Assembly: GCA_049512075.1 (NCBI GenBank)
Contig: JBEKXL010000003.1
Span: forward strand, 96,001 to 160,000
Source: Candidatus Bathyarchaeia archaeon
Lineage (GTDB): Archaea > Thermoproteota > Bathyarchaeia > Bathyarchaeales > Bathycorpusculaceae
Direction of reading: 5' to 3'
DNA length: 64,000 nt
The position numbers were made by a program, and so were the translations under genes. The notes below the pieces were generated by a model. That model was not told the origin of the DNA, did not search any database, and was given only the letters and a program-made list of their open reading frames with translations. Of the stretch, positions 1 through 64,000 are shown piece by piece. Each line of letters begins with the position of its first letter. Within the stretch, counting starts at the first letter, position 1.

Positions 1-2973
1 CGTGGTAAAGTGTCCCATCGTGATAGCATTTGTTGGACAGGCCGTACCGCATGCGCCGCAGCCCTTGCACAGGGCTTCAATCACGTGTGCGATTGGTTTT
101 CCATCCTTGTCCTTCATTTCGACTGCACCGTATGGGCATAGATACTCACAGATTCTGCAGGCACTACATAAATCTTCGTCAACGTTTGCGATGATTCCTT
201 CCATCTCGAGCGTGTTTTTGGAGAGTATTGTTGCGGCCCTCGAAGCAGCTGCACACGCTTGCGCGATGCTTTCTTCGACGTACTTTGGCGAGTGAGCCAT
301 TCCACACAGGAAAACGCCGTCGGTTGCGAAATCCACTGGACGGAGTTTCATGTGTGCTTCCAGGAAGGAGCCATCCTTTGTCAGTGGCACCTTGAGCAGT
401 TCGGCTATATGCTTGTTCTCAGGGTTCGGAATCGTTGCCGCGCTCAAGACTACGAGGTCAGGCTCGATTTCGAGTTGTTGCTTCAGCACGGGTTCCCAGA
501 AAGCCATTTTGAGTTTGTTTCCCTCCTTGGTGAGTTCCGGCTTGCGTTCATCGTCATAGTTTATGAACGTGACCCCTTTCATTGCAGCGTCACGGTAGTA
601 GTCTTCCTTGAACCCGTAGGATCTGATGTCCTTGAACAACACGTACACTTCGGTCTGTGGGCTTACTTCCTTGATTTTCAAAGCGTTCTTGATGGCTTGT
701 CCACAGCATATTCTTGAGCAGTTGGGTCGCTCTTTTGTTCTTGCGCCGATACATTGGACCATGACCACGTTTTTGGCGTTGAATTCTCCTTTGGCAAGGT
801 CTTCTTCCAGCTCATGCTGTGTCACGACCCTCGGGTCTTTGTCATAGAAGTACTCGGTGGGTCTGTATTCCACCGCACCAGTGGCGACTACCACTATGCC
901 GTGCTGAATTTCCTTTTCGCTACCGTTCTGCTGGTGGATTTTTGACTTGAAGTTTCCCACGAAACCGTAGACGTCGGCAACTTCTGCTCCCGTGTAGACG
1001 TGTATCTTGTCATTCTTCATGACTTCGTTGACGATGGCATTTACTTTTTCTTTCGGGTCGCTTTTCTCTCCAAGTAGATAGTACATTGTGCGAAGATGAC
1101 CGCCCAATTCCTTTTCTTTTTCAACCAAATGCACTTCGAACCCTTGTTTTGCAAGCTCCAGAGCTGCCGTCATGCCGGAGACGCCGCCTCCTATGATGAG
1201 ACCGACCTGGGTGACGTTTATCACCGGTTTCTTCAAGGGTTTCAACAGTGCTGCTTTGGCAACTATTGACCTGACGAGGTCTTTGGCTTTTTCCGTGGCC
1301 TCTTTCGGCTCATGCATGTGTACCCAGCTGCACTGGTCTCGGATGTTCGTCATCTCAAACAGGTACGGGTTCAATCCAGCTTCCTGGACTGTTTCTTTGA
1401 AGAGCGGTTCGTGCGTCCTCGGCGTGCACGAAGCAACTATGACGCGGTTCAGTTTGTTCTGCTGGATTTCTTCGCGTATGAGCTTCTGTGTGTCCTGTGA
1501 GCAAGTGTAAACGTTTGCCTCTGCGTAGACCACATTTGGCAGGGTCTTTGCGTACTCCACGACTTGGGGTACGTTTACGACTCCGCCGATGTTGATCCCG
1601 CAGTGGCAGACGAAAACTCCGATGCGAGGCTCTTCTTTGCTCACGTCTCTTTCAGCAGGATACTCTCTTGCTACAACCTGTGTTCCTCTTGCGTCTGCGA
1701 TTATTCCCATGGCTCTTGCTGCTGCGCCGCTTGCTTGGGCTACGCTTTCAGGTATGTCTTTCGGTGCAGAGAAGGCGCCGCAGACGAAGATGCCCGGTTT
1801 AGAAGTGTCCATCGGAGAGAAGGTTTGTGTTTCGCAGAAGTTGTACTTGTTGAGCTTGATTCCCAGGTTTTTGGCCAGTTCTTCAACGCCCTTCGGGGGT
1901 TGCATTCCTATTGCCAGCACAACCATGTCGAACTCTTCCGTCTTTGGGTTTTCGTCTTGGACGTAATGGACGAAGAGGTTGCCCGTCAACGGGTCTTCAG
2001 TTACTCCGGCGACGCGTGATCTCGTGAATCTTATGCCATACTCTTCTTCAGCGCGGTTGCGGTAGGCGTCGAACTCTTTTCCGTACGAACGCATGTCCAT
2101 GTAGAAGATTGACGCGTCCATTTGGATGGGTGTGTGCTCTTTTGCTATGACGGCTTCTTTAATGCCGTACATGCAGCACGCCGCGGAACAGTAGTTGTTT
2201 CCGAGCTGGTAGTCTCTTGAGCCGACGCATTGGATAAAGGCCACCCTTTTCGGTATTTCACCGTCTGAAGGTCTTATGACGAGTCCGCCGTACGGGCCGG
2301 AGGCGCTCAGGATGCGTTCGAATTCGATGCTTGTGACGACGTTTTGGAAGCGTCCGTAGCCGTACTCGCTTTTGAGCCTTGCGTCGAAGGGTTCGAATCC
2401 TGGAGCGAGGATTATTGAGCCAACTTTCAGGGTTGTTTCGGTCTCTTTCTGGTCGTACTCGATTGCTCTTGCTTTGCAGATTTCGTAGCACGTTCCGCAT
2501 CCTATGCATTTTTCGCGGTCAATCTTGTACTTCAGTGGGACTGCCTGTGGATACTCCACGTAGACTGCGCCTCTGTTCGCTAGGCCTTCGTTAAACATGT
2601 CAACGGCTTCGATTGGACACTTCTGCGCGCAGATGCCGCAGCCGTTGCACTTGTCTTCGATTATGTAGCGGCTGTTTCTTCGAATCTTTACTTCGAAGTT
2701 TCCAGCTTCACCGTTCAATCCCGTGATGTCCGCGTTCGTCAGAATCGTGATGTTCGGGTGCCTTCCAGTTGCAACAAGCTTGGGTGACAGGATGCACATT
2801 GAACAGTCGTTTGTTGGAAATGTTTTGTCGAGCTGAGCCATCACTCCGCCTATGCTTGGTCCTTTGTCAACAAGGTACACTTTGAATCCGGAGTCGGCTA
2901 GGTCCAAGGATGCTTGTATGCCAGCGACTCCTCCGCCGACCACCATTACTGCTCCGATTTTTTGGTTTTTCAT
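1..2973 (-). CDS. hdrA: Large (two-FAD type) heterodisulfide reductase subunit A family protein, 3' end outside the window
   Basis: Manual translation from ATG at 2973: MKNQKIGAVMVVGGGVAGIQASLDLAD...DKTFPTNDCSMC, CVGSRD...YCSAACC, GVFVCHCGINI, ASCTPRTHEP, a second GGGVSG FAD motif and C-terminal CxxCxxC ferredoxin motifs. Absent from the ORF track because there is no stop in the window. Confidence 0.93.
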   Translation of the reverse strand, partial: MKNQKIGAVMVVGGGVAGIQASLDLADSGFKVYLVDKGPSIGGVMAQLDKTFPTNDCSMCILSPKLVATGRHPNITILTNADITGLNGEAGNFEVKIRRNSRYIIEDKCNGCGICAQKCPIEAVDMFNEGLANRGAVYVEYPQAVPLKYKIDREKCIGCGTCYEICKARAIEYDQKETETTLKVGSIILAPGFEPFDARLKSEYGYGRFQNVVTSIEFERILSASGPYGGLVIRPSDGEIPKRVAFIQCVGSRDYQLGNNYCSAACCMYGIKEAVIAKEHTPIQMDASIFYMDMRSYGKEFDAYRNRAEEEYGIRFTRSRVAGVTEDPLTGNLFVHYVQDENPKTEEFDMVVLAIGMQPPKGVEELAKNLGIKLNKYNFCETQTFSPMDTSKPGIFVCGAFSAPKDIPESVAQASGAAARAMGIIADARGTQVVAREYPAERDVSKEEPRIGVFVCHCGINIGGVVNVPQVVEYAKTLPNVVYAEANVYTCSQDTQKLIREEIQQNKLNRVIVASCTPRTHEPLFKETVQEAGLNPYLFEMTNIRDQCSWVHMHEPKEATEKAKDLVRSIVAKAALLKPLKKPVINVTQVGLIIGGGVSGMTAALELAKQGFEVHLVEKEKELGGHLRTMYYLLGEKSDPKEKVNAIVNEVMKNDKIHVYTGAEVADVYGFVGNFKSKIHQQNGSEKEIQHGIVVVATGAVEYRPTEYFYDKDPRVVTQHELEEDLAKGEFNAKNVVMVQCIGARTKERPNCSRICCGQAIKNALKIKEVSPQTEVYVLFKDIRSYGFKEDYYRDAAMKGVTFINYDDERKPELTKEGNKLKMAFWEPVLKQQLEIEPDLVVLSAATIPNPENKHIAELLKVPLTKDGSFLEAHMKLRPVDFATDGVFLCGMAHSPKYVEESIAQACAAASRAATILSKNTLEMEGIIANVDEDLCSACRICEYLCPYGAVEMKDKDGKPIAHVIEALCKGCGACGTACPTNAITMGHFTT

Positions 2974-2974
2974 T

Positions 2975-3736
2975 TTATTCAACCTCCAAAGCCTTGTAGA
3001 GAGGTGTCGTTCCCTCGATGCTGTCAAGAGCTATCATGTTTTTTCTGCGCATGTTCACTATCTGTTTGAGAACCGCCGCTGGCTTCATTTCGGTTACTTC
3101 TGCCAAGGCCTTGACTGAAAGCGGCTTGGTTTTTGTGAGAAGGTGAATCTTGTACCTGATGAATTCGTCTTCAACAACGTCATCCATCAATGTGTCGAAT
3201 TCTTCAGGTGTGAGTTTGTCACCGTAAACGTTCACGCCTTCGGTGAGTTCCTTCTCCCTGCCAAGCAAGACTCTCAGGCGAAACTCGCCGGCAGCGTTCT
3301 TGGCAGCTAGGAGATTCACAATAGGCATGGATTCGCGCTTTGCATTTTTCAGCTGGGAAGCTCCTAGTTTCTCTATTTCCTTGGAGAACTCTTTCGCTGA
3401 GCGCGTGAAACTCGTTTCTTCCAAGGGCGAGTACCAGAGCAGGCTTAGGCGTTCAGGTTCCAAGCCTGTCAATGCCAACAGCTTCTTCAGCATTTTTACG
3501 GCGCGTTCTGCTTGCAGGTTACCTTCAACGAAGTGGCAGTCTGGCGGTTTGCATCCTGCCAGCATCACGGCATCGGCGCCTTTCTCGAATATTTCGAGAA
3601 CAACGGTCGGGTCTATTTCTCCGATGCAGTTTACGCGTGCCACGTTAATGTTGGATGGTACTGGGTTTTCGCTCCTGCAGAAGGCGAAGTTGCACATCAA
3701 ACAAACAATTCTGGGTTCTTTGTCCGTCATTCTCAT
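2975..3736 (-). CDS. mvhD: MvhD-like [2Fe-2S] subunit with C-terminal winged-helix-like extension
   Basis: RVNCIGEIDP, GADAVMLAGCKPPDCHFVEGN and GLEPERL motifs; directly upstream of hdrA; start may be MTDKEP at 3730. Confidence 0.8.
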   Translation of the reverse strand: MRMTDKEPRIVCLMCNFAFCRSENPVPSNINVARVNCIGEIDPTVVLEIFEKGADAVMLAGCKPPDCHFVEGNLQAERAVKMLKKLLALTGLEPERLSLLWYSPLEETSFTRSAKEFSKEIEKLGASQLKNAKRESMPIVNLLAAKNAAGEFRLRVLLGREKELTEGVNVYGDKLTPEEFDTLMDDVVEDEFIRYKIHLLTKTKPLSVKALAEVTEMKPAAVLKQIVNMRRKNMIALDSIEGTTPLYKALEVE

Positions 3737-5455
3737 CTACTCCTTGGGGGTTGGTATGGCAAAGTTTAGTATGTGCTCGTTGGTTATTTTCTTCATCGTT
3801 ATCGCCCTTACTGGGCATCTTGCTGCACAGAGTCCACATCCCTTGCACAGATCCTCGTTTATTCGTGCGATGTTGTTCTCGTCCTTTTCAGCTGCTCCGA
3901 ATGGACAGACGATGGCGCACACGTTGCAGCCTATACAGAGAGCTTCGTCGACGGCGGCCTTGTCGCCCTCGCATAGATCTGTGGTTCCGAGGCATTCTGC
4001 GCAGGGTCCGCAACCTAGGCAACGGCAAGCTTCAAACTTGGCGTCTCTCTCCAGTTTTTCCACGTAGTCTTGCACCTCTTCGAAAGCGGTATGGGATTTC
4101 TCTGAGAGAGGGTTGTACCGACGTTCTTTCTTCTTTATCTGTTTCGGGTTTTTGGCCCATGTTGCTTCTTCGATGTTCTCTTCTCTTCCCTTGTGGATGT
4201 CTTGTCCGCTCAGGTGTAGGTGAATTGACGCGGCTGCTCGTTTTCCCTGTCCCACGGCTTCGATTATGCTTGCGGGTCCAGTGGTTATGTCGCCGCCTGC
4301 GAAGACTCCTGGAATTTTGGTCTCGAGTGTTAATGGGTCTGTCGTTATCGTTGGAATCTTTGCTTTCTCATCCTGCAGGGGCTTCGGGATGCACTTACTT
4401 TCTGCTAGCTGGCCCAGGGCGGGGATGACCATGTCCACTTCGTACTTGTGCTCAGAACCGGGCATCGGCACTGGACGCCTCCTGCCGCTTTCGTCAGGCT
4501 CACCCAGCTTCATTCGCAAACATTCGAGGGCCACGACTTTGCCGTTTTCGCCGATAATCTGTTTTGGTGCAACTAGAATCTCTATTTTGACGCCGTCCTT
4601 TTCGGCTTCTTCCACTTCGCTCGGTAAGGCGGGCATTTCCTCTCGGGAACGTCTGTACAGAAGGGTGACTTCTCTTGCACCCAATCTTTTGGCTGTTCTG
4701 GCAGCGTCAATTGCGCTGTTCCCACCGCCGACCACAGCTACTCTCTGTCCGACTTCCACTTTTTTTCCAAGGGCTATGTCTCTTAGGAAGTCAACGGCGT
4801 TCACGACGCCCTTCAGGTCTTCACCCGGAACGCTAAGCATCATTCCTTGCTGGGTGCCGATAGCCAGAAAAATAGCCTTGCAGCCTTCCTCCTGCAGGCT
4901 TTCAATCGTGATGTCCTTTCCAAATTCAACGCCTGTTCTGATTTCCACGCCCAGGTCTTTGATGTAGTTTGCTTCGTTTTCCACGACGAATTTCTCAAGG
5001 CGGAAATCAGGTATACAGTAGCGCATCATGCCTCCAGGCTCGGCCATGCGTTCATAAACTGTCACGGGGTAACCGAGTTTTGCGAGTTCGTATGCCGCGG
5101 TTAGGCCTGCGGGACCCGCTCCGATGATAGCGACTTTCTCTGCGTGTCTCTTGGGTATGGGTTTGGGTTTGACCTTTCTCTGTTGGCGTTCGATGTCGGC
5201 GACGAACTTCTTCAATGCGCGTATGGCTACAGCCTGGTCCACATCAGTTCTTGCGCATGCGTCCTCACATGGACTGAAGCACACTCTTCCGCAGATTGCT
5301 GGGAAGGGCATGTCGTTTCGAATGATGTCAACTGCTTCCTTGTACTTTCCTCTTTGAATTAGAGAAACGTATGCTTGAACGTTAACGTGTGCTGGACATG
5401 CAAATCGGCATGGCGGGAGCTTTCTTTTCACGGTTGTCACAGTCTCAGTTGTCAT
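3737..5455 (-). CDS. GltD/NfnB-like FAD/NAD(P)H oxidoreductase with C-terminal 4Fe-4S domain
   Basis: PPCRFACP, CGRVCFSPCE, IIGAGPAG, VGGGNSAID, FAGGD, and C-terminal CxxCxxCxxxC motifs. Confidence 0.88.
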   Translation of the reverse strand: MTTETVTTVKRKLPPCRFACPAHVNVQAYVSLIQRGKYKEAVDIIRNDMPFPAICGRVCFSPCEDACARTDVDQAVAIRALKKFVADIERQQRKVKPKPIPKRHAEKVAIIGAGPAGLTAAYELAKLGYPVTVYERMAEPGGMMRYCIPDFRLEKFVVENEANYIKDLGVEIRTGVEFGKDITIESLQEEGCKAIFLAIGTQQGMMLSVPGEDLKGVVNAVDFLRDIALGKKVEVGQRVAVVGGGNSAIDAARTAKRLGAREVTLLYRRSREEMPALPSEVEEAEKDGVKIEILVAPKQIIGENGKVVALECLRMKLGEPDESGRRRPVPMPGSEHKYEVDMVIPALGQLAESKCIPKPLQDEKAKIPTITTDPLTLETKIPGVFAGGDITTGPASIIEAVGQGKRAAASIHLHLSGQDIHKGREENIEEATWAKNPKQIKKKERRYNPLSEKSHTAFEEVQDYVEKLERDAKFEACRCLGCGPCAECLGTTDLCEGDKAAVDEALCIGCNVCAIVCPFGAAEKDENNIARINEDLCKGCGLCAARCPVRAITMKKITNEHILNFAIPTPKE

Positions 5456-5516
5456 TCTCGAACCTCGCTTCACTCATCAAGTATTGTTTCCAAAGCGAAC
5501 TTATTAAATCGCCTAA

Positions 5517-5539
5517 GCCACCCTTGGCATATGGGTGGC
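5517..5539. promoter_or_regulatory. Inverted repeat GCCACCC-N9-GGGTGGC upstream of the hdr-operon TATA-like box (operator or terminator)
   Basis: Perfect 7-bp arms at 5517-5523 and 5533-5539; TTTAATAA (minus strand) at 5501-5508. Confidence 0.4.
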
Positions 5540-5583
5540 ATAAATCGAGATCGCAGGCTTGATACGTCGTATTAGAATCTTGT

Positions 5584-6174
5584 TTATTCACGTGATCTTT
5601 CCTCCAGTTTGTCAACCCATTTGTTGTATTCGCGCGCGCCCATCAGGCTGTCAAGCTCTTGCTTCATGGTCAAGGAGTTGTTCGGTTTGATTTCCGCGAT
5701 CCATCCTTGTCCGTATGGGTCTTCGTTGACCATGGTGGGTTTTTCTCTGAGTTTTTCGTTGATTTTGGCTATTTGGCCGCTGACTGGTGAGTAGAGGTCA
5801 AACAGCAGCATCCATGTTTCGGCGACTCCGAACGGTTCCATTTTGTTGAGTTCTTTTCCAACTGGCTCTGTGCGAACTTGAGCCAGACCTCTCAGTCGCT
5901 TCTGTGCATAGTCAGATATGCCGACGCGTACGTTTCCATCTGTTGTCGTTTGAGCCCAGGTGTGTTTCGGCGTGTATAGCAATTGGTCGGGTGCGGAAGG
6001 CGTTTCCTGAGTCTTGCCCGTTGAGAATCCCTCTGCGCGCGCGAGTTCCTCCAGACGTAGGCGGATAGCCTCTGAAACAAATTCCGATATGCTTCGGTAA
6101 CGGCCTGTTTTGATGACCTTTTCGATTTCTTTTATGAGCTCCTGTCTGATGCTAATCGTCTTCCACTCAGACAT
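5584..6174 (-). CDS. Ribbon-helix-helix domain fused to a glycine cleavage H-protein-like domain lacking the lipoyl Lys
   Basis: N-term WKTISI...YRSISEFVSEAIR (RHH/CopG). C-term YTPKHTW...VGISDYAQ...DLYSPVSG...VNEDPYGQGW (GcvH fold), with AETWM in place of AESVK. Confidence 0.85.
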   Translation of the reverse strand: MSEWKTISIRQELIKEIEKVIKTGRYRSISEFVSEAIRLRLEELARAEGFSTGKTQETPSAPDQLLYTPKHTWAQTTTDGNVRVGISDYAQKRLRGLAQVRTEPVGKELNKMEPFGVAETWMLLFDLYSPVSGQIAKINEKLREKPTMVNEDPYGQGWIAEIKPNNSLTMKQELDSLMGAREYNKWVDKLEERSRE

Positions 6175-6398
6175 TCACAGGCCTTCCTTCCCTCGGTTTT
6201 GAGTTAGATGTGCTTCAAGTTTGAGTTATTTAGAGTTTTCCTTGACCGTCTAGGAAATAATCCATTGCCTGAACATAAATCAAAACAAGTAGACTGGGCG
6301 CTTCCAATCTAGAATGCGGGTCAAAACTGGCCCGATTCTCTCTGATGCTTCGAAAGCCTCGCCAGTTGGGTCTCATTAGAACCACTGAAGGAGGTAGG

Positions 6399-9200
6399 TT
6401 AACTCGGCATCGCTTCTGCTTCTTTCTGTTCTTTTGGTTCCAATTGCGTTCGTATCTGGTTCGAGGCCTGTTTTTCCTTGACCGTTTTTGGCTCTGCGCA
6501 TCTAGCTTCTTCTTCTCTGATGCTGAGCATTCCTTTCACGGTTCCGTCATCCATGTATTTGACGGCGAAGCCCATTTTCTTCATGAGACCCATCGCCCTA
6601 TAGTTGTCAGCAAGCATTATGGCATAGATCGTTTCGAGCTTCATGTCAGCGCAGATTTCAAGCACATAATCTACGAGTTTCGTGCCGAGTCCTAGACCTT
6701 GCCAAGGGTCGGCGACTATGAAGGCGATTTCACCTGTTCTTCCGTCAGGTTCTATGCTCACTCGGGCTACGCCGAGGATTCTTTTTCGTCCTTCTTCCGT
6801 CAGTTCTGCGACTATGGCTATTTCTCGGTCGTAGTCTATGTTGCAGTAGCGGACTCTGGTTTCGTGCGGTGTGTCCTTGAGTACCTGGAAGAACCTATAG
6901 CGTATTGATTCTTCTGAGAAGTTCTGGAACATTTCTAGCCATAGTGGTTCGTCTTCGGGCTTTATCGGCCTCAGTATGACCGTCCTCCCGTCTCTTAATC
7001 TCCACATGGTCTCGTATTTTGTCGGATACGGCGTGACGATGAGATGCTGGTGAGGCTCAAACTTTGTAAATACCTTTGAGGGGTCTATCACGATGCGCGC
7101 GTCGAAGGCGAAGGCTTCTTTTTCATTTATGAAAAGCGGGTTGATGTCAACCTCTTTGAGCTGCGGAAAATCAACGAGCATTTGGCTGAAGCGGACCATT
7201 ATTTCTTCCAGCAGTTTGATGTTCGCGGGAGGGAAATTTCGATATCCTTTCAGAAGTTGATACATCTTCGTTTCTTCCATCATTCTTCTGACAAGAGTCT
7301 GGTTCAGCGGTGGGATTCCTATTGCGAAGTCCTTAAACAGCCCAACTCCAACTCCACCCATCCCGAAGAGTATGACCGGGCCGAAGAGCGGGTCTGCTTT
7401 CGCCCCGATGATTACCTCGTAGCCCTGCCTCTTTATCATGGGCTGAACGGTCACGCCCAGAATCTCAGCGTCCGGATCGTGTTCCTTTGCCTTCTGCGTT
7501 ATGCGTTTGAACGCCTCTCGCGCTTCGGCCTCGCTTGTTATGTCAAGCACGACGCCGCCTACGTCGCTTTTGTGAGTTATTTGAGGAGACAGAACCTTCA
7601 TCACGACCGGATATCCCAGCTGCGAAGCCAGTAGAGCCGCTTCGTTTTCAGTCTGAGCAGTCTTCGTTTTCACAACTGGGAAGTTGTAGTACTCCAAGAA
7701 TGTTTTGGCTTCAACTTCGGTGAGTATTTCACGGTTCTCAGTCGCAACGTTTCTCAACACGGTCAAGAGTGGTCGTCTTGGCGGCACAACGTCTACTGGA
7801 AGTTCTTCCGGTGTTTCATAAAGCAATTCAAGGTTGCGCTTGTACTGGTACATGTATTGGTACGTCTTGATTGCCTGCTCGGGTGTGGAGTATGTCGGAA
7901 TGTTGTTATCTATGAATATACGGTTAGCTTCTTCCACCGCTCCATAACCCATGAAAGAAGTCAATATTGTCTTGTTTTGATAAGTTCGGCTTCTTATCAG
8001 CTCTGCGAGACTCTTGGCCACTTCCACAGGTTCTACCACGGCTTGGGCAGTGTATATTATCACTATTCCATCCACATTATCATCGTTTAGACAAGCCTCA
8101 ACAACCGCCCTGTACCTGTCGGCCTTGGCGTCTCCGAGGATGTCAATCGGGTTTCCCCTGCTCCAGAAATGAGGCAGAACACTGTTGAGAACCTCCATCG
8201 TCTTGTCGCTGAGCTTCGCAAGCGTTCCTCCCTGAGCGATTAGAGAGTCGGTTGCCATGACGCCCGGCCCGCCGGCGTTGGTGATTATGGCAAGGTTGGG
8301 GCCTCGAGGTATAGGCTGCATGCCTAGCACTGCGGCACAGTTGAAAAGGTCCGCGATTTCTTCCACTCTAACCATGCCCGCCCGTTTGAACGCCTTGTCG
8401 TAAATCATGTCTTCGCCCGTCAGCGAACCAGTGTGCGAAGCAGCGGCTTTCGCGCTTTCGCTGAACTTGCCAGCCTTCACCACGATTATCGGTTTAGTTC
8501 GGGCAAAGTGTCTCGCGGCGCTCATGAACTTTCTGGCGTCGGTGATTCCTTCAATGTACATGAGGATGCTCTTCGTCTTCGGATCAGTGCCGAAATAGTC
8601 CATGAGGTCACCGAAGTCCACGTCGATCATCGAGCCCAACGACACGAAGTTGCTGAACCCTATGTTTTCATGCATCGCCCAGTCAAGGATTGCCGTGCCC
8701 AAGGCGCCGCTCTGAGAGATGAACGCTATGTTGCCCGGCTTCGGCATCTTGCTGATGAACGTCGCGTTCAAGTGCATAATTGGACGAATCACACCTAGAC
8801 AGTTCGGTCCAACGATTCGCATGTTATATTTCTTCTTGATTTCGGTTATTCTCTCTTCCAGTGCTCTGCCCTCAGGCCCGATTTCTTTGAAGCCCGCTGA
8901 GATTACGATAATGCCGTCTATACCGGCTCTTCCACACTGTTCGAGGACATCGGGCACAGTTCTCGCCGGTGTGGCTATCACGGCAAGATCCACGGGTTCA
9001 GGAACCTGTTCGACGTTTGCATAAGCCTTCAAGCCCAGAACCTCGGTTTTCTTGAGATTGACAGGAAAAACATGCCCCCCGAACCCTGACTCTGTGAAAT
9101 TCTTCATCAAAGCATAGCCGACTGAACCCTCTTCATCGCTTGCCCCAATAACCGCCACGCTTTTCGGGTTGAAAATCTTGTCAAGATTCAAGGTAACCAA
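6399..9200 (-). CDS. NDP-forming acyl-CoA ligase alpha/beta + C-terminal GNAT fusion (Pat/YfiQ-type protein acetyltransferase)
   Basis: VIGAS, GPNCLG, SQSGA, SHTGSL, TNAGGPG, ITHKSDVGGV, DINP, then GNAT LRDG...RPIKPED...WQGLGLG. Confidence 0.9.
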   Translation of the reverse strand: MVTLNLDKIFNPKSVAVIGASDEEGSVGYALMKNFTESGFGGHVFPVNLKKTEVLGLKAYANVEQVPEPVDLAVIATPARTVPDVLEQCGRAGIDGIIVISAGFKEIGPEGRALEERITEIKKKYNMRIVGPNCLGVIRPIMHLNATFISKMPKPGNIAFISQSGALGTAILDWAMHENIGFSNFVSLGSMIDVDFGDLMDYFGTDPKTKSILMYIEGITDARKFMSAARHFARTKPIIVVKAGKFSESAKAAASHTGSLTGEDMIYDKAFKRAGMVRVEEIADLFNCAAVLGMQPIPRGPNLAIITNAGGPGVMATDSLIAQGGTLAKLSDKTMEVLNSVLPHFWSRGNPIDILGDAKADRYRAVVEACLNDDNVDGIVIIYTAQAVVEPVEVAKSLAELIRSRTYQNKTILTSFMGYGAVEEANRIFIDNNIPTYSTPEQAIKTYQYMYQYKRNLELLYETPEELPVDVVPPRRPLLTVLRNVATENREILTEVEAKTFLEYYNFPVVKTKTAQTENEAALLASQLGYPVVMKVLSPQITHKSDVGGVVLDITSEAEAREAFKRITQKAKEHDPDAEILGVTVQPMIKRQGYEVIIGAKADPLFGPVILFGMGGVGVGLFKDFAIGIPPLNQTLVRRMMEETKMYQLLKGYRNFPPANIKLLEEIMVRFSQMLVDFPQLKEVDINPLFINEKEAFAFDARIVIDPSKVFTKFEPHQHLIVTPYPTKYETMWRLRDGRTVILRPIKPEDEPLWLEMFQNFSEESIRYRFFQVLKDTPHETRVRYCNIDYDREIAIVAELTEEGRKRILGVARVSIEPDGRTGEIAFIVADPWQGLGLGTKLVDYVLEICADMKLETIYAIMLADNYRAMGLMKKMGFAVKYMDDGTVKGMLSIREEEARCAEPKTVKEKQASNQIRTQLEPKEQKEAEAMPS

Positions 9201-9433
9201 GACTGTAACCTTCCCAGAGTACGTGTTGAGCTGGATTAAGAAATTAGAGCTTTATTAAACATGAAATACACCTGAGTATTACACCCCATTATCCATCAAC
9301 TGAAGAAGCTTATCGACATGGCTAGATAAAAAGTTTAGGAAGCCTTGATACGTTTCTAGATGTGTCGAAAGTGCAGAACAGAAATTCATGTGTATGCCAA
9401 TTTCTTTTATATGAGTTCTGAATAGCGTTCATT

Positions 9434-9976
9434 ATGTATTCAAAAACAGTTGTCTTCCTTGGTATAATTGGAGTTTCCTTGTCGTTGATTCTAGGGCTAT
9501 TGTCAATTATAGTATGGCAAATTGTCGCTGTTCTAATCGCTGTCTCATTGGGGATTCCTAGCTTGGTCTTGAACCATGAGAGACTCAAATTAGAAGTAAC
9601 TACTAAACCGAAAGAAGGAGGGAAGGAACAGGTAACTTTGGAAAAGAAAGATACTCCACTTGAAGGAACAATACTTGTGAGTCCTAAAGGCGGTTACTCT
9701 TATGAATTCGAGTATTTAGCGAAAGGCGACCATATAAAAGGGGAAATAGTCTCGACTGAACGTATAGACATCTACTTTGTTGATAACATCAATTTCGACA
9801 AATGGAATAGAGACGTTGGTTTTGACTTTAGAGACTGCAATGAAGATGTTTTGGAAACTAAGATAGACTATTCAGTTTCCAAGAAGGGAACATGGTACGT
9901 ATTGATAGAGAACAATGGAAGAAAAGTAGCTAAAGTCAAGGTTCACTTGAGTGAACATCAAGGACAGAAATCTTAA
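9434..9976 (+). CDS. Hypothetical membrane-anchored protein with a beta-sandwich-like domain (AT-rich)
   Basis: 180-aa ORF, two N-terminal hydrophobic helices, GTWYVLIENN motif. Confidence 0.65.
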   Translation: MYSKTVVFLGIIGVSLSLILGLLSIIVWQIVAVLIAVSLGIPSLVLNHERLKLEVTTKPKEGGKEQVTLEKKDTPLEGTILVSPKGGYSYEFEYLAKGDHIKGEIVSTERIDIYFVDNINFDKWNRDVGFDFRDCNEDVLETKIDYSVSKKGTWYVLIENNGRKVAKVKVHLSEHQGQKS

Positions 9977-10124
9977 ATCTACACGGCAACTGAAGACGAA
10001 CTAAAGAACTAAAGAGGGAAACAGCTAGTCATTGTCTAACTAGCTATCAACATTATGCCCAAAGAGTAGAACTAAACCTTTAAACATTGAACGAACAACG
10101 ATAATCCTTAGGCGAAGAACCTTT

Positions 10125-11339
10125 ATGCCAAAGTCTTCTTCAAAAGCACTATCAAAAATGACAACCAAACACAATCTATGGAAAAAATGGGTTCCTACTC
10201 TTGTCCTGTTTTTGGTTCCAATTCTGCTGGGTGTACAGATAGGCATTTACTATGCTGCCCCAGAGAATTTTCCAGTCGGTGTATCTTACCTTACTCGTAC
10301 TAGATATGATCCGACTTTATTACATGATCGACCAGAATTATACAGTATCATTGGTTTTCTGCCTTGCCCAGTAGAATCGTACATTGATTGTAAAATCAAT
10401 TTGAAATCGCTGGAAGAAGTGGGAGTAAAATGGACTCAGGTGAGTCATCTTACTGATAATACCACATCCCTTGAATTGGTAGAGATAACTCTTTTTCCTA
10501 TTGATTATGTGCATGATCCAATTCTGACTCTTAACGGCCAAAATGCAGCCTTTTATTTATCTAATGATACTGGCTTGCAGTGTCTTACCGCAAAGGGATT
10601 CAATCTTACGGATACTAGCCAAATTGAGACCGTCGTAACAACATTTAATGTTGAACGTGCAGCATCCAATGAAAACAGATCTGTCAATATTCCTTGGGTT
10701 TTCAATGAAAACTATGCACAAATTATCAAGTTTCCTGCTATTGATATTGCTGTTGAAAAAAACAAGACATCTGAAGAGAGCACTTTCAAGATAGTTTTTG
10801 ATCTTCCTTTCAGACAGCTTGTAACAGGTATGAGTGGTTGGGTGGACAGATTTGATTTGCCATATTCACATTGGATTTTTCTCAATCCAAATTCAACTTC
10901 AGTTCCCTATAAAGAAGTCTATTTTGAATACCCAATAAACCAAACGGTTCAATCTAGCGGAAACACATATTACTTCAAGACTAACTTCTCCGAGCAAAAC
11001 ACAGCAGATTCATACATGATTACGACCATCCCTAGCTTTGATACAATCCTTTTTCTCTTTCCTTTCATGGCGTCACCTTTTATTATTTTCATAGAAGGTA
11101 ATACACTAGGCAAACGGGAAAAGATAAGGAACTTGAAGGGATTTCTCCGCTTCATATACGGTTTTGGTTTGTCGTATTCTTTTTGCATTGCATTTGTATT
11201 TGTTCTCACAGGTGGTCTAGTACAATCGCTTTCTTTGTTTTTCTATCTTTTAGGCATAATGAGTCCATTAGGTTTTCTTACCTTGGTCTATCCCCCCATT
11301 TCCTATGCTGTGTTACACAAAACAATTCTGAAGGTTTGA
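10125..11339 (+). CDS. Hypothetical membrane/surface glycoprotein (AT-rich)
   Basis: 404-aa ORF; N-terminal TM, many NxS/T sequons, C-terminal TM helices. Confidence 0.7.
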   Translation: MPKSSSKALSKMTTKHNLWKKWVPTLVLFLVPILLGVQIGIYYAAPENFPVGVSYLTRTRYDPTLLHDRPELYSIIGFLPCPVESYIDCKINLKSLEEVGVKWTQVSHLTDNTTSLELVEITLFPIDYVHDPILTLNGQNAAFYLSNDTGLQCLTAKGFNLTDTSQIETVVTTFNVERAASNENRSVNIPWVFNENYAQIIKFPAIDIAVEKNKTSEESTFKIVFDLPFRQLVTGMSGWVDRFDLPYSHWIFLNPNSTSVPYKEVYFEYPINQTVQSSGNTYYFKTNFSEQNTADSYMITTIPSFDTILFLFPFMASPFIIFIEGNTLGKREKIRNLKGFLRFIYGFGLSYSFCIAFVFVLTGGLVQSLSLFFYLLGIMSPLGFLTLVYPPISYAVLHKTILKV

Positions 11340-11396
11340 CAGGATGGGTATCCTAAACTACATGGTTATAAGAAAAACAAAACAGAGGGACAAAAA

Positions 11397-11945
11397 GTGA
11401 GTAAAAATAGTATGATTAGTTTGAATATTGCTTACGCACTAGGAATAATCATCATCATTTTGTTCGGTGCGGTAGTATATCTTTCAGTGAGCATAGTATC
11501 CATAAATAATAATGGCGCGTATTTCGACAGCTATGTATTACAACACGGTTATAGCAATGCTGATTATGATGCTCTGCAAAACCAAGTAAATGACTTGAAT
11601 GCCACCGCCAACCTTACAAAATCTACGGGTTGGTTCAATAACCTGACAATAAGCAATGTTGCGGGTGATGTCGTAAATTTGACACCGCCCACATCAGTTC
11701 CTTATGCAGGATATGTCGCAGTTCAAGTTAACAGCTTGACAGGAAATAACAATACGGCTGTTGAAATGATATTCTCTTCCGCGATATTCTCTTCAGGAAC
11801 CTACAATTCTGACGTTAGGCAACCAGTCGGTGTAGGTGGCACCGTAATATTTACGATTTTACCAACGACAAATCTCGTAATCAAGATAGGAACGTTAGAT
11901 GGCAGTGCCGCAACTGAAACCGTGACAATAGTATACTACTACTAA
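11397..11945 (+). CDS. Hypothetical membrane-anchored secreted protein (AT-rich)
   Basis: N-terminal TM, short coiled coil, beta-rich domain ending VYYY. Confidence 0.7.
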   Translation: MSKNSMISLNIAYALGIIIIILFGAVVYLSVSIVSINNNGAYFDSYVLQHGYSNADYDALQNQVNDLNATANLTKSTGWFNNLTISNVAGDVVNLTPPTSVPYAGYVAVQVNSLTGNNNTAVEMIFSSAIFSSGTYNSDVRQPVGVGGTVIFTILPTTNLVIKIGTLDGSAATETVTIVYYY

Positions 11946-12029
11946 ACCCACTCTCCCCCTTCAGTTTAAGCCATGCCGTACAGAAGGCTCTAGTCAAGCT
12001 GAAAGCAGAGTGCGAAAGGAAGGAAGATC

Positions 12030-12370
12030 CACCCTAGGGGTGTTTACATCATTCTTCCACGTATGGTGTGATAGCTTAATCGTTTCGCTCGCTCGCTCTC
12101 CACTCTGAACTCCATGACTGGCGTCCTTCCGTCATCCGTATAGAGCTACTCGCTGCACTTCCAATTAAGCTGTCACGTGTATCCTACTGTAGATGCTTGA
12201 TAGTATCAAGTGATTTGTGCCTTCACGGATAGTCTCTACATGCATCCACTAAGGACGGTTGAACAGTAGGCTCTATCAGTGGCCATGGAGAACACCATCA
12301 AGCATCATGGAAATAAATCATCCTTTAATCCTATGGAAAAGCATGGACAAACACCTAAACCTACACCATA
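12030..12370 (+). ncRNA. Candidate structured non-coding element (RNA or ssDNA)
   Basis: Nested stems: GGTGTTT 12039/AAACACC 12349; TTCCA 12055/TGGAA 12334; GTGATAGCTTAAT 12068/ATTAAGCTGTCAC 12164; CCTACTGT 12183/ACAGTAGG 12263; CTTGATA-G-TATCAAG 12196-12210. No ORF in the track. Confidence 0.4.
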
Positions 12371-12474
12371 GCGCGCACTAGTGTTGAAAGTCTCACTGGT
12401 GCCTTCAGCCATTTGCAGAGCGATAATTCTTTATTCGAAGAATGCCAACAAAGCACCAGCGAGGATCGCTGAGA

Positions 12475-12864
12475 ATGTTTTCCCATACGAGTATTAGAAC
12501 GTCTAACATGGACAGGTCGATTGACTTCTACATCAGATTGATGGGCTTAAAGCTTCTGAGCCGACATGAAATAAAGCAAACCAATGCGGAAATAGCTTTT
12601 CTGCAGGATCCCGAGGGAAAAGGTGCTAGACTCGAGCTGACCTACTTCAGAAACCAGAAGAAATTCATCCAAGCAGACTATGAGGATCGATTGTTCGATC
12701 ACATCGCCTTTGACATTAAAGACATGGACAAAACCATACCAAAGTTGCGAAGCGAGAAAATCACGATTACCGATGAACCCTACAAGCTTGGGCCCACAGG
12801 TCCACTGATAGCCTTCATCGAAGACCCAGATGGAAATCTGATTGAACTAATCGAGAGAAAATAG
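12475..12864 (+). CDS. VOC family protein / lactoylglutathione lyase
   Basis: HTSIRT...SIDFY...LELTY...HIAF...FIEDPDGNLIELIE. Confidence 0.88.
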   Translation: MFSHTSIRTSNMDRSIDFYIRLMGLKLLSRHEIKQTNAEIAFLQDPEGKGARLELTYFRNQKKFIQADYEDRLFDHIAFDIKDMDKTIPKLRSEKITITDEPYKLGPTGPLIAFIEDPDGNLIELIERK

Positions 12865-13006
12865 GGCGCTATAGATCTTTTGAGCGAAAGTTCTAGAAGA
12901 ATGCTATAGAAGTATCCTCTCTGAAGAGCGCGCGCTTAGTGCACGCCTCCGCTCTGCTACGCGGACGGCAGACCTAGAGAAAAAGTTTCGCAGAAAAAGG
13001 TGAGAG

Positions 13007-13381
13007 TCAGATTCGGTGCAGACAGTTACTTTTCGCGTTTGCCTTTTTCAGGCTCTCTAGATACGCTTTTTCACCACTTGTTTTCATGATTTGCTGCTGC
13101 CCGTTCACAAAGTTCATTGTGTGGTAGATTGATTCTTCTCCCGTTAGCTGTTGATCAAAAAAACATCCTTTCTTGATGCCGTTGCCCTTCAAGCTTTTCA
13201 AAAAAGCCAACGCATATGCGCAGTGTCCCACGATTTCGCATGAAGCGCATTTACCCCAATCCTCTGGGTAAAGGCAAGGACCGCACGTAAGATGACATGC
13301 TCTCTTTCCCGGGGTTAAATTCAAGTAAGTATCCCCTTCACAACGACAGCATTTGCTTTCCCAAGACTCATTCTCGTTCAT
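13007..13381 (-). CDS. Cys-rich hypothetical protein (probable metal binding)
   Basis: CCRC, CHLTCGPC, CASC, GHC; SD-like GGGCGTGA upstream. Confidence 0.6.
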   Translation of the reverse strand: MNENESWESKCCRCEGDTYLNLTPGKRACHLTCGPCLYPEDWGKCASCEIVGHCAYALAFLKSLKGNGIKKGCFFDQQLTGEESIYHTMNFVNGQQQIMKTSGEKAYLESLKKANAKSNCLHRI

Positions 13382-13558
13382 TTCTATTCACGCCCGTTAA
13401 GAAACTACATAGAGAGTATGTCGAAATACCGCTATAAGCGTTTCCCTCCTATTTCAAAATATCACTAGGTTAGCGCGCGCTAAGCGCCCCTAACGCATTA
13501 GATTACATGCTCGAAAAGTTGATTAACCAGAAAGGTAAAGTAGAGAAGGGGTACGGAA

Positions 13559-13795
13559 TTGACAGATGCATATGTATTGGCAAAAGTCGAAGCAGGACAT
13601 GATCAGGAAGTCCTCAAAGAGGTCAAGAAAATAGCAGGAGTTAGGCAAGCGACTCCGACTTACGGTGTGTATGACTTGCATGTTGAAGTTTCTTTTGACA
13701 AGATGGAAGAGCTTGACAAGTTCATCTTTGAACAAATTCGCAGAATCCCTGGGATAAAGGAAACTGCGACCTTGATAGCTTTCAAGGGGATTTAG
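13559..13795 (+). CDS. Stand-alone Lrp/AsnC ligand-binding (RAM) domain protein
   Basis: AYVLAKV...TYGVYDL...IRRIPGIKETATLI. Confidence 0.85.
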   Translation: MTDAYVLAKVEAGHDQEVLKEVKKIAGVRQATPTYGVYDLHVEVSFDKMEELDKFIFEQIRRIPGIKETATLIAFKGI

Positions 13796-14110
13796 ATGCC
13801 CAAGATGGGTTGCAGGGAAGTCCACTTTATCAAAGCAACGCAGCCGAGCCAAGTTGATTTCTTGATTGACAAGGTCAAAGAGGCTGTGGAAGGAATGAAG
13901 CTTCCTCCAGAGTATGACGTGAGAATCTACAAGAACGTTTACAGCTGCTGCGGAGTTGGAGGCCTGGGCTTGATCATTGAAGTAGTTGGACCTGAAGAGG
14001 AGAAAATAAAGGAAATTGACTTGAGAGCTGTATCAAGGATGATGGAGTTCTGTGAAAAAGAAGGCTTGGACGTGGGCCATCACACTCTGGAAAAACACGA
14101 ATCTATTTAG
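13796..14110 (+). CDS. Hypothetical protein with YSCCGVGG motif
   Basis: 104-aa ORF abutting the RAM gene stop codon. Confidence 0.7.
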   Translation: MPKMGCREVHFIKATQPSQVDFLIDKVKEAVEGMKLPPEYDVRIYKNVYSCCGVGGLGLIIEVVGPEEEKIKEIDLRAVSRMMEFCEKEGLDVGHHTLEKHESI

Positions 14111-14231
14111 ACATGCATTTGATCATGTATCGCAAGTCTTGATGGGGAACGAGCGCCATTTTGCTTGGCTAGAATCTTAGCGCAATGTGCGCTGTTAAAA
14201 CGGGAAATGTGGGTAGAAATGAGACCGTGCT

Positions 14232-14465
14232 CTATAAGTCACGTGTAATCATTGTCGCTGTTGACCTAACATTTCCAATTTTCCTAACATGAGACACAAT
14301 CTGGTTAAGCTCATCAATCGTGTTCGCGCTCACTTTTGCTATTATGTCGTAATCCCCAAGAACATAAAAGGCCTCGTCAAAACCTTGAACCTTCCTTAGA
14401 GCTTTCAAGACATCAACTTCACAACCTAAGTTCACATTCATCATAATAAACGCCTTGAACTTCAT
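14232..14465 (-). CDS. Stand-alone Lrp/AsnC ligand-binding (RAM) domain protein
   Basis: KAFIMMNV...VLGDYDIIAKV...VRSTATMI. Confidence 0.82.
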   Translation of the reverse strand: MKFKAFIMMNVNLGCEVDVLKALRKVQGFDEAFYVLGDYDIIAKVSANTIDELNQIVSHVRKIGNVRSTATMITRDL

Positions 14466-14858
14466 CTGAATCAGCTACCCTTATGCCTGCGTCTACGTGC
14501 AGATATTTAGAGCTTTTGCCTTTCCCAATCTAGTGCGTGCTACTCTCCATTTAGTGCACGCTCTCGAAAAGCATGAATCTATGTAAGCACCCAACAGAAA
14601 TGACCATCACAACGCACATACTACTCTTTTTGAAGGCTCAGTTCATAATACACTTTACGCCCATGCATCAACTGAGCGTTACAGCAAAGAAAAAGAAGGG
14701 TTATGGAGGGCGTTGCTCGTGGTGATTCGCTAACGTGACGAGGTCTGAGATGTCGTACTCGCGTCATTGCCTTGAACTAGTCCATACAAAGATATGTTTA
14801 CATACTTGCTCGAACAACAAGAACGTGAACGCGATAAGATTCTGGAGGAGGTTGAAAT

Positions 14859-15038
14859 TTGGCGAAAGATCCGATTTGCGGAATGGAAGTGAACGAGAAG
14901 ACGGCCAAGCACAAGACGGAATACAGAGGCAAAACGTACTATTTCTGCAACAAGATGTGCAAGACGACTTTTGACCAGAACCCAGCTAACTACGTCAGCG
15001 GCCAAACGCAGCCTTCGGGCCACACTGGGCATTCCTAG
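14859..15038 (+). CDS. YHS domain metal-binding protein (59 aa, not in ORF track)
   Basis: TTG start after GGAGGAGG; MAKDPICGMEV...YRGKTYYFCNKMCKTTFDQNP...GHTGHS. Confidence 0.88.
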   Translation: MAKDPICGMEVNEKTAKHKTEYRGKTYYFCNKMCKTTFDQNPANYVSGQTQPSGHTGHS

Positions 15039-15211
15039 ATTGAAAAGAAACACTTGTATTCAAAGCTCAGATGTTTCCAGTGTGTTCATCTTTTTTGGAA
15101 TCGAACCTTTCATAGCGCACCTACAGGGCGAAGACTGAGAAGCAGAACTTTGGGGCAAGCATACATATCTCCACCGGCCTGAGGAAAATACATGCGAGAC
15201 CACAGGGCAGA

Positions 15212-15448
15212 TCAAAATAGGGCTTCAGAGGCTAGGCAGCGGTGAGGCGCGCGCGCGCTCCCTATCTTCGCGTGGTCAACCTTGATAGTAAACTTTTTTA
15301 TGACGCCCTTCAACCTCAATGCTTGAACCCTTTTTCTCACAGCCGCCTCGCTCATACCCAATTTCTCTGCCATATCGTTGTAAGATTTCCGCCCGTCTTC
15401 CTCCAACATTTCGATTATTCTCTCATCTTTTTCGTCAATTTGTAACAT
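15212..15448 (-). pseudogene. Lrp/AsnC regulator, HTH only; probably truncated at a (GC)6 tract
   Basis: IDEKDERII...DGRKSY...SEAAVRKRV...GVIKKFTIKVDHAKIG, then similarity ends at GCGCGCGCGCGC (15247-15258). Confidence 0.65.
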
Positions 15449-15672
15449 TTAGAACCACTCTGTTTCGCACTTTTCGGTGCGTTTTTCGTACTTATTTGTA
15501 CGCAAAAAATAAAGACATTGCCAAAATAAAAGCCTTTTCTCCAAAAAAGATGTTAAAGATGGAAGAAGGGATTAGGATGCTTATGCGCACTACGAGTTTT
15601 ATGCAAAAAGAAAAATCCTTGAAAACACTCTTTCCTTCACCAAACAGCTTGCGTAGGAGGTGATAGATTTCG

Positions 15673-16089
15673 ATGAAGTTGAATGCAAACGCAAAGCTGG
15701 TCAAGAACTATAGGATAGACGTTGACGACGGCAGAGCTCATGCAATATGCCTTGATCTTGAACGAGACAGCGACGGAACTAACATGGGCCCTTCAGCGCT
15801 TGAACTAGCATTAATGAGCTTCGCAGGATGCTACGCAACAATATTCATGCTGACAGCACACAAAATGCGGGTGACCATAAAGGACTTGGAGATAAAGGCG
15901 GAGGCGGTTAAGTCCGAACAAGCAGGAACTATTACAGAGACAAAATTCGATATCACGACAAGAACAGATATGGCAGAAGAGAGGGTGCACAGACTACACG
16001 AATTGACAGTAAAAGGTTGCCCTGTTGGAAAGATCTTCGAAAAAGCTGGAGTCAAAACAACCTACAACCTCAAGATAGAAAAAAGGTAG
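15673..16089 (+). CDS. OsmC family protein
   Basis: GPSALELALMSFAGC...CPV motifs. Confidence 0.85.
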   Translation: MKLNANAKLVKNYRIDVDDGRAHAICLDLERDSDGTNMGPSALELALMSFAGCYATIFMLTAHKMRVTIKDLEIKAEAVKSEQAGTITETKFDITTRTDMAEERVHRLHELTVKGCPVGKIFEKAGVKTTYNLKIEKR

Positions 16090-16170
16090 CGACCGCACAT
16101 GTCGCGGGAGATTTAAATAGAGTCTTGCGCAGATAGGCAAAGCACATGAGAAGAGACGGGCGAGTGACGT

Positions 16171-16452
16171 TTGAACTTCGACCAGATAATCTCGCTGATT
16201 CAAGCAACCATAGCCCCAGACGTTCTAATCTCCGGCTGCGCCCTCCTCTGCCTTGTAATCCAAACTCGTTACGGAAGAGTTGTTGACCGAATGAGAACCT
16301 TCAACCAGGAGCACTTTGACCTGAGAAAAAGCAAGTCCTCATCCAAGTACGGTTCAGACTATGAAAGAAGAATAGAAGAGATAAGAACCGAAGTGGCAAT
16401 GCTCATGAAGAGAGGCAACTACTTGCGCGTGCTAGAACACATGTTCTTATAA
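16171..16452 (+). pseudogene. DUF2721-like membrane protein, C-terminally truncated
   Basis: IQATIAPDVLIS...QTRYGRVVDRMR; the expected downstream TM helices are missing after GCGCGTGCTAG (16425). Confidence 0.55.
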
Positions 16453-16561
16453 TAGGGTTCAAAATGGGCTTCCGGTTGAACGCGCGCCAGCCTGTTGCTA
16501 ACTCGATTTCTTTGTGTTACTTTCTGCCTAACCTGCGAGTGGCAGGATAAGGAGCACAACC

Positions 16562-18433
16562 TCAACGCCACAAGCAAAAGCCTGTTTCCTCAGTTTTCTG
16601 TAAGCGCGTAGAGTTGGGTTCTTCGTCCTTTTTTTGTAGCAGGGCTAAAGCTGAACTAACAATCAGTGTAATTGCTAAGATAGACGCCAAGATTCCAGTG
16701 CTTGGGAATTCTGGTATTTGATGGGTAGCTACGGTGAAGGAAAGCGTGCTTGAAGCTCCGACGAGGCCTAGCGTGTCTGCTGCGTAGACTGTTAGCGTGT
16801 GTGCGCCTGGGGTTAGCCCGGTCAGGGTGATGCTCTGGCTCGCGGTGGTGTTTGTTTGTCCGTCTAGGCTATAAGCGGCCCACGAGACAGGCTTGTTTAC
16901 TGTAAAGTTTAATAGTACACTATTGGTGTTAAACGTACTATTTTGCGTTGACATGATGGAAACGTTTACCGGCACGGTGTCTACTGCAAAGCTTCCAAAG
17001 TATACGGTGTTTGAGGCTCCGGTGTTAAATGCTGAGTCGGTGGCGTATACAGTTATGTTGTGGAATCCGTCTGGAAGTTGGGGCAGGGTTGTGTTTCCAG
17101 TTATGGTGGCGTTTAATCCGTTGTCTATGGCATAGCCCATCCACTGAACGGATTGGTTACTATAGAAAGTCAAGGGAACATTGCTTGAAACGTATGTCTT
17201 GTTTTCAGGAGATAAGACTGTAATGGTTGGAGGCGTAACGTCAGTTTTCAGCGTAACCGTGATAAGGTCGACATCAAGCCCGCCGTTACCGAAGATGTTT
17301 GAGGCGCCTGCCATAGCAAAATCGTTAGCGCTCATCTCAACTAGAGAATATGCTCGGGTGAACCATTTTTGCGGTTCTGTTACCGAGTCGTAGGTCTCGT
17401 TCCACAGTATGCTGCCTGACGGATCAGTTATGAGCAAGCATGCTCGATCGCCAGTCATTGCATAGTTTCCATCACTGGTCTGGATCAGTGAATACACTCC
17501 AAGCCCAGGGTAAGTTTGGCTCCACATAATGTTACCAGACGAGTCAGTCTTTACCAGCCGAGCTCCGTGCGAGCCTGTGCTATTAGTCATTGTCCAGCCT
17601 GCTAAGGCGTAGCCGCCATCGCTTGTTTTGATGACTGATTGCGTCATAGCCTCGTCACTTGGTCCAGCATAAGTCTGATTCCACTGAATGTTGCCAACGG
17701 AGTTAACTTTCACAAGCCCAAAAGCATCATTATACACAACTGCTAAAGCATAGCCACCATCGCCTGCCGAAACCACAGAATTTGCAGCTTGTCCCGGAAG
17801 CGTTTGACTCCACAACAATTTGCCGGAAGCGTCTGTTTTAACCAGCCAACTGCTCTGATAAGATCCATCTGAAGGGTTCACATAACCCGCCAAAACGTAT
17901 CCACCGTCGCCCGTTTGAATCAAACAGTTCGCCGCATCATCCAGGACACCGCCGTACGTAGCGTTCCACTGCATGACACCGTTGGAATCAGTCTTAACCA
18001 ACCACATATCAGCAGCACCAGCACCAAAAGAACGCGTGTACCCTGCGAGCGCATACCCACCGTCGCTGGTCTGAATCACACACTTCGCCACATCCTCCCC
18101 AGAACCACCAAAAGTCTCATTCCATTGCATCAAAGGACAAGAGACTGTAACATTCCCCACGGTATCGTTATAGGACGTAAACTTCAAAAGCCACATATCC
18201 AAACCACCCGCACCATAAGATGCAGTATAGCCTGCCAACGCATAGCCGCCGTCACTAGTCTTTATAATAGAATAAGCCACATCATCCTGTGATCCGCCAA
18301 AACCAGCACTACACGCTGACAATGGACCATAAGCTGCCCTAACTGGAACACAAAAACAGGAAAAACCCACCTCCAGCAAGATCAAAAACATACCAACAAG
18401 AATCATGCGATATCTTAAAGAGTGAACGTTCAT
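16562..18433 (-). CDS. Secreted beta-propeller + Ig-like surface protein with PEF-CTERM sorting signal
   Basis: Signal peptide, repeated (S/C)(I/V)IxTSDGGYALAG, PPTITVLSP...GxHNITVYA Ig-like modules, IPEFPS + TM + basic tail. Confidence 0.85.
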   Translation of the reverse strand: MNVHSLRYRMILVGMFLILLEVGFSCFCVPVRAAYGPLSACSAGFGGSQDDVAYSIIKTSDGGYALAGYTASYGAGGLDMWLLKFTSYNDTVGNVTVSCPLMQWNETFGGSGEDVAKCVIQTSDGGYALAGYTRSFGAGAADMWLVKTDSNGVMQWNATYGGVLDDAANCLIQTGDGGYVLAGYVNPSDGSYQSSWLVKTDASGKLLWSQTLPGQAANSVVSAGDGGYALAVVYNDAFGLVKVNSVGNIQWNQTYAGPSDEAMTQSVIKTSDGGYALAGWTMTNSTGSHGARLVKTDSSGNIMWSQTYPGLGVYSLIQTSDGNYAMTGDRACLLITDPSGSILWNETYDSVTEPQKWFTRAYSLVEMSANDFAMAGASNIFGNGGLDVDLITVTLKTDVTPPTITVLSPENKTYVSSNVPLTFYSNQSVQWMGYAIDNGLNATITGNTTLPQLPDGFHNITVYATDSAFNTGASNTVYFGSFAVDTVPVNVSIMSTQNSTFNTNSVLLNFTVNKPVSWAAYSLDGQTNTTASQSITLTGLTPGAHTLTVYAADTLGLVGASSTLSFTVATHQIPEFPSTGILASILAITLIVSSALALLQKKDEEPNSTRLQKTEETGFCLWR

Positions 18434-18703
18434 ACGCCAACCTCCTCGAGAGCTAAGTCTAACATGATCTCTCGCGCGCTTTTATTTCTAATGTTTAGAA
18501 CGCATGTTTTGATGATTCTCGATCGAAAGATGTGCATGGGATACGCGCCTGTTCAAAGGGCAACATTCTACCTTATCATGCCGACGCGCGCGCTGGAATT
18601 GTGTTCATAGCATTAGGGTTTCTCTATCCATACCATAGAACGCTACCACCACCTACTAACCCACAGCAACAGAAAACAAACTAGGAGTTCAAGCGCGCTA
18701 GGG

Positions 18704-18812
18704 TGTTCCTAAATTCCTTCTTTGGGTGCAGTAGGCTTGAGTTGTATCTCGCTGCAAGGGACTGTGTCATGAATGAAGAAGTATAGATCGCCCGCAAATG
18801 AATTTAGGAACA
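18704..18812. mobile_element. Candidate MITE (~110 bp) with 13-bp terminal inverted repeats
   Basis: TGTTCCTAAATTC (18704-18716) and GAATTTAGGAACA (18800-18812); no coding capacity; preceded by CTAGGG. Confidence 0.5.
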
Positions 18813-18989
18813 AGCATGCGCGCTACTCTAAAGTCTATTTTGAATAGAGCTATTAATAGTTGGAGTACTGTACGCAATTAGAGAATTCTCCACGTCATAC
18901 GCTGCAGTGATTCATGAGATCAAGAGTGAACAATAGTGAAGCACGTATCTCACGCAGCGGAAACGCGCAATTGCGTGAGAAATTGCAGC

Positions 18990-19253
18990 TTAGCCCATCT
19001 TTTTTGACGCGCGCTTAGTCTTCCGCCACTTCAGTTGGCCTCCGATCTTCTCGACCAGACCTTTTTCGCAGAGAGCTGCAAGGCTCCGGTGAGTCGAAGT
19101 GTATTCTGGCGTCTTGTAGTTTATGTCCCTCGCCCACAGAATCTCAGCTATGTCTTTCGCTGTTAACTCTTGATATTTACTCAGTATATCCAATATCTTC
19201 CTTTGGTTCTCGCCGATGTGCGTGCGCCTAATCTTCCTGACCATTCGTTTCAC
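18990..19253 (-). CDS. Small winged-helix DNA-binding protein
   Basis: QRKILDIL...LTAKDIAEIL...HRSLAALCEKGLVEK. Confidence 0.7.
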   Translation of the reverse strand: MKRMVRKIRRTHIGENQRKILDILSKYQELTAKDIAEILWARDINYKTPEYTSTHRSLAALCEKGLVEKIGGQLKWRKTKRASKKMG

Positions 19254-19306
19254 TCACACGTTTGGACCATTCCTGCTCACTTAGCGTGCGCGCCTCAGAG
19301 GAGAAT

Positions 19307-21400
19307 TCAGCCCGGGAATGGGCAGTTCTTCGTCGGACATCCCCCTGAATATTCCGGCTCCAAGGACAGAAACCTGCCCTTGTCCGTCTTTATCTCCCCG
19401 ATGTACAGCACTTGTTCCGGCTTGCTGCCGTACCTGAAAACGGTAACTCCCTTGCATTTCAGCTTCCAAGCCAGCTCGTAGATTTTCCTAACGTCTTCAA
19501 CCGTGGCTTCCGAAGGCAGGTTAACGGTCTTCGATACAGCATTGTCGGTGTATTTCTGAAACACAGCCTGCATCCGCACGTGCCATTCAGGTGCGATGTC
19601 CAAGGCTGTGCCAAAGAGCCTCTTCACATCCTCGGGAACTCCATCAATCTTCTGAACTGAGCCGGTCTGGGCTATCTCCTCAAGCAGTCTTGCACTGTAG
19701 AAGCCTTTTTCTTTGGCCATCATTTCAAACAGCGGATTAGTCTCAAACAGTCTTGTCCCGTTCAGAACGTTCCGTATGAAGGAAATTGCGAAGATCGGTT
19801 CAATGCCTGAAGAGCAGCCAGCGATTATGCTTATGGTTCCTGTGGGCGCAATGGTTGTGACCGTGGAATTTCTGAGCGCCGAATGCTTGTCTCTCCAAAT
19901 GCTGCCCTCAAAGTTAGGGAAAGATCCTCGCTGTTGGCCCAGCTCCTCAGACCGCCTGTGCCCCTCCTCCTCAATGAACTTCATGATCTCGTCGCCCACC
20001 TTCAAGGCCTGTTCGGAATCATAAGGAATCCCAAGCTTGACAACCATGTCTGCGAAACCCATCACACCTAAACCTATCTTCCTATTCGCCAGCGTAATAT
20101 CCTCGATTTCCTTCAAAGGATATCTGTTCGCGTCAATCACGTTGTCAAGAAAATGCACTGCGTTCCTAACAGTCTCCCTGAGCTTCTCCCAATCTATCTT
20201 TCCGTCCACGACCATGTGGGACAGGTTGATGGAACCCAAGTTGCAGGACTCGTAGGGAAGCAGCGGCTGCTCGCCGCAAGGATTTGTGGACTCTATTCTT
20301 CCCACTTGCGGAGTGGGATTGTGTCTGTTGATTTCGTCGATGAATATGACGCCGGGGTCGCCGCTCATCCAGGCGGACTTTGCCATCAAGTCCCAAACCT
20401 CTTTTGCCATGAGCTTCTTGGTCTTCTCCTTGTTACGAGGGTTGACCAGCCAGTACTCGCCGTTCTCCTCAACCGCCTTCATGAAATCGTCGGTCACCGC
20501 GACTGAAATGTTGAAGTTTGACAAGAACCTAGGCTGCTGTTTGGACGTTATGAACTCGATAATATCCGGGTGGTCGACTCTTAATACGGCCATCATCGCG
20601 CCTCTGCGTTTTCCACCGGCCTTTATGATTTCCGTGCCGGTGTCAAAGATTCGCATGAAACTCACGGGTCCAGACGCTACTCCCTTGGTTGACTTGACTA
20701 TGTCGCCCTTGGGTCTAAGCTTGGAAAAATCAAAACCGACTCCTCCCCCACTCTGCTCTATCAAGGCCATGTTCTTTGCAGACGTGAAAATGCCTTCCAG
20801 CGAATCTTCAACCGGCAGGACAAAGCACGCCGACAATTGACCCAGCCGCGTCCCAGCGTTAAAGAGAGTCGGTGTGTTTGGGATGAACTCAAGCCTCGAC
20901 ATCATTCCGTAGAATATGTTTTCAGTTTCGTTTGGATTCCCGCCGTAGCTACTGTCAGCAGCCCCCACTGCCCGTGCCACTCTTTTGAAGAGCTCAGCGG
21001 GGGACTCTACGATTCTTTCATCTTCGTCCCTGAGAAGATACCTCTGTCTCAAGACTTCAAGCGCATTCACCGTCAACTTGGGCTCCTTAATTTCCAGCTT
21101 TTGTCTCAACTTCCTGATTTCCTGCTTTTTCTCCCTATAGACTTGATAGCTTTCGGCAACTTTCCCGTAACCTTTTTCCCTCAAAACCCTTACGACAGCG
21201 TCTTGCGCGTCCTCGACAGAGGGAACCTTTCCCTCGAACTCTTGTTCTAAAAGCCTGACAACCTCTTTCGTCACGATTTCAGCTTTCTCGCCATCCTCGA
21301 GTTCCACAGCGATGAAAGCCTTGTAGATTGCATCTCTTATCCTTCGCGCGTCAAAATCAACGACTCTTCCGTCCCTTTTCGAAATCTTCGACATGGGCAT
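19307..21400 (-). CDS. nrdJ: Class II (B12-dependent) ribonucleotide reductase with N-terminal ATP cone
   Basis: KRDGRVVDFD ATP cone, PNTPTLFNAG...LSACFV, TNPCGEQ, TIAPTGT, KGVTVFRYGS. Confidence 0.93.
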   Translation of the reverse strand: MPMSKISKRDGRVVDFDARRIRDAIYKAFIAVELEDGEKAEIVTKEVVRLLEQEFEGKVPSVEDAQDAVVRVLREKGYGKVAESYQVYREKKQEIRKLRQKLEIKEPKLTVNALEVLRQRYLLRDEDERIVESPAELFKRVARAVGAADSSYGGNPNETENIFYGMMSRLEFIPNTPTLFNAGTRLGQLSACFVLPVEDSLEGIFTSAKNMALIEQSGGGVGFDFSKLRPKGDIVKSTKGVASGPVSFMRIFDTGTEIIKAGGKRRGAMMAVLRVDHPDIIEFITSKQQPRFLSNFNISVAVTDDFMKAVEENGEYWLVNPRNKEKTKKLMAKEVWDLMAKSAWMSGDPGVIFIDEINRHNPTPQVGRIESTNPCGEQPLLPYESCNLGSINLSHMVVDGKIDWEKLRETVRNAVHFLDNVIDANRYPLKEIEDITLANRKIGLGVMGFADMVVKLGIPYDSEQALKVGDEIMKFIEEEGHRRSEELGQQRGSFPNFEGSIWRDKHSALRNSTVTTIAPTGTISIIAGCSSGIEPIFAISFIRNVLNGTRLFETNPLFEMMAKEKGFYSARLLEEIAQTGSVQKIDGVPEDVKRLFGTALDIAPEWHVRMQAVFQKYTDNAVSKTVNLPSEATVEDVRKIYELAWKLKCKGVTVFRYGSKPEQVLYIGEIKTDKGRFLSLEPEYSGGCPTKNCPFPG

Positions 21401-21478
21401 GCTTGATCAACTCAAATTTGCTACGCTCGGAATATAAGGTTTTTAAAGATAACCCGTGGCAAAAAAAAGTGTTCTTTT

Positions 21479-21640
21479 TCATTCTTTTTTGACAAACTGG
21501 TCCTTCGGAACCCCGCAGACTGGACAGACCCAGTCATCTGGCAGAGCCTCAAACGGCGTCCCAGCTTTTACTCCACGCTCGGGATCTCCTATTTCTGGAT
21601 CATAAATGTAACCGCAAACTGAACATTCCCATTTTTCCAC
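21479..21640 (-). CDS. Rubredoxin (53 aa, not in ORF track)
   Basis: GTG start; [15 protein letters not shown]...[17 protein letters not shown]. Confidence 0.95.
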
Positions 21641-21751
21641 TGTTACACACCCCACATTCCCGAGAAATCATCGGTTAACAGCATCTTAAACCTACCGTCC
21701 AGTAAACGCGCTCAAGAACGTCTTTTGAGCATATTATGTTTGGAAACAATG

Positions 21752-21970
21752 TCAAATTGCAATTTGGAGTTGCTCGATGAGTTCCTTTTTCATTGCTTCA
21801 TCATCTTGAATCTGTTTCCGAGCTTTGCGCCAATCTGCGGAACAGCGCCCGTAACTCGATTGTTCGCCTATATAGTGGTGGATAACCTTGTCAACTTTCT
21901 CTTTGTTTTTGTCGGTTACCTTTATTCCAGCCTCTTGCAAAATCCCGTCAAACCATTTCCAACAAGTCAT
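21752..21970 (-). CDS. Small hypothetical archaeal protein
   Basis: MTCWKWFDGILQEAGIKVT...CSADWRK; start reassigned to ATG at 21970. Confidence 0.65.
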   Translation of the reverse strand: MTCWKWFDGILQEAGIKVTDKNKEKVDKVIHHYIGEQSSYGRCSADWRKARKQIQDDEAMKKELIEQLQIAI

Positions 21971-22082
21971 TCCTAGCCACCGAATACGCTCTTTCCGGTT
22001 TGGCTTAAGAAGATTGCGGAACCAAACCAAGAATCACAAGGCTATTATAGCTCCAAGCAGCTACGGAATGGTGGCGTTTCAT

Positions 22083-22325
22083 ATGGTCGAAGCGATAGTT
22101 CTTGTTCGAGTCGGGTCAAGCGAAAATCTGAACTTTATGAAAACTGTCAAGGAGGAACTCAGCAAGGTCAAAGGTGTCAAGGAAGTCAATGGCGTCTTCG
22201 GCCGCTGGGACTTCGTGATCAAACTGGAAACAAGAACTCTTGGAGACTTAGGCAACCTAGTTACGGATTGCGTTAGAAGCATCAAAGGAGTACAGTCCAC
22301 AGAGACCCTCGTGATGGGCTTCTAA
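22083..22325 (+). CDS. Stand-alone Lrp/AsnC ligand-binding (RAM) domain protein
   Basis: MVEAIVLVRV...VFGRWDFVIK...VQSTETLV. Confidence 0.85.
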   Translation: MVEAIVLVRVGSSENLNFMKTVKEELSKVKGVKEVNGVFGRWDFVIKLETRTLGDLGNLVTDCVRSIKGVQSTETLVMGF

Positions 22326-22588
22326 AACGTAGCCACAAGTTGACTAGTACCCACATCCCTTGCTTTTTATGTCTGAACTATGCCAGAAGTCCTTCAGAGC
22401 CTATTTCTATCCAGGAAAATTGAGCCACACCATCACGAAATAGTTTTTTTCTGCGTCATCCTAATTGCGCAATCCGACCAAACGAAAGTTTACAGGGAGA
22501 ACAACCAAACAAAGAGTTTACAGAACCCGGAACCAGCACTATCAGGAATAATCGAAAGAAAAAAAGGGAAATCTACAGAGCATCCGTG

Positions 22589-22744
22589 TTACTGCTTCTT
22601 TGTCTTTTCGTATCGTTGGGCACATTTTGCGCAGCAGAAAACGTATTCCTTGCCCTCAACCACTGTACGGTGAGAGGCGAGTTTGCATGCCTCCTCAGGA
22701 ATTTCCACTTTGCAGAATTCGCATCGGACAAATTGCGGCTTCAT
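22589..22744 (-). CDS. TRASH-type metal-binding micro-protein (51 aa, not in ORF track)
   Basis: MKPQFVRCEFCKVEI...EGKEYVFCCAKCAQRY; start abuts the iscU stop. Confidence 0.8.
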   Translation of the reverse strand: MKPQFVRCEFCKVEIPEEACKLASHRTVVEGKEYVFCCAKCAQRYEKTKKQ

Positions 22745-23131
22745 TTACTTCGTATCTCCTCCTTTTCCATGCTTCTTATAATAATCTTCAATTGCGGCGT
22801 GCAACGCGTCCGCGGCAAGGTTGGAACAATGCATTTTGACAGCGGGAAGTCCCCCTAACTCATCAGCTACGTTTGCCCGCGTGATTTGCAAGCCTTCTTC
22901 CAACGTTTTTCCTTTGGCCAATTCGGTTATCATGCTACTCGTTGCAATTGCTGAGCCACAGCCAAATGTTTTGAATTTGATGTCGACTAGGCGGTTGTCT
23001 TTGACCTTGATGTAAATGGTCATCAAGTCTCCACACACAGGATTTCCCACCGTGCCGACGCCGTCAGCGTCTGGGATTTCGCCGACGTTGCGTGGGTTTT
23101 TGAAGTGTTCCATGACTTTCTCGGTGTACAT
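22745..23131 (-). CDS. iscU: Fe-S scaffold IscU/NifU
   Basis: HFKNPRNVG, NPVCGD, FGCGSAIA, KMHCSNL. Confidence 0.95.
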   Translation of the reverse strand: MYTEKVMEHFKNPRNVGEIPDADGVGTVGNPVCGDLMTIYIKVKDNRLVDIKFKTFGCGSAIATSSMITELAKGKTLEEGLQITRANVADELGGLPAVKMHCSNLAADALHAAIEDYYKKHGKGGDTK

Positions 23132-24315
23132 TACATTCTCAACTCCTTAGGTGTCAAAGGCGACATATTTCTTAGTCTTTTGACGATGTCTGGCATTAAG
23201 CTTGCTGCATAGTCAACGTCTTCTTCAGTGTTGTGCCTGCCCAGAGTGAACATCAGGGAACCGTGAGCCTCCTCGTGCTTCAGTCCGACTGCCAAGAGCA
23301 CGTGCGATGGTTCCAGAGTCTTCGCCGTGCAGGCTGAGCCCGATGACGCGTACACGCCCATCATGTCTAGGCTGAGCAGCATGGACTCTCCCTCTATGAA
23401 GCTGTATCTGACGGAGACGTTGTCGGGCAAGCGTGTCGTGGGATGCCCGTTCAAGAAAGAGTATGGAATAGGCTTGAGCAAGCCGTCGATGAATCTGTCT
23501 CTGAGTTTTGTGAGCCGTGCGCTTTCGGTTTGCATTTCTTTCTTGGCTATCTCTGCAGCCTTTCCAAACCCTACGACGGCTGCTACGTTCTCTGTACCAG
23601 ACCTTAGACCTCTCTCCTGGCCGCCACCGTGCAACAAAGGTTCTAGGCGCACTCCATCTTTCACGCAGAGCGCACCTACACCCCTCGGCCCGTACATGTC
23701 GTTTGAAGAGATTGTGAGCAGGTCTATACCCTCGTTCCTAACGTCCACGGGGACTTGGCCACAGGCGGCCGTGGCATCAACGTGCAGATAGGCGTTCTTG
23801 CCGTGCGCGATCTTGCTGATTTCTTTTATCGGTTCGATTGTTCCTATTTCCCCGTTTGCGTACACTACTGAGACGAGGACTGTCTTGTCTGTCAGTTCTT
23901 TCTGCAGGCTTTCAAGATTCAGGAACCCGTACTTGTCAACGGGGAGGAAGACGGCTTCAAATCCTTTTGTGCTCAAGAACTTGCACGGGTTAACGACGGA
24001 CATGTGTTCGACGCTCGAGGTTAGAATTCGGGTTCCACGGTCCTTGTTGCGGTTGGCCACGCCTTTGATGGCCAAGTTGTTGCTTTCTGTTGCTCCTGAA
24101 GTGAAAATTACTGATTCTTTTTTCTCAGCGTTGATTAATTTTGCAACCTGTGCCCTTGCTTCTTCGACTGCACGCTTTGCTTCCTGTCCAAACACGTGTA
24201 GTGATGATGGGTTTCCATAGGATGACTTCATGTAAGGCAACATGGCCTCTATCACGCGGGGTTCCACGGGTCTGCCCGCTGCGTGATCCATGTAGACGCG
24301 TTTTGTAGCCGACAA
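23131..24315 (-). CDS. iscS: IscS/NifS-family cysteine desulfurase homolog with PLP-Lys replaced by Asp
   Basis: GNPSSLH, FTSGATESNN, HVDA, SSNDMYGPRG (canonical SxHKxYGPKG), SSGSAC; probable TTG start at 24315. Confidence 0.9.
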   Translation of the reverse strand: MSATKRVYMDHAAGRPVEPRVIEAMLPYMKSSYGNPSSLHVFGQEAKRAVEEARAQVAKLINAEKKESVIFTSGATESNNLAIKGVANRNKDRGTRILTSSVEHMSVVNPCKFLSTKGFEAVFLPVDKYGFLNLESLQKELTDKTVLVSVVYANGEIGTIEPIKEISKIAHGKNAYLHVDATAACGQVPVDVRNEGIDLLTISSNDMYGPRGVGALCVKDGVRLEPLLHGGGQERGLRSGTENVAAVVGFGKAAEIAKKEMQTESARLTKLRDRFIDGLLKPIPYSFLNGHPTTRLPDNVSVRYSFIEGESMLLSLDMMGVYASSGSACTAKTLEPSHVLLAVGLKHEEAHGSLMFTLGRHNTEEDVDYAASLMPDIVKRLRNMSPLTPKELRM

Positions 24316-24326
24316 GGTCCGCTCAC

Positions 24327-24698
24327 TCAGAAGCATAGAACGGCGTCTGCGTTGAGGGCTAGATCATTGAGGGTTGCAGCGCCGACAATCTGTGCCTCTT
24401 TCGTGAAGTCGCCCCTCGGAATTCCCATCAGTCCACAGCTCTGTTCGCACACGACAAGCTTAACCCCGGCTTTGACTGCTTGATCCATTACCTCTTTGAG
24501 CGAAGGAAAACTGCCTATCTTGATTTTCTCAGCTTCACCTTTCTTGACAAGAGTGATACCCTTGATCACGAAGTAGACAGTGGCGTCAACGTTCATCATT
24601 GCAGCAGTAGTTGCCAGAATGAACGGTGCATAGGCACGTTCAGGCGTATCAACACCGCTAGTCTGCACGTACAGTATCTTTTTCTTCTTAACGCTCAT
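24327..24698 (-). CDS. DsrE/DsrF-family sulfur relay protein
   Basis: PERAYAPF...AGVKLVVCEQSC...IVGAAT. Confidence 0.85.
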   Translation of the reverse strand: MSVKKKKILYVQTSGVDTPERAYAPFILATTAAMMNVDATVYFVIKGITLVKKGEAEKIKIGSFPSLKEVMDQAVKAGVKLVVCEQSCGLMGIPRGDFTKEAQIVGAATLNDLALNADAVLCF

Positions 24699-24721
24699 TT
24701 CATTTCACTTCCTGGCAATTC

Positions 24722-24958
24722 TCATTTAACCTTCCTTATTAATATACGAACCGTATTGCCTTCCTTGTTGACGCTCACCAATTCCTGTTCCAGATTCTTC
24801 ACCAGACTCCGTATGTCAGACTCTGCAGCAGGATCGTCTGCAAGGACCTCCAAAGTCTCGCCAACTCTCAGCTCGTCCAATTCTAGTCTTGTCTTAAAGA
24901 CGGGTTCAGGACAGTACAGGCCCACACAGTCCAACGTTCTGTCAGGTTTGACCTTCAT
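24722..24958 (-). CDS. tusA: TusA/SirA sulfur carrier
   Basis: LDCVGLYCPEPV...LEVLADDPAAESDI; start MKVKPD at 24958. Confidence 0.9.
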   Translation of the reverse strand: MKVKPDRTLDCVGLYCPEPVFKTRLELDELRVGETLEVLADDPAAESDIRSLVKNLEQELVSVNKEGNTVRILIRKVK

Positions 24959-25032
24959 AACGTAGCCTCTGATCAAGAGAGCCAAAAAAGGGGAATAAAT
25001 TTCTTTTGGGTCTGAAAGGCCGCAACATTCGT

Positions 25033-25347
<315 letters not shown>

Positions 25348-25526
25348 TCACCCATCCCAGAATGAAAGCTTGGAAATATTAACTCTTCCGTTTCTGACGC
25401 TACGAACCGAAGTGCAGCACGTGCAGTCTGGCCTCCTTTCTTAACAGGCCACAAACGTCAATTGAAAGATCCCATTCAAGGGTTTTCACGTCGGACAGCA
25501 AAGCGCGCGACGAATGCCAACGACTC

Positions 25527-25883
25527 TTAGAAAGATAGGATTTTTTGGCCTTCTACTATCCATTTGGAAAGCCCTGTTATCGTGCCCATTTCTGTTCCTT
25601 CGACCAGGTCCTGCTCCGTTAACCCTCTCAGGTTCATACTCGTATGGCAAACATTGACGCACACACCCACCTTGACAAGGTCTGCAAGCATTCTTTCGAT
25701 GTTATAAAATCCCTTAGCAGGTTTCTGTCCCTTCTTGGCAGCGTTCACAGCGTCTCCGATCAGGAAAATGTTGACTTTCACCCTTGCGCTCGAACAAGAC
25801 AAGGCTTCTGCTAGCCTCAATGCATTCCAGATTCTCTAGTCTCCATATGGAGAACTGCTGATAACCATCGTTAGGGTCTCCAT
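25527..25883 (-). pseudogene. DsrE/YchN-family gene interrupted by an in-frame TAG
   Basis: METLTMVISSSPYGD*RIWNALRLAEAL; TAG at 25836-25838 (codon 16); FLIGDAV. Confidence 0.75.
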
Positions 25884-26074
25884 GCATCCACCTTCCTGAA
25901 CTTTCTGAAATACGTCCTACTCGTGCGCAAGCTTAAACATATCGTCTTCCTCTCGCGCGCGCTATATGATGTGTCTAGAATTGATTTCTATAACTGAGTC
26001 ACCAAAAATTACTAATCCTAGTTGCAACAAAGGGGTGTCGAGCACTCCCTAACTGCTAAAGGGAGGTTAGAAGA

Positions 26075-26476
26075 TTGTCAAAAAACGAAAATGATTCTGT
26101 GCAAACTGACCATGCTAATGGGCATGGTCGCAATAGTAGTAGCCACCGCAGAAACTTACTACGTACCAAAGCCTCTGTAATTGGCTTGTGGAGAGACATC
26201 AAAACAATCCTACGCTATCCAGTGCTAATAGCGGCATTTGCGGTAGACGCGGTCATCGTTCTTCCTACGTCTGTCATTATCGGCGGATTTGCGTATGGGT
26301 TCTTTGGCAGCATCATCGCTGTCATAATCACGCAAATCCCCATTGAAATTCTAGTGTATCAAAAAATCAAAGAAGAAGCACGCGCGGCAAAGCTTATGTC
26401 TGAAGGCTGGGAATCAAAGAAGACAACTGAAGAACTGATGAAAGAATACAAAAAGCTGCTGGAGAAGAAGAAGTAA
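26075..26476 (+). CDS. Hypothetical membrane protein
   Basis: GGGAGG SD, two hydrophobic helices, charged C-terminus. Confidence 0.65.
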   Translation: MSKNENDSVQTDHANGHGRNSSSHRRNLLRTKASVIGLWRDIKTILRYPVLIAAFAVDAVIVLPTSVIIGGFAYGFFGSIIAVIITQIPIEILVYQKIKEEARAAKLMSEGWESKKTTEELMKEYKKLLEKKK

Positions 26477-26509
26477 CTTTCAATCCCGCGGCAGACCGAA
26501 TTCTTCTAA

Positions 26510-26720
26510 CGCGCGCTTGGTTACATCGTTGTGTAGTTTGGGTTTGGGGATAAGACTTTACCCCTAAACCAAACCAACCACTTCGCCTACGGTCACTCAC
26601 TCCACCCTGTGACCAACTGCTCCACTCTGGTCACCAGCACTCCTCCTCCTACGCCTACACCTATACCTACCCATACAACACACACTCACACGCCGTGAGT
26701 GTTAAGGAAGCACGCGCTGT
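26510..26720. other. Structured non-coding element with hairpins and a CCTAYN hexamer repeat
   Basis: Hairpins 26536-26574 and 26682-26702; GTGACC(A) 26609 complementary to both 26591 and 26628; CCTACG CCTACA CCTATA CCTACC 26648-26671. Confidence 0.35.
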
Positions 26721-27159
26721 GTGGCCTTTGTGCACTAAGTCATGCTAGCTATGACCATAATACTGGGTGCCTTGTCGACGCGCATGAGTCGAAGAAATTG
26801 AGGAAAGGAGAAGGCCTCCATGCTCAAAGAAAAAAGACCTTGCAAAGAGAGCTAACTCAATTTGACGATGAACTTAGAAAATACTGCTAACGGGTGGAAG
26901 CTGAGCTGTTCGACCGTGAGAACCGTCTTGCAATGTTAGTAGACCAGATATGCAACCCCGCCCCTAAATCGATTTTTGGGGAAATCTTTCAACAGCTGAA
27001 AAAACAAGGCAAGGCTTAAAAAAACACAAGATTGTATGATAGTCGGCATTTCAGGGTGTTACGCTCTCCATTCTTTCAGATACTCTTCCAGATCCTTCTG
27101 TAACGCTTTCGTCGTTGTTAAGGTCGAAAAAGGCACGTTTTCTTTTCATTGTCGTTTTT

Positions 27160-30100
27160 TCATGCAATTCTGTAGTCCTCTTTTCCACTTTGATTAGTCT
27201 CAGGTATTGTCATGGTGAACTGTGCTCCCTTGCCTGGTTCGCCTGTTTCTTGTATGGTCCAGCCATAGACTTCCATCATCTTCTTTATCAAGTATAATCC
27301 GTAGCCCGTGCTCCCGCCTGTGCTGTAGCCCTCTTTGAAGAGCTTCGGCTTCTCTGCAATAGGTATTCCAACACCATCGTCCTCAAAGACTAGCTTGAGC
27401 GCATCTTGGCTTGTTCTTTCGTAATGGACTTTTATTCTTGTGACCTTCTGGCCGTACTTTAACGAGTTGTCAATGAGATTGTAGAAAAGTTGTCGTAGCA
27501 GCGAGTCTGCTAAAACAGTCAGCCCACGGCATTCATTTACCACATTCACACCTTTCAGGTCTAAGAAGAGCAACGCTGCCTCACTGACGGTTTTCTCCAC
27601 GTCAACGTACACTAGTTCTTCAGAGCCTAACATCTCGTAAACTCTTGCGAAATCGAAAATCTCCACCGATTGCTGAACAGCTTTTTCAATTGCCGCGAGA
27701 TCTTCGACAACTTTGCTCTCTGCGGGTAACTCTCTCTTTGCCAAATATGCTTTGAGAGCAACAAGCTGCAATTTGTTCCGCACATCATGCCTCGAAAGGA
27801 GGCCAACCACGCGCAATTTCTCATTCATGATTGCAAGTCTCTCTATGGCTTCTTGCAAGTCCTTTTCGGTCTTCTTTAGTTCTGTCGCATCTATGCCCAT
27901 GGCAATGCTGCCGACTGTTTCTCCGTTTTCGTCGAGTATGTTGTTTGAATACCAAGAAATAGTCTTCAAAGCTCCATCTTTGCATCTAATGACCGTTTCA
28001 AAATCCCGAAAAGCTGATTCGTTATGCTCAATGGTTCTCCGCTGGTGCGCAAAAATCTTGGCACAATATTGAGGGTCTGGATACAGCCATTCCCAAATCT
28101 TCTTGTGCCCAATCACTTCCTCACGAGAATATCCGGAAATAAGCTCCGCCGCCCGATTCCATAAAATCACGTTGCCCTCTCTGTCAAGAAGATTAATCCA
28201 GACAATCGCGGTGTCAATGACTTTGTTCTGAAACTCCAACAGACTTCTTGCTTGTTCCGCCGATCTCCGCACGACTTCATGTTCTTGCCTACGTTCGCTG
28301 ATGTCTGTTACAGTTCCAAGAATAGCAGATTCTCCATCATAGGTTATCAGTTTTGAAGTAAGTATTGCGTCGATTGTTCTTCCTTGTCTTGTTAGTAGTT
28401 TGTATTCATATGGTGCAGCCTCTTCTCCCTTCATGTGTTTGGCGAAGTCTGATTTTATCAGTTCTCTTGATTCTGGCGCAATTAACTTCAGGAAGTTGAA
28501 GTCTGGAGAGTAAAACTCTTCTTTTGTGTAGCCCATAATCTCCTCTGATTTCTTGTTCGCATACACGATTCTCCCCTTTTTGTTGATGAAAATCATGTTT
28601 GGAGACTGTTCCGCAAGATTCCTGAACTTCTCTTCACTTTCCCGTAAAGCTTCTTCTGCTTTCTTGCGTTCAGTAATGTCTTCTATCACACTTACAAAAC
28701 CCGTTGGGTTGCCAGAAAGGTCTTTTAAAACACTCGCAGAAACCGATAGTAGGCGTTCGCTGCCATTTTTAGCGATAATAGTATATTCTATGTTTCTCAT
28801 TAGACCTTGCTTCAGAGTTCTTTCCATGTTTTCCATTGCCCTTTGCCAGTCTTTCTTTGCAGCAGACTCGAATGCATTTCTCCCAACAAATTCACTTTTC
28901 GATGAATAACCAAACACCTTCTGAGCCTGTTCATTGCAATCCGCAACCTTACCATTCAGATCAATAACGACAATGGCATCGGCAGAAACATCAAATATGT
29001 TCTGCAACCTCGTCTGATTCTCTGATAACTCCATTTCCATCTTCTTGAATTGCGAAATGTCCACGACAATGCCTCTAAGGCCAACGATCTTGTCTTCATG
29101 AACAACGGGACCGGAACTTATCAGAACAGGAAATGTGCTACCGTCCTTTCTCTGAAATGTGTATTCATTGGTTCCAGTCTTTTCCCCACTAAATACTTTC
29201 TTCAGGTTTTCTTGTGCTCTACCTCGGTGCTCTGGAACGAGAAAATCCAGCGCGTTTAAGCCTTTAGCAAAATCCTCTCGAGTATAGCCGGTGATGACGT
29301 AGGTTCTTTCATTGACAAATGCGAGCTTTCCTTGTTCATCAGCTTCAAAAGCAATCTCCGGCAACGAATTGGCAAGCGTTCTGTATTTCTCCTCGCTTTC
29401 CCTTAATGCCTTTTCAGCTTTCTTTTTCTCAGTAACGTCTCTGAATATGCCTTCTGTCCGCAACATGTTGCCTTTTTCATCTTTTTGAACAGTGACGCTC
29501 GCCAAAATTTCAATCAAAATGCCGTCTTTTTTCTTCCAAACCATTTCCCAGTCTTTGACATATCCATTTTTCATCAATTCTCTCAGCACTCGGGTCCTAT
29601 CTTCAGGATCGGCATACAACTTAACTGCATGGGTACCAATCAACTCTTTTTGATTGCTATAACCCAAGATATTTGCCGCCGCTGGATTCAACGAGGATAT
29701 TTTCCCATCAGACCCGTTGATTAGGATTCCTTCAATGGTCGAATCAAATAGTCGCCCATATCTTTCTCCGCAAGCTCTAAGGGCCATTTCTGCGCAGGTC
29801 CTCTCTTCAGCTGCTCGTTTGCGTTCCACTGTTGTTCGTATTGCATGCCCCAATTCGCAGTAGACTGTTTCTGGATCGCCATTCTTGTTCAAGTATTGGT
29901 CTGCGCCGAGGTTCAACGCCTTGATGGCAACTTCTTCTCTACCTCTCCCAGTGAATATCAGAAAAGGAACAGTGTTGCCACTCTGCCTTAGTTCCTTAAG
30001 AAATTCAAGCCCGTCTTTGCCAGGCATCTGGTAGTCAGAAACCACAGCATCGTATGTTTCTTCCTTCAGCTTTTCCTTAGCCTCTTCAACAGAAGTTGCC

Positions 30101-30303
30101 ATATCCACTTGAAATGGGCCTTGCATTTCCAAGCATTGCTTTGCGATCTCTGAAAAGCCAGCTTCATCATCGACGTGCAAGACCTTAAGTGGCTTTTTCT
30201 CGTTTGAGTCAACTACTACTTCTGCAGAAGACTCAACAGCACATTCAGTCACGCAAGCCACTTCCATGTTCCCATAGCTGATAACAACACGCGCGCTATT
30301 CAC
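27160..30303 (-). CDS. Hybrid sensor kinase: REC + five PAS + HisKA/HATPase
   Basis: HVDDE...SDYQMP REC; five PAS/PAC units; RHDVRN; NLIDNS, DDGVG, TGYGL. True start is probably a little downstream. Confidence 0.92.
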   Translation of the reverse strand: MNSARVVISYGNMEVACVTECAVESSAEVVVDSNEKKPLKVLHVDDEAGFSEIAKQCLEMQGPFQVDMATSVEEAKEKLKEETYDAVVSDYQMPGKDGLEFLKELRQSGNTVPFLIFTGRGREEVAIKALNLGADQYLNKNGDPETVYCELGHAIRTTVERKRAAEERTCAEMALRACGERYGRLFDSTIEGILINGSDGKISSLNPAAANILGYSNQKELIGTHAVKLYADPEDRTRVLRELMKNGYVKDWEMVWKKKDGILIEILASVTVQKDEKGNMLRTEGIFRDVTEKKKAEKALRESEEKYRTLANSLPEIAFEADEQGKLAFVNERTYVITGYTREDFAKGLNALDFLVPEHRGRAQENLKKVFSGEKTGTNEYTFQRKDGSTFPVLISSGPVVHEDKIVGLRGIVVDISQFKKMEMELSENQTRLQNIFDVSADAIVVIDLNGKVADCNEQAQKVFGYSSKSEFVGRNAFESAAKKDWQRAMENMERTLKQGLMRNIEYTIIAKNGSERLLSVSASVLKDLSGNPTGFVSVIEDITERKKAEEALRESEEKFRNLAEQSPNMIFINKKGRIVYANKKSEEIMGYTKEEFYSPDFNFLKLIAPESRELIKSDFAKHMKGEEAAPYEYKLLTRQGRTIDAILTSKLITYDGESAILGTVTDISERRQEHEVVRRSAEQARSLLEFQNKVIDTAIVWINLLDREGNVILWNRAAELISGYSREEVIGHKKIWEWLYPDPQYCAKIFAHQRRTIEHNESAFRDFETVIRCKDGALKTISWYSNNILDENGETVGSIAMGIDATELKKTEKDLQEAIERLAIMNEKLRVVGLLSRHDVRNKLQLVALKAYLAKRELPAESKVVEDLAAIEKAVQQSVEIFDFARVYEMLGSEELVYVDVEKTVSEAALLFLDLKGVNVVNECRGLTVLADSLLRQLFYNLIDNSLKYGQKVTRIKVHYERTSQDALKLVFEDDGVGIPIAEKPKLFKEGYSTGGSTGYGLYLIKKMMEVYGWTIQETGEPGKGAQFTMTIPETNQSGKEDYRIA

Positions 30304-30390
30304 TCAAGCAGTCTAACCGTTGATAAAACAATTATGAAGTCATAATCAATACCCAAAGTCGAAAAAAGTCGATGCTTATCCAAGTGCGGG

Positions 30391-31470
30391 CTAGGCCCTT
30401 TTCTTGGTTTCAACCTTCGCTTCTATCTTGTATCGAGCAAGGTTTTCTTTTACTTTGGAGCTTACTTTGTCTGGTGAAACGTCTTTGCTCAGATTGCCCC
30501 GAACTTCTACGTGCACCCGAGGGTTCGACCCGCTGTTCGTTAGAGGCAGTATGACAGCATCGTGAAATTTTGCCCATTTTCTCCAGTCCAACTCCACAGA
30601 AACGCCCACTGATGTGCATTGATCTGAACCTGAAGGTATGGTATTATACCTTTCTTTTGGTCTGCTTGGTTGTTCGCAAATCCTTCTTTCTTCAGCGGGT
30701 CGGTTAATGTTCCGAACGCTCGTATGTTGTATTTCATGACAACCCCCATTCTCAGTTTCAGATACTGCTTCTGTTTGATCGTAAGTCGCACCCGGTTTTT
30801 CATGTTCTGCAGCACGCGCGCTAGTATTCTTGAGAGCCAGTCCAACACAGTTGCTTGACAGAGGAAAAGCAGTGATGATGAACGTCTGCGTGGAACCGTC
30901 TTCAAAGGTCCGGTTATATGTTCCCACGTCTCTTGGTTTATTGGATCGCATTACCTCAACAAGAGTCTGCGGAATTCCTTCTTTGTCTGCTTCAGGAAAT
31001 ACTTCAGTGATTTTTTTTCCACAGACCTGGTCCATAGGCATTCTCAACAGTTTTGCGCCAGCAGCGTTGGAAACAACGAGCCTGAATGAATCTAGATTAT
31101 CCCAATCCTCGAGGGAAAAGACGACGATACTTCTTTGGAAGTTGGTGACAAACTCCTGGTGTATCCATGCGCAGGCTCGTCTCAGTGATTCGTTGAAGTC
31201 GAAATCGGACTCCTTCCAGTTGAAATCCATCCCAATCTTTTCATATAGTCGCTTTGCGATGCAATACTCGAGAACGCTTGCTCCGCTACCTAGGAGTTCG
31301 TTGATGACTCTTGTGAAAATTCCAGTTTTGAGCGGAATCTCTCTTTTCCTGACGTTGAGGCGTTCCAAGCAAAGATGAACCGCTGATTTCACCTCTTCTC
31401 CGAGAGAGGACAGAGACTCGTCTATGGCTTGAAGCAAGAGAAAGTCCAAGTCGCTTTTCAGCAATGACAA
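30391..31470 (-). CDS. DUF3227/NitrOD5-like + PAS-like + unrelated C-terminal domain (chimeric)
   Basis: LLLQAIDESLSSLGE...LGSGASVLE...RLYEKIG; NAAG...GKKITEVFP PAS; then a divergent tail. Confidence 0.65.
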   Translation of the reverse strand: MSLLKSDLDFLLLQAIDESLSSLGEEVKSAVHLCLERLNVRKREIPLKTGIFTRVINELLGSGASVLEYCIAKRLYEKIGMDFNWKESDFDFNESLRRACAWIHQEFVTNFQRSIVVFSLEDWDNLDSFRLVVSNAAGAKLLRMPMDQVCGKKITEVFPEADKEGIPQTLVEVMRSNKPRDVGTYNRTFEDGSTQTFIITAFPLSSNCVGLALKNTSARAAEHEKPGATYDQTEAVSETENGGCHEIQHTSVRNINRPAEERRICEQPSRPKERYNTIPSGSDQCTSVGVSVELDWRKWAKFHDAVILPLTNSGSNPRVHVEVRGNLSKDVSPDKVSSKVKENLARYKIEAKVETKKRA

Positions 31471-31526
31471 ATCCTCTTAGCACACGCATACAATGTCTAA
31501 GCTGGAGATCTAAACTGGTTCCCAAC

Positions 31527-32009
31527 TTAAGGTGTCGTGCGCTTTTCTTCCTGTGAAGCATTTGTCTGAAGCAGTTTAGCCGTTCGTTCTTTGACGAAAA
31601 CCTTAACTTTTTCCTCGGTCATCAGATCCTCTTCTTTTCGTTTTTTCAGTCCCTTTTCTATTGCCTCTAGGAGTTTGTCGGGCATAACTGGCTTCACAAG
31701 ATAGTCATCTGCTTCCTTTCTCACTGCCTCAATAGCATTGTCGACCGTCGGGTAACCTGTTACGATGATTTTCACAGTTCTCGGCGTTGATTCACCAAAC
31801 GCTGCCAGCAATTCTGTTCCTTCAACGTCTGGAAGTCTAATGTCTAACAAGGCCACATCAAAGGTTTTTTCCTTCGCTTTGTCCATCGCCTTTCTCCCTG
31901 TGTAAGCTATGTCCGTTTCATATCCTTCCTTCTCCAGCAACAGGCTTAACGCCTCACACGTGGTCTTGTCATCTTCTACGATGAGGATACTCTTTTTATC
32001 ATCCTTCAC
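31527..32009 (-). CDS. Response regulator (REC only)
   Basis: ILIVEDD, LLDIRLPD, VTGY, YLVKP. Confidence 0.92.
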   Translation of the reverse strand: MKDDKKSILIVEDDKTTCEALSLLLEKEGYETDIAYTGRKAMDKAKEKTFDVALLDIRLPDVEGTELLAAFGESTPRTVKIIVTGYPTVDNAIEAVRKEADDYLVKPVMPDKLLEAIEKGLKKRKEEDLMTEEKVKVFVKERTAKLLQTNASQEEKRTTP

Positions 32010-32947
32010 TTTTCTTCACCTCTCTCTGGCTCAATTCTCAACATATCGGGCTTTGTAGGTTTCGACTTGTTTTTTTGATTGATATTGCGCGGGAGTTTGT
32101 TACGCAATGTTTCCTGAACCAAAGCAAGAAGGATCGTCATAGCCTGAAATACTAAAAAGTTATGAATTCAAAAGATGGATTGCTCCTTCCTCGCGCGCTA
32201 ACAGCTGATGGAACAACGTAAAAGCCTTGCACAAAAGAACGTGCAAACAGGCCGCCGACAGCATTTCAAGGAATATTCGATGAATATTCAGTTAAACAAG
32301 CCCATTCCTTTGAGAACTAGTCGCAGTACAAAGACTATCATAGCAGGGCAAGAAGACCGTTCTCTTGTTTGCCCTTTGAGGGACAGAGGAAGAAAAGGGT
32401 TTGAAACACGACTGTCACACGATTTTGCAACAGAGACACATAAGACCCCCATATTGTAAGAGTGCGCGTACTAACATAGTTAACATTGAAAACCTAGCAT
32501 CTTGTCACAAGAATAGCGCACGCAGCAGACAAATGCTTTCGCAACCCCTCCTGTGGAATTCTCTTCCTCGCTCTTATGCCCGCGATAGTTACATTCGTAT
32601 TCTTGCCTGTGAGAAAAATGAGACAAATGAAAATGCCTAGACGCCACTCCGAACGCGGACCACAATAAAAGACAGGAAGGCAATACGAGAAAAACTGAAA
32701 ATCAGATGCCCCTTCTTTGGCAATTCTTATTATGATATCAAAAACAAGTGTCCTTGTTGCAGTCAAAGACCACTTGACTCAGGTTCGAAAGGCACTTAGG
32801 TGTGGGAGAACTTCAAAAGGGTCTGTGCGAAAATACGCTGCCATTTAGCGCGCGCATATCATACAAGTGCGCGTTACTGCAGCAGGGTAGTACAGAAAGT
32901 TTAAAACTCCTTAAGTTGCAAGGTATTAGTCGCAGGAGGAAAGCATT

Positions 32948-33565
32948 ATGGAAACAAGCAAACTCTACGCTCTGCCGAAGCTGCCGTACGATTACGGAGA
33001 CCTTCAGCCCTACATGTCCAAAGAGCAATTGACGATACACCATGACAAGCATCATCAAGGATACGTCAACGGTGCAAACGCGATACTCCAAAAGCTGGAC
33101 AAGGCCAGAAAGGAAGGAGCAGACTTGGATGTCAAATCCACCTTGAAGGAACTCTCCTTCAACATAGGCGGAAATCTTCTCCACTCACTGTTCTGGAACA
33201 ACCTAGCACCACCTAAGAAAGCAGGCGGAAAACTGGGCGGAGCCCTCGGCGACGCATTAGACAAGGAGTTCGGAAGCTTCGACAGGTTCAAGAAAGAATT
33301 CACTCAAGCAGCCCAGAGCGTCGAAGGCTCGGGATGGGCCGTGTTGACCATCGACAAACAAACAAAAAGACCCACAATAATGCAGGTAGAAAAACACAAC
33401 ACCAACGTCTACCCAGGCTTCCACATCCTCATGGTCCTAGACGTCTGGGAACACGCATACTACATCGACTACAAAAACGACAGAGCCAAATACATAGATG
33501 CATTCTGGAACATCGCCAACTGGAACAAACCAAACGAAAGACTCCAAGAATTCCAAAAAACCTAA
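32948..33565 (+). CDS. sod: Fe/Mn superoxide dismutase
   Basis: [23 protein letters not shown]. Confidence 0.96.
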
Positions 33566-33783
33566 GAAAGCCAAAACAACCCCTAACAACCCACACTTTC
33601 TTTACCCCCACGAAAATTGAAAAACAAAAAAATCACGAATTGAGCACTCAAATGCAAAGGCTCACACACGAACAAGCCAACCATACGGAAGGCACATTCG
33701 CCAACATTCGCACCATCAAACCCAAACTAAATTATTATATGCAAGGCTGATAATACGCTAATCACGAAACGGCGAGTGTAAAA

Positions 33784-34068
33784 ATGGAGAAAATCCGAGT
33801 TAACGGCAAGAACAAGACGCATAAAGTTTTGATGTACGCGATAAGTACGTGCGCATGGTGCAAGATGACGAAGCAGTTCTTGAAAGACAGCGACATCGAC
33901 TACGAGTACGTCGACGTTGACATGACCAGCGACGAAGACCATGAGAAAATCAGAAAGGAAATCACGCGCCTCGGAGCCTCACCTAGCTACCCTATGGTAA
34001 TCGTCGACGAGAAAACCGTCATCACCGGCTTCCGCAAGGACAAGATAAAAGAGGCACTCGAGATTTGA
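33784..34068 (+). CDS. Glutaredoxin-like protein
   Basis: YAISTCAWC, YP...ITGF. Confidence 0.88.
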   Translation: MEKIRVNGKNKTHKVLMYAISTCAWCKMTKQFLKDSDIDYEYVDVDMTSDEDHEKIRKEITRLGASPSYPMVIVDEKTVITGFRKDKIKEALEI

Positions 34069-34625
34069 TCACGCTGGAAAAGGTCCGGCAGAGAGCTGAA
34101 AGCGACGCAAAAACCTACGGCTACTACCTGCATCCCGACCCTCAGTTTCTCCAAGACCTCCTCGAAGGACTGAGAAAAAACGAAGAACGGTACGGCTATC
34201 CTTCATGCCCTTGTAGACTCGCCACAGGAAACCTCGAGCTCGACCGAGACATAATCTGCCCATGCGACTACCGAGACCCAGATGTCGCCGAATACGGAAC
34301 CTGCTACTGCGCACTATACATGCGAAAAGACCTGTACGAAGGCAAAACACCCATAGCCCCCATCCCTGAACGCAGACCCCCAGAAAAACAAGCCAGAGCC
34401 TATGGCACGACAGGAGCAACCATACCCAAGCCAGCAACCCAACAAACCCCTGAAACCAGACCAGCCGACCCTGTGCAGCCCGACGTGGTCAAGAAGAAAC
34501 TCTGGTACTGCAAACAATGCGGCTACGTCGTATTCCGCGAAGATCCACCCTACGTCTGTCCAATCTGCAAGGCAAAGAGAGAAATGTTTGCTCAAATAGA
34601 AATAGGCACAAAAGTGCAGGGATAA
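34065..34625 (+). CDS. Ferredoxin:thioredoxin reductase-like catalytic subunit with C-terminal rubredoxin-like domain
   Basis: CPCR, CPC, CYC motifs; WYCKQCGY...CPIC. Confidence 0.9.
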   Translation: MITLEKVRQRAESDAKTYGYYLHPDPQFLQDLLEGLRKNEERYGYPSCPCRLATGNLELDRDIICPCDYRDPDVAEYGTCYCALYMRKDLYEGKTPIAPIPERRPPEKQARAYGTTGATIPKPATQQTPETRPADPVQPDVVKKKLWYCKQCGYVVFREDPPYVCPICKAKREMFAQIEIGTKVQG

Positions 34626-34647
34626 GGCAAGAACAGGACACGAGCGT

Positions 34648-34797
34648 CTACTTCGTCACCGCTATTTCAATCTTCTTCCAGTCTTTCTTCACATCCCGCA
34701 GTGAAGTCACAGCTCCGACTATCGTGCCTTCCAGGATTTTTTCAACGAACTCGTTCAAGTCTATCTCTTCACCGTCAACCAACAATTTAGCTTTCAA
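34648..34797 (-). CDS. 49-aa small protein resembling a stand-alone MobB C-terminal domain (not in ORF track)
   Basis: GGGGTGA SD + TTG; MKAKLLVDGEEIDLNEFVEKIL...SLRDV...IEI. Confidence 0.7.
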   Translation of the reverse strand: MKAKLLVDGEEIDLNEFVEKILEGTIVGAVTSLRDVKKDWKKIEIAVTK

Positions 34798-34893
34798 ACA
34801 CTATCACCCCCAACCTAACGCGTCATGCAGAGAGTAAAAAGCTTCTGTAAACCTTTTCTAGCAAAAGAACTCAAGAAGGACAGAGTGATAGGG

Positions 34894-35553
34894 TTGAAGA
34901 ACAACGCTGTGGAAGCGGACATGAAAACCAGAGCGTCAACGATAATCAGACTGCTGGAAAAGGAGTATCCACAGGCAAAGATAGCCTTGAAATACAACAA
35001 TCCGCTGGAGCTTCTGGTCGCCACGATCCTTTCGGCCCAGTGCACCGACGAAAGAGTAAACAAAGTCACTGCGACACTGTTCAAGAAGTACAGAAATGTA
35101 GGGGACTACGCCTACGCGGATTTGACGGAGCTTGAGCTGGACATAAGACCGACGGGTTTTTACAGGAACAAAGCCAAGAACATCAAGCAGACCGGCCAGA
35201 TACTCGCGGACAGGTTTAGTTCTCAAGTTCCGAAAACTATGGAGGAGATGCTGCAACTGCCCGGCGTGGCCAGAAAAACCGCGAACATCGTCCTGCAGAA
35301 CGCCTACGGAATCATCGAAGGAATAGCAGTGGACACACATGTGCGCAAAGTGTCCAAACGGCTCGGGCTTACGGAGAACGAAGATCAAGACAAAATAGAA
35401 CAGGACCTTATGGAAATCATCCCGAAAAACGAGTGGATGAGAATCACTGACCTGCTCATATTCCTGGGCAGAAACGTGTGTGTGGCCAAGAAGCCCCATT
35501 GCGAAGCGTGCGTGCTAAACAAGATATGCCCCTCAGCCTTCACATTCGACTGA
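34894..35553 (+). CDS. nth: Endonuclease III
   Basis: LSAQCTD, LPGVARKTAN, VDTHV, C-x6-C-x2-C-x5-C; start is 34894 or 34921. Confidence 0.95.
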   Translation: MKNNAVEADMKTRASTIIRLLEKEYPQAKIALKYNNPLELLVATILSAQCTDERVNKVTATLFKKYRNVGDYAYADLTELELDIRPTGFYRNKAKNIKQTGQILADRFSSQVPKTMEEMLQLPGVARKTANIVLQNAYGIIEGIAVDTHVRKVSKRLGLTENEDQDKIEQDLMEIIPKNEWMRITDLLIFLGRNVCVAKKPHCEACVLNKICPSAFTFD

Positions 35554-35665
35554 AAAGTCAAGTCACAAATCAAGCGACAACGAGTTTCTGACGCTCTCTT
35601 TCCTAGAAATCATACTCTAGAAAAATATAATTCGCTGATCATCCAATAGGCTGTGCGGGATTGAC

Positions 35666-36622
35666 TTGTCTGGACAAAATGCTGATGGGCCGAAGATAGT
35701 GGTCGTGGGCGCGGGGTTCGTTGGGACGGCCTTCGCGTATTCTCTTCTCATCCGCGGGTTGGCTTCTCAAATCGCCATTATAGACGTCAACAGGGAAAGG
35801 GCTGAGGGCGAGGTCATGGATTTGAACCATGGAATGGCGTTTGCTCAGCCTGTAAGAATATGGGCTGGCGACTATCCTGACTGTCAGGACGCTGACATCG
35901 TCGTCATCAGTGTGGACAGGGGGCAGAAGATTGAGCAGTCGCGGCTGGAGCTTGCTCGGGGAAACTTCGAGTTGATGAAACAAATCGTGCCCAACATCAC
36001 GAAGTACAATGACAAGTGCATCTTACTCGTCGTGACCAACCCGCTGGATGTTATGACCTACGCCGCTTTGAAGCTCAGCCGTTTTCCCAAAAACAGAGTA
36101 ATCGGATCTGGAACAATCCTGGACACTGCTAGGCTTCGATACCTGCTGGGTGAGCGTCTTCAGGTTGATCCCAGAAACGTCCACGCGTACATCATAGGAG
36201 AACACGGTGACAGCGAAGTGCCCGTGTGGAGCCTCGCAAACGTCGCGGGCATCAGGCTGAAGGACTATTACCCGTTGGCCAATGTGCCGTACGACCCGGT
36301 TGAGCTAGAAAACCTGTTCTTGAAGGTGAGGGGCGCCGGATACGAAATTATAAAGCGTAAGGGCAGGACTTTCTATGCGGTCGCCTTGGGAATGACGAAG
36401 ATCGTGGAGAGCATCGTTCGAAACGAGAACGCCGTGTCAACCGTGTCTTGTCTACTCGAGGATTATTATAGCGTGAGCGACGTCTGTCTGAGCGTTCCGG
36501 TCATTCTCAACCGAACCGGCATAAAAGAAACCATCAGGCTTCCACTCGATGAAAAGGAGATTGCTGATTTTCAGAAGTCAGCCACTATCATAAAAAACGT
36601 GGTGAACTCACTGGGCCTATGA
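35666..36622 (+). CDS. ldh: L-lactate dehydrogenase
   Basis: VGAGFVG, GQK...SRL, TNPLD, GTILDTAR, IGEHGDS. Confidence 0.88.
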   Translation: MSGQNADGPKIVVVGAGFVGTAFAYSLLIRGLASQIAIIDVNRERAEGEVMDLNHGMAFAQPVRIWAGDYPDCQDADIVVISVDRGQKIEQSRLELARGNFELMKQIVPNITKYNDKCILLVVTNPLDVMTYAALKLSRFPKNRVIGSGTILDTARLRYLLGERLQVDPRNVHAYIIGEHGDSEVPVWSLANVAGIRLKDYYPLANVPYDPVELENLFLKVRGAGYEIIKRKGRTFYAVALGMTKIVESIVRNENAVSTVSCLLEDYYSVSDVCLSVPVILNRTGIKETIRLPLDEKEIADFQKSATIIKNVVNSLGL

Positions 36623-36883
36623 ATACTAATTCTTTGTGACTTCAGAACATTGCAAATTGCGCGCCGTGAGTCTGGCAATAGCGTGTCACGCAGCTTTGTT
36701 GGGCTTCAGGCGGATATTCGAACCCTTGCTTCTGAGTACTCAAAACTTTTTTGAGACCCAATTTCATGCCGCTCCACGAGCGAGCCTAACCGGCGAAAAT
36801 TCGATGCATTCTCGAACCGTGACTACGCTAATCTTTGGATGGACGAAAACTGATTTAAGCCGACGGCGCCATATACGCTGAAC

Positions 36884-37444
36884 ATGGTTGAACTGGTTCA
36901 CATTCTTGGTTTCGCTGGAAGTTTAAGGAAGGATTCATACAACAAAGCATTGCTGCGGGTTGCAGCTGAACTGATGCCGAAGCATGCGGTGTTCGCGACT
37001 TTCGATCTTGAAGGAATCCCTCCGTTCAATCAGGACTTGGAAACTCGGCCACCTGGAAAAGTTGAGGACTTCAAGAGCAGTATCAGAGCGGCGGATGCAA
37101 TACTGATAGCGACGCCTGAATACAACTATTCTATCCCAGGAGTGCTCAAGAATGCAATCGATTGGGCTTCAAGGCCGCCAACTGATAATGTCTTCTACGA
37201 CAAGCCCGTGGCCATAATGGGCGCATCCACGGGGATGCTGGGAACAGCGAGAGCGCAGTATCACCTGCGACAATGCTTCGTCTTCCTAAACATGCACGCT
37301 GTCAACGAGCCGGAAGTCATGGTAAGTTATGCACGAGAAAAAATCGATGCAAACGGCAGGCTGAAAGACGAGAAAACAAGAAGATTGATTGGAGAGCTTG
37401 TTGAAAGCCTGATTGCCCTAACCGCGAGAATGGCGAAACAGTGA
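36884..37444 (+). CDS. NAD(P)H-dependent FMN reductase
   Basis: GSLRKDSYN, TPEYNYS, LKNAIDW. Confidence 0.92.
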   Translation: MVELVHILGFAGSLRKDSYNKALLRVAAELMPKHAVFATFDLEGIPPFNQDLETRPPGKVEDFKSSIRAADAILIATPEYNYSIPGVLKNAIDWASRPPTDNVFYDKPVAIMGASTGMLGTARAQYHLRQCFVFLNMHAVNEPEVMVSYAREKIDANGRLKDEKTRRLIGELVESLIALTARMAKQ

Positions 37445-37583
37445 ACCGGGCGCGCCAGGCTTGAACCTATAGAATTTCGCGATGTTTCATCCGGCTACTT
37501 GTAAAGGAATATCGTTTGAAAGAGTGAAGTATATATTTTTGTTTGACACGCTAAAAGTCTGCAAACCAAACGGAGAGGCTTCA

Positions 37584-38132
37584 ATGAGCGAAGAACAGAA
37601 GGAACCGCAAGAATACGCTGACCAAGTGGAGGCCTTGGCAAGGGCTTTGGATACGGAGAAGAAGCTTTCAGAGGAGTATCTCACGAGATTAAAGTACGCG
37701 CAGGCAGATGCTGAGAACCTGAAGAAAAGGTATGAAAGACAGATGGAGGAGGTCAGGAAATACTGCACGGAACCTCTCATCATGGAGCTTTTAGATGTTG
37801 TTGACGAGTTGGAGTTGGCTGTCAAGTCTGGCCGTTCCGCCAACTCTGCGGAGGCGGTAATTGAAGGTGTTGAAATGACCCTGAAAAAACTGAAAAAAGT
37901 GCTTGAAAATGAAGGGGTCTCTCCGATAGAGTGCTTGGGTAAACCTTTCGATCCCTCGAAACACAACGCTGTCGCCAAGACAGAAAAAGAAGGTGAGGAA
38001 GGATGCACTATAGCTGAAGAAGTCCGAAAAGGTTATACCATGAGGGAAAAAGTGATTAGACCGAGCGTCGTTAAGGTTGTGGTGAAACCTTCAAAATCAC
38101 AAAGGGAGATGAATTCAGATGAGCAATGTTAA
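37584..38132 (+). CDS. grpE: Nucleotide exchange factor GrpE
   Basis: [17 protein letters not shown]...VIRPSVVKV; upstream of dnaK. Confidence 0.92.
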
Positions 38133-39984
38133 AGCAGGAGAAAAAATACTCGGCATAGATTTGGGAACGACAAACTCGGCCGCGGCCATTTATGAGAACG
38201 GACGAGCAACGGTCATACCGAGTGCCGAAGGGCCAACAATGGCAGGAAAAATGTTCCCCTCAGTCGTGGCCTTCACCAAGGACGGCCAACTGTTAGTGGG
38301 CGAATCGGCAAAGAGACAGGCAACTGCCAACCCTGAAGGAACTGTATACGAAATAAAAAGAAAGATGGGGACCGATTACAAAGTAAGCATCTATGGAAAG
38401 GAGTATACCCCACAGCAGATTTCATCATTCATTCTGCAGAAGATAAAGAAAGACGCCGAAACTTATCTGGCAGTTCCAATAAAGAAAGCGGTGATCACGG
38501 TGCCTGCCCACTTCAACGACAACCAACGCCAAGCCACAAAGGACGCAGGGGAGATAGCAGGCTTCGAAGTTGCAAGAATAATCAACGAGCCAACGGCAGC
38601 TTGTCTTGCGTACGGAGTCGACAAGGTCCAGAAAGAGATGAAGATACTTGTCTTCAGCTTTGGCGGAGGCACGCATGACGTGACCGTGATGGATTTTGGA
38701 AAAGGAGTTTTCCAAGTGCTGTCAACCAGCGGCGACACGCAGATCGGCGGCACCGACCTGGACAAAGCAGTCATGGATTATCTCCTTGACGAATTCAAAA
38801 GACAGACAGGCGTCGACCTGGCTGCAGACAGAAATGCCATGGGAAGGCTTAAGGAAGCCGCAGAAAAAGCAAAGATAGAACTGTCGACGTTGATGGCGAC
38901 GGACATTGACCTGCCGTTCCTGTACTCTGACACTTCTGGGCCAAAACACTTGCACATCACTCTAACCCGAGCAAAACTTGAGGGACTGGCCCAGCCGATA
39001 GTGCAGAAAACAGAAGGCACGATAGTTAGGGCGCTTGAGGGCGCGAAGCTGACCCCGAAAGATATAGATAAGATAATTCTCATCGGTGGCATGACGAGAA
39101 TGCCTCTTGTTCAGAGGTATGTGGAACAGATAATGGGCAAACCAGCTGAAAGAGGCGTAGATCCAATGGAGTGTGTTGCAGTCGGCGCCGCGATTCAGGC
39201 AGCGGTGCTCACCGGAGAAGTGAAGGATCTGCTCTTGCTCGACGTTACGCCTTTGTCGCTCGGCGTTGAAACGCTTGGCCACATATTTACAAGGATACTT
39301 GAAAAGAACACCACCATCCCCACGCGGAGAAGCCAGATATTCACAACCGCGGCAGATTTTCAGACGGCGGTCACGATTCACGTGCTTCAAGGAGAACGGA
39401 CGATGGCGTCGGACAATGTCTCCCTAGGCATGTTCAACCTAGAAGGGATACCCCCATCTCCTAGAGGCGTTCCGCAGATAGAGGTAACCTTTGACATAGA
39501 CGCAAACGGAATACTCAACGTTACCGCCAAGGACCTGGGCACAGGAAAAGAGGCGAAAATAACGATAACTGCCTCAACAAAGCTGTCAAAAGAAGAGAAA
39601 GAGAAACTGATCAAAGATGGCGAACAATTTGCTGAACAAGACAAGAGGAAGCGTGACGAGGCCGAGCTGAGAAACAACGCGGACAACCTCATGTACACGG
39701 CTGAAAAGACAAAGAAAGATCTCGGAGAAAAACTCGCACAGGACCAGAAGAACAAGGTAGACGCGGCCGTTTCTGCGTTGAGAGATGCATTAGCGGGCAG
39801 CGATTTGGAGAAAATCAAAGTGACGTCTGATGAACTAACCAAGGTGCTTCAAGAGGTCGGAACAGCTGTTTATCAGCAAGCTGCTGCACAACAAGCGAAG
39901 CAGCAAGCTCCACCGCCCGGCGGCGGGGAGCCTCCAACAGGCGGCGGAAGAGTAGTTGACTCCGAGGATTTTAAGGTGAAGTGA
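38119..39984 (+). CDS. dnaK: Chaperone DnaK (Hsp70)
   Basis: [41 protein letters not shown]. Confidence 0.97.
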
Positions 39985-40052
39985 TAAGGTGAAGTGAGCG
40001 CTTCGGACGATATCGTTTAAACTCTCGAGATCTTTAGTCTGATGGTAGAACG

Positions 40053-41174
40053 ATGGCGAGCAAGAGAGATTACTACGAAGTCCTTGGCGTTCCAAGAACT
40101 GCCTCTGTGGATGAGATCAAGGATGCTTACAGAAAGCTGGCAATGCAGTATCATCCCGACCGGAACAAGGCTCCTGAAGCTGAAGAGAAGTTCAAAGAGA
40201 TTTCCGAAGCCTACGCTGTCCTGTCAGACGCGGAGAAACGAAGACAGTACGGCACGCTAGGCCACGCGGGATTTGATCAACGCTACACGACTGAAGACAT
40301 TTTCAGGGGTGCAGACTTCGAATCGATATTCAGGGACATGGGCTTCAACTTCGGCTTCGGAGACTTGTTCAGCACGATTTTTGGTCAACGTGACTTCGAA
40401 GAAAGAGTCACCAGGGGCAGGGATCTTGGCTATGATTTGGAAATAACCCTGGAGGAAACAGCACACGGAACAGAGAAAGAAATCGGGTTCAAGAGAATCG
40501 AGAAGTGCGATGTCTGCGGCGGCACGGGAGCTGCTCCTGGCACGTCTCCAAGGGCTTGTCCCAGCTGCAGGGGCGCTGGAAGGATTCAGAAGGTGAACAG
40601 GAACAGTTTTGGAACATTCGTGCAGGTTGTACCCTGTCCTACGTGTCGTGGAAAAGGGAAAATCATTGATTCGTCATGCCCAACGTGCCGGGGCACGGGC
40701 TTACTGCGAAAGCAGAGGAATATAACAGTGAAGGTGCCGCCCGGCATCGATGAAGGGTATCAGCTTAGACTCCAAGGCCAAGGAGAAATGTCGCCAGAAA
40801 GCGATTCCCCAGGAGACCTCTACGTCTTGATTCATGTAGCACCTAATCCGTATTTCAGGAGAGACGAAGACGACCTGCTTTACGACTTGAAAATAGGTTT
40901 TCCACAGGCTGCCCTCGGCGCAAGAGTCTCAGTGCCCACGTTTGAGGGGAACGTTGACGTAGACGTGGCCGCGGGGACTCAGCCTGGAGAGGTTATCAGA
41001 CTGAAGGGCAAGGGTATGCCGAAGTTTAGAGGGTATGGAAGAGGCGACCTTTTGTTGCGAGTTGATATCGCAGTGCCCGAAAAACTCACAGAGCAGCAGA
41101 AAGCCCTGCTTGAAGAACTGGCTAAAGAATTCGACCAGACCGTCCGGCCTAAGAGCCACAGGCTGAGGTTCTAG
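40053..41174 (+). CDS. dnaJ: Chaperone DnaJ
   Basis: HPD J-domain, four CxxCxGxG repeats. Confidence 0.97.
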
Positions 41175-41207
41175 ACAAACGCGCGGTGACGCAGAATCGA
41201 GCGCGAG

Positions 41208-41990
41208 CTATTTCGGTACTCTGTAGCGCCAAGCCACCACCAAGGCCCAGAACATCGGAATAAGCGATATGACTACCAGCACATAGTTCAAGTTGGGACT
41301 AAGGCCGTCTGGAAATTGAAAAGTTAATATGAATTCGCGGGCGAAGAACTCCCACAGAGCCAGATAGGAAATTGTTACGGACACGGCGAGAGTGATTAGG
41401 CCAAGTCTGCGCGCGTTCTTTATTTCTAGTATGTCTATGTGGGCCCTCAGAGTGTCCACGAATACAGTGACGTGGTCAACGGATTCGTCTACTGCGTGCT
41501 GAATAAGAAGAACAAGGTCGCTACTGAAGCCGCCTAGCCTTTCCCTTAGAGAGTTCCATTCGTGGGACAGGTCCAGTATCCTCAATCTCTCTTTTTGCAG
41601 CTGCTGGTAGGTTTTCCAAAGTTCTGCCTCATCTTGTTCAAGCGTTTCGTTACTCGAAGTTCGCTTGAGTTTGCGACCAATTTCCATCAGAGCCTTGACA
41701 AGGGTTGTGAGCTTGTTCTGAAAATCCTTATCAACCTTCTGAAGCTGCTGAATTCCCTTCAATATCTCATCATAATCAACGTGGACAGCGAAATCGCTCA
41801 TCTCATTAACCTCTTCTGCTGTTTCATTACTCACAAAGATAAAAATACTCTTTCTAATTTGGGAACAAATGAGTGTCATATCTACTCTTGCCTCTGTCAG
41901 ATTTCTCACTTGTAGCACAGGAAAGACTATCTCTGCAACGCGGTGCAAGCAAGGTAAGCTAATCTTAATTCCTTTGTTCAGGGTCGACAC
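41208..41990 (-). CDS. Hypothetical protein, coiled coil plus two C-terminal TM helices
   Basis: 260-aa ORF; start uncertain. Confidence 0.55.
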   Translation of the reverse strand: MSTLNKGIKISLPCLHRVAEIVFPVLQVRNLTEARVDMTLICSQIRKSIFIFVSNETAEEVNEMSDFAVHVDYDEILKGIQQLQKVDKDFQNKLTTLVKALMEIGRKLKRTSSNETLEQDEAELWKTYQQLQKERLRILDLSHEWNSLRERLGGFSSDLVLLIQHAVDESVDHVTVFVDTLRAHIDILEIKNARRLGLITLAVSVTISYLALWEFFAREFILTFQFPDGLSPNLNYVLVVISLIPMFWALVVAWRYRVPK

Positions 41991-42174
41991 CGCCAGCGCA
42001 GACGATACTCAGAGAGTTGTCCGATCGGACTATGAAGCGGCGGACAAGAACTGCAAAGTCGGAGACAAAGAACAGGTATCAGCGTTCGAAGGAGGATTGA
42101 GAGAATGCGCCCGGGGACAGTAATCTTGAATTAAGAATGGGGGCGCAGTCTTTTAGGGGATGCGTACGAGCGCA

Positions 42175-42507
42175 TCATTTGTTTTCAGACTCTGTTTCTC
42201 TGTTCCTTAGCAAGTAGAGCACTAGAAGGGCTTCTACGATGATGTTGCCCACGGTGAACACAGATTCGGACAGCACGCCTGAGCCTAGCTGTATTGAAAA
42301 AATATAGAAGACAAGAAGACCGAGCAATGCAAAAACAAATACGAAGCTCTTTCCTGTCCTGAAAACACTGGCTTTTTTCTGTGTGTCCTCCTTGCGTCTT
42401 GATTTGCTGTTAATGAAGAGATAGATGCTGACGAGGGTGAGAAATATGCTGCTGAAGCTTATACTTAGGGCCCACCAAGCAAACAGGTCAATGTTGGGCA
42501 TGTTCAT
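42175..42507 (-). CDS. Small membrane protein (3 TM) downstream of mgtA
   Basis: AGGAGG SD, three hydrophobic helices. Confidence 0.7.
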   Translation of the reverse strand: MNMPNIDLFAWWALSISFSSIFLTLVSIYLFINSKSRRKEDTQKKASVFRTGKSFVFVFALLGLLVFYIFSIQLGSGVLSESVFTVGNIIVEALLVLYLLRNRETESENK

Positions 42508-42517
42508 TTGTCCTCCT

Positions 42518-45124
42518 TTAGTATTTGCATATTTTGTAGAAGAACACCTTGCCAGCGTCCACTAGAACAAGGTACGTCGCGACCATGAGCACCAGGAGCA
42601 GCCAGTACTCTGGTGGAAGCGGAGCGAACCCCATGAAGCTGCCGAGAATGGTAAAGGGAAGTATGGTTCCGAAGGCCACGCAAGACAGTGTAAGCAAGGC
42701 AAGCCATTTTCCCGGGCGGCTCGTGAAGAAAGGTATGCGTCGGGTTCTGATGACGAACATGACTAGTACTTCTGTCCAGAATGACTCTACGAACCATCCA
42801 GCTTGGAACAGGCTTTGTGCGTGAAGCTTCACCGCATCAGTGGCTCCCGGAAGTGCTGCTGCCGAAGCACCGAAAATGAAAAGCATTATGCCGAACGTTA
42901 GGAAGTCGTACAGTGAGCTGAACGGGCCGAAGAAAAGAGTGTATTTTCTCACGAAGCTCATGTCCCAGCGCTTTGGCGATTTGACGTATTCGTCATCGAC
43001 ATTGTCCGTGGGCAGGGTCATGTTTGAAATGTCGTAGAGCAGGTTCATGAAGAGGATTTGTGATGCCAGCATGGGCTCAAACGGAAGAAAGACAGAAGCG
43101 GCAGCGGCGCTGAACATGTTTCCAAAGTTCGAGCTGGTCCCCATCAGAATGTACTTCATGGTGTTTCCGAAAATCTTGCGCCCCTCATTTATGCCGTTAG
43201 CAAGTACGAGGAGATCCTTCTCGAGTAGCACGATATCGGCTGCTTCTTTTGCCACGTCCACTGCTGTATCGACAGATATTCCCACGTCAGCCTCGTAGAG
43301 AGCTGGAGCATCGTTCACGCCGTCCCCCAAGAAGCCTACGACATTCTTGTTTGCCTTCAGAGCCTTGATTATGTCGAGTTTCTGCTCAGGCGTGACTCTT
43401 GCGAAAATCGTGGTTTCTTCCACGACCGCCTTAATCTCGTTCCAGTTCATCTGCATTAAGTCTGAGCCGACCACAACTTTCTTAATAGGAATCTTGAGAT
43501 CCTCACAGATTGTCTGAGCAACAAGTTCATTGTCTCCTGTCAATATTTTAACTGCCACTCCCATGTCATTCAGCTTGTCAAATGCATCGTGAGCATCTTT
43601 CTTGGGGGGATCGGTGAAGATAAGGAAGCCAAGAAGAGTCAGATCTTTCTCGTCTTCAACGGAGTAGGAAGTCTTGCTTTCAACGTTTCTAAAGGCTACT
43701 GCGAGAATCCGGTAGCCGAGCTCTGAAAGACTGTAGAACTTTTCGTTGATTGCCTTCTGAACATCAGTTATCAATTCGATTCTTCCACTCACGTCGGCAT
43801 ACTTGCACCTGCTGAAGACAGATTCTGGAGCACCTTTGCTGATTAGGGCGAATTCACCATTCTTTCTTACAACAACGGACATCATCCGCCGCTGATAATC
43901 GAAAGGAACCTCATCGAGCTTTCTGTAAGGCTCAGCATCGCCTTGTGCATTGATTTGCTTGGCATATTCCCATATTGCAACGTCCATCGGGTTTCCGACA
44001 ATGTTGTCTCCTATTACCGCTGCATTGCACAACAACGAATAGGTCAGAAGCTTGTGATCCTTTTCTTCACCGAGCGGGTAAACATCCTTGAGGGCTATCT
44101 TTCCTTCGGTAAGCGTGCCAGTCTTGTCGGTACAGAGAACGTTCATGTTGCCGAAATCCTCAATCGAGACCAAACGTTTCACGATGACCTTCACGTTGGA
44201 CATTCTCCTCGCTCCCTGTGAAAGACTGATAGTTACGATTGCAGGCATCAATTCAGGTACGAGACCAACGGCAATTGCAAGGGAAAAAGTCAGGGACCAA
44301 ACAAGGTCATGGCCGATTGCCGCATTTAGCGAGAATATCGAGATTGCGAGAACAATAGTTAGACTAAGAAGCATATTTCCATAGCTTTTGACCCCTTTTT
44401 GGAACTCGGTCTCAGGGTGGGTTCGGGTCAAGCTCCCTGATATCGCCCCCAACTTGGTGCGTTTACCAGTGGAGACTACAATGCCCTGAGCGGTTCCGTG
44501 AACCACCGCTGAGCCCATGAATAAGTAATTCGTCAACTGTTGAGGCGTAGGGTTCTGAATGTCAAGCCTTTCGGCCGTCTTCTCGACCGGAAATGATTCC
44601 CCAGTAAACGTTGCTTCGTTGGTCTCGAGATCCTTCAATTTCACGATTCGCATATCTGCAGGGACTAGGTCACCGACGTAAACCGAGACCAGGTCTCCTG
44701 GAACCAGCATTTTTGAATCGATTTGAGAGGATTTTGCGTCTCTGGTCACCACGGCCTTGATCGACACAGCCTGCCGAAGATCCTGAACTGTCTTCTCTGC
44801 TTTGTACTCATTGTAGAACCCCAAGACGACGGCTATGACTATCATTAATAGTATTACTATGGACTGGTCTGGCTCGCCAAAGAAACCCGCAATGGCAGCA
44901 CATGCAACGAGAATAGCAAATATGGGGTTCTTGAATTGTCTGAGAAGCACTTGGATTCGGCTAAATGGATGAACGGCCAGCTCGTTGAAGCCGTTGATCT
45001 TAAGGCGACGTTGGACTTCCTGCTCGGTTAACCCCTGCTCACTCGTCTCGAGGGATATATAAACATCCGTAGGAGGGATAGACCAATAATCTGTTTCGTT
45101 GTTTGCGGTATGTTCCTTTACCGT
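42518..45124 (-). CDS. mgtA: Mg2+-transporting P-type ATPase; the frame extends to an ACG codon at 45124
   Basis: TGES, PELMP, DKTGT, TGD, GDGVND, SSNFGNMFS. In-frame upstream YWS...GLTEQEVQRRLKINGFNEL lacks a canonical start. Confidence 0.9.
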   Translation of the reverse strand, partial: TVKEHTANNETDYWSIPPTDVYISLETSEQGLTEQEVQRRLKINGFNELAVHPFSRIQVLLRQFKNPIFAILVACAAIAGFFGEPDQSIVILLMIVIAVVLGFYNEYKAEKTVQDLRQAVSIKAVVTRDAKSSQIDSKMLVPGDLVSVYVGDLVPADMRIVKLKDLETNEATFTGESFPVEKTAERLDIQNPTPQQLTNYLFMGSAVVHGTAQGIVVSTGKRTKLGAISGSLTRTHPETEFQKGVKSYGNMLLSLTIVLAISIFSLNAAIGHDLVWSLTFSLAIAVGLVPELMPAIVTISLSQGARRMSNVKVIVKRLVSIEDFGNMNVLCTDKTGTLTEGKIALKDVYPLGEEKDHKLLTYSLLCNAAVIGDNIVGNPMDVAIWEYAKQINAQGDAEPYRKLDEVPFDYQRRMMSVVVRKNGEFALISKGAPESVFSRCKYADVSGRIELITDVQKAINEKFYSLSELGYRILAVAFRNVESKTSYSVEDEKDLTLLGFLIFTDPPKKDAHDAFDKLNDMGVAVKILTGDNELVAQTICEDLKIPIKKVVVGSDLMQMNWNEIKAVVEETTIFARVTPEQKLDIIKALKANKNVVGFLGDGVNDAPALYEADVGISVDTAVDVAKEAADIVLLEKDLLVLANGINEGRKIFGNTMKYILMGTSSNFGNMFSAAAASVFLPFEPMLASQILFMNLLYDISNMTLPTDNVDDEYVKSPKRWDMSFVRKYTLFFGPFSSLYDFLTFGIMLFIFGASAAALPGATDAVKLHAQSLFQAGWFVESFWTEVLVMFVIRTRRIPFFTSRPGKWLALLTLSCVAFGTILPFTILGSFMGFAPLPPEYWLLLVLMVATYLVLVDAGKVFFYKICKY

Positions 45125-45243
45125 GTTCTTGAATCCGCCTCAAGTATGGTCCTCTTGACATTCAACAAGGTTTTACTGGTAATACTATGGGGCGGTATTT
45201 AGGCGTTGCGTGATGGTTCTCATGTTCCAAGTTGAGCAGACGT

Positions 45244-46029
45244 CTAGACTTGGTCGGGTTCCTCGTGGATGTCGATTCTTGCTATGCTGGGATAAGCCTT
45301 CTTGATGTCGCTTTCGAGCCTGTTGGAAATCTCGTGTGCATTCTTTATGGTGAGTTTCGAGTCGAATCGACAGTTAAGGACGACGTGGATGATGTCGCCG
45401 AATCTTCGAATTCTGATATCGCCGACACTCTTGATTTCGGGAAATCTTCTTGCAACGTCCTCGATGTATGACACAAGCTCGGTTTCGACGCCTGCGAGTT
45501 CTTTTGATATGCGCTCTGACGCGGATTCAATGTGGACGGTTACTCCAGATACGTCTGCATTTAGTGTCCTTATCCTTTTTTCAACCTCATCAGCCACATG
45601 GTGCGCTTGCTTAACCGTCATGTTTGCGCTGACCTCAAGGTGTAAGTCCACGTACAGTTTCCCGTCGACCGTTTGTATGTGTATGTTGTGAGCGCCTCTT
45701 GAGCCTGGTGCTCCTTCTGCAGCGTCTTTGACTGCTTTCCATATGCTTTCGCGTTCAGACTTGACGGGTTCTGTGTCAACGGAGATTCTAGCGTTAGGAT
45801 ATTGGGTTCGAACTTCCTTTTCAATGTCGAAGGCGATTCTGTGTGCATCTTCGGTGCTGATGTTGCTGTCTAAGAAGACGTGAACACCCACATCGAGTCT
45901 TTTGGCGTTAAGGCGCACAGTGACGTGGCGGATCCCTTTCACATCCTTTATTGCTTCGATTTTTTTTCTTATTCTCTGTTCTATCTGTTGCGGGGACCGA
46001 TCAACCAGCGGAAGGGGCAACGTCGACAT
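45244..46029 (-). CDS. Soluble protein with three tandem CDF dimerisation (ZT_dimer-like) domains, no TM domain
   Basis: Three repeats ending AHxI...(V/I)HxEP; no hydrophobic helices. Confidence 0.75.
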   Translation of the reverse strand: MSTLPLPLVDRSPQQIEQRIRKKIEAIKDVKGIRHVTVRLNAKRLDVGVHVFLDSNISTEDAHRIAFDIEKEVRTQYPNARISVDTEPVKSERESIWKAVKDAAEGAPGSRGAHNIHIQTVDGKLYVDLHLEVSANMTVKQAHHVADEVEKRIRTLNADVSGVTVHIESASERISKELAGVETELVSYIEDVARRFPEIKSVGDIRIRRFGDIIHVVLNCRFDSKLTIKNAHEISNRLESDIKKAYPSIARIDIHEEPDQV

Positions 46030-46137
46030 CTCAGCTAACCTTTTGCCCAGTGAGAATATATATCTGTTAGCGTTCCATTTCGGTCGATACAGTCAGCAGT
46101 GTGACTGATAACTTCAAGCGCAGGTAAAGTTCGAAAA

Positions 46138-46998
46138 TTGAAGTGGTCAACAATGAAGGAACCCGATTCCATAAGAACCCTGGCCAACGACAGATCTTTG
46201 ACGAAAAACATAATCAACTATGTCATATCTCGCCAAAACGTGGATGGCGGCTACACCTTTGTGGAAGAAAACGATTCCAACGCACAAGACACCTACTATG
46301 GGTTGGCAATCTTGAAATTATTGGGCTCGCCTTTTCCTAATGTTGACAACACAGTGGAATGGCTACGTGAATTCGGGTTGGGCAGCATCTACTCCTACTA
46401 TTACGTTGGTAAAGCCTTATCGCTGTGCGGTGAAGACTTAGGCAATCGTTTCCGGAAATACGTTGTCTCAACAATTGCTGCGAAAAGACATCTCGGGTCT
46501 GTAGACGTCTATTTCGAGGTCGCTTCAGAGTTTCGAGCTACTCATATGGTTCTGGACCTCGCCAACTTGCTGGGCGTCGACCCGGGCAATGACGTTGCAG
46601 AATGGCTGCTTAGATACAAGAATGTAGACGGCGGGTTTGGGGCGCACAAGCATTCTAACGTTAACTCAACGTACTATGCCACGGCTTCTCTTGATCTGTT
46701 GGGTTTTGATATGGAGAGCTTGCAAGGCACTACAGCATTTCTTAGGTCATGCGAAAAGCCTTATGGGGGCTTCACAGTTGTTCCTCACTCTTTCGCGCCT
46801 TACATGGAGCACACCTACTATGGGGTGATAGCTCTTGACGCGCTCGGAGAAAACTGCAAGTTTCGACCGCAAACGGTTGATTTTGTGCTCAGGTGTCAGA
46901 ACGGGAATGGAGGCTTCGCTCGAGCAGATCTCGGCATCTCAACTTTTGAAAACACGTTTCAGGCAGTGAGCATAGTGCAAAAACTTGCTCAGGCATGA
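46138..46998 (+). CDS. Prenyltransferase/squalene oxidase repeat protein
   Basis: Repeated QNxDGG(F/Y)...TYY. Confidence 0.75.
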   Translation: MKWSTMKEPDSIRTLANDRSLTKNIINYVISRQNVDGGYTFVEENDSNAQDTYYGLAILKLLGSPFPNVDNTVEWLREFGLGSIYSYYYVGKALSLCGEDLGNRFRKYVVSTIAAKRHLGSVDVYFEVASEFRATHMVLDLANLLGVDPGNDVAEWLLRYKNVDGGFGAHKHSNVNSTYYATASLDLLGFDMESLQGTTAFLRSCEKPYGGFTVVPHSFAPYMEHTYYGVIALDALGENCKFRPQTVDFVLRCQNGNGGFARADLGISTFENTFQAVSIVQKLAQA

Positions 46999-47153
46999 AG
47001 CGGTAGCTCGCGCCCATTATCAGAATATACCTCTTTTCCCATTTGTTTGTTGCAGAACCGTGCTACTATCGTGTTTCAAGTTCCGTTCCTGCTGTTCCTG
47101 AAAAAGACTCTAGGAGTCAAAGTGCGCAAAGCTCCCTGCGTGTTGATTGCTCC

Positions 47154-47627
47154 TCAGTTTCTCTTCATGTATGCAATGGTTTTTTCATAGAGCTTCTGGA
47201 AGTGTTCTCCAAAGGTCTTGTCGCCTCTCTCCTTTCTAATAGCCATGATCCAGGGTTGCAGTTTTTTCCAGTTTGAGATTATGTAGGTATCTAGGCGGTC
47301 AGCTATGACGTCGATGTCTATGAATTTCTTTTCTATCAGGAAACCAACTTCCTCAAAGAAGGCTGTGACCTCGTAAGGATAGTCGCTCGCTTCGTAGTCC
47401 TCTGCCATTTGTGCCTTGTATTTCTCATAGTCTTCAAATTGGAATTTGTCCTCAATCCACCTGAAAGCCTTGTGAAGTCGGTCACTCTCTGCCCAATCGA
47501 AAAGCTTCAGTGAAATCTCCAGATCCCTGTGCTTCTCCATATGCTTGAGCTGAAGCAAGATGAAAACTGTTGCAGAAATGCCAGCGACCGCCGAAAGAAC
47601 AGCGGCCCAATCCGTTAGAGTAACCAA
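47154..47627 (-). CDS. DUF4760-like membrane-anchored protein
   Basis: N-terminal TM, FFEEVGFLI...W...I...R...F..L. Confidence 0.65.
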   Translation of the reverse strand: MVTLTDWAAVLSAVAGISATVFILLQLKHMEKHRDLEISLKLFDWAESDRLHKAFRWIEDKFQFEDYEKYKAQMAEDYEASDYPYEVTAFFEEVGFLIEKKFIDIDVIADRLDTYIISNWKKLQPWIMAIRKERGDKTFGEHFQKLYEKTIAYMKRN

Positions 47628-47846
47628 ATTTCGACCGTAACTCCTCGTAGATTGTCCAAGTTCTGTCGTATTAAACTTCGCGTCGGTAAAGGCTCTCGTA
47701 CTGACATGAATTTGCGAATTCGTTATATGGGCGAAGATTTTGGCACGGGCTTAGACCAAAAAACAAGCGTGCAAGCTCCAAACCACAAGGAATGTGGAAA
47801 ACCCATAATTCTTAAATCCCTAGGACGAAGAACTAAAGGGCGAGTA

Positions 47847-49217
47847 GTGCTGGAAACATTGGAAAGTGCCTTCAAACTAAGGACGCTCAAACTATCGGCA
47901 GTCGCGATAACAAGCGTAGTTTTCGTTGAAGTGACCATCGGCCTAGTAGTGAACAGCCTTGCAATTGTAAGCGATGGTTTGCATGCATTGCTTGACGCTT
48001 TAACTACTCTTGTCCTTTTTTTGGCAGTGCGTGAGTCTGCAAAGCCTCCTGATGAAGAACACATGTACGGGCATGAGAAATTCGAATCGATAGGCGGTTT
48101 CGTAGGTGGGCTTGCGCTTGTAGTTGTAGCATTGCTTATCATATATGAGGCCGTCTTGAAGATATGGCGTGGACAAAGTATCAACTTGGGGCTAGAGTAT
48201 GTGGGCTTCATAGCTATTGGCTACACTTTCTGCATAGATTTTTTCAGAGTCGGAACACTCGTTAAGGCGCGCAAGAGTGAAAGTGCAACAATGAGAGTCG
48301 GGTTCTATCATGCTATTGCAGACTTGAGTTCAACGGTAATAGCGTTTCTGGGATTTGGATTGGCGACTTTAGGGTTCTATTACGGAGATTCCATTTCTTC
48401 GATGGCACTTGGGGTTTTGTTGACTTACCTTAGCGTGAAGCTTGTTTGGAGCAGTGGAATGGAGTTGACGGACACGATATCAAAAGAGGTGGCGGACAAG
48501 GTCAGGCATGAAATAGTCGGAACACAAGGGGTGTGCAAGCTTGAAGCTTTAAAAATCAGAAAAGCAGGAGAAAAGACCTTCGTCAGAGCAACTGTCCATG
48601 TGCCGGACTATCTGAATCTTGAAGAAGCTCACGAATTGACTTCCAAGATAGAGTCAAACATTAGGAGCGTGTTGGGAAACTGCGACGTTGCAATACACAC
48701 TGAGCCTTGCAAGCCAGAAATCCCTACCGAAAAGCTCGTAGAGAAACTTACGCTAGGGGTTCAAGGTGTAGAACAAGTGCATGAAATCAGCACTACGCAC
48801 ACGGGTGGAAAACTGTACATCACCTTGCACGCCAACGTGGATCCGAAAATCTCAGTTGAAACAGCCCATGAGATAGCTCAAGAGATCGAGAACAGAATTG
48901 AAGAAAGAATACCCGAAGTAGAAGATGTGACCGTACATATGGAACCTTTTAGTCCCAGGAGACGAAAGGGTTCGATGGTTAACGAGGAAGAAATCAGTCG
49001 TACAGTTCACAGCATAGCAGACAACTATCGGCAAGCCTTTCGAGTCAAAGGAATAGTAACTTATGTGGCCAGAAAGAAGCTGTACATAAACATCGACTGC
49101 AGTTTCGCAAAGCAAATCTCGCTCAAAGATGCGCATGAAATGGCTTCAAAGGTTGAAGAGCAACTTAGAGAGCACTTCGCCGAAACTATTGTCACTGTTC
49201 ACATGGAACCAAGCTAG
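47847..49217 (+). CDS. Cation diffusion facilitator with three C-terminal dimerisation domains
   Basis: SDGLHALLD, HMYGHEKFE, HAIADL; three HTEP/HMEP-ending domains. Confidence 0.9.
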   Translation: MLETLESAFKLRTLKLSAVAITSVVFVEVTIGLVVNSLAIVSDGLHALLDALTTLVLFLAVRESAKPPDEEHMYGHEKFESIGGFVGGLALVVVALLIIYEAVLKIWRGQSINLGLEYVGFIAIGYTFCIDFFRVGTLVKARKSESATMRVGFYHAIADLSSTVIAFLGFGLATLGFYYGDSISSMALGVLLTYLSVKLVWSSGMELTDTISKEVADKVRHEIVGTQGVCKLEALKIRKAGEKTFVRATVHVPDYLNLEEAHELTSKIESNIRSVLGNCDVAIHTEPCKPEIPTEKLVEKLTLGVQGVEQVHEISTTHTGGKLYITLHANVDPKISVETAHEIAQEIENRIEERIPEVEDVTVHMEPFSPRRRKGSMVNEEEISRTVHSIADNYRQAFRVKGIVTYVARKKLYINIDCSFAKQISLKDAHEMASKVEEQLREHFAETIVTVHMEPS

Positions 49218-49274
49218 TCGCTCGTCCAGGTCATTGGGAAAGCCTATATTGGCAAGACTTACTTTTAGTTTGAA

Positions 49275-49979
49275 ATGAGTTCGTTGGCAATGGATAACGA
49301 CAATGACTACATATTGAAAGTGTCGAATCTTAGTGTGAGGATTCAGAACCAGGCGATCTTGGATAATGTGAATTTCAAGGTCCAGAGGGGAACGACGTTG
49401 GCTGTTCTGGGACCTAACGGTGCGGGCAAAACAGTTTTGTTCAGGACATTGCTGAATCTGGTGCCATATGACGGGAAGGTCGAATGGAAAGGAAAAGTGA
49501 AGATAGGTTACGTGCCTCAAAACATTGCTGTTGGCGATATTCCCATTTCTGTGAAAGAGTTCTTGTCGTTCAGGGACGCGTCAGATGTTCCCAGTTGTCT
49601 TGATGCGGTCAGACTTGACGGAAAAGACGTGTCGGGCAAGAGGTTAGGTATACTGTCTGGCGGTCAGTTGCGGAGGGTGCTCATCGCGTGGGCTCTGATA
49701 GACAATCCCAACGTGTTGCTTTTCGATGAGCCAACGACTGGCGTTGATATCGGCGGTGAAGAGCCTATTCTCGTTATGCTCAACGAGCTGAAGAAGAGTA
49801 AGAATATGACGATACTCTTGATAACACATGATGTGCACATCGTCAACGAGTATTCAGACTATTTGTTAGCCCTGAACAAGTGTGTGAATTTTTTCGGGGA
49901 ATCGAAGGAAATAATGAATCCGACCGTTCAAAGAACGCTCTACGGCGAGACAGTGTGCGTTGGAGCGCCACAAAGATAG
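49275..49979 (+). CDS. Metal (Zn/Mn) ABC transporter ATPase, ZnuC-like
   Basis: GPNGAGKT, IGYVPQ, LSGGQ, DEPTTGVD. Confidence 0.9.
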   Translation: MSSLAMDNDNDYILKVSNLSVRIQNQAILDNVNFKVQRGTTLAVLGPNGAGKTVLFRTLLNLVPYDGKVEWKGKVKIGYVPQNIAVGDIPISVKEFLSFRDASDVPSCLDAVRLDGKDVSGKRLGILSGGQLRRVLIAWALIDNPNVLLFDEPTTGVDIGGEEPILVMLNELKKSKNMTILLITHDVHIVNEYSDYLLALNKCVNFFGESKEIMNPTVQRTLYGETVCVGAPQR

Positions 49980-49982
49980 AAG

Positions 49983-50771
49983 GTGTTGTTTGCGTTAGAG
50001 ACGTTGATTCTTAGCTTATCGATAGGGGTTGCAGTGGGTGTTTCAGGCGGCTATCTGGGCTCTCTCATGGTATTGAAAAAAATGGCGCTTGTTGGCGACG
50101 CATTTTCGCATGTAGCGTTGCCTGGGCTTGCGCTGGGGCTTCTGTTCCATTTCCCCGTTTTCCTCGGGGCATTCGCTGTCCTCTTTGTCTCCGCCGTCGT
50201 CGTTTGGCAGTTGGGAAGGGTTACTAAGTTATCTTACGAATCTATAGTTGGAGCAACGTTCACGCTGGCGTTGGCAATAGGAATATTGATGGTGGTAAAC
50301 GGTCAGCTTGATCTACTGGAGGCTCTCTTTGGCGACATAACAAACGTGACTCTGTTTGACGCAACAACAGCGGTAGCAATTTCCATTGTGGCTATTCTTC
50401 TCACGAAGATGATTTACAAGAAACTCGTCTTGGGAATGATTTCGGAAGAACTGGCAATCTCAAAAGGCATTAGCGTCTCTAAGACAGATCTTTTGTATCT
50501 TCTGCTGGTCTCCCTCGTAGTGGCAACGGGCATAAAAATTGTTGGAAGCCTATTAGTCGGTTTCTTGGTCGCGGTTCCTGCAGCATCCGCGAAAAACATA
50601 AGTTCTAACCTACTCAAATACTCAGTCATGAGTTCAGCATTTGGGGCCATCAGTGCGTCCTCGGGGGTCTTGCTGTCAAACTATCTGAACCTGCAATCAG
50701 GCCCCATGGTGGTTATTTCTGGAATCACGATTTTCGCGGTAACAGTAGCGCTTAGATGGAAGGCAAAGTAG
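49983..50771 (+). CDS. Metal (Zn/Mn) ABC transporter permease, ZnuB-like
   Basis: DAFSHVALPG, LFGDI, VGSLLV...PAASA. Confidence 0.9.
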   Translation: MLFALETLILSLSIGVAVGVSGGYLGSLMVLKKMALVGDAFSHVALPGLALGLLFHFPVFLGAFAVLFVSAVVVWQLGRVTKLSYESIVGATFTLALAIGILMVVNGQLDLLEALFGDITNVTLFDATTAVAISIVAILLTKMIYKKLVLGMISEELAISKGISVSKTDLLYLLLVSLVVATGIKIVGSLLVGFLVAVPAASAKNISSNLLKYSVMSSAFGAISASSGVLLSNYLNLQSGPMVVISGITIFAVTVALRWKAK

Positions 50772-50868
50772 GCGCGCGTGAAGCTTGTGTCATGAAACCA
50801 CGTCAGAGAATAATCAAAATACGAGTTCAAAGCGAGTTCCTCTAACGCGCGCGACACTGACCTAGAAC

Positions 50869-52299
50869 CTATGTGATGCTGCGGATGTTTTCCAGGACAC
50901 TGCCTAGACGGGAGACGTTCTTTATCGCGGTTCTGACGCGGTAGGGACTTTTAATCAGTCTAGCCATTTGCTTTGAAACAAAAGTTGGCCGTCGGGCAAA
51001 GTGGTAGAAGCCATCATGAATCATCCACCTTATTTCGCTGTAAGGCACTGCGGTGGGATATATCTCCGAAACTGCGATTCCTGTCTCCCAGTATTCGCCT
51101 CCTTTCAGAAGCCCCTTGGCTTCGCATTCGTCCCAGATATCAGTTCCAGGATAAACCCCCAGAATATTGAACTGCGGTACATCTATCGGAATTCTGTTTG
51201 CAAACTCTATCGTGTTTCGGATTTCTTCTCTGGTCTCATTAGGCGCCCCGACGATGAAAGATCCGACTATTATGTCAGCTCCCGCTTTTCTCGCTGTTCT
51301 TACAGCAGTTCTAGATTGTTCAGGCGTTATCCGTTTGTTGTAGTAGTCCAGAATTCTTTGATTGGCGCTTTCGATGCCGAAATAGAGGACCTTGCAGCCT
51401 GCTTTGGCAGTTTCCCAGAACATTTCATAAGAGCCATTGTCGACTCTTCCTTCGCATATCCACTCCATGTCCAGCTTTTCCCTTCTCATCTCTCTACAAA
51501 GCCTGATGACGTTCTTCGGGTTACCCGTGAAATTGTCATCCACAAAGATGAACTGCTTGTACCCCTCCGAAGCAAGAAAACGCAGTTCTTCCATAGTATT
51601 CTCGACGGATCTGGGTCTCCACCTGTTGTGAGCAAACTGTGTGCAACAACAGAATCGACATCTGTAGACGCAGCCGCGCGAAGAAACAACGCTGGTGAAC
51701 TTTCTCGGAGCTATGTTGGCTCCTGCCATTACTGAGTGGTAGTCTTCGCCGACCAGTGAACGATCTGGAAAAGGAAGGCCGTCCAAATCCTTTATCAAAG
51801 GACTGTCAGCCGTGGAGGCCACTCCGCCCTCGTTCCTGAAGCTGATTCCGAGAACATCCTTCAACCTTCCCTTGTTCTTGAGACAATCCACCAGGTCGAC
51901 GACTGTTCGTTCTCCTTCTCCACGCACGATGATGTCGACTAAAGGATACTTTCTCAGAACCCTTTCGGGATTGAATGTGGCGTAGTAGTTTCCGAAAACC
52001 ACGGTAAGGTTCGGATTTTCCTTTTTGACCTCAGCGCTTATCATCGCGGCGGTACGGCCGGAGGTTGCGAACGTTGAAAAACCAAGAATGTCAGGGTTCT
52101 CGGCCTTCACCCATTTCGCCGTCTCTTTCACTGTGAGGCCTTTCGCTGCCTGATCGAGCACGGAGACCTCAACACCGTTTTGCTCCAGCACTGCAGCCAG
52201 ATACAGGATTCCAAGAGGAGGCCAGGCGCCAAGGGATTTTTTCCTCTCGCGATCATCCAGATCTACGTTCGGACCAGCATTGACGAAAGAGAACTTCAT
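50869..52299 (-). CDS. B12-binding radical SAM protein
   Basis: PPLGILYLAA, GEGE, SRGCVYRCRFC, FVDDNF, GIESANQ. Confidence 0.92.
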   Translation of the reverse strand: MKFSFVNAGPNVDLDDRERKKSLGAWPPLGILYLAAVLEQNGVEVSVLDQAAKGLTVKETAKWVKAENPDILGFSTFATSGRTAAMISAEVKKENPNLTVVFGNYYATFNPERVLRKYPLVDIIVRGEGERTVVDLVDCLKNKGRLKDVLGISFRNEGGVASTADSPLIKDLDGLPFPDRSLVGEDYHSVMAGANIAPRKFTSVVSSRGCVYRCRFCCCTQFAHNRWRPRSVENTMEELRFLASEGYKQFIFVDDNFTGNPKNVIRLCREMRREKLDMEWICEGRVDNGSYEMFWETAKAGCKVLYFGIESANQRILDYYNKRITPEQSRTAVRTARKAGADIIVGSFIVGAPNETREEIRNTIEFANRIPIDVPQFNILGVYPGTDIWDECEAKGLLKGGEYWETGIAVSEIYPTAVPYSEIRWMIHDGFYHFARRPTFVSKQMARLIKSPYRVRTAIKNVSRLGSVLENIRSIT

Positions 52300-52381
52300 A
52301 CGTCCACCGTATTCCGCCTAAATCTTGGTTCAAGAGTATTTTCATTGATTTCATGTGCGAGCTTCTTCGCAACGGGCGCTC

Positions 52382-53239
52382 CTATCTCAGACTTTCCATG
52401 AGTGCCTGCATGCCGCTTGAAGCAAGAGTCAGCAACTCTAACGTTTTGTACGCGTCTGCCATGCTTTTGGCAGTGTACTCGACTCTTAAGCCGTCAATTC
52501 TCTTGATGCTGGTCAACAGTTCGGCAGCATCCGCAAATTGGCTTGCCAAGAAGTTTATCGCCATCCTCACGGGCTTCTTGGCGACCAACAGTCCGGCTTT
52601 GTCCTTTTTCTGAGCGGCGACTGCCTTTCTGACAGCTCTTCGCAGCTCCTTTTCAATACTGAGCATGCTCGCACTTTTTGCTGAAAGCCGGCTCATAGAG
52701 GTTTTCAGCGCAACGGTCTCAGCCCATGGCGCGGTTTTCTTGACATCATCCTCCAAGAGCTGGGCTTCACCAGCGACCAAAGCCACGGGAACGCCTAGCT
52801 CTCCGGCAACGTACGCGTTGAGGAGGAATTCACTAGCGGCTATTCCGTTTACTTCCACGCGGTTTATGCTCGCACCGCTGTAAGTGTGGTCAAACGTTGA
52901 CTTTGCAGTGCCGAATTTGGCGTGGTACCCAAGAAACATCGCTGTTTTGCAACCTTCTATCCCTGAGACCATGCTTAGCGGGCGAGGAAAACCTCTCACG
53001 ATCTCGACATACTCGGGCAAGTCGTCGATTAGAAGGTTAACCATAGGCCCGTGACTATCTGCAATGATGACTTTGTCAAAACCGTTTTTGCTCAGCTCAT
53101 CAGCCGCAATCAACGTGATTCTGGTGGCGATTCTCCTTGCCTCTTCATACAACGGGCCCTTCAGATTCAAGTGACCCGGGATGACGATGTAAGGCATGCC
53201 TTCGAGATCAACGGAAATGAAAGCCTTCATAGAAGCCAC
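52382..53239 (-). CDS. dppA: D-aminopeptidase (M55 family)
   Basis: ISVDLEG, DSHG, GYHA, HT, E motifs. Confidence 0.88.
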   Translation of the reverse strand: MASMKAFISVDLEGMPYIVIPGHLNLKGPLYEEARRIATRITLIAADELSKNGFDKVIIADSHGPMVNLLIDDLPEYVEIVRGFPRPLSMVSGIEGCKTAMFLGYHAKFGTAKSTFDHTYSGASINRVEVNGIAASEFLLNAYVAGELGVPVALVAGEAQLLEDDVKKTAPWAETVALKTSMSRLSAKSASMLSIEKELRRAVRKAVAAQKKDKAGLLVAKKPVRMAINFLASQFADAAELLTSIKRIDGLRVEYTAKSMADAYKTLELLTLASSGMQALMESLR

Positions 53240-53413
53240 TCATTACAGTTGTATAAGAATGTGATTTAAGAATTACTGTTCTCCGACAGCTCTTGCGATT
53301 GCGGACTTTCGAACACTCAGACGGCGGAAGCAGTTTGTCAAACCTGCAAAAAGATTCTTTTTTATATAAGCAGTGTGCGTAATAAATTCGGAGTATGCTG
53401 TGAAGGGATTTCG

Positions 53414-53842
53414 ATGGCAGGAATGTTGTCAGTTAGAGAAGTGATGACGCGCGATGTTAAGGTCGTAAGAGAAGACACGAGCATGCAAGAAGTAATTGCA
53501 ACCATGATGAAGTTTGACATAAGTAGCGTGGTTGTTGTCCAGAAGGAGAGGCCTATTGGACTGATAACTCATAAGGACATATTGACCAGAGTGCTTCAGC
53601 CAGAGCTCCTTCCCGCCACTTTGACCGCGAGAAACGTGATGTCGGCTAGCCTCGTCACCATAGGAGAAGAAGCCAGTCTGGAAGAGGCAGCAAGACTTAT
53701 GGTCAGAAAGGGCTTCAAGAAGCTGCTAGTAGTGCAAGACGGCAAGCTCGTCGGAATTATCACAAGCATGGATATTGCCAGAGAAGAGCCTAAACTAACA
53801 AAGCTCTTTGAGGAATTGCTGAAATACTGCCCAAAACGCTGA
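53414..53842 (+). CDS. CBS domain pair protein
   Basis: VREVMT...GLITHKD...GIITSMD. Confidence 0.9.
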   Translation: MAGMLSVREVMTRDVKVVREDTSMQEVIATMMKFDISSVVVVQKERPIGLITHKDILTRVLQPELLPATLTARNVMSASLVTIGEEASLEEAARLMVRKGFKKLLVVQDGKLVGIITSMDIAREEPKLTKLFEELLKYCPKR

Positions 53843-54060
53843 CAACGAAATTCAAGGTTCGGCGACAAGCAATTAACAAGAATATCGACAGTGCGCCCTG
53901 ACGGCTCGTTAGGCCAACTGGACTTGATCATCCATCCACATGCCCATCTATTTCTATAGGCTCCTGTTGTAACATAGCATTAACTGACATTATAACGAGG
54001 AGCGGGCCACCTTTGACGGGCGCGCGCTCAACTCCATGCCCTATGAAGTTGACGCAGGCT

Positions 54061-55509
54061 TCACTCAGTTGAAAGGCCATAATGTTCTTCGATCATGTGA
54101 TGGTACTGATCTACTGGCATGCTGGAGGCAACCGCTCTTTGCACAACTTCGCTTAGGGAGGGGTGAATGTGCATTCCTTCGACTATTGGCTCTGCACTCT
54201 GGGTAGGCGTGTACATGAGGTTTATTATCTCCTGGATAAGGACAGAGGCGTATGGTCCGATGATGTGTGCACCCAGGATCTTCGTTGTAGTCGACTCCAT
54301 TATGACCTTGACGAAAAAGTCTTTCACACCCATGGCCAATCCCTTGGCAGTGTCTTCGTAGCGTTGGATTCCAATCAGAACGTTGCTCTTGCCATACTTT
54401 TCTATCGCTTCTGTCTCTTTGAGTCCAACGCTGGCAATTTCCGGATAGGTGAAGACGGCGTTCGGCACCGCGTGATAGTCGACTTTGATTCGTTTCTTCT
54501 GCACAGCATTGTAGTACACGAGCAATGCTTCGTAGTTCGCCACGTGCTTGAAGAGGTATTTGCCGTCGGCATCCCCAAAGGCCCAAACGTTTGGCTGCGA
54601 CGTTTCCAAATATTCATTGACAATTATCCATCCCTTTTCGTCTGTTCTTATTCCAGCCCTTTCCGGATGAAGTATGTCCGTGTTTGGTGCCCTTCCTGAA
54701 GCGATCAATATTTCTTCAGCGGCTACCTCTGCTTCTTTCCCACTCTCTCTGTTGACAGCAACTAGTTTTTTCCTTCCAGCTGAAGTGTTCTCGACGCTGC
54801 GAACCTCATGGTTGGTCATTATCGTGATGTGCTTCTGCAGCTCTCTCTTTGCCAGTGCCGACACTTCGGGCTCTTCTTCTGGAATGAACTGCCGATTTCT
54901 GCCGATAACAGTGACTTTCGACCCCATGGCAGAAAAGAAATGGCCGTATTCTGCTGCGATGTATCCTCCGCCGATGATTGCTATACTCTGGGGGAGGCTG
55001 TCCATTTTGAGGATGGTGTCGCTTGTATGATATTTGATGTTTTCTAGGCCTTTTATTGCTGGGATTAGCGGTTTTGATCCAGTGCACAAAAAAATCATTT
55101 CTGACTTTATGGTTTCCTTTCCAACCTTCATAGTGTATGGTGCGACGAATTCGGCCACGCTGTTGTAGTAATCCAAGTTTTTGGTGTGGGTGAGCCCTTG
55201 CTTCATCGCGTTTATGTCTACATGAATCAGTTTTCTCATTCTCTCCATAACTGCTCGGAAATCCACGTTTTTCATGTCCACGGATATTCCAAACTCCTTG
55301 GCCCTTTCAATTGTCCTCACCATCTCGGCGGGGTACAGCAGGATTTTGGAGGGAATACAGCCTCGCGTCAGGCATATTCCGCCAGGCTCGTCCTTGTCTA
55401 TCACCGCAACCTTAAGGTCAGGGGTTTCTTGTTCCATAGCATTCACGATTTCCAGGGCAGATCCCGAGCCTATGACGATGAGATCGTATTCCTTCACTTC
55501 AATCACCAC
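54061..55509 (-). CDS. Dihydrolipoamide dehydrogenase / mycothione-reductase-like disulfide reductase
   Basis: GGICLTRGCIPSK, IIGGGYIAAE, KHVANYEA, HIHPSLSE. Confidence 0.85.
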   Translation of the reverse strand: MVIEVKEYDLIVIGSGSALEIVNAMEQETPDLKVAVIDKDEPGGICLTRGCIPSKILLYPAEMVRTIERAKEFGISVDMKNVDFRAVMERMRKLIHVDINAMKQGLTHTKNLDYYNSVAEFVAPYTMKVGKETIKSEMIFLCTGSKPLIPAIKGLENIKYHTSDTILKMDSLPQSIAIIGGGYIAAEYGHFFSAMGSKVTVIGRNRQFIPEEEPEVSALAKRELQKHITIMTNHEVRSVENTSAGRKKLVAVNRESGKEAEVAAEEILIASGRAPNTDILHPERAGIRTDEKGWIIVNEYLETSQPNVWAFGDADGKYLFKHVANYEALLVYYNAVQKKRIKVDYHAVPNAVFTYPEIASVGLKETEAIEKYGKSNVLIGIQRYEDTAKGLAMGVKDFFVKVIMESTTTKILGAHIIGPYASVLIQEIINLMYTPTQSAEPIVEGMHIHPSLSEVVQRAVASSMPVDQYHHMIEEHYGLSTE

Positions 55510-55747
55510 GAGCTTGTTTGGAGATTAGGAGTGAAAAATGTAATAAATGTGATTGTTGAACGCGCAACCCGCGCTTTCATTGCGTGCTCTTTACAACCGG
55601 GACCGGAACTGGCCCTGCACCACTGATTCTCAGTATTGATTTTGACTTCATAAGCGCTTTATCAAGAAAACCAGCATTAACGCACAGGCTCTCACGCTTC
55701 GATGTGAGAGCCCAATTTGTAACAGCAACAGTCAAGAGGACATTAAA

Positions 55748-56203
55748 GTGATTGTCAAAAACAGTTCAAAATACCCTTCCGACCAGGTTGAAAACCTCGT
55801 GAAATTCGCTCTGAAGAACGTTCCACATTCCGAAGAATTGGAAGTGCATGTGAAAAATAGCAAACACGCATTCTACGGACGAATCTTCGCAAGCGCAGAG
55901 GATTGTACATGCGACTGCAACGGCCAACGCTTCCTAATTGTAGTCAGGATAGGCAGGGCGAAACACTTCCCGTACCTTTCCGTCTATCCGGACCACAAAC
56001 GGTGCCAAAAGTACGCGGTAATGTTGAACGACTGGAAGGAAGCACTCGTGAAAGTCACGGCGCATGAAGGAATGCACCTGAGACAATGGATAGAGAAGAA
56101 ACCCATGTGGGAACACCAGGCAGAAAGGCACGCAATAATGATTCTGGGCAAGTACCGAGACACTGTCGTCGCTTGTGCGCCGCTACTGAGTCCCATTGAC
56201 TAG
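55748..56203 (+). CDS. Hypothetical protein with HEXXH zinc-metallopeptidase motif
   Basis: VTAHEGMHLRQ...EHQAE. Confidence 0.6.
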   Translation: MIVKNSSKYPSDQVENLVKFALKNVPHSEELEVHVKNSKHAFYGRIFASAEDCTCDCNGQRFLIVVRIGRAKHFPYLSVYPDHKRCQKYAVMLNDWKEALVKVTAHEGMHLRQWIEKKPMWEHQAERHAIMILGKYRDTVVACAPLLSPID

Positions 56204-56530
56204 ATAGGCGATCTTAGCGCGCATGTGTGTTCCTAGGTTCGATGTTTGAGTGTGATGAGGATGAGCAGCGTTCTTGTGTTGCGTGATTTGTGTGCGCGCG
56301 CAACGGGTGTAGGCCCCTCTATTTGAAGTTAAATATGACTTCTCGGTTCTGGGTGTGCGGCAGTGTGGATGGGTGGTCCTAAACTGGTGTAAAACGCTTT
56401 TTGTTCTTCTCTTGCCTGTTTGCGATTGATATGGCTTGTTTGAGGGGCAAATCTTGCGCGCGCTGTTAATCCAAGTATGCTGAAACACCTTTTGCATCAT
56501 AGCCCAGCAAAGTCGCTCCCCTTTTTCACT

Positions 56531-56647
56531 TGTAATGTCAGATGTAATGTGTACTGTTACAAACCATGGAGAAAATCAGGCTGGACTACTGTTCAGAGTG
56601 GACTCGGCCCTTTTATTTGTAATGTCAGATGTAATTTTCAATGTAAT
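56531..56647. repeat. Two clusters of 12-bp-phased TGTAAT boxes; TTGTAATGTCAGATGTAAT direct repeat
   Basis: TGTAAT at 56531, 56543, (TGTTAC 56555) and 56618, 56630, 56642. Confidence 0.6.
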
Positions 56648-56869
56648 AGACAGGGACGGTAGTGTTGCCCGCGGTACAAAGCCAGAACGGTTAGGTCTGG
56701 CAGGCTTACTTCGCCGTTGCCGTCTATGTCGCGCGCGCTGGTCATTAAACAGAAAAATAGCGTTTGAGGCGTGTGCTCTATGCTTTGCCGATTGCCTCCT
56801 TTGTGCAAGGTTTATTACTTCAATCACGAGTAACCAATAAGCCGTTGGCGATCTGAAGGAAGGCTGCAT

Positions 56870-58162
56870 ATGCGTACGTACGTTCACCGTCTGCCCGGCA
56901 TCGTTTTAACTGGCCATGAATTCAATGTGCCCTTTGATCACAGGCAGCCCGATGGCGAGATGATAAGCATCTTTGGACGCGAAGTGGTTGCGAGTGACAA
57001 GGAAAAGAGCGATTTGCCGTGGCTTGTCTTCTTTCAAGGTGGTCCCGGTATGGAAGCGCCGCGTCCTGAAAACAGCAGTGGCTGGCTGAAAAGAGCACTG
57101 CAAGAGTATCGTGTGTTTCTGCTTGATCAACGCGGGACAGGCCGCAGCACGCCCGTCAACTATCAGACGTTGGCGCGGTTCGCCACTGCTAGAGAGCAGG
57201 CTGAATACCTGAAGAATTTTCGCGCTGATTCAATCGTGCGAGACGCTGAATTGATTCGACGCGAATTGCTCGGAGAGGGTGGCCGCTGGAGTGTGCTGGG
57301 GCAGAGCTACGGGGGCTTCTGCGTGACGCATTATCTGTCCGTCGCGCCAGATGGACTGAAGGAGGCGATTATGACTGGTGGATTACCGCCGTTGAATCGG
57401 CCGCCCGACGACGTTTATCGCGCCACTTATCAGCGCGTCATTGACAAGAACAGACTTTACTACGAACGTTACCCCGATGACATCGGACGTGTGAGAGAAA
57501 TCGTCGACTATCTAGAGTCGCATGAGGTGAACTTGCCAGGTGGCGATAGACTGTCACCGAGACGGTTTCAGCAACTCGGCATAGCGTTCGGGATGAACAA
57601 CGGTTTCGAACAAGTTCACTACCTGCTCGAAAAAGCGTTCCTTCGCGACGCAGCTAATCTGCAGATAAGCTATGCTTTCCTGCGCGGCTTCGAAAACTCC
57701 CTCTCGTTTGAAACCAACCCAATCTACGCGATTCTGCACGAATCACTCTACTGCGAGGAAACCGCCTCCAACTGGTCAGCTGATCGCGTCCGACAAGAGT
57801 GCCCAGAATTTGAGATCACACGTGATCAACCTGTGTACTTCACGGGCGAGATGGTGTATCCATGGATGTTTGACGAGTACAAGTACCTGCGACCATTGAA
57901 AGAGGCGGCGGAGATTTTGGCGACGTACGACGGCTGGCCGAAGCTGTACGATAAATCGGTCTTGCAATCGAACACAGTTCCGTGCGCAGCCGCCATTTAC
58001 TACAACGACATGTACGTCGAGCGAACGCTCTCAGAGGAAACCGCAAAGAACATTCGCGGCATCAAGCTATGGGTCACCAGTGAATACTATCACAATGGCC
58101 TGCGCGCCGATGGTGAAAAAGTGCTGGGCCGCTTACTGGGCATGCTCCATGGAGAAAACTGA
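56870..58162 (+). CDS. Proline iminopeptidase (S33 alpha/beta hydrolase, bacterial long type)
   Basis: FQGGPG, DQRGTG, GQSYGG, DMYV, HNGLR. Confidence 0.88.
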   Translation: MRTYVHRLPGIVLTGHEFNVPFDHRQPDGEMISIFGREVVASDKEKSDLPWLVFFQGGPGMEAPRPENSSGWLKRALQEYRVFLLDQRGTGRSTPVNYQTLARFATAREQAEYLKNFRADSIVRDAELIRRELLGEGGRWSVLGQSYGGFCVTHYLSVAPDGLKEAIMTGGLPPLNRPPDDVYRATYQRVIDKNRLYYERYPDDIGRVREIVDYLESHEVNLPGGDRLSPRRFQQLGIAFGMNNGFEQVHYLLEKAFLRDAANLQISYAFLRGFENSLSFETNPIYAILHESLYCEETASNWSADRVRQECPEFEITRDQPVYFTGEMVYPWMFDEYKYLRPLKEAAEILATYDGWPKLYDKSVLQSNTVPCAAAIYYNDMYVERTLSEETAKNIRGIKLWVTSEYYHNGLRADGEKVLGRLLGMLHGEN

Positions 58163-58422
58163 TACGGCACTCAATTACATCGAAAAATATGCAAAGCTGT
58201 ATCGCGTGGTGACAGAAGCCAACAAGTCGGCCAAACATGTGTGTGAGTAGCGCTTTCAAAGATTGGGCAGACGCGTTGAATGGAGCGCTCTGACATTTGG
58301 GTTAAAGCTTGGCAAGCGCGTGGTGGCTGAATTTCAGTGTTTCAGAAAGAGATAAAATAGGCATGTTATGACGGTATAGTGTTGCCGAAGCTGTGGCTTG
58401 GGAATAAAGGCATGAGTCTGGA

Positions 58423-58683
58423 GTGAGCTGTTTGACTTCATTATTGTGCAGATTGGGGCTACACAAGTGGAAGAATTACGGAGAAGTTGTGAAGATTAGC
58501 TGGAAGGAGCCAGGGTTTGTTCCATCAACCACGGAGAAAATTGAAAAGTTTGTGCACTCGGAGAGGATGTGTTTGCGATGCGGAATAAAGGAGAGGAGAA
58601 GATTCGCTGAAAACCGAGATGGATCTCAAGCAGCAATAGGATGGGAAAGAATAAACAACGGAACACAGAATTCAACACAGTAA
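58423..58683 (+). CDS. Small Cys/His protein (DUF1660-like)
   Basis: LLCRLGLHKW...CLRCG. Confidence 0.6.
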   Translation: MSCLTSLLCRLGLHKWKNYGEVVKISWKEPGFVPSTTEKIEKFVHSERMCLRCGIKERRRFAENRDGSQAAIGWERINNGTQNSTQ

Positions 58684-58739
58684 GCGCGCCTCAAAGATGC
58701 ACACGTATTCTGTACAATAGTCGTGTTTTGCTCCTCTAC

Positions 58740-58940
58740 TTACATGACAGAGTTCCATACGTTCATCGAGTGTGTGGCAGGTTCTATGAGCGGCATGAAC
58801 TCTTCTCTGAATCTTATCATCGCATTGTCTTTTCGCATTCTCGCCCTCCATTTTTCAGCTTCCGCCAGGTCCTTGAACGCCATCATTTCAACATGCACAC
58901 CCGACAAGCTATCGAATGCTTGGCGATAGATTCTCCATGA
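58740..58940 (-). pseudogene. Probable 5'-truncated gene fragment
   Basis: Protein-like VEMMAFKDLAEAEKW...FMPLIEP...W begins right at the GAGCGCGCGCTC palindrome (58939-58950). Confidence 0.35.
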
Positions 58941-59012
58941 GCGCGCGCTCCGTTCCAAGTCATATTAATGATTTAATCAAGTTGTATCAATGATTTAAGC
59001 GTCCGCTATCAG

Positions 59013-60320
59013 GTGAGCGAGAAGCCAAAGAAAAGAGAGTTAAGATTCAAATACAGGAAAACCCACTTTTTTCGGCAATCGGAGAGGCTAGCGTTGTTCA
59101 ACGAGTACAGAGATATGCCGAAGGAGGCAAAGTACCTGATATACTCGTCGATATTTCCCTCCCTCGCATACGGGATGTTCTACACTGACCTATCATATTT
59201 TCTCACTACGGTTCAGGGGCTGTCCTACGAGTTGATGGGAACCGTGATAACCCTAATGGGAGTGTCTACGGTCATAGCCAGCATCCCGCTGGGAATAGCC
59301 GCCGACAAATACGGAAGAAAAAGATTCCTAGTACTGGGCAACGTGCTCGCGAGCAGCATAATCGCAGTTTTCGCTTTAACTACAAACCCTGCGTTGCTCG
59401 TGCTCGCTGCGATCGTTGAGGGAGTTTCTGAAGCGTCTTTTTCGGCTTCAACAAATGCTCTGCTTGCGGAGAAAGCTGGAGATACAAGGAGGAACAGCGC
59501 CTTCTCCCTAGCTGGCTTCGCGCAGGGTATAGCCTTCGGCGTGGGGAGTTTCATGATACCAGTTGTTGTGATATTCTCTGCATTCGGGCTTACGAGTGGG
59601 GAAAGCCACGTTCTGCTTTACGTAATACTGGCTGCCATCAGTCTGGCTTCAACGCTCATCATGCTCAAGATCAGCGAGTCGAAAAATCTGAAGAAAGCCC
59701 ACGCAGGCGTGAGGGAACTGCTTCCTAAGAAATCGATACGGGTCTTAATGAAATATGTGTTGACCAGTGCCATAATCGCCTTTGGGGCGGGCATGGTGGT
59801 CCCGCTGATGGCCGCTTGGCTTAAGGCTCAGTACGGTATTTCAGACGCGATAAGCGGTCCTATTCTGGGAGTTTCAAACATAGTGATTGGAGTAGCAACT
59901 TTGGCCGCGCCTCCGCTTGCCAGAAGAATCGGCATCGTCAAAGCCATCGTCGCAACCCAAGCATTCTCAACTATATTCATGTTTGCCACGCCATTATTCC
60001 CTGATTATGTCTCAGCCAGCGTGGTCTACACTTCCAGAAGCTTCCTGATGAACATGGCAAGCCCGCTTCAGCAGTCCATGATAATGGGACTAGTGGCAGA
60101 AGACGAGCGAGGCGCAGCCTCTGGAGTAAGCGCTGCCCTGTGGAGGTTGCCCAACGCCTTAAGCAGTTTCATCGGCGCCTATCTGATTGGCATAGGGCTA
60201 TTAGCAGCGCCCTTCTTCCTGGCTGCCGTCTTGTACATTGTTTCAATCGCGCTGTTCTGGTACTACTTCCGGAACACAAGAATGCCAGAAGAGGAGACTA
60301 CCAAAAACGTTGCTAATTAG
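59013..60320 (+). CDS. MFS transporter
   Basis: GIAADKYGRK, about 12 TM. Confidence 0.9.
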   Translation: MSEKPKKRELRFKYRKTHFFRQSERLALFNEYRDMPKEAKYLIYSSIFPSLAYGMFYTDLSYFLTTVQGLSYELMGTVITLMGVSTVIASIPLGIAADKYGRKRFLVLGNVLASSIIAVFALTTNPALLVLAAIVEGVSEASFSASTNALLAEKAGDTRRNSAFSLAGFAQGIAFGVGSFMIPVVVIFSAFGLTSGESHVLLYVILAAISLASTLIMLKISESKNLKKAHAGVRELLPKKSIRVLMKYVLTSAIIAFGAGMVVPLMAAWLKAQYGISDAISGPILGVSNIVIGVATLAAPPLARRIGIVKAIVATQAFSTIFMFATPLFPDYVSASVVYTSRSFLMNMASPLQQSMIMGLVAEDERGAASGVSAALWRLPNALSSFIGAYLIGIGLLAAPFFLAAVLYIVSIALFWYYFRNTRMPEEETTKNVAN

Positions 60321-60449
60321 CAGGTTTGAACAGCACACGCCCAAATTTCATCGGAGACGGCATCGTGGCCCACGCGAGCGTCACTAGGCGTTAAGATGGA
60401 AAGAAGAATGACAAAGCGAGTGAGTTGTGGAAAGGCAAAGCGCGAATGG

Positions 60450-62102
60450 CTAGGCTTTCATTTGTTCTAGCTTCTGGTTGAAGACTTTTCGAACCAAAGA
60501 CAAGGGTAAGTAGCCGTTGGCAATCAGGGTGTCGTGGAAGAATCTCTCATTGAATTTGCTGCCCATTTTCTCTTTTATCTCACTCTTCAACTGCAGAATC
60601 AAGTGTTTTCCCAGCAAGTACGAAAGCGGGTAAGCTGGCGTCTGCGTGTACCTCCTGACTTCGGCGGTAGCACCTTCCTTTGACATGCCCGTTTCCTCGA
60701 CGAGCATGCGAACAGCATCGTCAAAAGTCATCTCGCCTCTTGACAGCTTAACATCCACGACCATACGAACAGCTCTCCAGATAACGTCGTTGATTTGAAT
60801 AAGCTTGGTTTCGTTATCTGTTATGAAGCCTTTTTCAGCCATCATCTCTTCACAATAGTGAGCCCATCCTTCTGTGGTTTCCACTCCGTTAGGCAATAGG
60901 CGGATTATGCTGTGTCGGTTCGAGACAGCGCCCTGCAGGAAGTGTCCTGGATAAGCCTCGTGCACAGCAGTGTTTCGCACAGACTTGTGGTTCAGGTGGT
61001 TGCCTAGGTTTGCCACGTCTTTAGGCCTTGTGACTATGTAAATTCCTATCTGGGGCTTGTCATACTTTGCAGGCATCATTAGAGCCGCGAAGGGTATGAG
61101 AGGCGCAATGAATGCTGGTGTCTCCCTCACGTACAGCTTGTCTTCAGGATAGACCGTGGCTATGCCTTTCTTCTGCACGAACTCTTTGGCCTCTTCCATG
61201 GTTTTCTCGGTGAACTTCAAAGCTTCCTCGAAGGTTTTCGGAGCGTCCGATTCAATCTTCTTAATCACGTACTCGACTGTCTTTCCAGGTGCTATTTGCT
61301 GTGCAAGCCGTTTTCTCTCAGCCTTCAGCTTCCTAAGATAATCTTCCCCCAGCCTGAGTATCTGTTCAGAGGTCATGCCTAGGTCCCGCAGTCTGATGAG
61401 CTTCTCATACTTCTCCTTGCCCAACGCCCAATTCTCAGTCGTTCTCGGCAGAAGACTGTTAAGCCACTTCAGATGTTTCTCAAGCTCAGGCATGAGTCCC
61501 TCAACCGCTCTGCTCAGCCGGCCATAGGCTTTGTCTGAGATCTGTCCCTTGGCTATCTGCAGCAGGAACTGAAAGAGACCGCCAATACTTTGCGCTGACT
61601 CTAGGGCGACTTCGGTCCAAAGCTTCACCGGGTTGGACTTATCAAACCTGGAGCGGAACTCTTCAAGATACTTCGGAGCCCGTTCCAAGCGGGAGGCTAT
61701 CGCGTCCATCCTCTTCTCCAAAGGTGCATAATCTCTAGTGAGCATCAAAAAGACCAGCCCGCCCAAAATGTCGAAGGCATCAGGGTTGAGCTCATGCAAC
61801 CGATGCTCGTAGAACGAAAACCGCGAGAACTCGTGAACCCTCTCCATCACTTCCCAATCCAGTTTATGCTCATCGTTCAGCTCTCGCCTCTTAACAGTCT
61901 CCTTTAGCCGGTTCAGCCACTGTTCCTCCAGCTCAAGATTCTTCAGCAGTCTCGCTGTCGATCCATCCGGCAGCACGTAATCATAAGGGTCGTGCAACCC
62001 GAGTTCCGTGGCATAATCAGGATTGCACTCAAGAAACTTGTCAATCATTTCTTTCGTTACCTCATCAAACCTCTGATCTGCGCTCAACAATTGCCACCTC
62101 AT
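60450..62102 (-). CDS. DUF885 family protein (zincin-like)
   Basis: HEAYPGH, EGWAHYCE, EVRRY...P...SY..G. Confidence 0.88.
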   Translation of the reverse strand: MRWQLLSADQRFDEVTKEMIDKFLECNPDYATELGLHDPYDYVLPDGSTARLLKNLELEEQWLNRLKETVKRRELNDEHKLDWEVMERVHEFSRFSFYEHRLHELNPDAFDILGGLVFLMLTRDYAPLEKRMDAIASRLERAPKYLEEFRSRFDKSNPVKLWTEVALESAQSIGGLFQFLLQIAKGQISDKAYGRLSRAVEGLMPELEKHLKWLNSLLPRTTENWALGKEKYEKLIRLRDLGMTSEQILRLGEDYLRKLKAERKRLAQQIAPGKTVEYVIKKIESDAPKTFEEALKFTEKTMEEAKEFVQKKGIATVYPEDKLYVRETPAFIAPLIPFAALMMPAKYDKPQIGIYIVTRPKDVANLGNHLNHKSVRNTAVHEAYPGHFLQGAVSNRHSIIRLLPNGVETTEGWAHYCEEMMAEKGFITDNETKLIQINDVIWRAVRMVVDVKLSRGEMTFDDAVRMLVEETGMSKEGATAEVRRYTQTPAYPLSYLLGKHLILQLKSEIKEKMGSKFNERFFHDTLIANGYLPLSLVRKVFNQKLEQMKA

Positions 62103-62418
62103 TCTTGGACAGAACGTGTGCAGAAGAGATAATTAAGGCTTGATAGACGACGAGTGTTAAAATAGCAATCAAGGACTTCTGATACCTGGGTTATGAAATC
62201 CCTCCAACGTGAGAACACGTCGGAAGTAGCGGGCAGCCAAGCTCTTGGAAAGTCACAATTATCTGATTAATGGTTATTGTTAGAAACTCTAGCTAAACTG
62301 GCAAAAACCCACAACCTATGCTAGTCTCGAGCATCACGGGAAGCTGAACCTTACATCACTATTCAGGATTCACAAATCATATCAACTATACCAAGTTATT
62401 CTTAGTTTCTGACTAAGC

Positions 62419-62568
62419 ATGTCGGAAAAGACCTTTCAAACACAGACAACAGCCGAACGAGTGAAATGTAACAAATGTGGAAAAAGGGACGCAACACACG
62501 AAGATCACTTGTGTGACAGCTGCCGTTTCATGCAAACCATGGACAACATCGCAAAGAGCAGAGAGTAA
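62419..62568 (+). CDS. 49-aa zinc-finger micro-protein (not in ORF track)
   Basis: MSEKTF...KCNKCGKRDATHEDHLCDSCRF... Confidence 0.65.
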   Translation: MSEKTFQTQTTAERVKCNKCGKRDATHEDHLCDSCRFMQTMDNIAKSRE

Positions 62569-62627
62569 GAAAATCAGACAAGAATCACTCGAACCCAAAA
62601 CTCAACACGATCGACTCAGGTAGGACT

Positions 62628-63053
62628 CTAGAGAGCTCCAAACCTTCTTCTCAGATTATCCCTAATCACATCTATGCTTGTCTTCTCTTCTTCTGAAGCC
62701 CGATTTCGCATTTCCTCTATCTGCTGCCCGCGCGCTTCTTCCTCGCGATTGTATTCATCAAGGGATGTGTTCGTCCTCTCTATGACCTGCTTAACCCAAT
62801 CCAGCTTGTCCTCAAGGTCGTATTTCGTCGTCACAAGCCGAAGATTATCGCCCACCACAAAGAGCTTCCTATCCCACAGGTGTCTACTCGACTTCCACTC
62901 ACGCTCAAAAATATCCTGCCAAACATGACTGGGCACAGAATCTAGAGGAAGATCAATGACGTAAGCATCAGCAAAATAACGATCTTTGCTTATAGCAATG
63001 GAATCGACATTAATAGGCTCGGAAAGTTTCACCTTACGCAAGTAATCTCTCAT
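62628..63053 (-). CDS. Hypothetical protein
   Basis: MRDYLRK... ORF with a coiled-coil tail. Confidence 0.65.
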   Translation of the reverse strand: MRDYLRKVKLSEPINVDSIAISKDRYFADAYVIDLPLDSVPSHVWQDIFEREWKSSRHLWDRKLFVVGDNLRLVTTKYDLEDKLDWVKQVIERTNTSLDEYNREEEARGQQIEEMRNRASEEEKTSIDVIRDNLRRRFGAL

Positions 63054-63220
63054 ACACAACCTCCAATTCAATCTTACCGCTCCTACTTTAAAAGTCCTGT
63101 GCCACATGTTCACAAATGCAAACACACGCCATCCATGTCGGCGTTCAAATTCCATTTTGAAGATATGTGACGCCTAGAACCATGGCACGCAGAGAAAAAC
63201 AGGTGCTGGTAGACGAATTT

Positions 63221-64000
63221 TCACATCTTCCCTTTAGCCTGTATCGTGCGAAGCGCAGACAGGTAAGCTACGGCGCCGATTACCGTGAAAGGCAGGCTGG
63301 CCAACAGAATGCTAAGGAGAGAAAATGGTTGCACAGGATTTCCCAAGAAGGTGTTTCGCATGGCCTGAGCTGCAAGACTGAGCGGGTTCGCCGAAACAAG
63401 GCTGGTTAAGAACGTTGGCAAGTAGTTTCGGATAATCTCAATGGGGTAATACACTGTGCTAAGAGTTAGCAGCAGTATCTGCACGACTTGTTGATAGGCG
63501 AAGAAATATTCGCCATGAGTCGAAGCCACGGCTGCAAGAGCAGCTGAAATTCCAGCCAGCCCCATTGCTAGAAAAAAAAGAAATGGCAACAAGAGCAGAG
63601 TGTTACCTACAGTCGCCACTGGAAGAACGACCAGGGCTACGAGCAAGAGCGAAGCCGAGTAGACCATCGCAGAAAGCCCACCTGCAAGCAAGTAGGCCAC
63701 AACAATGCCCGGCGTGCTTATGGGCAAAGAGAGATAGTATTGGATTACGCCTTCACGAATAGCTAGCCAGATGCGTCTCCCAGTGTCCAAAGCAGCTACG
63801 AACATCCCCATTACGACAACCGCCGGGACGAAGAATTGGAAGTAGTTAATCTTTGAAATTGGTATTATCTGCTTATACACGAGAGCTACGACAAGCATAT
63901 CTGAAAGATTCAGGCTCAGAAGAACGGCCATCAGCCATTTCGTCCTGAAAAAGTAGGAAAAGTCATTTCGAGCCAGCTGCAAAATGGCAAGAAGCTCCGT
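63221..64000 (-). CDS. ABC-2 type transporter permease (5' end outside the window)
   Basis: YFQFFVP, YYP, NPLS; the frame is open to the window edge. Confidence 0.85.
   Translation of the reverse strand, partial: TELLAILQLARNDFSYFFRTKWLMAVLLSLNLSDMLVVALVYKQIIPISKINYFQFFVPAVVVMGMFVAALDTGRRIWLAIREGVIQYYLSLPISTPGIVVAYLLAGGLSAMVYSASLLLVALVVLPVATVGNTLLLLPFLFFLAMGLAGISAALAAVASTHGEYFFAYQQVVQILLLTLSTVYYPIEIIRNYLPTFLTSLVSANPLSLAAQAMRNTFLGNPVQPFSLLSILLASLPFTVIGAVAYLSALRTIQAKGKM

Follow-up and report, generated by a model that had tools for sequence, protein, structure and literature searches.

What is the role of a protein that joins a DNA-binding domain to an H-protein fold lacking the lipoyl lysine, and that is encoded just ahead of a hydrogenase operon in a Bathyarchaeia genome? 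The gene that raises this question lies on the minus strand of the window, the whole 64,000-nucleotide (64-kb) stretch of DNA analyzed here, to which all coordinates refer. Databases name its homologues "glycine cleavage system protein GcvH" (Candidatus Bathyarchaeia). A preliminary description, made from the letters of the DNA, had read it as an RHH DNA-binding domain fused to a basic, non-lipoylatable GcvH-like domain and had proposed that it controls the adjacent hdr operon, the dead H-fold perhaps sensing a canonical H-protein or lipoylation enzymes. The gene and its parts are the following.

5584..6174, minus strand: coding sequence of P0001, 196 aa, a stop-free open reading frame encoding an RHH domain and a lysine-less H-protein fold
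6034..6165, minus strand: RHH domain, residues 4-47 (RHH_1 profile and helices in the model)
5998..6030, minus strand: linker, residues 49-59, predicted to be disordered (pLDDT <50 in the model)
5590..5991, minus strand: GCV_H fold, residues 62-195, not lipoylatable (Pfam, 107 bits; Foldseek)
5809..5814, minus strand: codons of Trp121 and Met122 at the hairpin tip, where H-proteins have Val and the lipoyl-bearing Lys (alignment to solved H-proteins)

The Pfam GCV_H profile matched residues 65-188 (E 7.7e-31, 107 bits, cut-off 22.2), and 13 solved H-proteins matched P0001 at E ≤ 1e-13 in HMMER. RHH_1 scored 20.1 bits at residues 6-43 of the whole protein, slightly below its cut-off of 20.5, and 24.4 bits, above the cut-off, when the N-terminal 58 aa were searched by themselves; 11 of 15 family N-termini matched this profile. 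Using a profile of the family N-terminus, the best solved RHH protein was NikR of H. pylori (E 0.002). In that search ribosomal protein eL39 ranked just over NikR, a repeat-driven match. An AlphaFold2 model built from 46 family sequences had a mean pLDDT of 83.4 (~90 in the H-domain), with an RHH β-strand reading K-T-I-S-I-R, helices at residues 9-22 and 29-47, and a confident, β-rich region at residues 62-195. This region has the H-protein fold: Foldseek gave target TM values of 0.90-0.93 against the bovine, human, E. coli, and Thermus proteins, and of 0.85-0.93 with the Mycobacterium protein included (rmsd 1.1-1.5 Å, 34-38% identity), with a target TM of 0.93 and an rmsd of 1.2 Å for 3klr. 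The searches and the model together show that a linker joins an RHH module to an intact H-protein fold, so that the proposed fusion was confirmed. When two copies of the H-like domain (residues 60-196) were submitted to a prediction of self-association, the score was 0.27 against a mark of 0.42.

The lipoyl lysine is missing from the whole family. On the plus strand, cat at 5809-5811 and cca at 5812-5814 correspond to Met122 and Trp121 of the minus strand, and the HMMER alignment places the hairpin lysine of solved H-proteins (E-S-T/V-K) at the Met122 of A-E-T-W-M, as had been read from the codons. P0001 has 846 homologues at E ≤ 0.001; among the query and the best 120 of these (71-93% identity), the hairpin is E-T-W-M in 112 and E-T-W-V in 9, and none of the 121 has the lysine. 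In a representative library searched all against all, 7232 matches were obtained at E ≤ 0.001, and both domains were covered in 11 of the best 150. All 10 aligned full-length clusters (≤50% identity) drawn from these best 150 lack the lysine as well, with hairpins that include ETWM, ETWL, ESWW, LTRF, and an insertion-bearing ET..W; in that alignment, canonical sequences, the GcvH of this genome among them, read E-S-V-K. Likewise, E-T-W-[M/V] is found in 78 of 78 operon-adjacent copies. The search for the same architecture and the check on the lysine thus bear out the earlier reading on both counts: the fusion is not a one-off and recurs in relatives with a conserved neighborhood, and the loss is conserved in all three sets (121/121, 10/10, and 78/78). 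The fusion and the lysine loss are far beyond chance and recur in all relatives examined. Judged from these alignments, the loss is neither decay nor a sequence error, and as no member has the lysine, lipoate cannot be carried by this domain.

The change is not confined to one residue. We compared 46 aligned family members with 86 canonical H-proteins and found that E119 is kept in 98% and W121 in 93% of the family, T120 also being a signature residue, and that position 122 is M in the family against K in 94% of the canonical proteins. F123 and F125 are further signature residues (S in 70% at the canonical counterpart), which turns the recognition flank S-V-K-A-V-S into T-W-M-F-x-F, and a four-residue insertion at 169-172 also sets the family apart. 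The domain had been called basic, which holds for positions 70, 92, 93, 101, 134, and 137 but not for the domain as a whole. Canonical E/D at 70, D/E and Q/E at 92-93, and E at 101 are replaced by K, by K/R and H/R, and by R, respectively, canonical E at 134 and 137 by K, and the canonical G-D pair at 95-96 by K/R-G; overall the H-domain is neutral (net charge 0 and pI 7.2 in P0001, -8 to 0 across the family), while the canonical GcvH of the genome has a net charge of -6. If anything, this loss of acidic surface would speak against binding of the usual H-protein partners. In the main lineage (type A), P0001 and most members have no cysteine and one to four histidines, of which H71 is the sole conserved one in the family and is shared with canonical H-proteins.

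A profile scan found full-length matches in 23 of 301 Bathyarchaeia genomes and in 11 of 401 genomes of the phylum, all of them from the order of the window, and in a protein atlas only Bathyarchaeota clusters were matched. Some genomes (G077, G118, G223, and G645) carry tandem pairs, in which the hairpin of the upstream "type B" copy is altered to E-S-W-W or has an insertion. According to tblastn against the related loci, the distant 50%-identity clusters are such type-B paralogs of the same order. In a quick, unrooted maximum-likelihood tree of the H-domain, a branch with SH-aLRT 96 separates types A and B from 60 canonical H-proteins, which fits a single origin of the fused, lysine-less domains. 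As sampled here, the family is one lineage, present only in one order of Bathyarchaeia.

Downstream of the gene, after 110 nt, an operon starts, whose part inside the window comprises three genes.

3737..5473, minus strand: GltD/NfnB-like NAD(P)H iron-sulfur flavoprotein, first gene of the operon (Pfam Pyr_redox_2, Fer4_20, Fer4_21)
2975..3736, minus strand: MvhD/FlpD-like subunit (Pfam FlpD, 1.2e-31)
1..3027, minus strand: double HdrA-like subunit, 1024 aa, extending beyond the start of the window (Pfam)

The true start of the GltD-like gene is likely the ATG at 5455, as relatives align from residue 7-17 on. Beyond the window, HdrA is followed by MvhD, HdrC, HdrB (CCG domains), MvhG, MvhA, and a HycI-type protease, MvhG and MvhA being the NiFe small and large subunits. 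Its gene content predicts a full Mvh-type hydrogenase/Hdr module for electron bifurcation, to which an NAD(P)H-type subunit has been added. Contigs of a peat metatranscriptome (one RNA library) matched at 4433-4663 and 4913-5140 only, both inside the GltD-like gene.

To describe the synteny, we gathered 24 loci of related genomes and 80 metagenome contigs, which held 98 copies followed by 700 nt or more of sequence. The GltD-like gene is next, within 450 nt, in 73 of the 98; a TauE-like permease is next in eight, followed by a Hox-type or an Mvh/Hdr operon, and a second regulator copy is next in five. Twelve copies fell outside the strict criterion, of which four have the GltD-like gene further on and four are type-B copies ahead of a type-A copy. 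Downstream of the remaining four (L056, L058, L111, and L129, with 1.4 kb of sequence for L111), no hydrogenase gene was found. In one genus (L042, L044, L046, and L047), the gene heads a Hox-type NiFe hydrogenase operon with the order TauE, a 124-aa open reading frame, NuoE/F/G-like genes, and the small and the large NiFe subunit. What the gene constantly accompanies is thus an operon for a cytoplasmic NiFe hydrogenase rather than hdr as such. On the upstream side, a divergent AbrB-PhoU gene is found in most clades; in its place, the clade of the window (21 sequences, 82-98% identity) has one co-directional gene encoding 933 aa, acyl-CoA-synthetase-like plus GNAT.

Co-occurrence was followed in 49 genomes, each representing a different genus of the family, with the GltD-like ortholog defined by at least 62% identity. 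The fusion lies beside the ortholog in all 18 genomes that have it and was found in none of the 31 that do not, which is strong linkage and not a statistical test, since related genomes are not independent. In one of the 18, the contig breaks off 337 nt beyond the GltD-like gene, leaving the last 72 residues of the fusion visible.

In the clade of the window, the spacer of 113 nt between the regulator and the GltD-like gene contains a conserved block.

5524..5542, minus strand: direct tandem repeat TATGCCA-N4-TATGCCA with an 11-nt period, candidate operator of the operon (pattern count)
5500..5519, minus strand: BRE/TATA-like element GGCTTAGG...TTTAATAAG, putative promoter of the operon (conserved block in the clade alignment)

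The tandem repeat sits 5 nt upstream of the BRE-like element and 15 nt upstream of the TATA-like box. A loose pattern, T-R-N-G-Y-Y-A-N4-T-R-N-G-Y-Y-A-W, composed after inspection of some of the sequences and applied to mutually related loci, occurs in 54 of 78 regulator-to-GltD spacers spanning 66-100% protein identity, against ~0.005 per spacer expected from its 76 matches in 1.84 Mb of locus DNA; the strict pattern is missing from 24 of the 78 loci. Nearly all of the remaining matches are found either ahead of an Hsp20-like gene or within the promoter of the regulator itself. Because the loose pattern had been written after inspection, we also ran a distance test that uses no pattern. A 7-mer is repeated with at most one mismatch at exactly 11 nt in 34 of 61 non-redundant spacers (6.6 in shuffles), and at the other distances from 7 to 25 in 1-17 of them. 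The repeat is present in 54 of the 75 copies whose DNA-reading strand is K-T-[IV]-S-[IL]-R and in 0 of 3 with K-T-[IV]-R-V-R, the latter being a very small group.

Operators of the Arc/MetJ/CopG type consist of repeats one helical turn apart, and the 11-nt tandem repeat is a candidate for an operator of this RHH type. The fusion shares with Arc, MetJ, CopG, and omega the RHH fold and candidate tandem operators with this spacing, but most of these regulators consist of a single domain and come from bacteria, phages, and plasmids, whereas the fusion is archaeal and has a 135-residue C-terminal domain. Most clades have an oligo-T tract after the regulator stop and then a TTAATATAT box ~45-55 nt before the start of the GltD-like gene, which would make the regulator a transcription unit of its own in most clades. 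A genome-wide search with the loose pattern gave four matches against ~2.5 expected, from which no regulon could be called; two of them, on contig C1, lie in no recognizable promoter. A possible hairpin, GCCACCC/GGGTGGC at 5517-5539, was also discarded, as RNAalifold supported a 4-bp stem only, with a covariation term of -0.37.

On its other side, the gene is preceded by a second set of conserved elements.

6226..6239, minus strand: BRE/TATA-like element AAAACTCTAAATAA, putative promoter of the regulator gene, seen ahead of the gene in 21 of 21 clade sequences
6198..6229, minus strand: two TAACTCA(A) copies with starts 22 nt apart, candidate autoregulatory sites (clade conservation)

The consensus of the putative promoter in the clade of the window is AAAAC[CT]CTAAATAA at 6226-6239. 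The TAACTCA pair is retained in 21 of 21 members with a loose pattern; one copy lies partly over the TATA-like box, and the second is close to where the transcript is expected to begin. Other clades have at the same place TATATAT(C)-N13/14-TATATATC, once per locus (15 of 25 loci strictly, 19 of 25 by eye), so that these elements vary among clades, TAACTCA in one and TATATATC in others, despite a nearly identical DNA-reading strand. In another clade, low complexity of the (TA)n type confounds a periodicity test of the own promoter. A palindrome that other clades have, ATATATAT-N-TATATATC, was found neither in the 64-kb window nor in the genome.

Taken with the synteny, these elements make it rather probable that the protein is an order-specific RHH transcription factor, which most likely controls the hydrogenase/Hdr operon downstream and probably its own promoter. 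The control of an adjacent hdr operon, as first proposed, is upheld as far as linkage goes (synteny, 18 of 18 against 0 of 31 genomes, and the repeat inside 5470-5580, the region named for a binding assay), but the linked unit is not hdr alone: it comprises an Mvh-type NiFe hydrogenase, HdrABC, and the GltD-like subunit and, in one genus, is of the Hox type. Two RHH dimers could bind the two repeat units at 5524-5542 and, from a position upstream of the BRE/TATA element, modulate the recruitment of TBP and TFB; this position leads us to prefer activation over repression. At the TAACTCA units (6198-6229), which cover the TATA box and the expected transcript start, RHH binding might instead result in autorepression. 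The dead H-domain would play the regulatory part that falls to the C-terminal domain in NikR, and could receive its signal through the conserved aromatic hairpin (E-T-W-M-F-x-F) and the remodeled surface, the signal being perhaps a protein partner or a small hydrophobic ligand. A thiol switch or metal sensing is disfavored, as the main lineage has no cysteine and only one to four histidines, and metal sensing also because the genome has three genes with a true NikR_C domain.

The strict adjacency to the operon and the co-occurrence with it could also be explained by an accessory or scaffold subunit of Hdr/Mvh, in which the RHH domain only dimerizes and the dead H-fold docks, for example, at the site of a lipoyl-protein or a related carrier. 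A conserved aromatic hairpin is what would be expected of a contact surface, and a protein of the representative library, P0133 (1391 aa), indeed fuses lysine-less H-domains to a CCG/HdrD-type enzyme: it has three lysine-less GCV_H, a GlcD-like, a Fer4, and two CCG domains. It resembles the fusion in joining a lysine-less H-fold to CCG/Hdr-type redox modules but differs in having no DNA-binding domain, ~31% identity, and hairpins without Trp-Met. Against a subunit, the gene appears to be a separate unit in most clades, where its stop is followed by the oligo-T tract and a TATA-like box of its own precedes the operon; operator-like repeats lie on both sides of it; and RHH domains are, to our knowledge, almost exclusively known as DNA binders. 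One and the same protein heads both Mvh/Hdr and Hox-type operons, which fits a regulator better than a dedicated subunit, and we regard the subunit as unlikely.

All of the conserved downstream operons encode NiFe hydrogenases, whose expression might be tuned by a nickel-responsive analogue of NikR with the H-fold in place of the ACT-like nickel domain. NikR has the same arrangement of an N-terminal RHH and a C-terminal regulatory domain, is likewise tied to NiFe enzymes, was the best solved match of the N-terminus, and has relatives in this genome whose N-termini are weakly similar to the RHH domain of the fusion. Nevertheless, the C-terminal domain is GCV_H and not the ACT-like NikR_C, no His/Cys nickel site is present (H71, the only conserved histidine, is common to canonical H-proteins), and the three true NikR_C genes are already encoded elsewhere, so we give this analogue very little credence. 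A working lipoate carrier, serving as an alternative GcvH or, in the manner of LbpA, as a substrate protein for Hdr, is hardly conceivable in spite of the database name, the strong GCV_H match, and the H-protein fold. It was refuted at the sequence level by the absence of the hairpin lysine from every member examined and by the changed recognition residues that flank it; the fusion further differs from GcvH (PF01597) in its insertion, in its basic replacements, in its N-terminal RHH, and in not lying beside gcvT or gcvP. Moreover, a canonical GcvH of 136 aa with an E-S-V-K hairpin is encoded on contig C2, GcvP (two subunits) on C9, and GcvT on C13, neither of the latter adjoining the fusion gene, and three BPL/LplA/LipB-family genes lie elsewhere in the genome, so that the classical role is already filled. 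LbpA genes adjoin sHdr sulfur-oxidation genes, and a GcvH-like fold encoded beside an Hdr-type complex is what the fusion shares with them. A 2026 bioRxiv preprint describes the LbpA of sHdr as keeping and needing its lipoyl lysine. By comparison, the fusion has no such lysine, carries an RHH domain, and neighbors an Mvh-type HdrABC with a hydrogenase; no sHdr-type genes lie beside it, and the LplA-family genes are elsewhere. Weak matches to the RHH_1 and ParD-antitoxin profiles might suggest an antitoxin-like protein or a decaying fusion with no specific role, which we consider very unlikely given that there is no adjacent toxin gene, that more than 100 loci have an intact reading frame, and that 60-93% identity and the signature residues are kept across genera. 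A link to the role of H-proteins in [FeFe]-hydrogenase maturation was also discarded, the hydrogenases here being NiFe enzymes and the lysine missing.

A more specific version of the regulator can be imagined, although we hold it to be quite improbable. The dead H-domain might be a substrate mimic: if Hdr/Mvh used the lipoamide on the canonical H-protein as its "heterodisulfide", the regulator could bind there too, its Trp-Met hairpin taking the position of the lipoyl arm. Many uncultured archaea that are not methanogens have HdrABC-MvhADG complexes, and we know of neither a disulfide substrate nor a mode of regulation for them. If the mimic were true, transcription of the operon would be coupled to the amount of substrate-free enzyme, H2-driven electron bifurcation would be tied to the reductive glycine route, and a substrate of Hdr outside the methanogens would have been named; work on Bathyarchaeia of the termite gut (PMC7886697) states that it is not clear which heterodisulfide Hdr reduces in a non-methanogenic member.

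A search of the full-text literature for RHH-GcvH fusions found no description of one, and in the only paper with both terms these stood in unrelated passages. As a class, RHH regulators with a C-terminal regulatory domain are known; new would be the use of a dead cofactor carrier as that domain. The systematic annotation of these proteins as GcvH inflates predictions of glycine cleavage and of the reductive glycine route in Bathyarchaeia genomes. For the order itself, a lineage-specific regulator with candidate operators would provide an in vitro handle on this hydrogenase/Hdr module that does not require culturing the organism, and the family would clearly illustrate how a transcription factor can acquire its regulatory domain from a fold that otherwise carries a cofactor.

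In nearly all clades except that of the window, the regulator has a conserved divergent neighbour, a gene of about 360 codons encoding an AbrB/MazE-type DNA-binding domain fused to PhoU, which is oriented divergently from the regulator in L035-L053 and in most of L081-L138 (loci from related genomes and metagenome contigs) and has with it a common promoter region of ~125 nt. The 11-nt tandem repeat pattern, the candidate operator, was also found at L036 3745, L106 3347 and L113 3346, in each case just upstream of a gene for a 161-164-aa protein that adjoins the AbrB-PhoU gene and appears Hsp20/alpha-crystallin-like by eye. This gene may be a further target of the regulator.

Two features of the window belong to the surroundings of the regulator gene:

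6399-9200, minus strand: gene for a protein of 933 aa that combines CoA-binding, succinyl-CoA-ligase-like and ATP-grasp domains with a C-terminal GNAT domain
5517-5539, minus strand: inverted repeat GCCACCC...GGGTGGC, overlapping the 11-nt tandem repeat

The gene for the 933-aa protein, whose architecture is that known from bacterial Pat/YfiQ-type protein acetyltransferases, is immediately upstream of the regulator in the same direction and, among the loci compared, is restricted to the window's clade. The inverted repeat shows compensatory or G-U-type changes in several relatives when the alignment is read by eye, but the stem supported by RNAalifold comprises only 4 bp.

In one family (L042, L044-L047, L050, L052 and L053), an inserted gene for a TauE/SafE-type permease separates the regulator from the hydrogenase operon, both where this operon is Hox-type and where it is GltD/Mvh/Hdr; the insertion hints at a link to sulfonates or other sulfur compounds. 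In many relatives (L035, L037-L039, L043, L048, L049, L051 and L057) a second HdrA-MvhD-HdrC-HdrB and MvhG-MvhA set, more distant at 40-75% identity to the first, lies a few kb away on the upstream side of the regulator.

Public sources name the RHH-GCV_H family "glycine cleavage system protein GcvH" or "H protein" (homologue name column), a functional mis-annotation because the hairpin lysine is missing. A canonical GcvH with E-S-V-K is encoded on contig C2 of the window's own genome, followed with a stop/start overlap by a 453-aa single-cysteine pyridine-nucleotide-disulfide oxidoreductase (the two genes together at L001 1465-3233), which, judged by eye, is CoA-disulfide-reductase/NADH-oxidase-like rather than a classical L-protein.

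Further lysine-less H-domains were found in the representative library, where P0160, P0185 and P0236 are tandem H-domain proteins without the lysine. In P0133 (1391 aa), three GCV_H domains, none of which has the hairpin lysine, are joined in one chain with FAD_binding_4/FAD-oxidase_C, Fer4_8 and two CCG domains (GlcD plus HdrD-like). This protein is a second, independent link of lysine-less H-folds with Hdr-type modules.

Follow-up and report, generated by a model that had tools for sequence, protein, structure and literature searches.

The genome of this Bathyarchaeia archaeon (G000) contains several hundred copies of the octamer GCGCGCGC, and these GC runs are placed at breakpoints of homology with its sister species, G002. 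We consider it somewhat probable that the runs are neutral junction scars and not a selected or methylation-maintained signal. Their placement suggests an undescribed DNA-joining route instead of a methylation signal.

Abundance and form of the GC runs

In the window, the whole 64,000-nucleotide stretch of DNA analysed, GCGCGCGC was present at 13 places (15 matches when overlaps are counted), compared to a mean of 0.84 in dinucleotide-preserving shuffles; the largest shuffle count was 4, and 15 was reached in 0 of 100. These places reproduce exactly the list, from 5632 through 58941, given in a preliminary description made from the sequence alone. A search of the window for AGCGCGCGCT with up to two mismatches returned 50 matches versus 26.3 expected, a number reached in 0 of 100 shuffles. 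It recovered the degenerate copies described at 12370, 14532, 14553, 16424, and 19283 but not the one at 31478, which is more than two mismatches away.

Across the whole genome (2.73 Mb in 86 contigs, completeness 99.76%), GCGCGCGC tops all 8-mers with 646 copies. By our own gene calls, which rest on a crude scoring of ORFs (2501 genes, 78.7% coding), 566 of the 646 copies (88%) were outside genes, where a third-order Markov model built on the intergenic DNA predicts 105.9. The octamer is, as had been proposed, a highly iterated palindrome enriched genome-wide over background, and the feature is lineage-specific. The description of the copies as mostly intergenic also held, with 9 of the 13 window copies outside gene calls; those at 15247 and 58941 are at the margins of doubtful ORF calls, and only those at 5632 and 6035 are inside a well-scoring ORF (5584–6174, minus strand).

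The run consensus is A-(GC)4-5-T, with flanks that are otherwise random. Intergenic A(GC)nT was counted 100, 68, 110, 47, and 0 times for n = 2, 3, 4, 5, and 6, a length spectrum unlike that of slippage, and (GC)6 runs are rare in G000 (3 in all). Among four-unit dinucleotide repeats, (GC)4 was found 451 times versus 14–70 for the others. The features of the window are as follows.

5631–5639: CGCGCGCGC, genic copy in the minus-strand ORF 5584–6174; the G002 ortholog has CACGCGGCC and the alignment is continuous
6035–6043: GCGCGCGCG, genic copy in the same ORF; G002 reads GCGCGCGTG, a one-base change
12370–12379: degenerate copy AGCGCGCACT, from the mismatch search
12928–12935: intergenic A-GCGCGCGC-T; G002 homology ends 33 bp away
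13473–13480: intergenic TTA-GCGCGCGC-TAA, previously termed the perfect form; 55 bp in G000, including the run, versus a 744-bp segment in G002
15247–15258: (GC)6, longer than any other run in the window; an alignment ends 1 bp away
16479–16539, plus strand: terminal fragment of IS-A (IS5 family), starting AA-CGCGCGC-CAGCCTGTTGCTAAC and aligned with other IS-A ends
18585–18593: intergenic CGCGCGCGC-T; synteny breaks 45 bp away, with G002 contig C2 to one side and C6 to the other
18692–18824: 133-bp MITE derived from IS-A, with arms of 28 nt that are 82% complementary
25954–25962: intergenic run; an alignment ends 2 bp away
32848–32855: intergenic A-GCGCGCGC-A, exactly where an alignment ends (distance 0)
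32866: degenerate copy AGTGCGCGTT near the 32848 run, from the mismatch search
54020–54027: intergenic G-GCGCGCGC-T, exactly where an alignment ends (distance 0)
56294–56301: run in a 543-bp stretch where G002 has a different 742-bp stretch (event G002_C6 98918/99661)
56456–56738: 283-bp dispersed element (the 285-bp element), with GCGCGCGC at each end (56456–56463 and 56731–56738)
58941–58948: A-GCGCGCGC-T just upstream of a minus-strand ATG; G002 has 146–149 bp there

Several of these runs are at or near differences in length. By HSP coordinates, 47 bp around 12928 in G000 correspond to about 1.1 kb in G002, and the 15247–15258 run borders a roughly 4-kb length difference between the same genomes. 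The 58941 run is present in X5, where a covering record lists no difference, and an X7 contig skips 58941–58951. The IS-A fragment at 16479–16539 recurs as a dispersed repeat in each of the five relatives compared. The terminal inverted repeats of the MITE are A-GCGCGC-TAGGGTGTTCCTAAATT and AATTTAGGAACAAGCAT-GCGCGC-T, and both arms have dozens of matches in relatives.

Placement of the runs at structural joints

When BLAST was run without low-complexity filtering, 82 of the 212 intergenic runs with at least 8 bases were within 5 bp of the end of a G002 alignment, compared to 235 of 6218 control intergenic positions (3.8%); the share of G002 compared was 1.525 of 2.327 Mb. Each of ten control palindromes was near alignment ends in 0–3 of 16–86 cases, and other dinucleotide repeats in 0–1 of 16–17. 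In the window, 7 of the 13 runs were within 2 bp of an alignment end.

All 235 length differences of at least 6 bp were then catalogued in 1.01 Mb aligned with G002, and 72 had a junction run of at least 6 bases, compared to 383 of 15,750 random intergenic 19-nt windows (2.4%). By automatic event class, which includes some errors (for example, G2_C15 14616 is truly run-segment-run), the share of events with a junction run was 10/105 for small indels, 32/77 for one-sided events longer than 24 bp, and 30/53 for replacements. Since 45 of the 77 one-sided events and 95 of the 105 small indels had no run, the runs are not the sole joining route. In 22 events a segment of 89–3891 bp was opposite a solo run, which was in G000 in 10 cases and in G002 in 12, and was at least 8 bases long in 14. 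Deletion-linked births of runs include one inside a helicase-like gene. These observations show that the runs mark structural joints, at which deletion, insertion, or relocation of DNA took place.

The 285-bp element illustrates such joints. G000 contains 6 full and more than 30 partial copies, and runs form the exact limits of their homology; the ends are not inverted, and nothing is duplicated beyond the runs. In truncated copies of this element and of IS-A, runs cap the variable truncation points. Contigs from three other metagenomes start at 56456 or stop at 56738–56740, and an X7 contig, from another population, passes directly from 56455 to 56731, the two sides having 9 letters in common. 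This is an empty site with one run, which fits site-specific insertion as well. The element was present in G001 and G002 and was not found in G003, G004, G020, G021, G089, G098, G114, G250, or G322; an Rfam search gave no match, and its fold z-score was −0.88.

Origin and conservation of the runs

The run was the derived state in all three polarised events (E3, E4, and E5). The 520-bp segment of E4 aligns, together with its flanks, to G004 over its full length at 95.5%, the 131-bp segment of E5 aligns to G001 at 92.5%, and in E3, CGCGCGCG in G002 replaces 38 bp of an IS copy that are homologous to a paralogous copy. The ancestral segments of E4, E5, and n3 contain no internal run. At G002_C3 65497, the G004 spacer is similar in length and unaligned, giving length-only support for a derived run. 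At G002_C4 30132, the allele of the outgroup G003 is short, and the segment there may therefore have been inserted. AGCGCGCGCG, CGCGCGCG, or AGCGCGCGCGAT was also found cleanly inserted in sites with no earlier GC repeat, and one inserted 8-run is flanked by a 4-bp duplication, CGCC. New copies appeared as 8–12-bp insertions or deletion junctions and not by point substitution. For the polarised cases, these allele comparisons show a de novo origin of the run.

Identity between G000 and G002 was 0.939 in the runs and 0.952 in their flanks. At 50 anchored sites, counted in both directions with shared sites counted twice, 18 were the same, 9 were substituted, and 23 had an indel. Conservation of the runs is no better than that of the flanks, and selection on them is, as judged from these alignments, absent.

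A model for run formation

We propose that a short self-complementary tract, mostly (T)A-(GC)4-5-T(A), would be made de novo where DNA breaks and rejoins, and that the same GC tract would be added where a piece of DNA inserts. The products would be plain 8–12-bp insertions, solo runs that take the place of deleted segments, and runs edging inserted, duplicated, or mobile segments. Such scars would survive almost only between genes, because an 8–12-bp insertion breaks a reading frame. Their later erosion would be as fast as ordinary mutation, and continuing production would be needed to sustain their abundance. Existing runs may be reused as joints, with any two pairing in either orientation, and the 285-bp element, IS5-family elements, and MITEs would insert at or between runs, with their loss leaving one run. 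The tract is presumably made during end joining or insertion, either copied from runs or element ends or added by an enzyme; we know of no enzymology for a constant filler at repair joints.

Alternative explanations

The preliminary description had interpreted the octamer as a HIP1-like, probably methylated signal, with deamination of 5mC yielding the variants; such a palindrome would be gained by methyltransferase-directed biased repair at GCGC-type sites. The octamer is indeed palindromic and hyper-abundant, its commonest one-off forms are transition-type variants, and N4/N6 methyltransferases (PF01555) that might act on it are present in nearly all relatives, run-bearing or not. However, a C5 cytosine methyltransferase (PF00145) was not found in G000 or in the run-rich genomes G001, G003, G004, and G021, and G002 gave only a sub-threshold partial match. 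CpG is neither depleted in G000 (observed/expected 0.94) nor hypermutable: in the 1-Mb alignment of G000 and G002, intergenic transition change was 0.0508 at CpG versus 0.0489 at non-CpG G/C. One-off variants in the A_T context comprised 69 copies in 4 transition classes versus 37 in 8 transversion classes; the transition excess behind the proposed CpG-deamination decay series is therefore real but, at 3.7-fold per class versus an intergenic per-path kappa of 3.9, matches ordinary transition bias. The G000 copies are also intergenic, unlike HIP1, lack conservation, and were born by insertion. The HIP1-like, methylation-linked interpretation is contradicted by these results and largely refuted, and we regard it as exceedingly improbable. 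A functional intergenic signal under selection, such as a protein-binding or Z-DNA site, a terminator or boundary element, or a DNA uptake sequence, would account for the strong intergenic bias (566/646), and (CG)n favours Z-DNA. Tandem spacers have a slight excess of runs within 60 nt after a stop (79/250) versus within 60 nt before a start (37/250). This reading also seems very unlikely, given that the runs are not conserved above their flanks, that run density differs little between spacer types (0.68 per kb in divergent, 0.93 in convergent, and 0.90 in tandem spacers), that window copies have no T-tract after them, that copy number varies 30-fold between congeneric species, and that births occurred with deletions, at one site within the helicase-like gene. 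Ordinary (GC)n microsatellite slippage in a lineage with weak mismatch repair is consistent with 17 of 268 two-base indels being in a run context. As the main process it is refuted, and its probability is negligible, by the non-monotonic spectrum with a hard stop (68, 110, 47, and 0 for n = 3, 4, 5, and 6), the absence of expansion of other dinucleotide repeats, and the one-step insertions of 8–12 bp, some with deletions, at GC-repeat-free sites.

Two further explanations involve recombination or transposition. If the runs were attachment or crossover sites of site-specific recombination, cassettes would enter and leave GCGCGCGC much as in an integron. Runs of constant length enclose segments that are unrelated to each other, among them the 285-bp element, TBP paralogues, and segments that carry genes, such as a 2.4-kb gene that has moved between loci; filled and empty alleles differ by exactly the element plus one run, and run-edged replacements are common (30/53). 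Conservative exchange cannot, however, create a run anew, as in E3, E4, E5, and the clean insertions, and intermediates are scarce, with one case of run-segment-run versus run and one versus no run, compared to the 22 solo-run replacements, so we consider this explanation unlikely. A transposon link, in which runs are excision footprints and/or a preferred target with a 4-bp duplication, is a possible, if doubtful, alternative, and a footprint origin suits part of the data equally well. Elements tipped (A)GCGCGC (IS-A, MITEs, and the 285-bp element) would leave GCGC+GCGC, sometimes with an adjacent deletion. IS5-family elements are bounded by runs in G000, and the tips of every IS-A copy examined, in G000, G001–G004, G021, and about 15 more genomes, fit (GC)GCGC-YRG-NNN-GTTSCTAAAT, with A preceding about half of the ends, as with solo runs. 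In run-poor G029, the tetramers at the two ends form an inverted and not a direct repeat (GTGC...GCAC), which assigns the terminal hexamer to the element itself. The window MITE (A-GCGCGC...GCGCGC-T) would give an 8-run as 6 + 6 minus a 4-bp duplication; a 4-bp duplication flanks one solo 8-run, and at another TAG or GTAG may be duplicated. Genomes rich in runs are also enriched for IS-A (8/22 versus 41/379 others). IS-A is 82% identical between copies in G021 and G000, which are of different genera, and no other transposase is among the proteins that G000 encodes in multiple copies. In contrast, IS-A is missing (E ≤ 1e-40) from 14 of the 22 run-rich genomes, and genomes with multiple, GCGCGC-ended IS-A copies are poor in AGCGCGCGCT (3 in G364, 6 in G339, and 10 in G276). 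Ten complete elements have no visible duplication outside the runs, no longer footprints such as GCGCGC-TA-GCGCGC were found, and the 22 deletion-with-run events versus about 7 clean insertions are the reverse of what footprints predict. Neither E4 nor E5 has its deletion endpoints at GCGC sites, and the 285-bp element, found only in G000, G001, and G002, lacks inverted ends.

Distribution in Bathyarchaeia

For the junction-scar model, candidate enzymes and elements were compared across genomes, and none co-distributed with the trait was found among Ku, IS-A, reverse transcriptase, and PolX. Ku was present in 6 of 22 run-rich genomes versus 126 of 401 overall, reverse transcriptase in 0 of 5 run-rich genomes tested, including G000, and PolX in 1 of 5, not including G000. 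Run-rich genomes, with at least 20 copies of AGCGCGCGCT, made up 22 of 401 Bathyarchaeia, in five families, and production of the runs may be driven by a horizontally spreading agent. The distribution is patchy, as with a mobile agent, and counts diverge among congeners (10/104/3, 1/53/3, and 3/1/10/7/83).

Abundance and form of the octamer

The octamer GCGCGCGC was matched exactly at all 13 places listed for the window in the preliminary description, giving 15 occurrences with overlaps where dinucleotide-preserving shuffles of the window predict 0.84, and none of 100 shuffles came near that count. Degenerate copies claimed in the same description are present at 12370, 14532, 14553, 16424, and 19283, and the window holds 50 matches to the form AGCGCGCGCT with up to two mismatches compared to 26.3 expected. 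In the whole genome under study (G000; 2.73 Mb in 86 contigs, 47.5% G+C), for which the nearest DnaK loci are all titled as Bathyarchaeia/Bathyarchaeota MAGs, GCGCGCGC ranks first among all 8-mers with 646 copies, followed at ranks 2-4 by its own overlapping neighbours. It is thus a top-ranked palindromic octamer far above expectation, a trait of HIP1-type sequences. Genes were called by our own crude ORF scoring (2501 genes, 78.7% of G000), and outside them lie 566 of the 646 copies (88%), with 80 within, so that the intergenic bias reported for the window holds genome-wide; a third-order Markov model of intergenic DNA predicts 105.9 copies in place of the 566. The 547 merged GC-repeat tracts, or runs, occur in every type of spacer, at 0.68 per kb in divergent, 0.93 in convergent, and 0.90 in tandem spacers, and are somewhat commoner directly past stop codons than directly before starts.

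A motif logo gave A (69%) before and T (67%) after GCGCGCGC, with lesser preferences for T at −2 and for A at +2; further out the composition is that of the background, indicating that the octamer is not embedded in a longer repeat. The left and right flanks are independent at ±1, with 125 complementary pairs observed and 126.7 expected. The lack of conserved sequence beyond ±2 and of inverted flanks does not fit a MITE- or REP-like identity for the runs, and the lack of flank complementarity rules out a hairpin or P-nucleotide origin. Depletion of an RGCGCY restriction-type site was also ruled out, as AGCGCT counts are ordinary (100 intergenic, 369 genic). No Rfam family was detected in the window at gathering scores, and full-text literature searches for the octamer or iterated palindromes in archaea, and for palindromic repeats in Bathyarchaeia, listed no title or abstract describing the feature.

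Intergenic A(GC)nT tracts with n from 2 to 6 number 100, 68, 110, 47, and 0, while counts for the control T(GC)nA fall (155, 21, 7, 2), and 451 (GC)4 tracts compare with 14-70 for other four-unit dinucleotide repeats. Given this non-monotonic length spectrum and the lack of expansion of other dinucleotide repeats, microsatellite slippage was rejected as the main process. Two-base length changes within runs were seen in 17 cases and may interconvert runs of 6, 8, and 10 bases.

Conservation and methylation

Conservation of the runs was assessed against G002, the sole sister genome compared at scale, which has ~93-94% DNA identity to G000; 1.525 of 2.327 Mb (65%) was compared, of which 1.01 Mb aligns. 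Fifty run sites were anchored by both flanks, 29 taken from G000 and 21 from G002, so that shared sites are counted twice; 18 of these were identical, 9 carried a substitution, and 23 carried indels. Per-base identity was 0.939 in the runs (229 positions) and 0.952 in the flanks, and nothing suggests purifying selection on the runs. HIP1 also occurs within genes and is gained by substitution; the pattern of a palindrome that is also genic and is maintained or conserved was not found here, with 80 of 646 copies genic and runs at 0.939 against 0.952 for their flanks.

The preliminary description had proposed that the octamer is probably methylated and decays by CpG deamination. A search for the C5 methyltransferase domain (PF00145) gave no match in G000 (99.76% complete) and none in the run-rich relatives G001, G003, G004, and G021, while G002 yielded a sub-threshold partial match only. 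N4/N6 methyltransferases (PF01555) are present in 38 of 41 relatives irrespective of runs, their specificity not being readable from sequence. The proposed decay did not hold up, since CpG is not depleted in G000 (observed/expected 0.94) and intergenic transition rates between G000 and G002 are similar at CpG (0.0508) and other G/C sites (0.0489). The degenerate series itself is indeed rich in transitions, with 69 one-off variants in an A_T context in the 4 transition classes compared to 37 in the 8 transversion classes, but this 3.7-fold excess per class is matched by the intergenic per-path transition/transversion ratio of 3.9 between G000 and G002. The variant spectrum and CpG rates indicate that the series reflects the ordinary mutation of unconstrained sequence.

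Runs at structural differences between sister species

In several of the indel cases, a segment in one genome faces nothing but a GC run in the other. All G000/G002 length differences of at least 6 bp were then catalogued (n = 235), in automatic classes that include some errors.

Length differences between G000 and G002 with a run of 6 or more bases
Class; events; events with run
Small indels, 6-30 bp; 105; 10 at junction
One-sided events >24 bp; 77; 32 at junction
Replacements, both alleles >24 bp; 53; 30 at one or more of four edges

About half of the larger structural differences carry a run, while such a run is present in 383 of 15,750 random intergenic 19-nt windows (2.4%). Among the 32 run-bearing one-sided events, 22 consist of a segment against a solo run, five of a segment with a run at one or both edges and a solo run in the other genome, and five of a segment with a run at one or both edges and no run in the other genome. 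The segments opposite solo runs are 89-3891 bp long (median 613), and the solo run lies in G000 in 10 and in G002 in 12 of the 22 events, with a length of at least 8 in 14. At C22:29293-30129 of G000 lies an 835-bp segment in the place of which G002 has GCGCGCG; its 179-aa ORF looks PIN-like, and the locus illustrates the loss of a small gene in exchange for a run.

Runs also coincide with the limits of homology. A G002 alignment ends no more than 5 bp away for 82 (38.7%) of the 212 intergenic runs of at least 8 bases that are close to aligned DNA, compared to 235 of 6218 control intergenic positions (3.8%), 0-3 of 16-86 for each of ten other 6-bp palindromes, and 0-1 of 16-17 for other dinucleotide repeats. 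The result was the same with the BLAST low-complexity filter off, excluding masking as its cause. The runs are unconstrained, intergenic, and located at homology breakpoints.

Polarity was established for three events (E3, E4, and E5), with length-only support for a fourth. At E4, the G000 state (a 520-bp segment with flanks, 641 bp) aligns over its full length to G004 at 95.5%, so that TGCGCGCGC in G002 is the derived state; likewise, at E5 the G000 state (a 131-bp segment with flanks, 252 bp) aligns to G001 at 92.5%, making GCGCGCGCG in G002 derived. At E3, CGCGCGCG in G002 takes the place of 38 bp within an IS copy that are homologous to a paralogous copy. In the fourth event, the outgroup spacer is similar in length to the long allele but does not align, and in another event examined the outgroup carries the short allele. 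The ancestral segments of E4, E5, and n3, an event in which 776 bp was deleted from within a helicase-like gene, contain no internal run. Together, the polarised events and run-free ancestral segments indicate that runs were created de novo at deletion junctions. About seven clean insertions were also found, among them CGCGCGCG, AGCGCGCGCG (twice), and AGCGCGCGCGAT at sites without a prior GC repeat; one has a clear flanking 4-bp duplication (CGCC, at an 8-base run), and one or two others have a possible one.

Runs at the edges of mobile and relocated DNA

Three dispersed features bear on the relation of runs to mobile DNA:

285-bp element, window 56456-56738 (283 bp): dispersed repeat, 6 full and more than 30 partial copies in G000
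IS-A, about 1.12 kb: IS5-family element with DUF772 and DDE_Tnp_1 domains
IS-A-related MITE, window 18692-18824 (133 bp): ends in GCGCGC

Homology between copies of the 285-bp element starts and stops precisely at GCGCGCGC on either side, and the element has neither inverted ends nor a duplication outside its bounding runs. On contigs from three other metagenomes, many copies begin at 56456 or stop at 56738-56740, and one X7 contig joins 56455 to 56731 across nine shared letters, an unoccupied site containing one run. Truncated copies are capped by runs, and their truncation points vary. At one locus, G001 retains a decayed copy with degenerate bounding runs where G000 has 864 bp of genes. The region has no Rfam match at E ≤ 0.1 and folds no better than shuffled sequence. 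The element was rejected as a common agent, being found only in G000, G001, and G002. In the window, both of its bounding runs are covered by G002 alignment yet lie within 1 bp of an alignment end; the only runs inside a long continuous alignment block are the genic copies at 5631 and 6035, and the remaining nine are outside alignment coverage. In all, 7 of the 13 lie within 2 bp of an alignment end.

Every examined copy of IS-A and its MITEs has the terminal sequence GCGCGC-YRG-NNN-GTTSCTAAAT, and the multi-copy proteins of G000 include no transposase other than that of IS-A. In the run-poor genome G029, its terminal tetramers are inverted rather than direct, and hence belong to the element. 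Contig C77 of G000 (about 1.12 kb) consists of a single IS-A copy from end to end, starting with CGCGCC and ending with GGCGCGC, the assembly having broken where the repeat has its GC-run tips. The IS-A transposase at G021:C8:77098-77964 (L154) is 82% identical to that of G000 despite the different genera, and copies in G276, G339, G073, and G364 are 79-81% identical, suggesting recent horizontal spread within the class.

Across G000, 11.1% of 3473 repeat endpoints have a run of at least 6 bases no more than 3 bp away, compared to 1.9% of shifted controls. Runs likewise stand at the ends of a relocated 2.4-kb gene and of duplicated genes (TBP and Lrp-like paralogues), and thus bound or cap both mobile and relocated DNA. 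The genome has eight TATA-binding-protein-like paralogues at eight loci (e.g. C3:194207-194800, C21:1776-2336, and C4:131096-131656) and ten Lrp/AsnC-like regulator paralogues, and several of the duplicated blocks stop at GC runs.

Distribution and candidate agents

Copies of AGCGCGCGCT in 41 related genomes
Genomes; copies
G000; 115
Four congeners; 29-98
G021 (other genus); 63
Five further genomes; 5-11
Remaining 30 genomes; 0-2
Reversed-pattern control; 0-7

In a wider sample, 22 of 401 Bathyarchaeia genomes, across five families, have at least 20 copies, and counts differ widely among congeners (10/104/3, 1/53/3, and 3/1/10/7/83). This patchy distribution suits an agent that spreads horizontally or is easily lost.

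IS-A (E ≤ 1e-40) is present in 8 of the 22 run-rich genomes and 41 of the 379 others, and several run-poor genomes hold multiple copies with GCGCGC tips; it was set aside as a co-distributed agent, the link being weak. Ku was also rejected, occurring in 6 of 22 run-rich genomes and 126 of 401 overall. Reverse transcriptase (PF00078) was not found in the run-rich genomes G000, G089, G098, G114, and G322, among which the PolX thumb domain (PF14791) was present only in G089. A complete bacterial-type end-joining operon lies outside the window at C16:5124-8191 of G000, encoding a LigD primase-polymerase domain, Ku, and an ATP-dependent ligase fused to a 3′-phosphoesterase. The presence of Ku in 126 of 401 sampled Bathyarchaeia is far commoner than we expected for archaea.

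Comparison with known repeats

HIP1 (GCGATCGC) of cyanobacteria is described as a lineage-specific palindromic octamer, the top 8-mer of the genome and often a 10-mer palindrome, that is linked to cognate methyltransferases (Elhai 2015, PMC4390886) and is hyper-abundant, with 15- to 300-fold over-representation (PMC5861425). The G000 runs are likewise a lineage-specific top palindromic octamer, but the HIP1-like reading given in the preliminary description is not sustained, as the copies are mostly intergenic, unconserved, born as insertions or junction fillers, and not accompanied by a C5 methyltransferase. Iterated palindromes are thus not always HIP1 analogues; the G000 type is told from the HIP1 kind by its intergenic bias, absence of conservation, and breakpoint position.

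The GC clusters of yeast mitochondrial DNA (e.g. GC42) are described as short GC-rich palindromes across AT-richer spacers whose mechanism of mobility is unknown, whose copy number changes sporadically from strain to strain, and which take part in recombination, merging and shuffling; they are hairpin-forming units of 30-50 nt with their own sequence families, constrained stems, and a putative AG target duplication (Wu & Hao 2015, PMC4478555). The runs are similarly short, GC-rich palindromes, scattered through AT-richer spacers, that are mobile, vary sporadically in copy number, and are involved in recombination, merging, and shuffling; they differ in their unit of 8-12 bp, lack of constraint, and archaeal host.

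With REP/BIME and DNA uptake sequences, the runs share an abundance of hundreds of short intergenic repeats per genome in lineage-specific dialects. However, REPs are imperfect palindromes of 20-40 nt tied to RAYT transposase, uptake sequences are non-palindromic and gained by substitution, and neither is, to our knowledge, known to mark deletion junctions.

Origin of the runs

In the polarised cases the runs were newly made at junctions, and we infer that a process of DNA joining or insertion, with a constant self-complementary tract as its product, left them as scars. That the runs are neutral junction scars, left either by end joining or by transposons, is well supported when the two forms are taken together. 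Between a scar of end joining and a selected or methylation-kept signal or other origin, we lean slightly towards the former. As with end-joining fillers, the runs are extra bases at deletion junctions in a genome that has a Ku/LigD-PolDom/ligase-phosphoesterase operon. Known fillers, however, are variable or copied from nearby DNA, whereas the run is one constant palindrome, and Ku does not track it. A connection to GCGCGC-tipped transposons, with runs as footprints, preferred targets, or both, appears rather unlikely, even though it would account for the shared half-site A-GCGC, for the single clear duplication of 4 bp, and for IS-A being enriched in run-rich genomes, and an element family with matching tips (IS-A and its MITEs) is present in G000. 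The short scars, sometimes with a flanking duplication, do resemble IS5-family excision footprints, but runs and element are not co-distributed at the class level, the deletion endpoints are not accounted for, the scars often accompany large deletions, and no duplication is visible at the elements themselves. Longer transposon footprints were looked for, and none exist. Site-specific recombination at att- or attC-like sites would explain the filled and empty alleles but not the de novo runs at E3, E4, and E5 or the clean insertions.

Under the end-joining reading, one tentative mechanism, which we regard as possible but doubtful, is that in some Bathyarchaeia ends are bridged during joining or insertion by a constant self-complementary adaptor of the form (T)A(GC)4-5T(A). 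Runs already present, or element tips, might serve in trans as the template for the adaptor, or an undescribed activity might make it, and each non-homologous joint would be stamped with the identical palindrome. Such bridging would explain most simply why clean insertions are fewer than deletions that come with a run, why the points at which truncated repeats are capped vary, and why arbitrary relocated segments carry runs at both edges. The palindrome would then be a minimal, enzyme-poor selfish element igniting sporadically in separate lineages, with existing copies offering universal microhomology for further shuffling of gene cassettes.

If runs do stamp non-homologous joining, they would form a readable record of cuts, deletions, and invasions in the genome of an uncultured archaeon. 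Bathyarchaeia are among the most abundant archaeal groups of sediment and peat, and the runs would provide a simple sequence marker of where their genomes have recently been rearranged or have exchanged gene cassettes. A repair or mobile-DNA activity whose product is a constant palindrome would also be implied, and we know of no precedent for one.

Other features of the window

Short dispersed repeats at 9955-10077 and 11910-12028 have dozens of matches in all five relatives tested, with no inverted repeats and no adjoining GC run. At 1-5473 lie two HdrA-like flavoprotein/ferredoxin fusion ORFs, of at least 1009 aa (crossing the window edge) and 578 aa, both with Pyr_redox_2 and several 4Fe-4S domains, and downstream of them is a 933-aa ADP-forming acetyl-CoA synthetase fused to a GNAT acetyltransferase.
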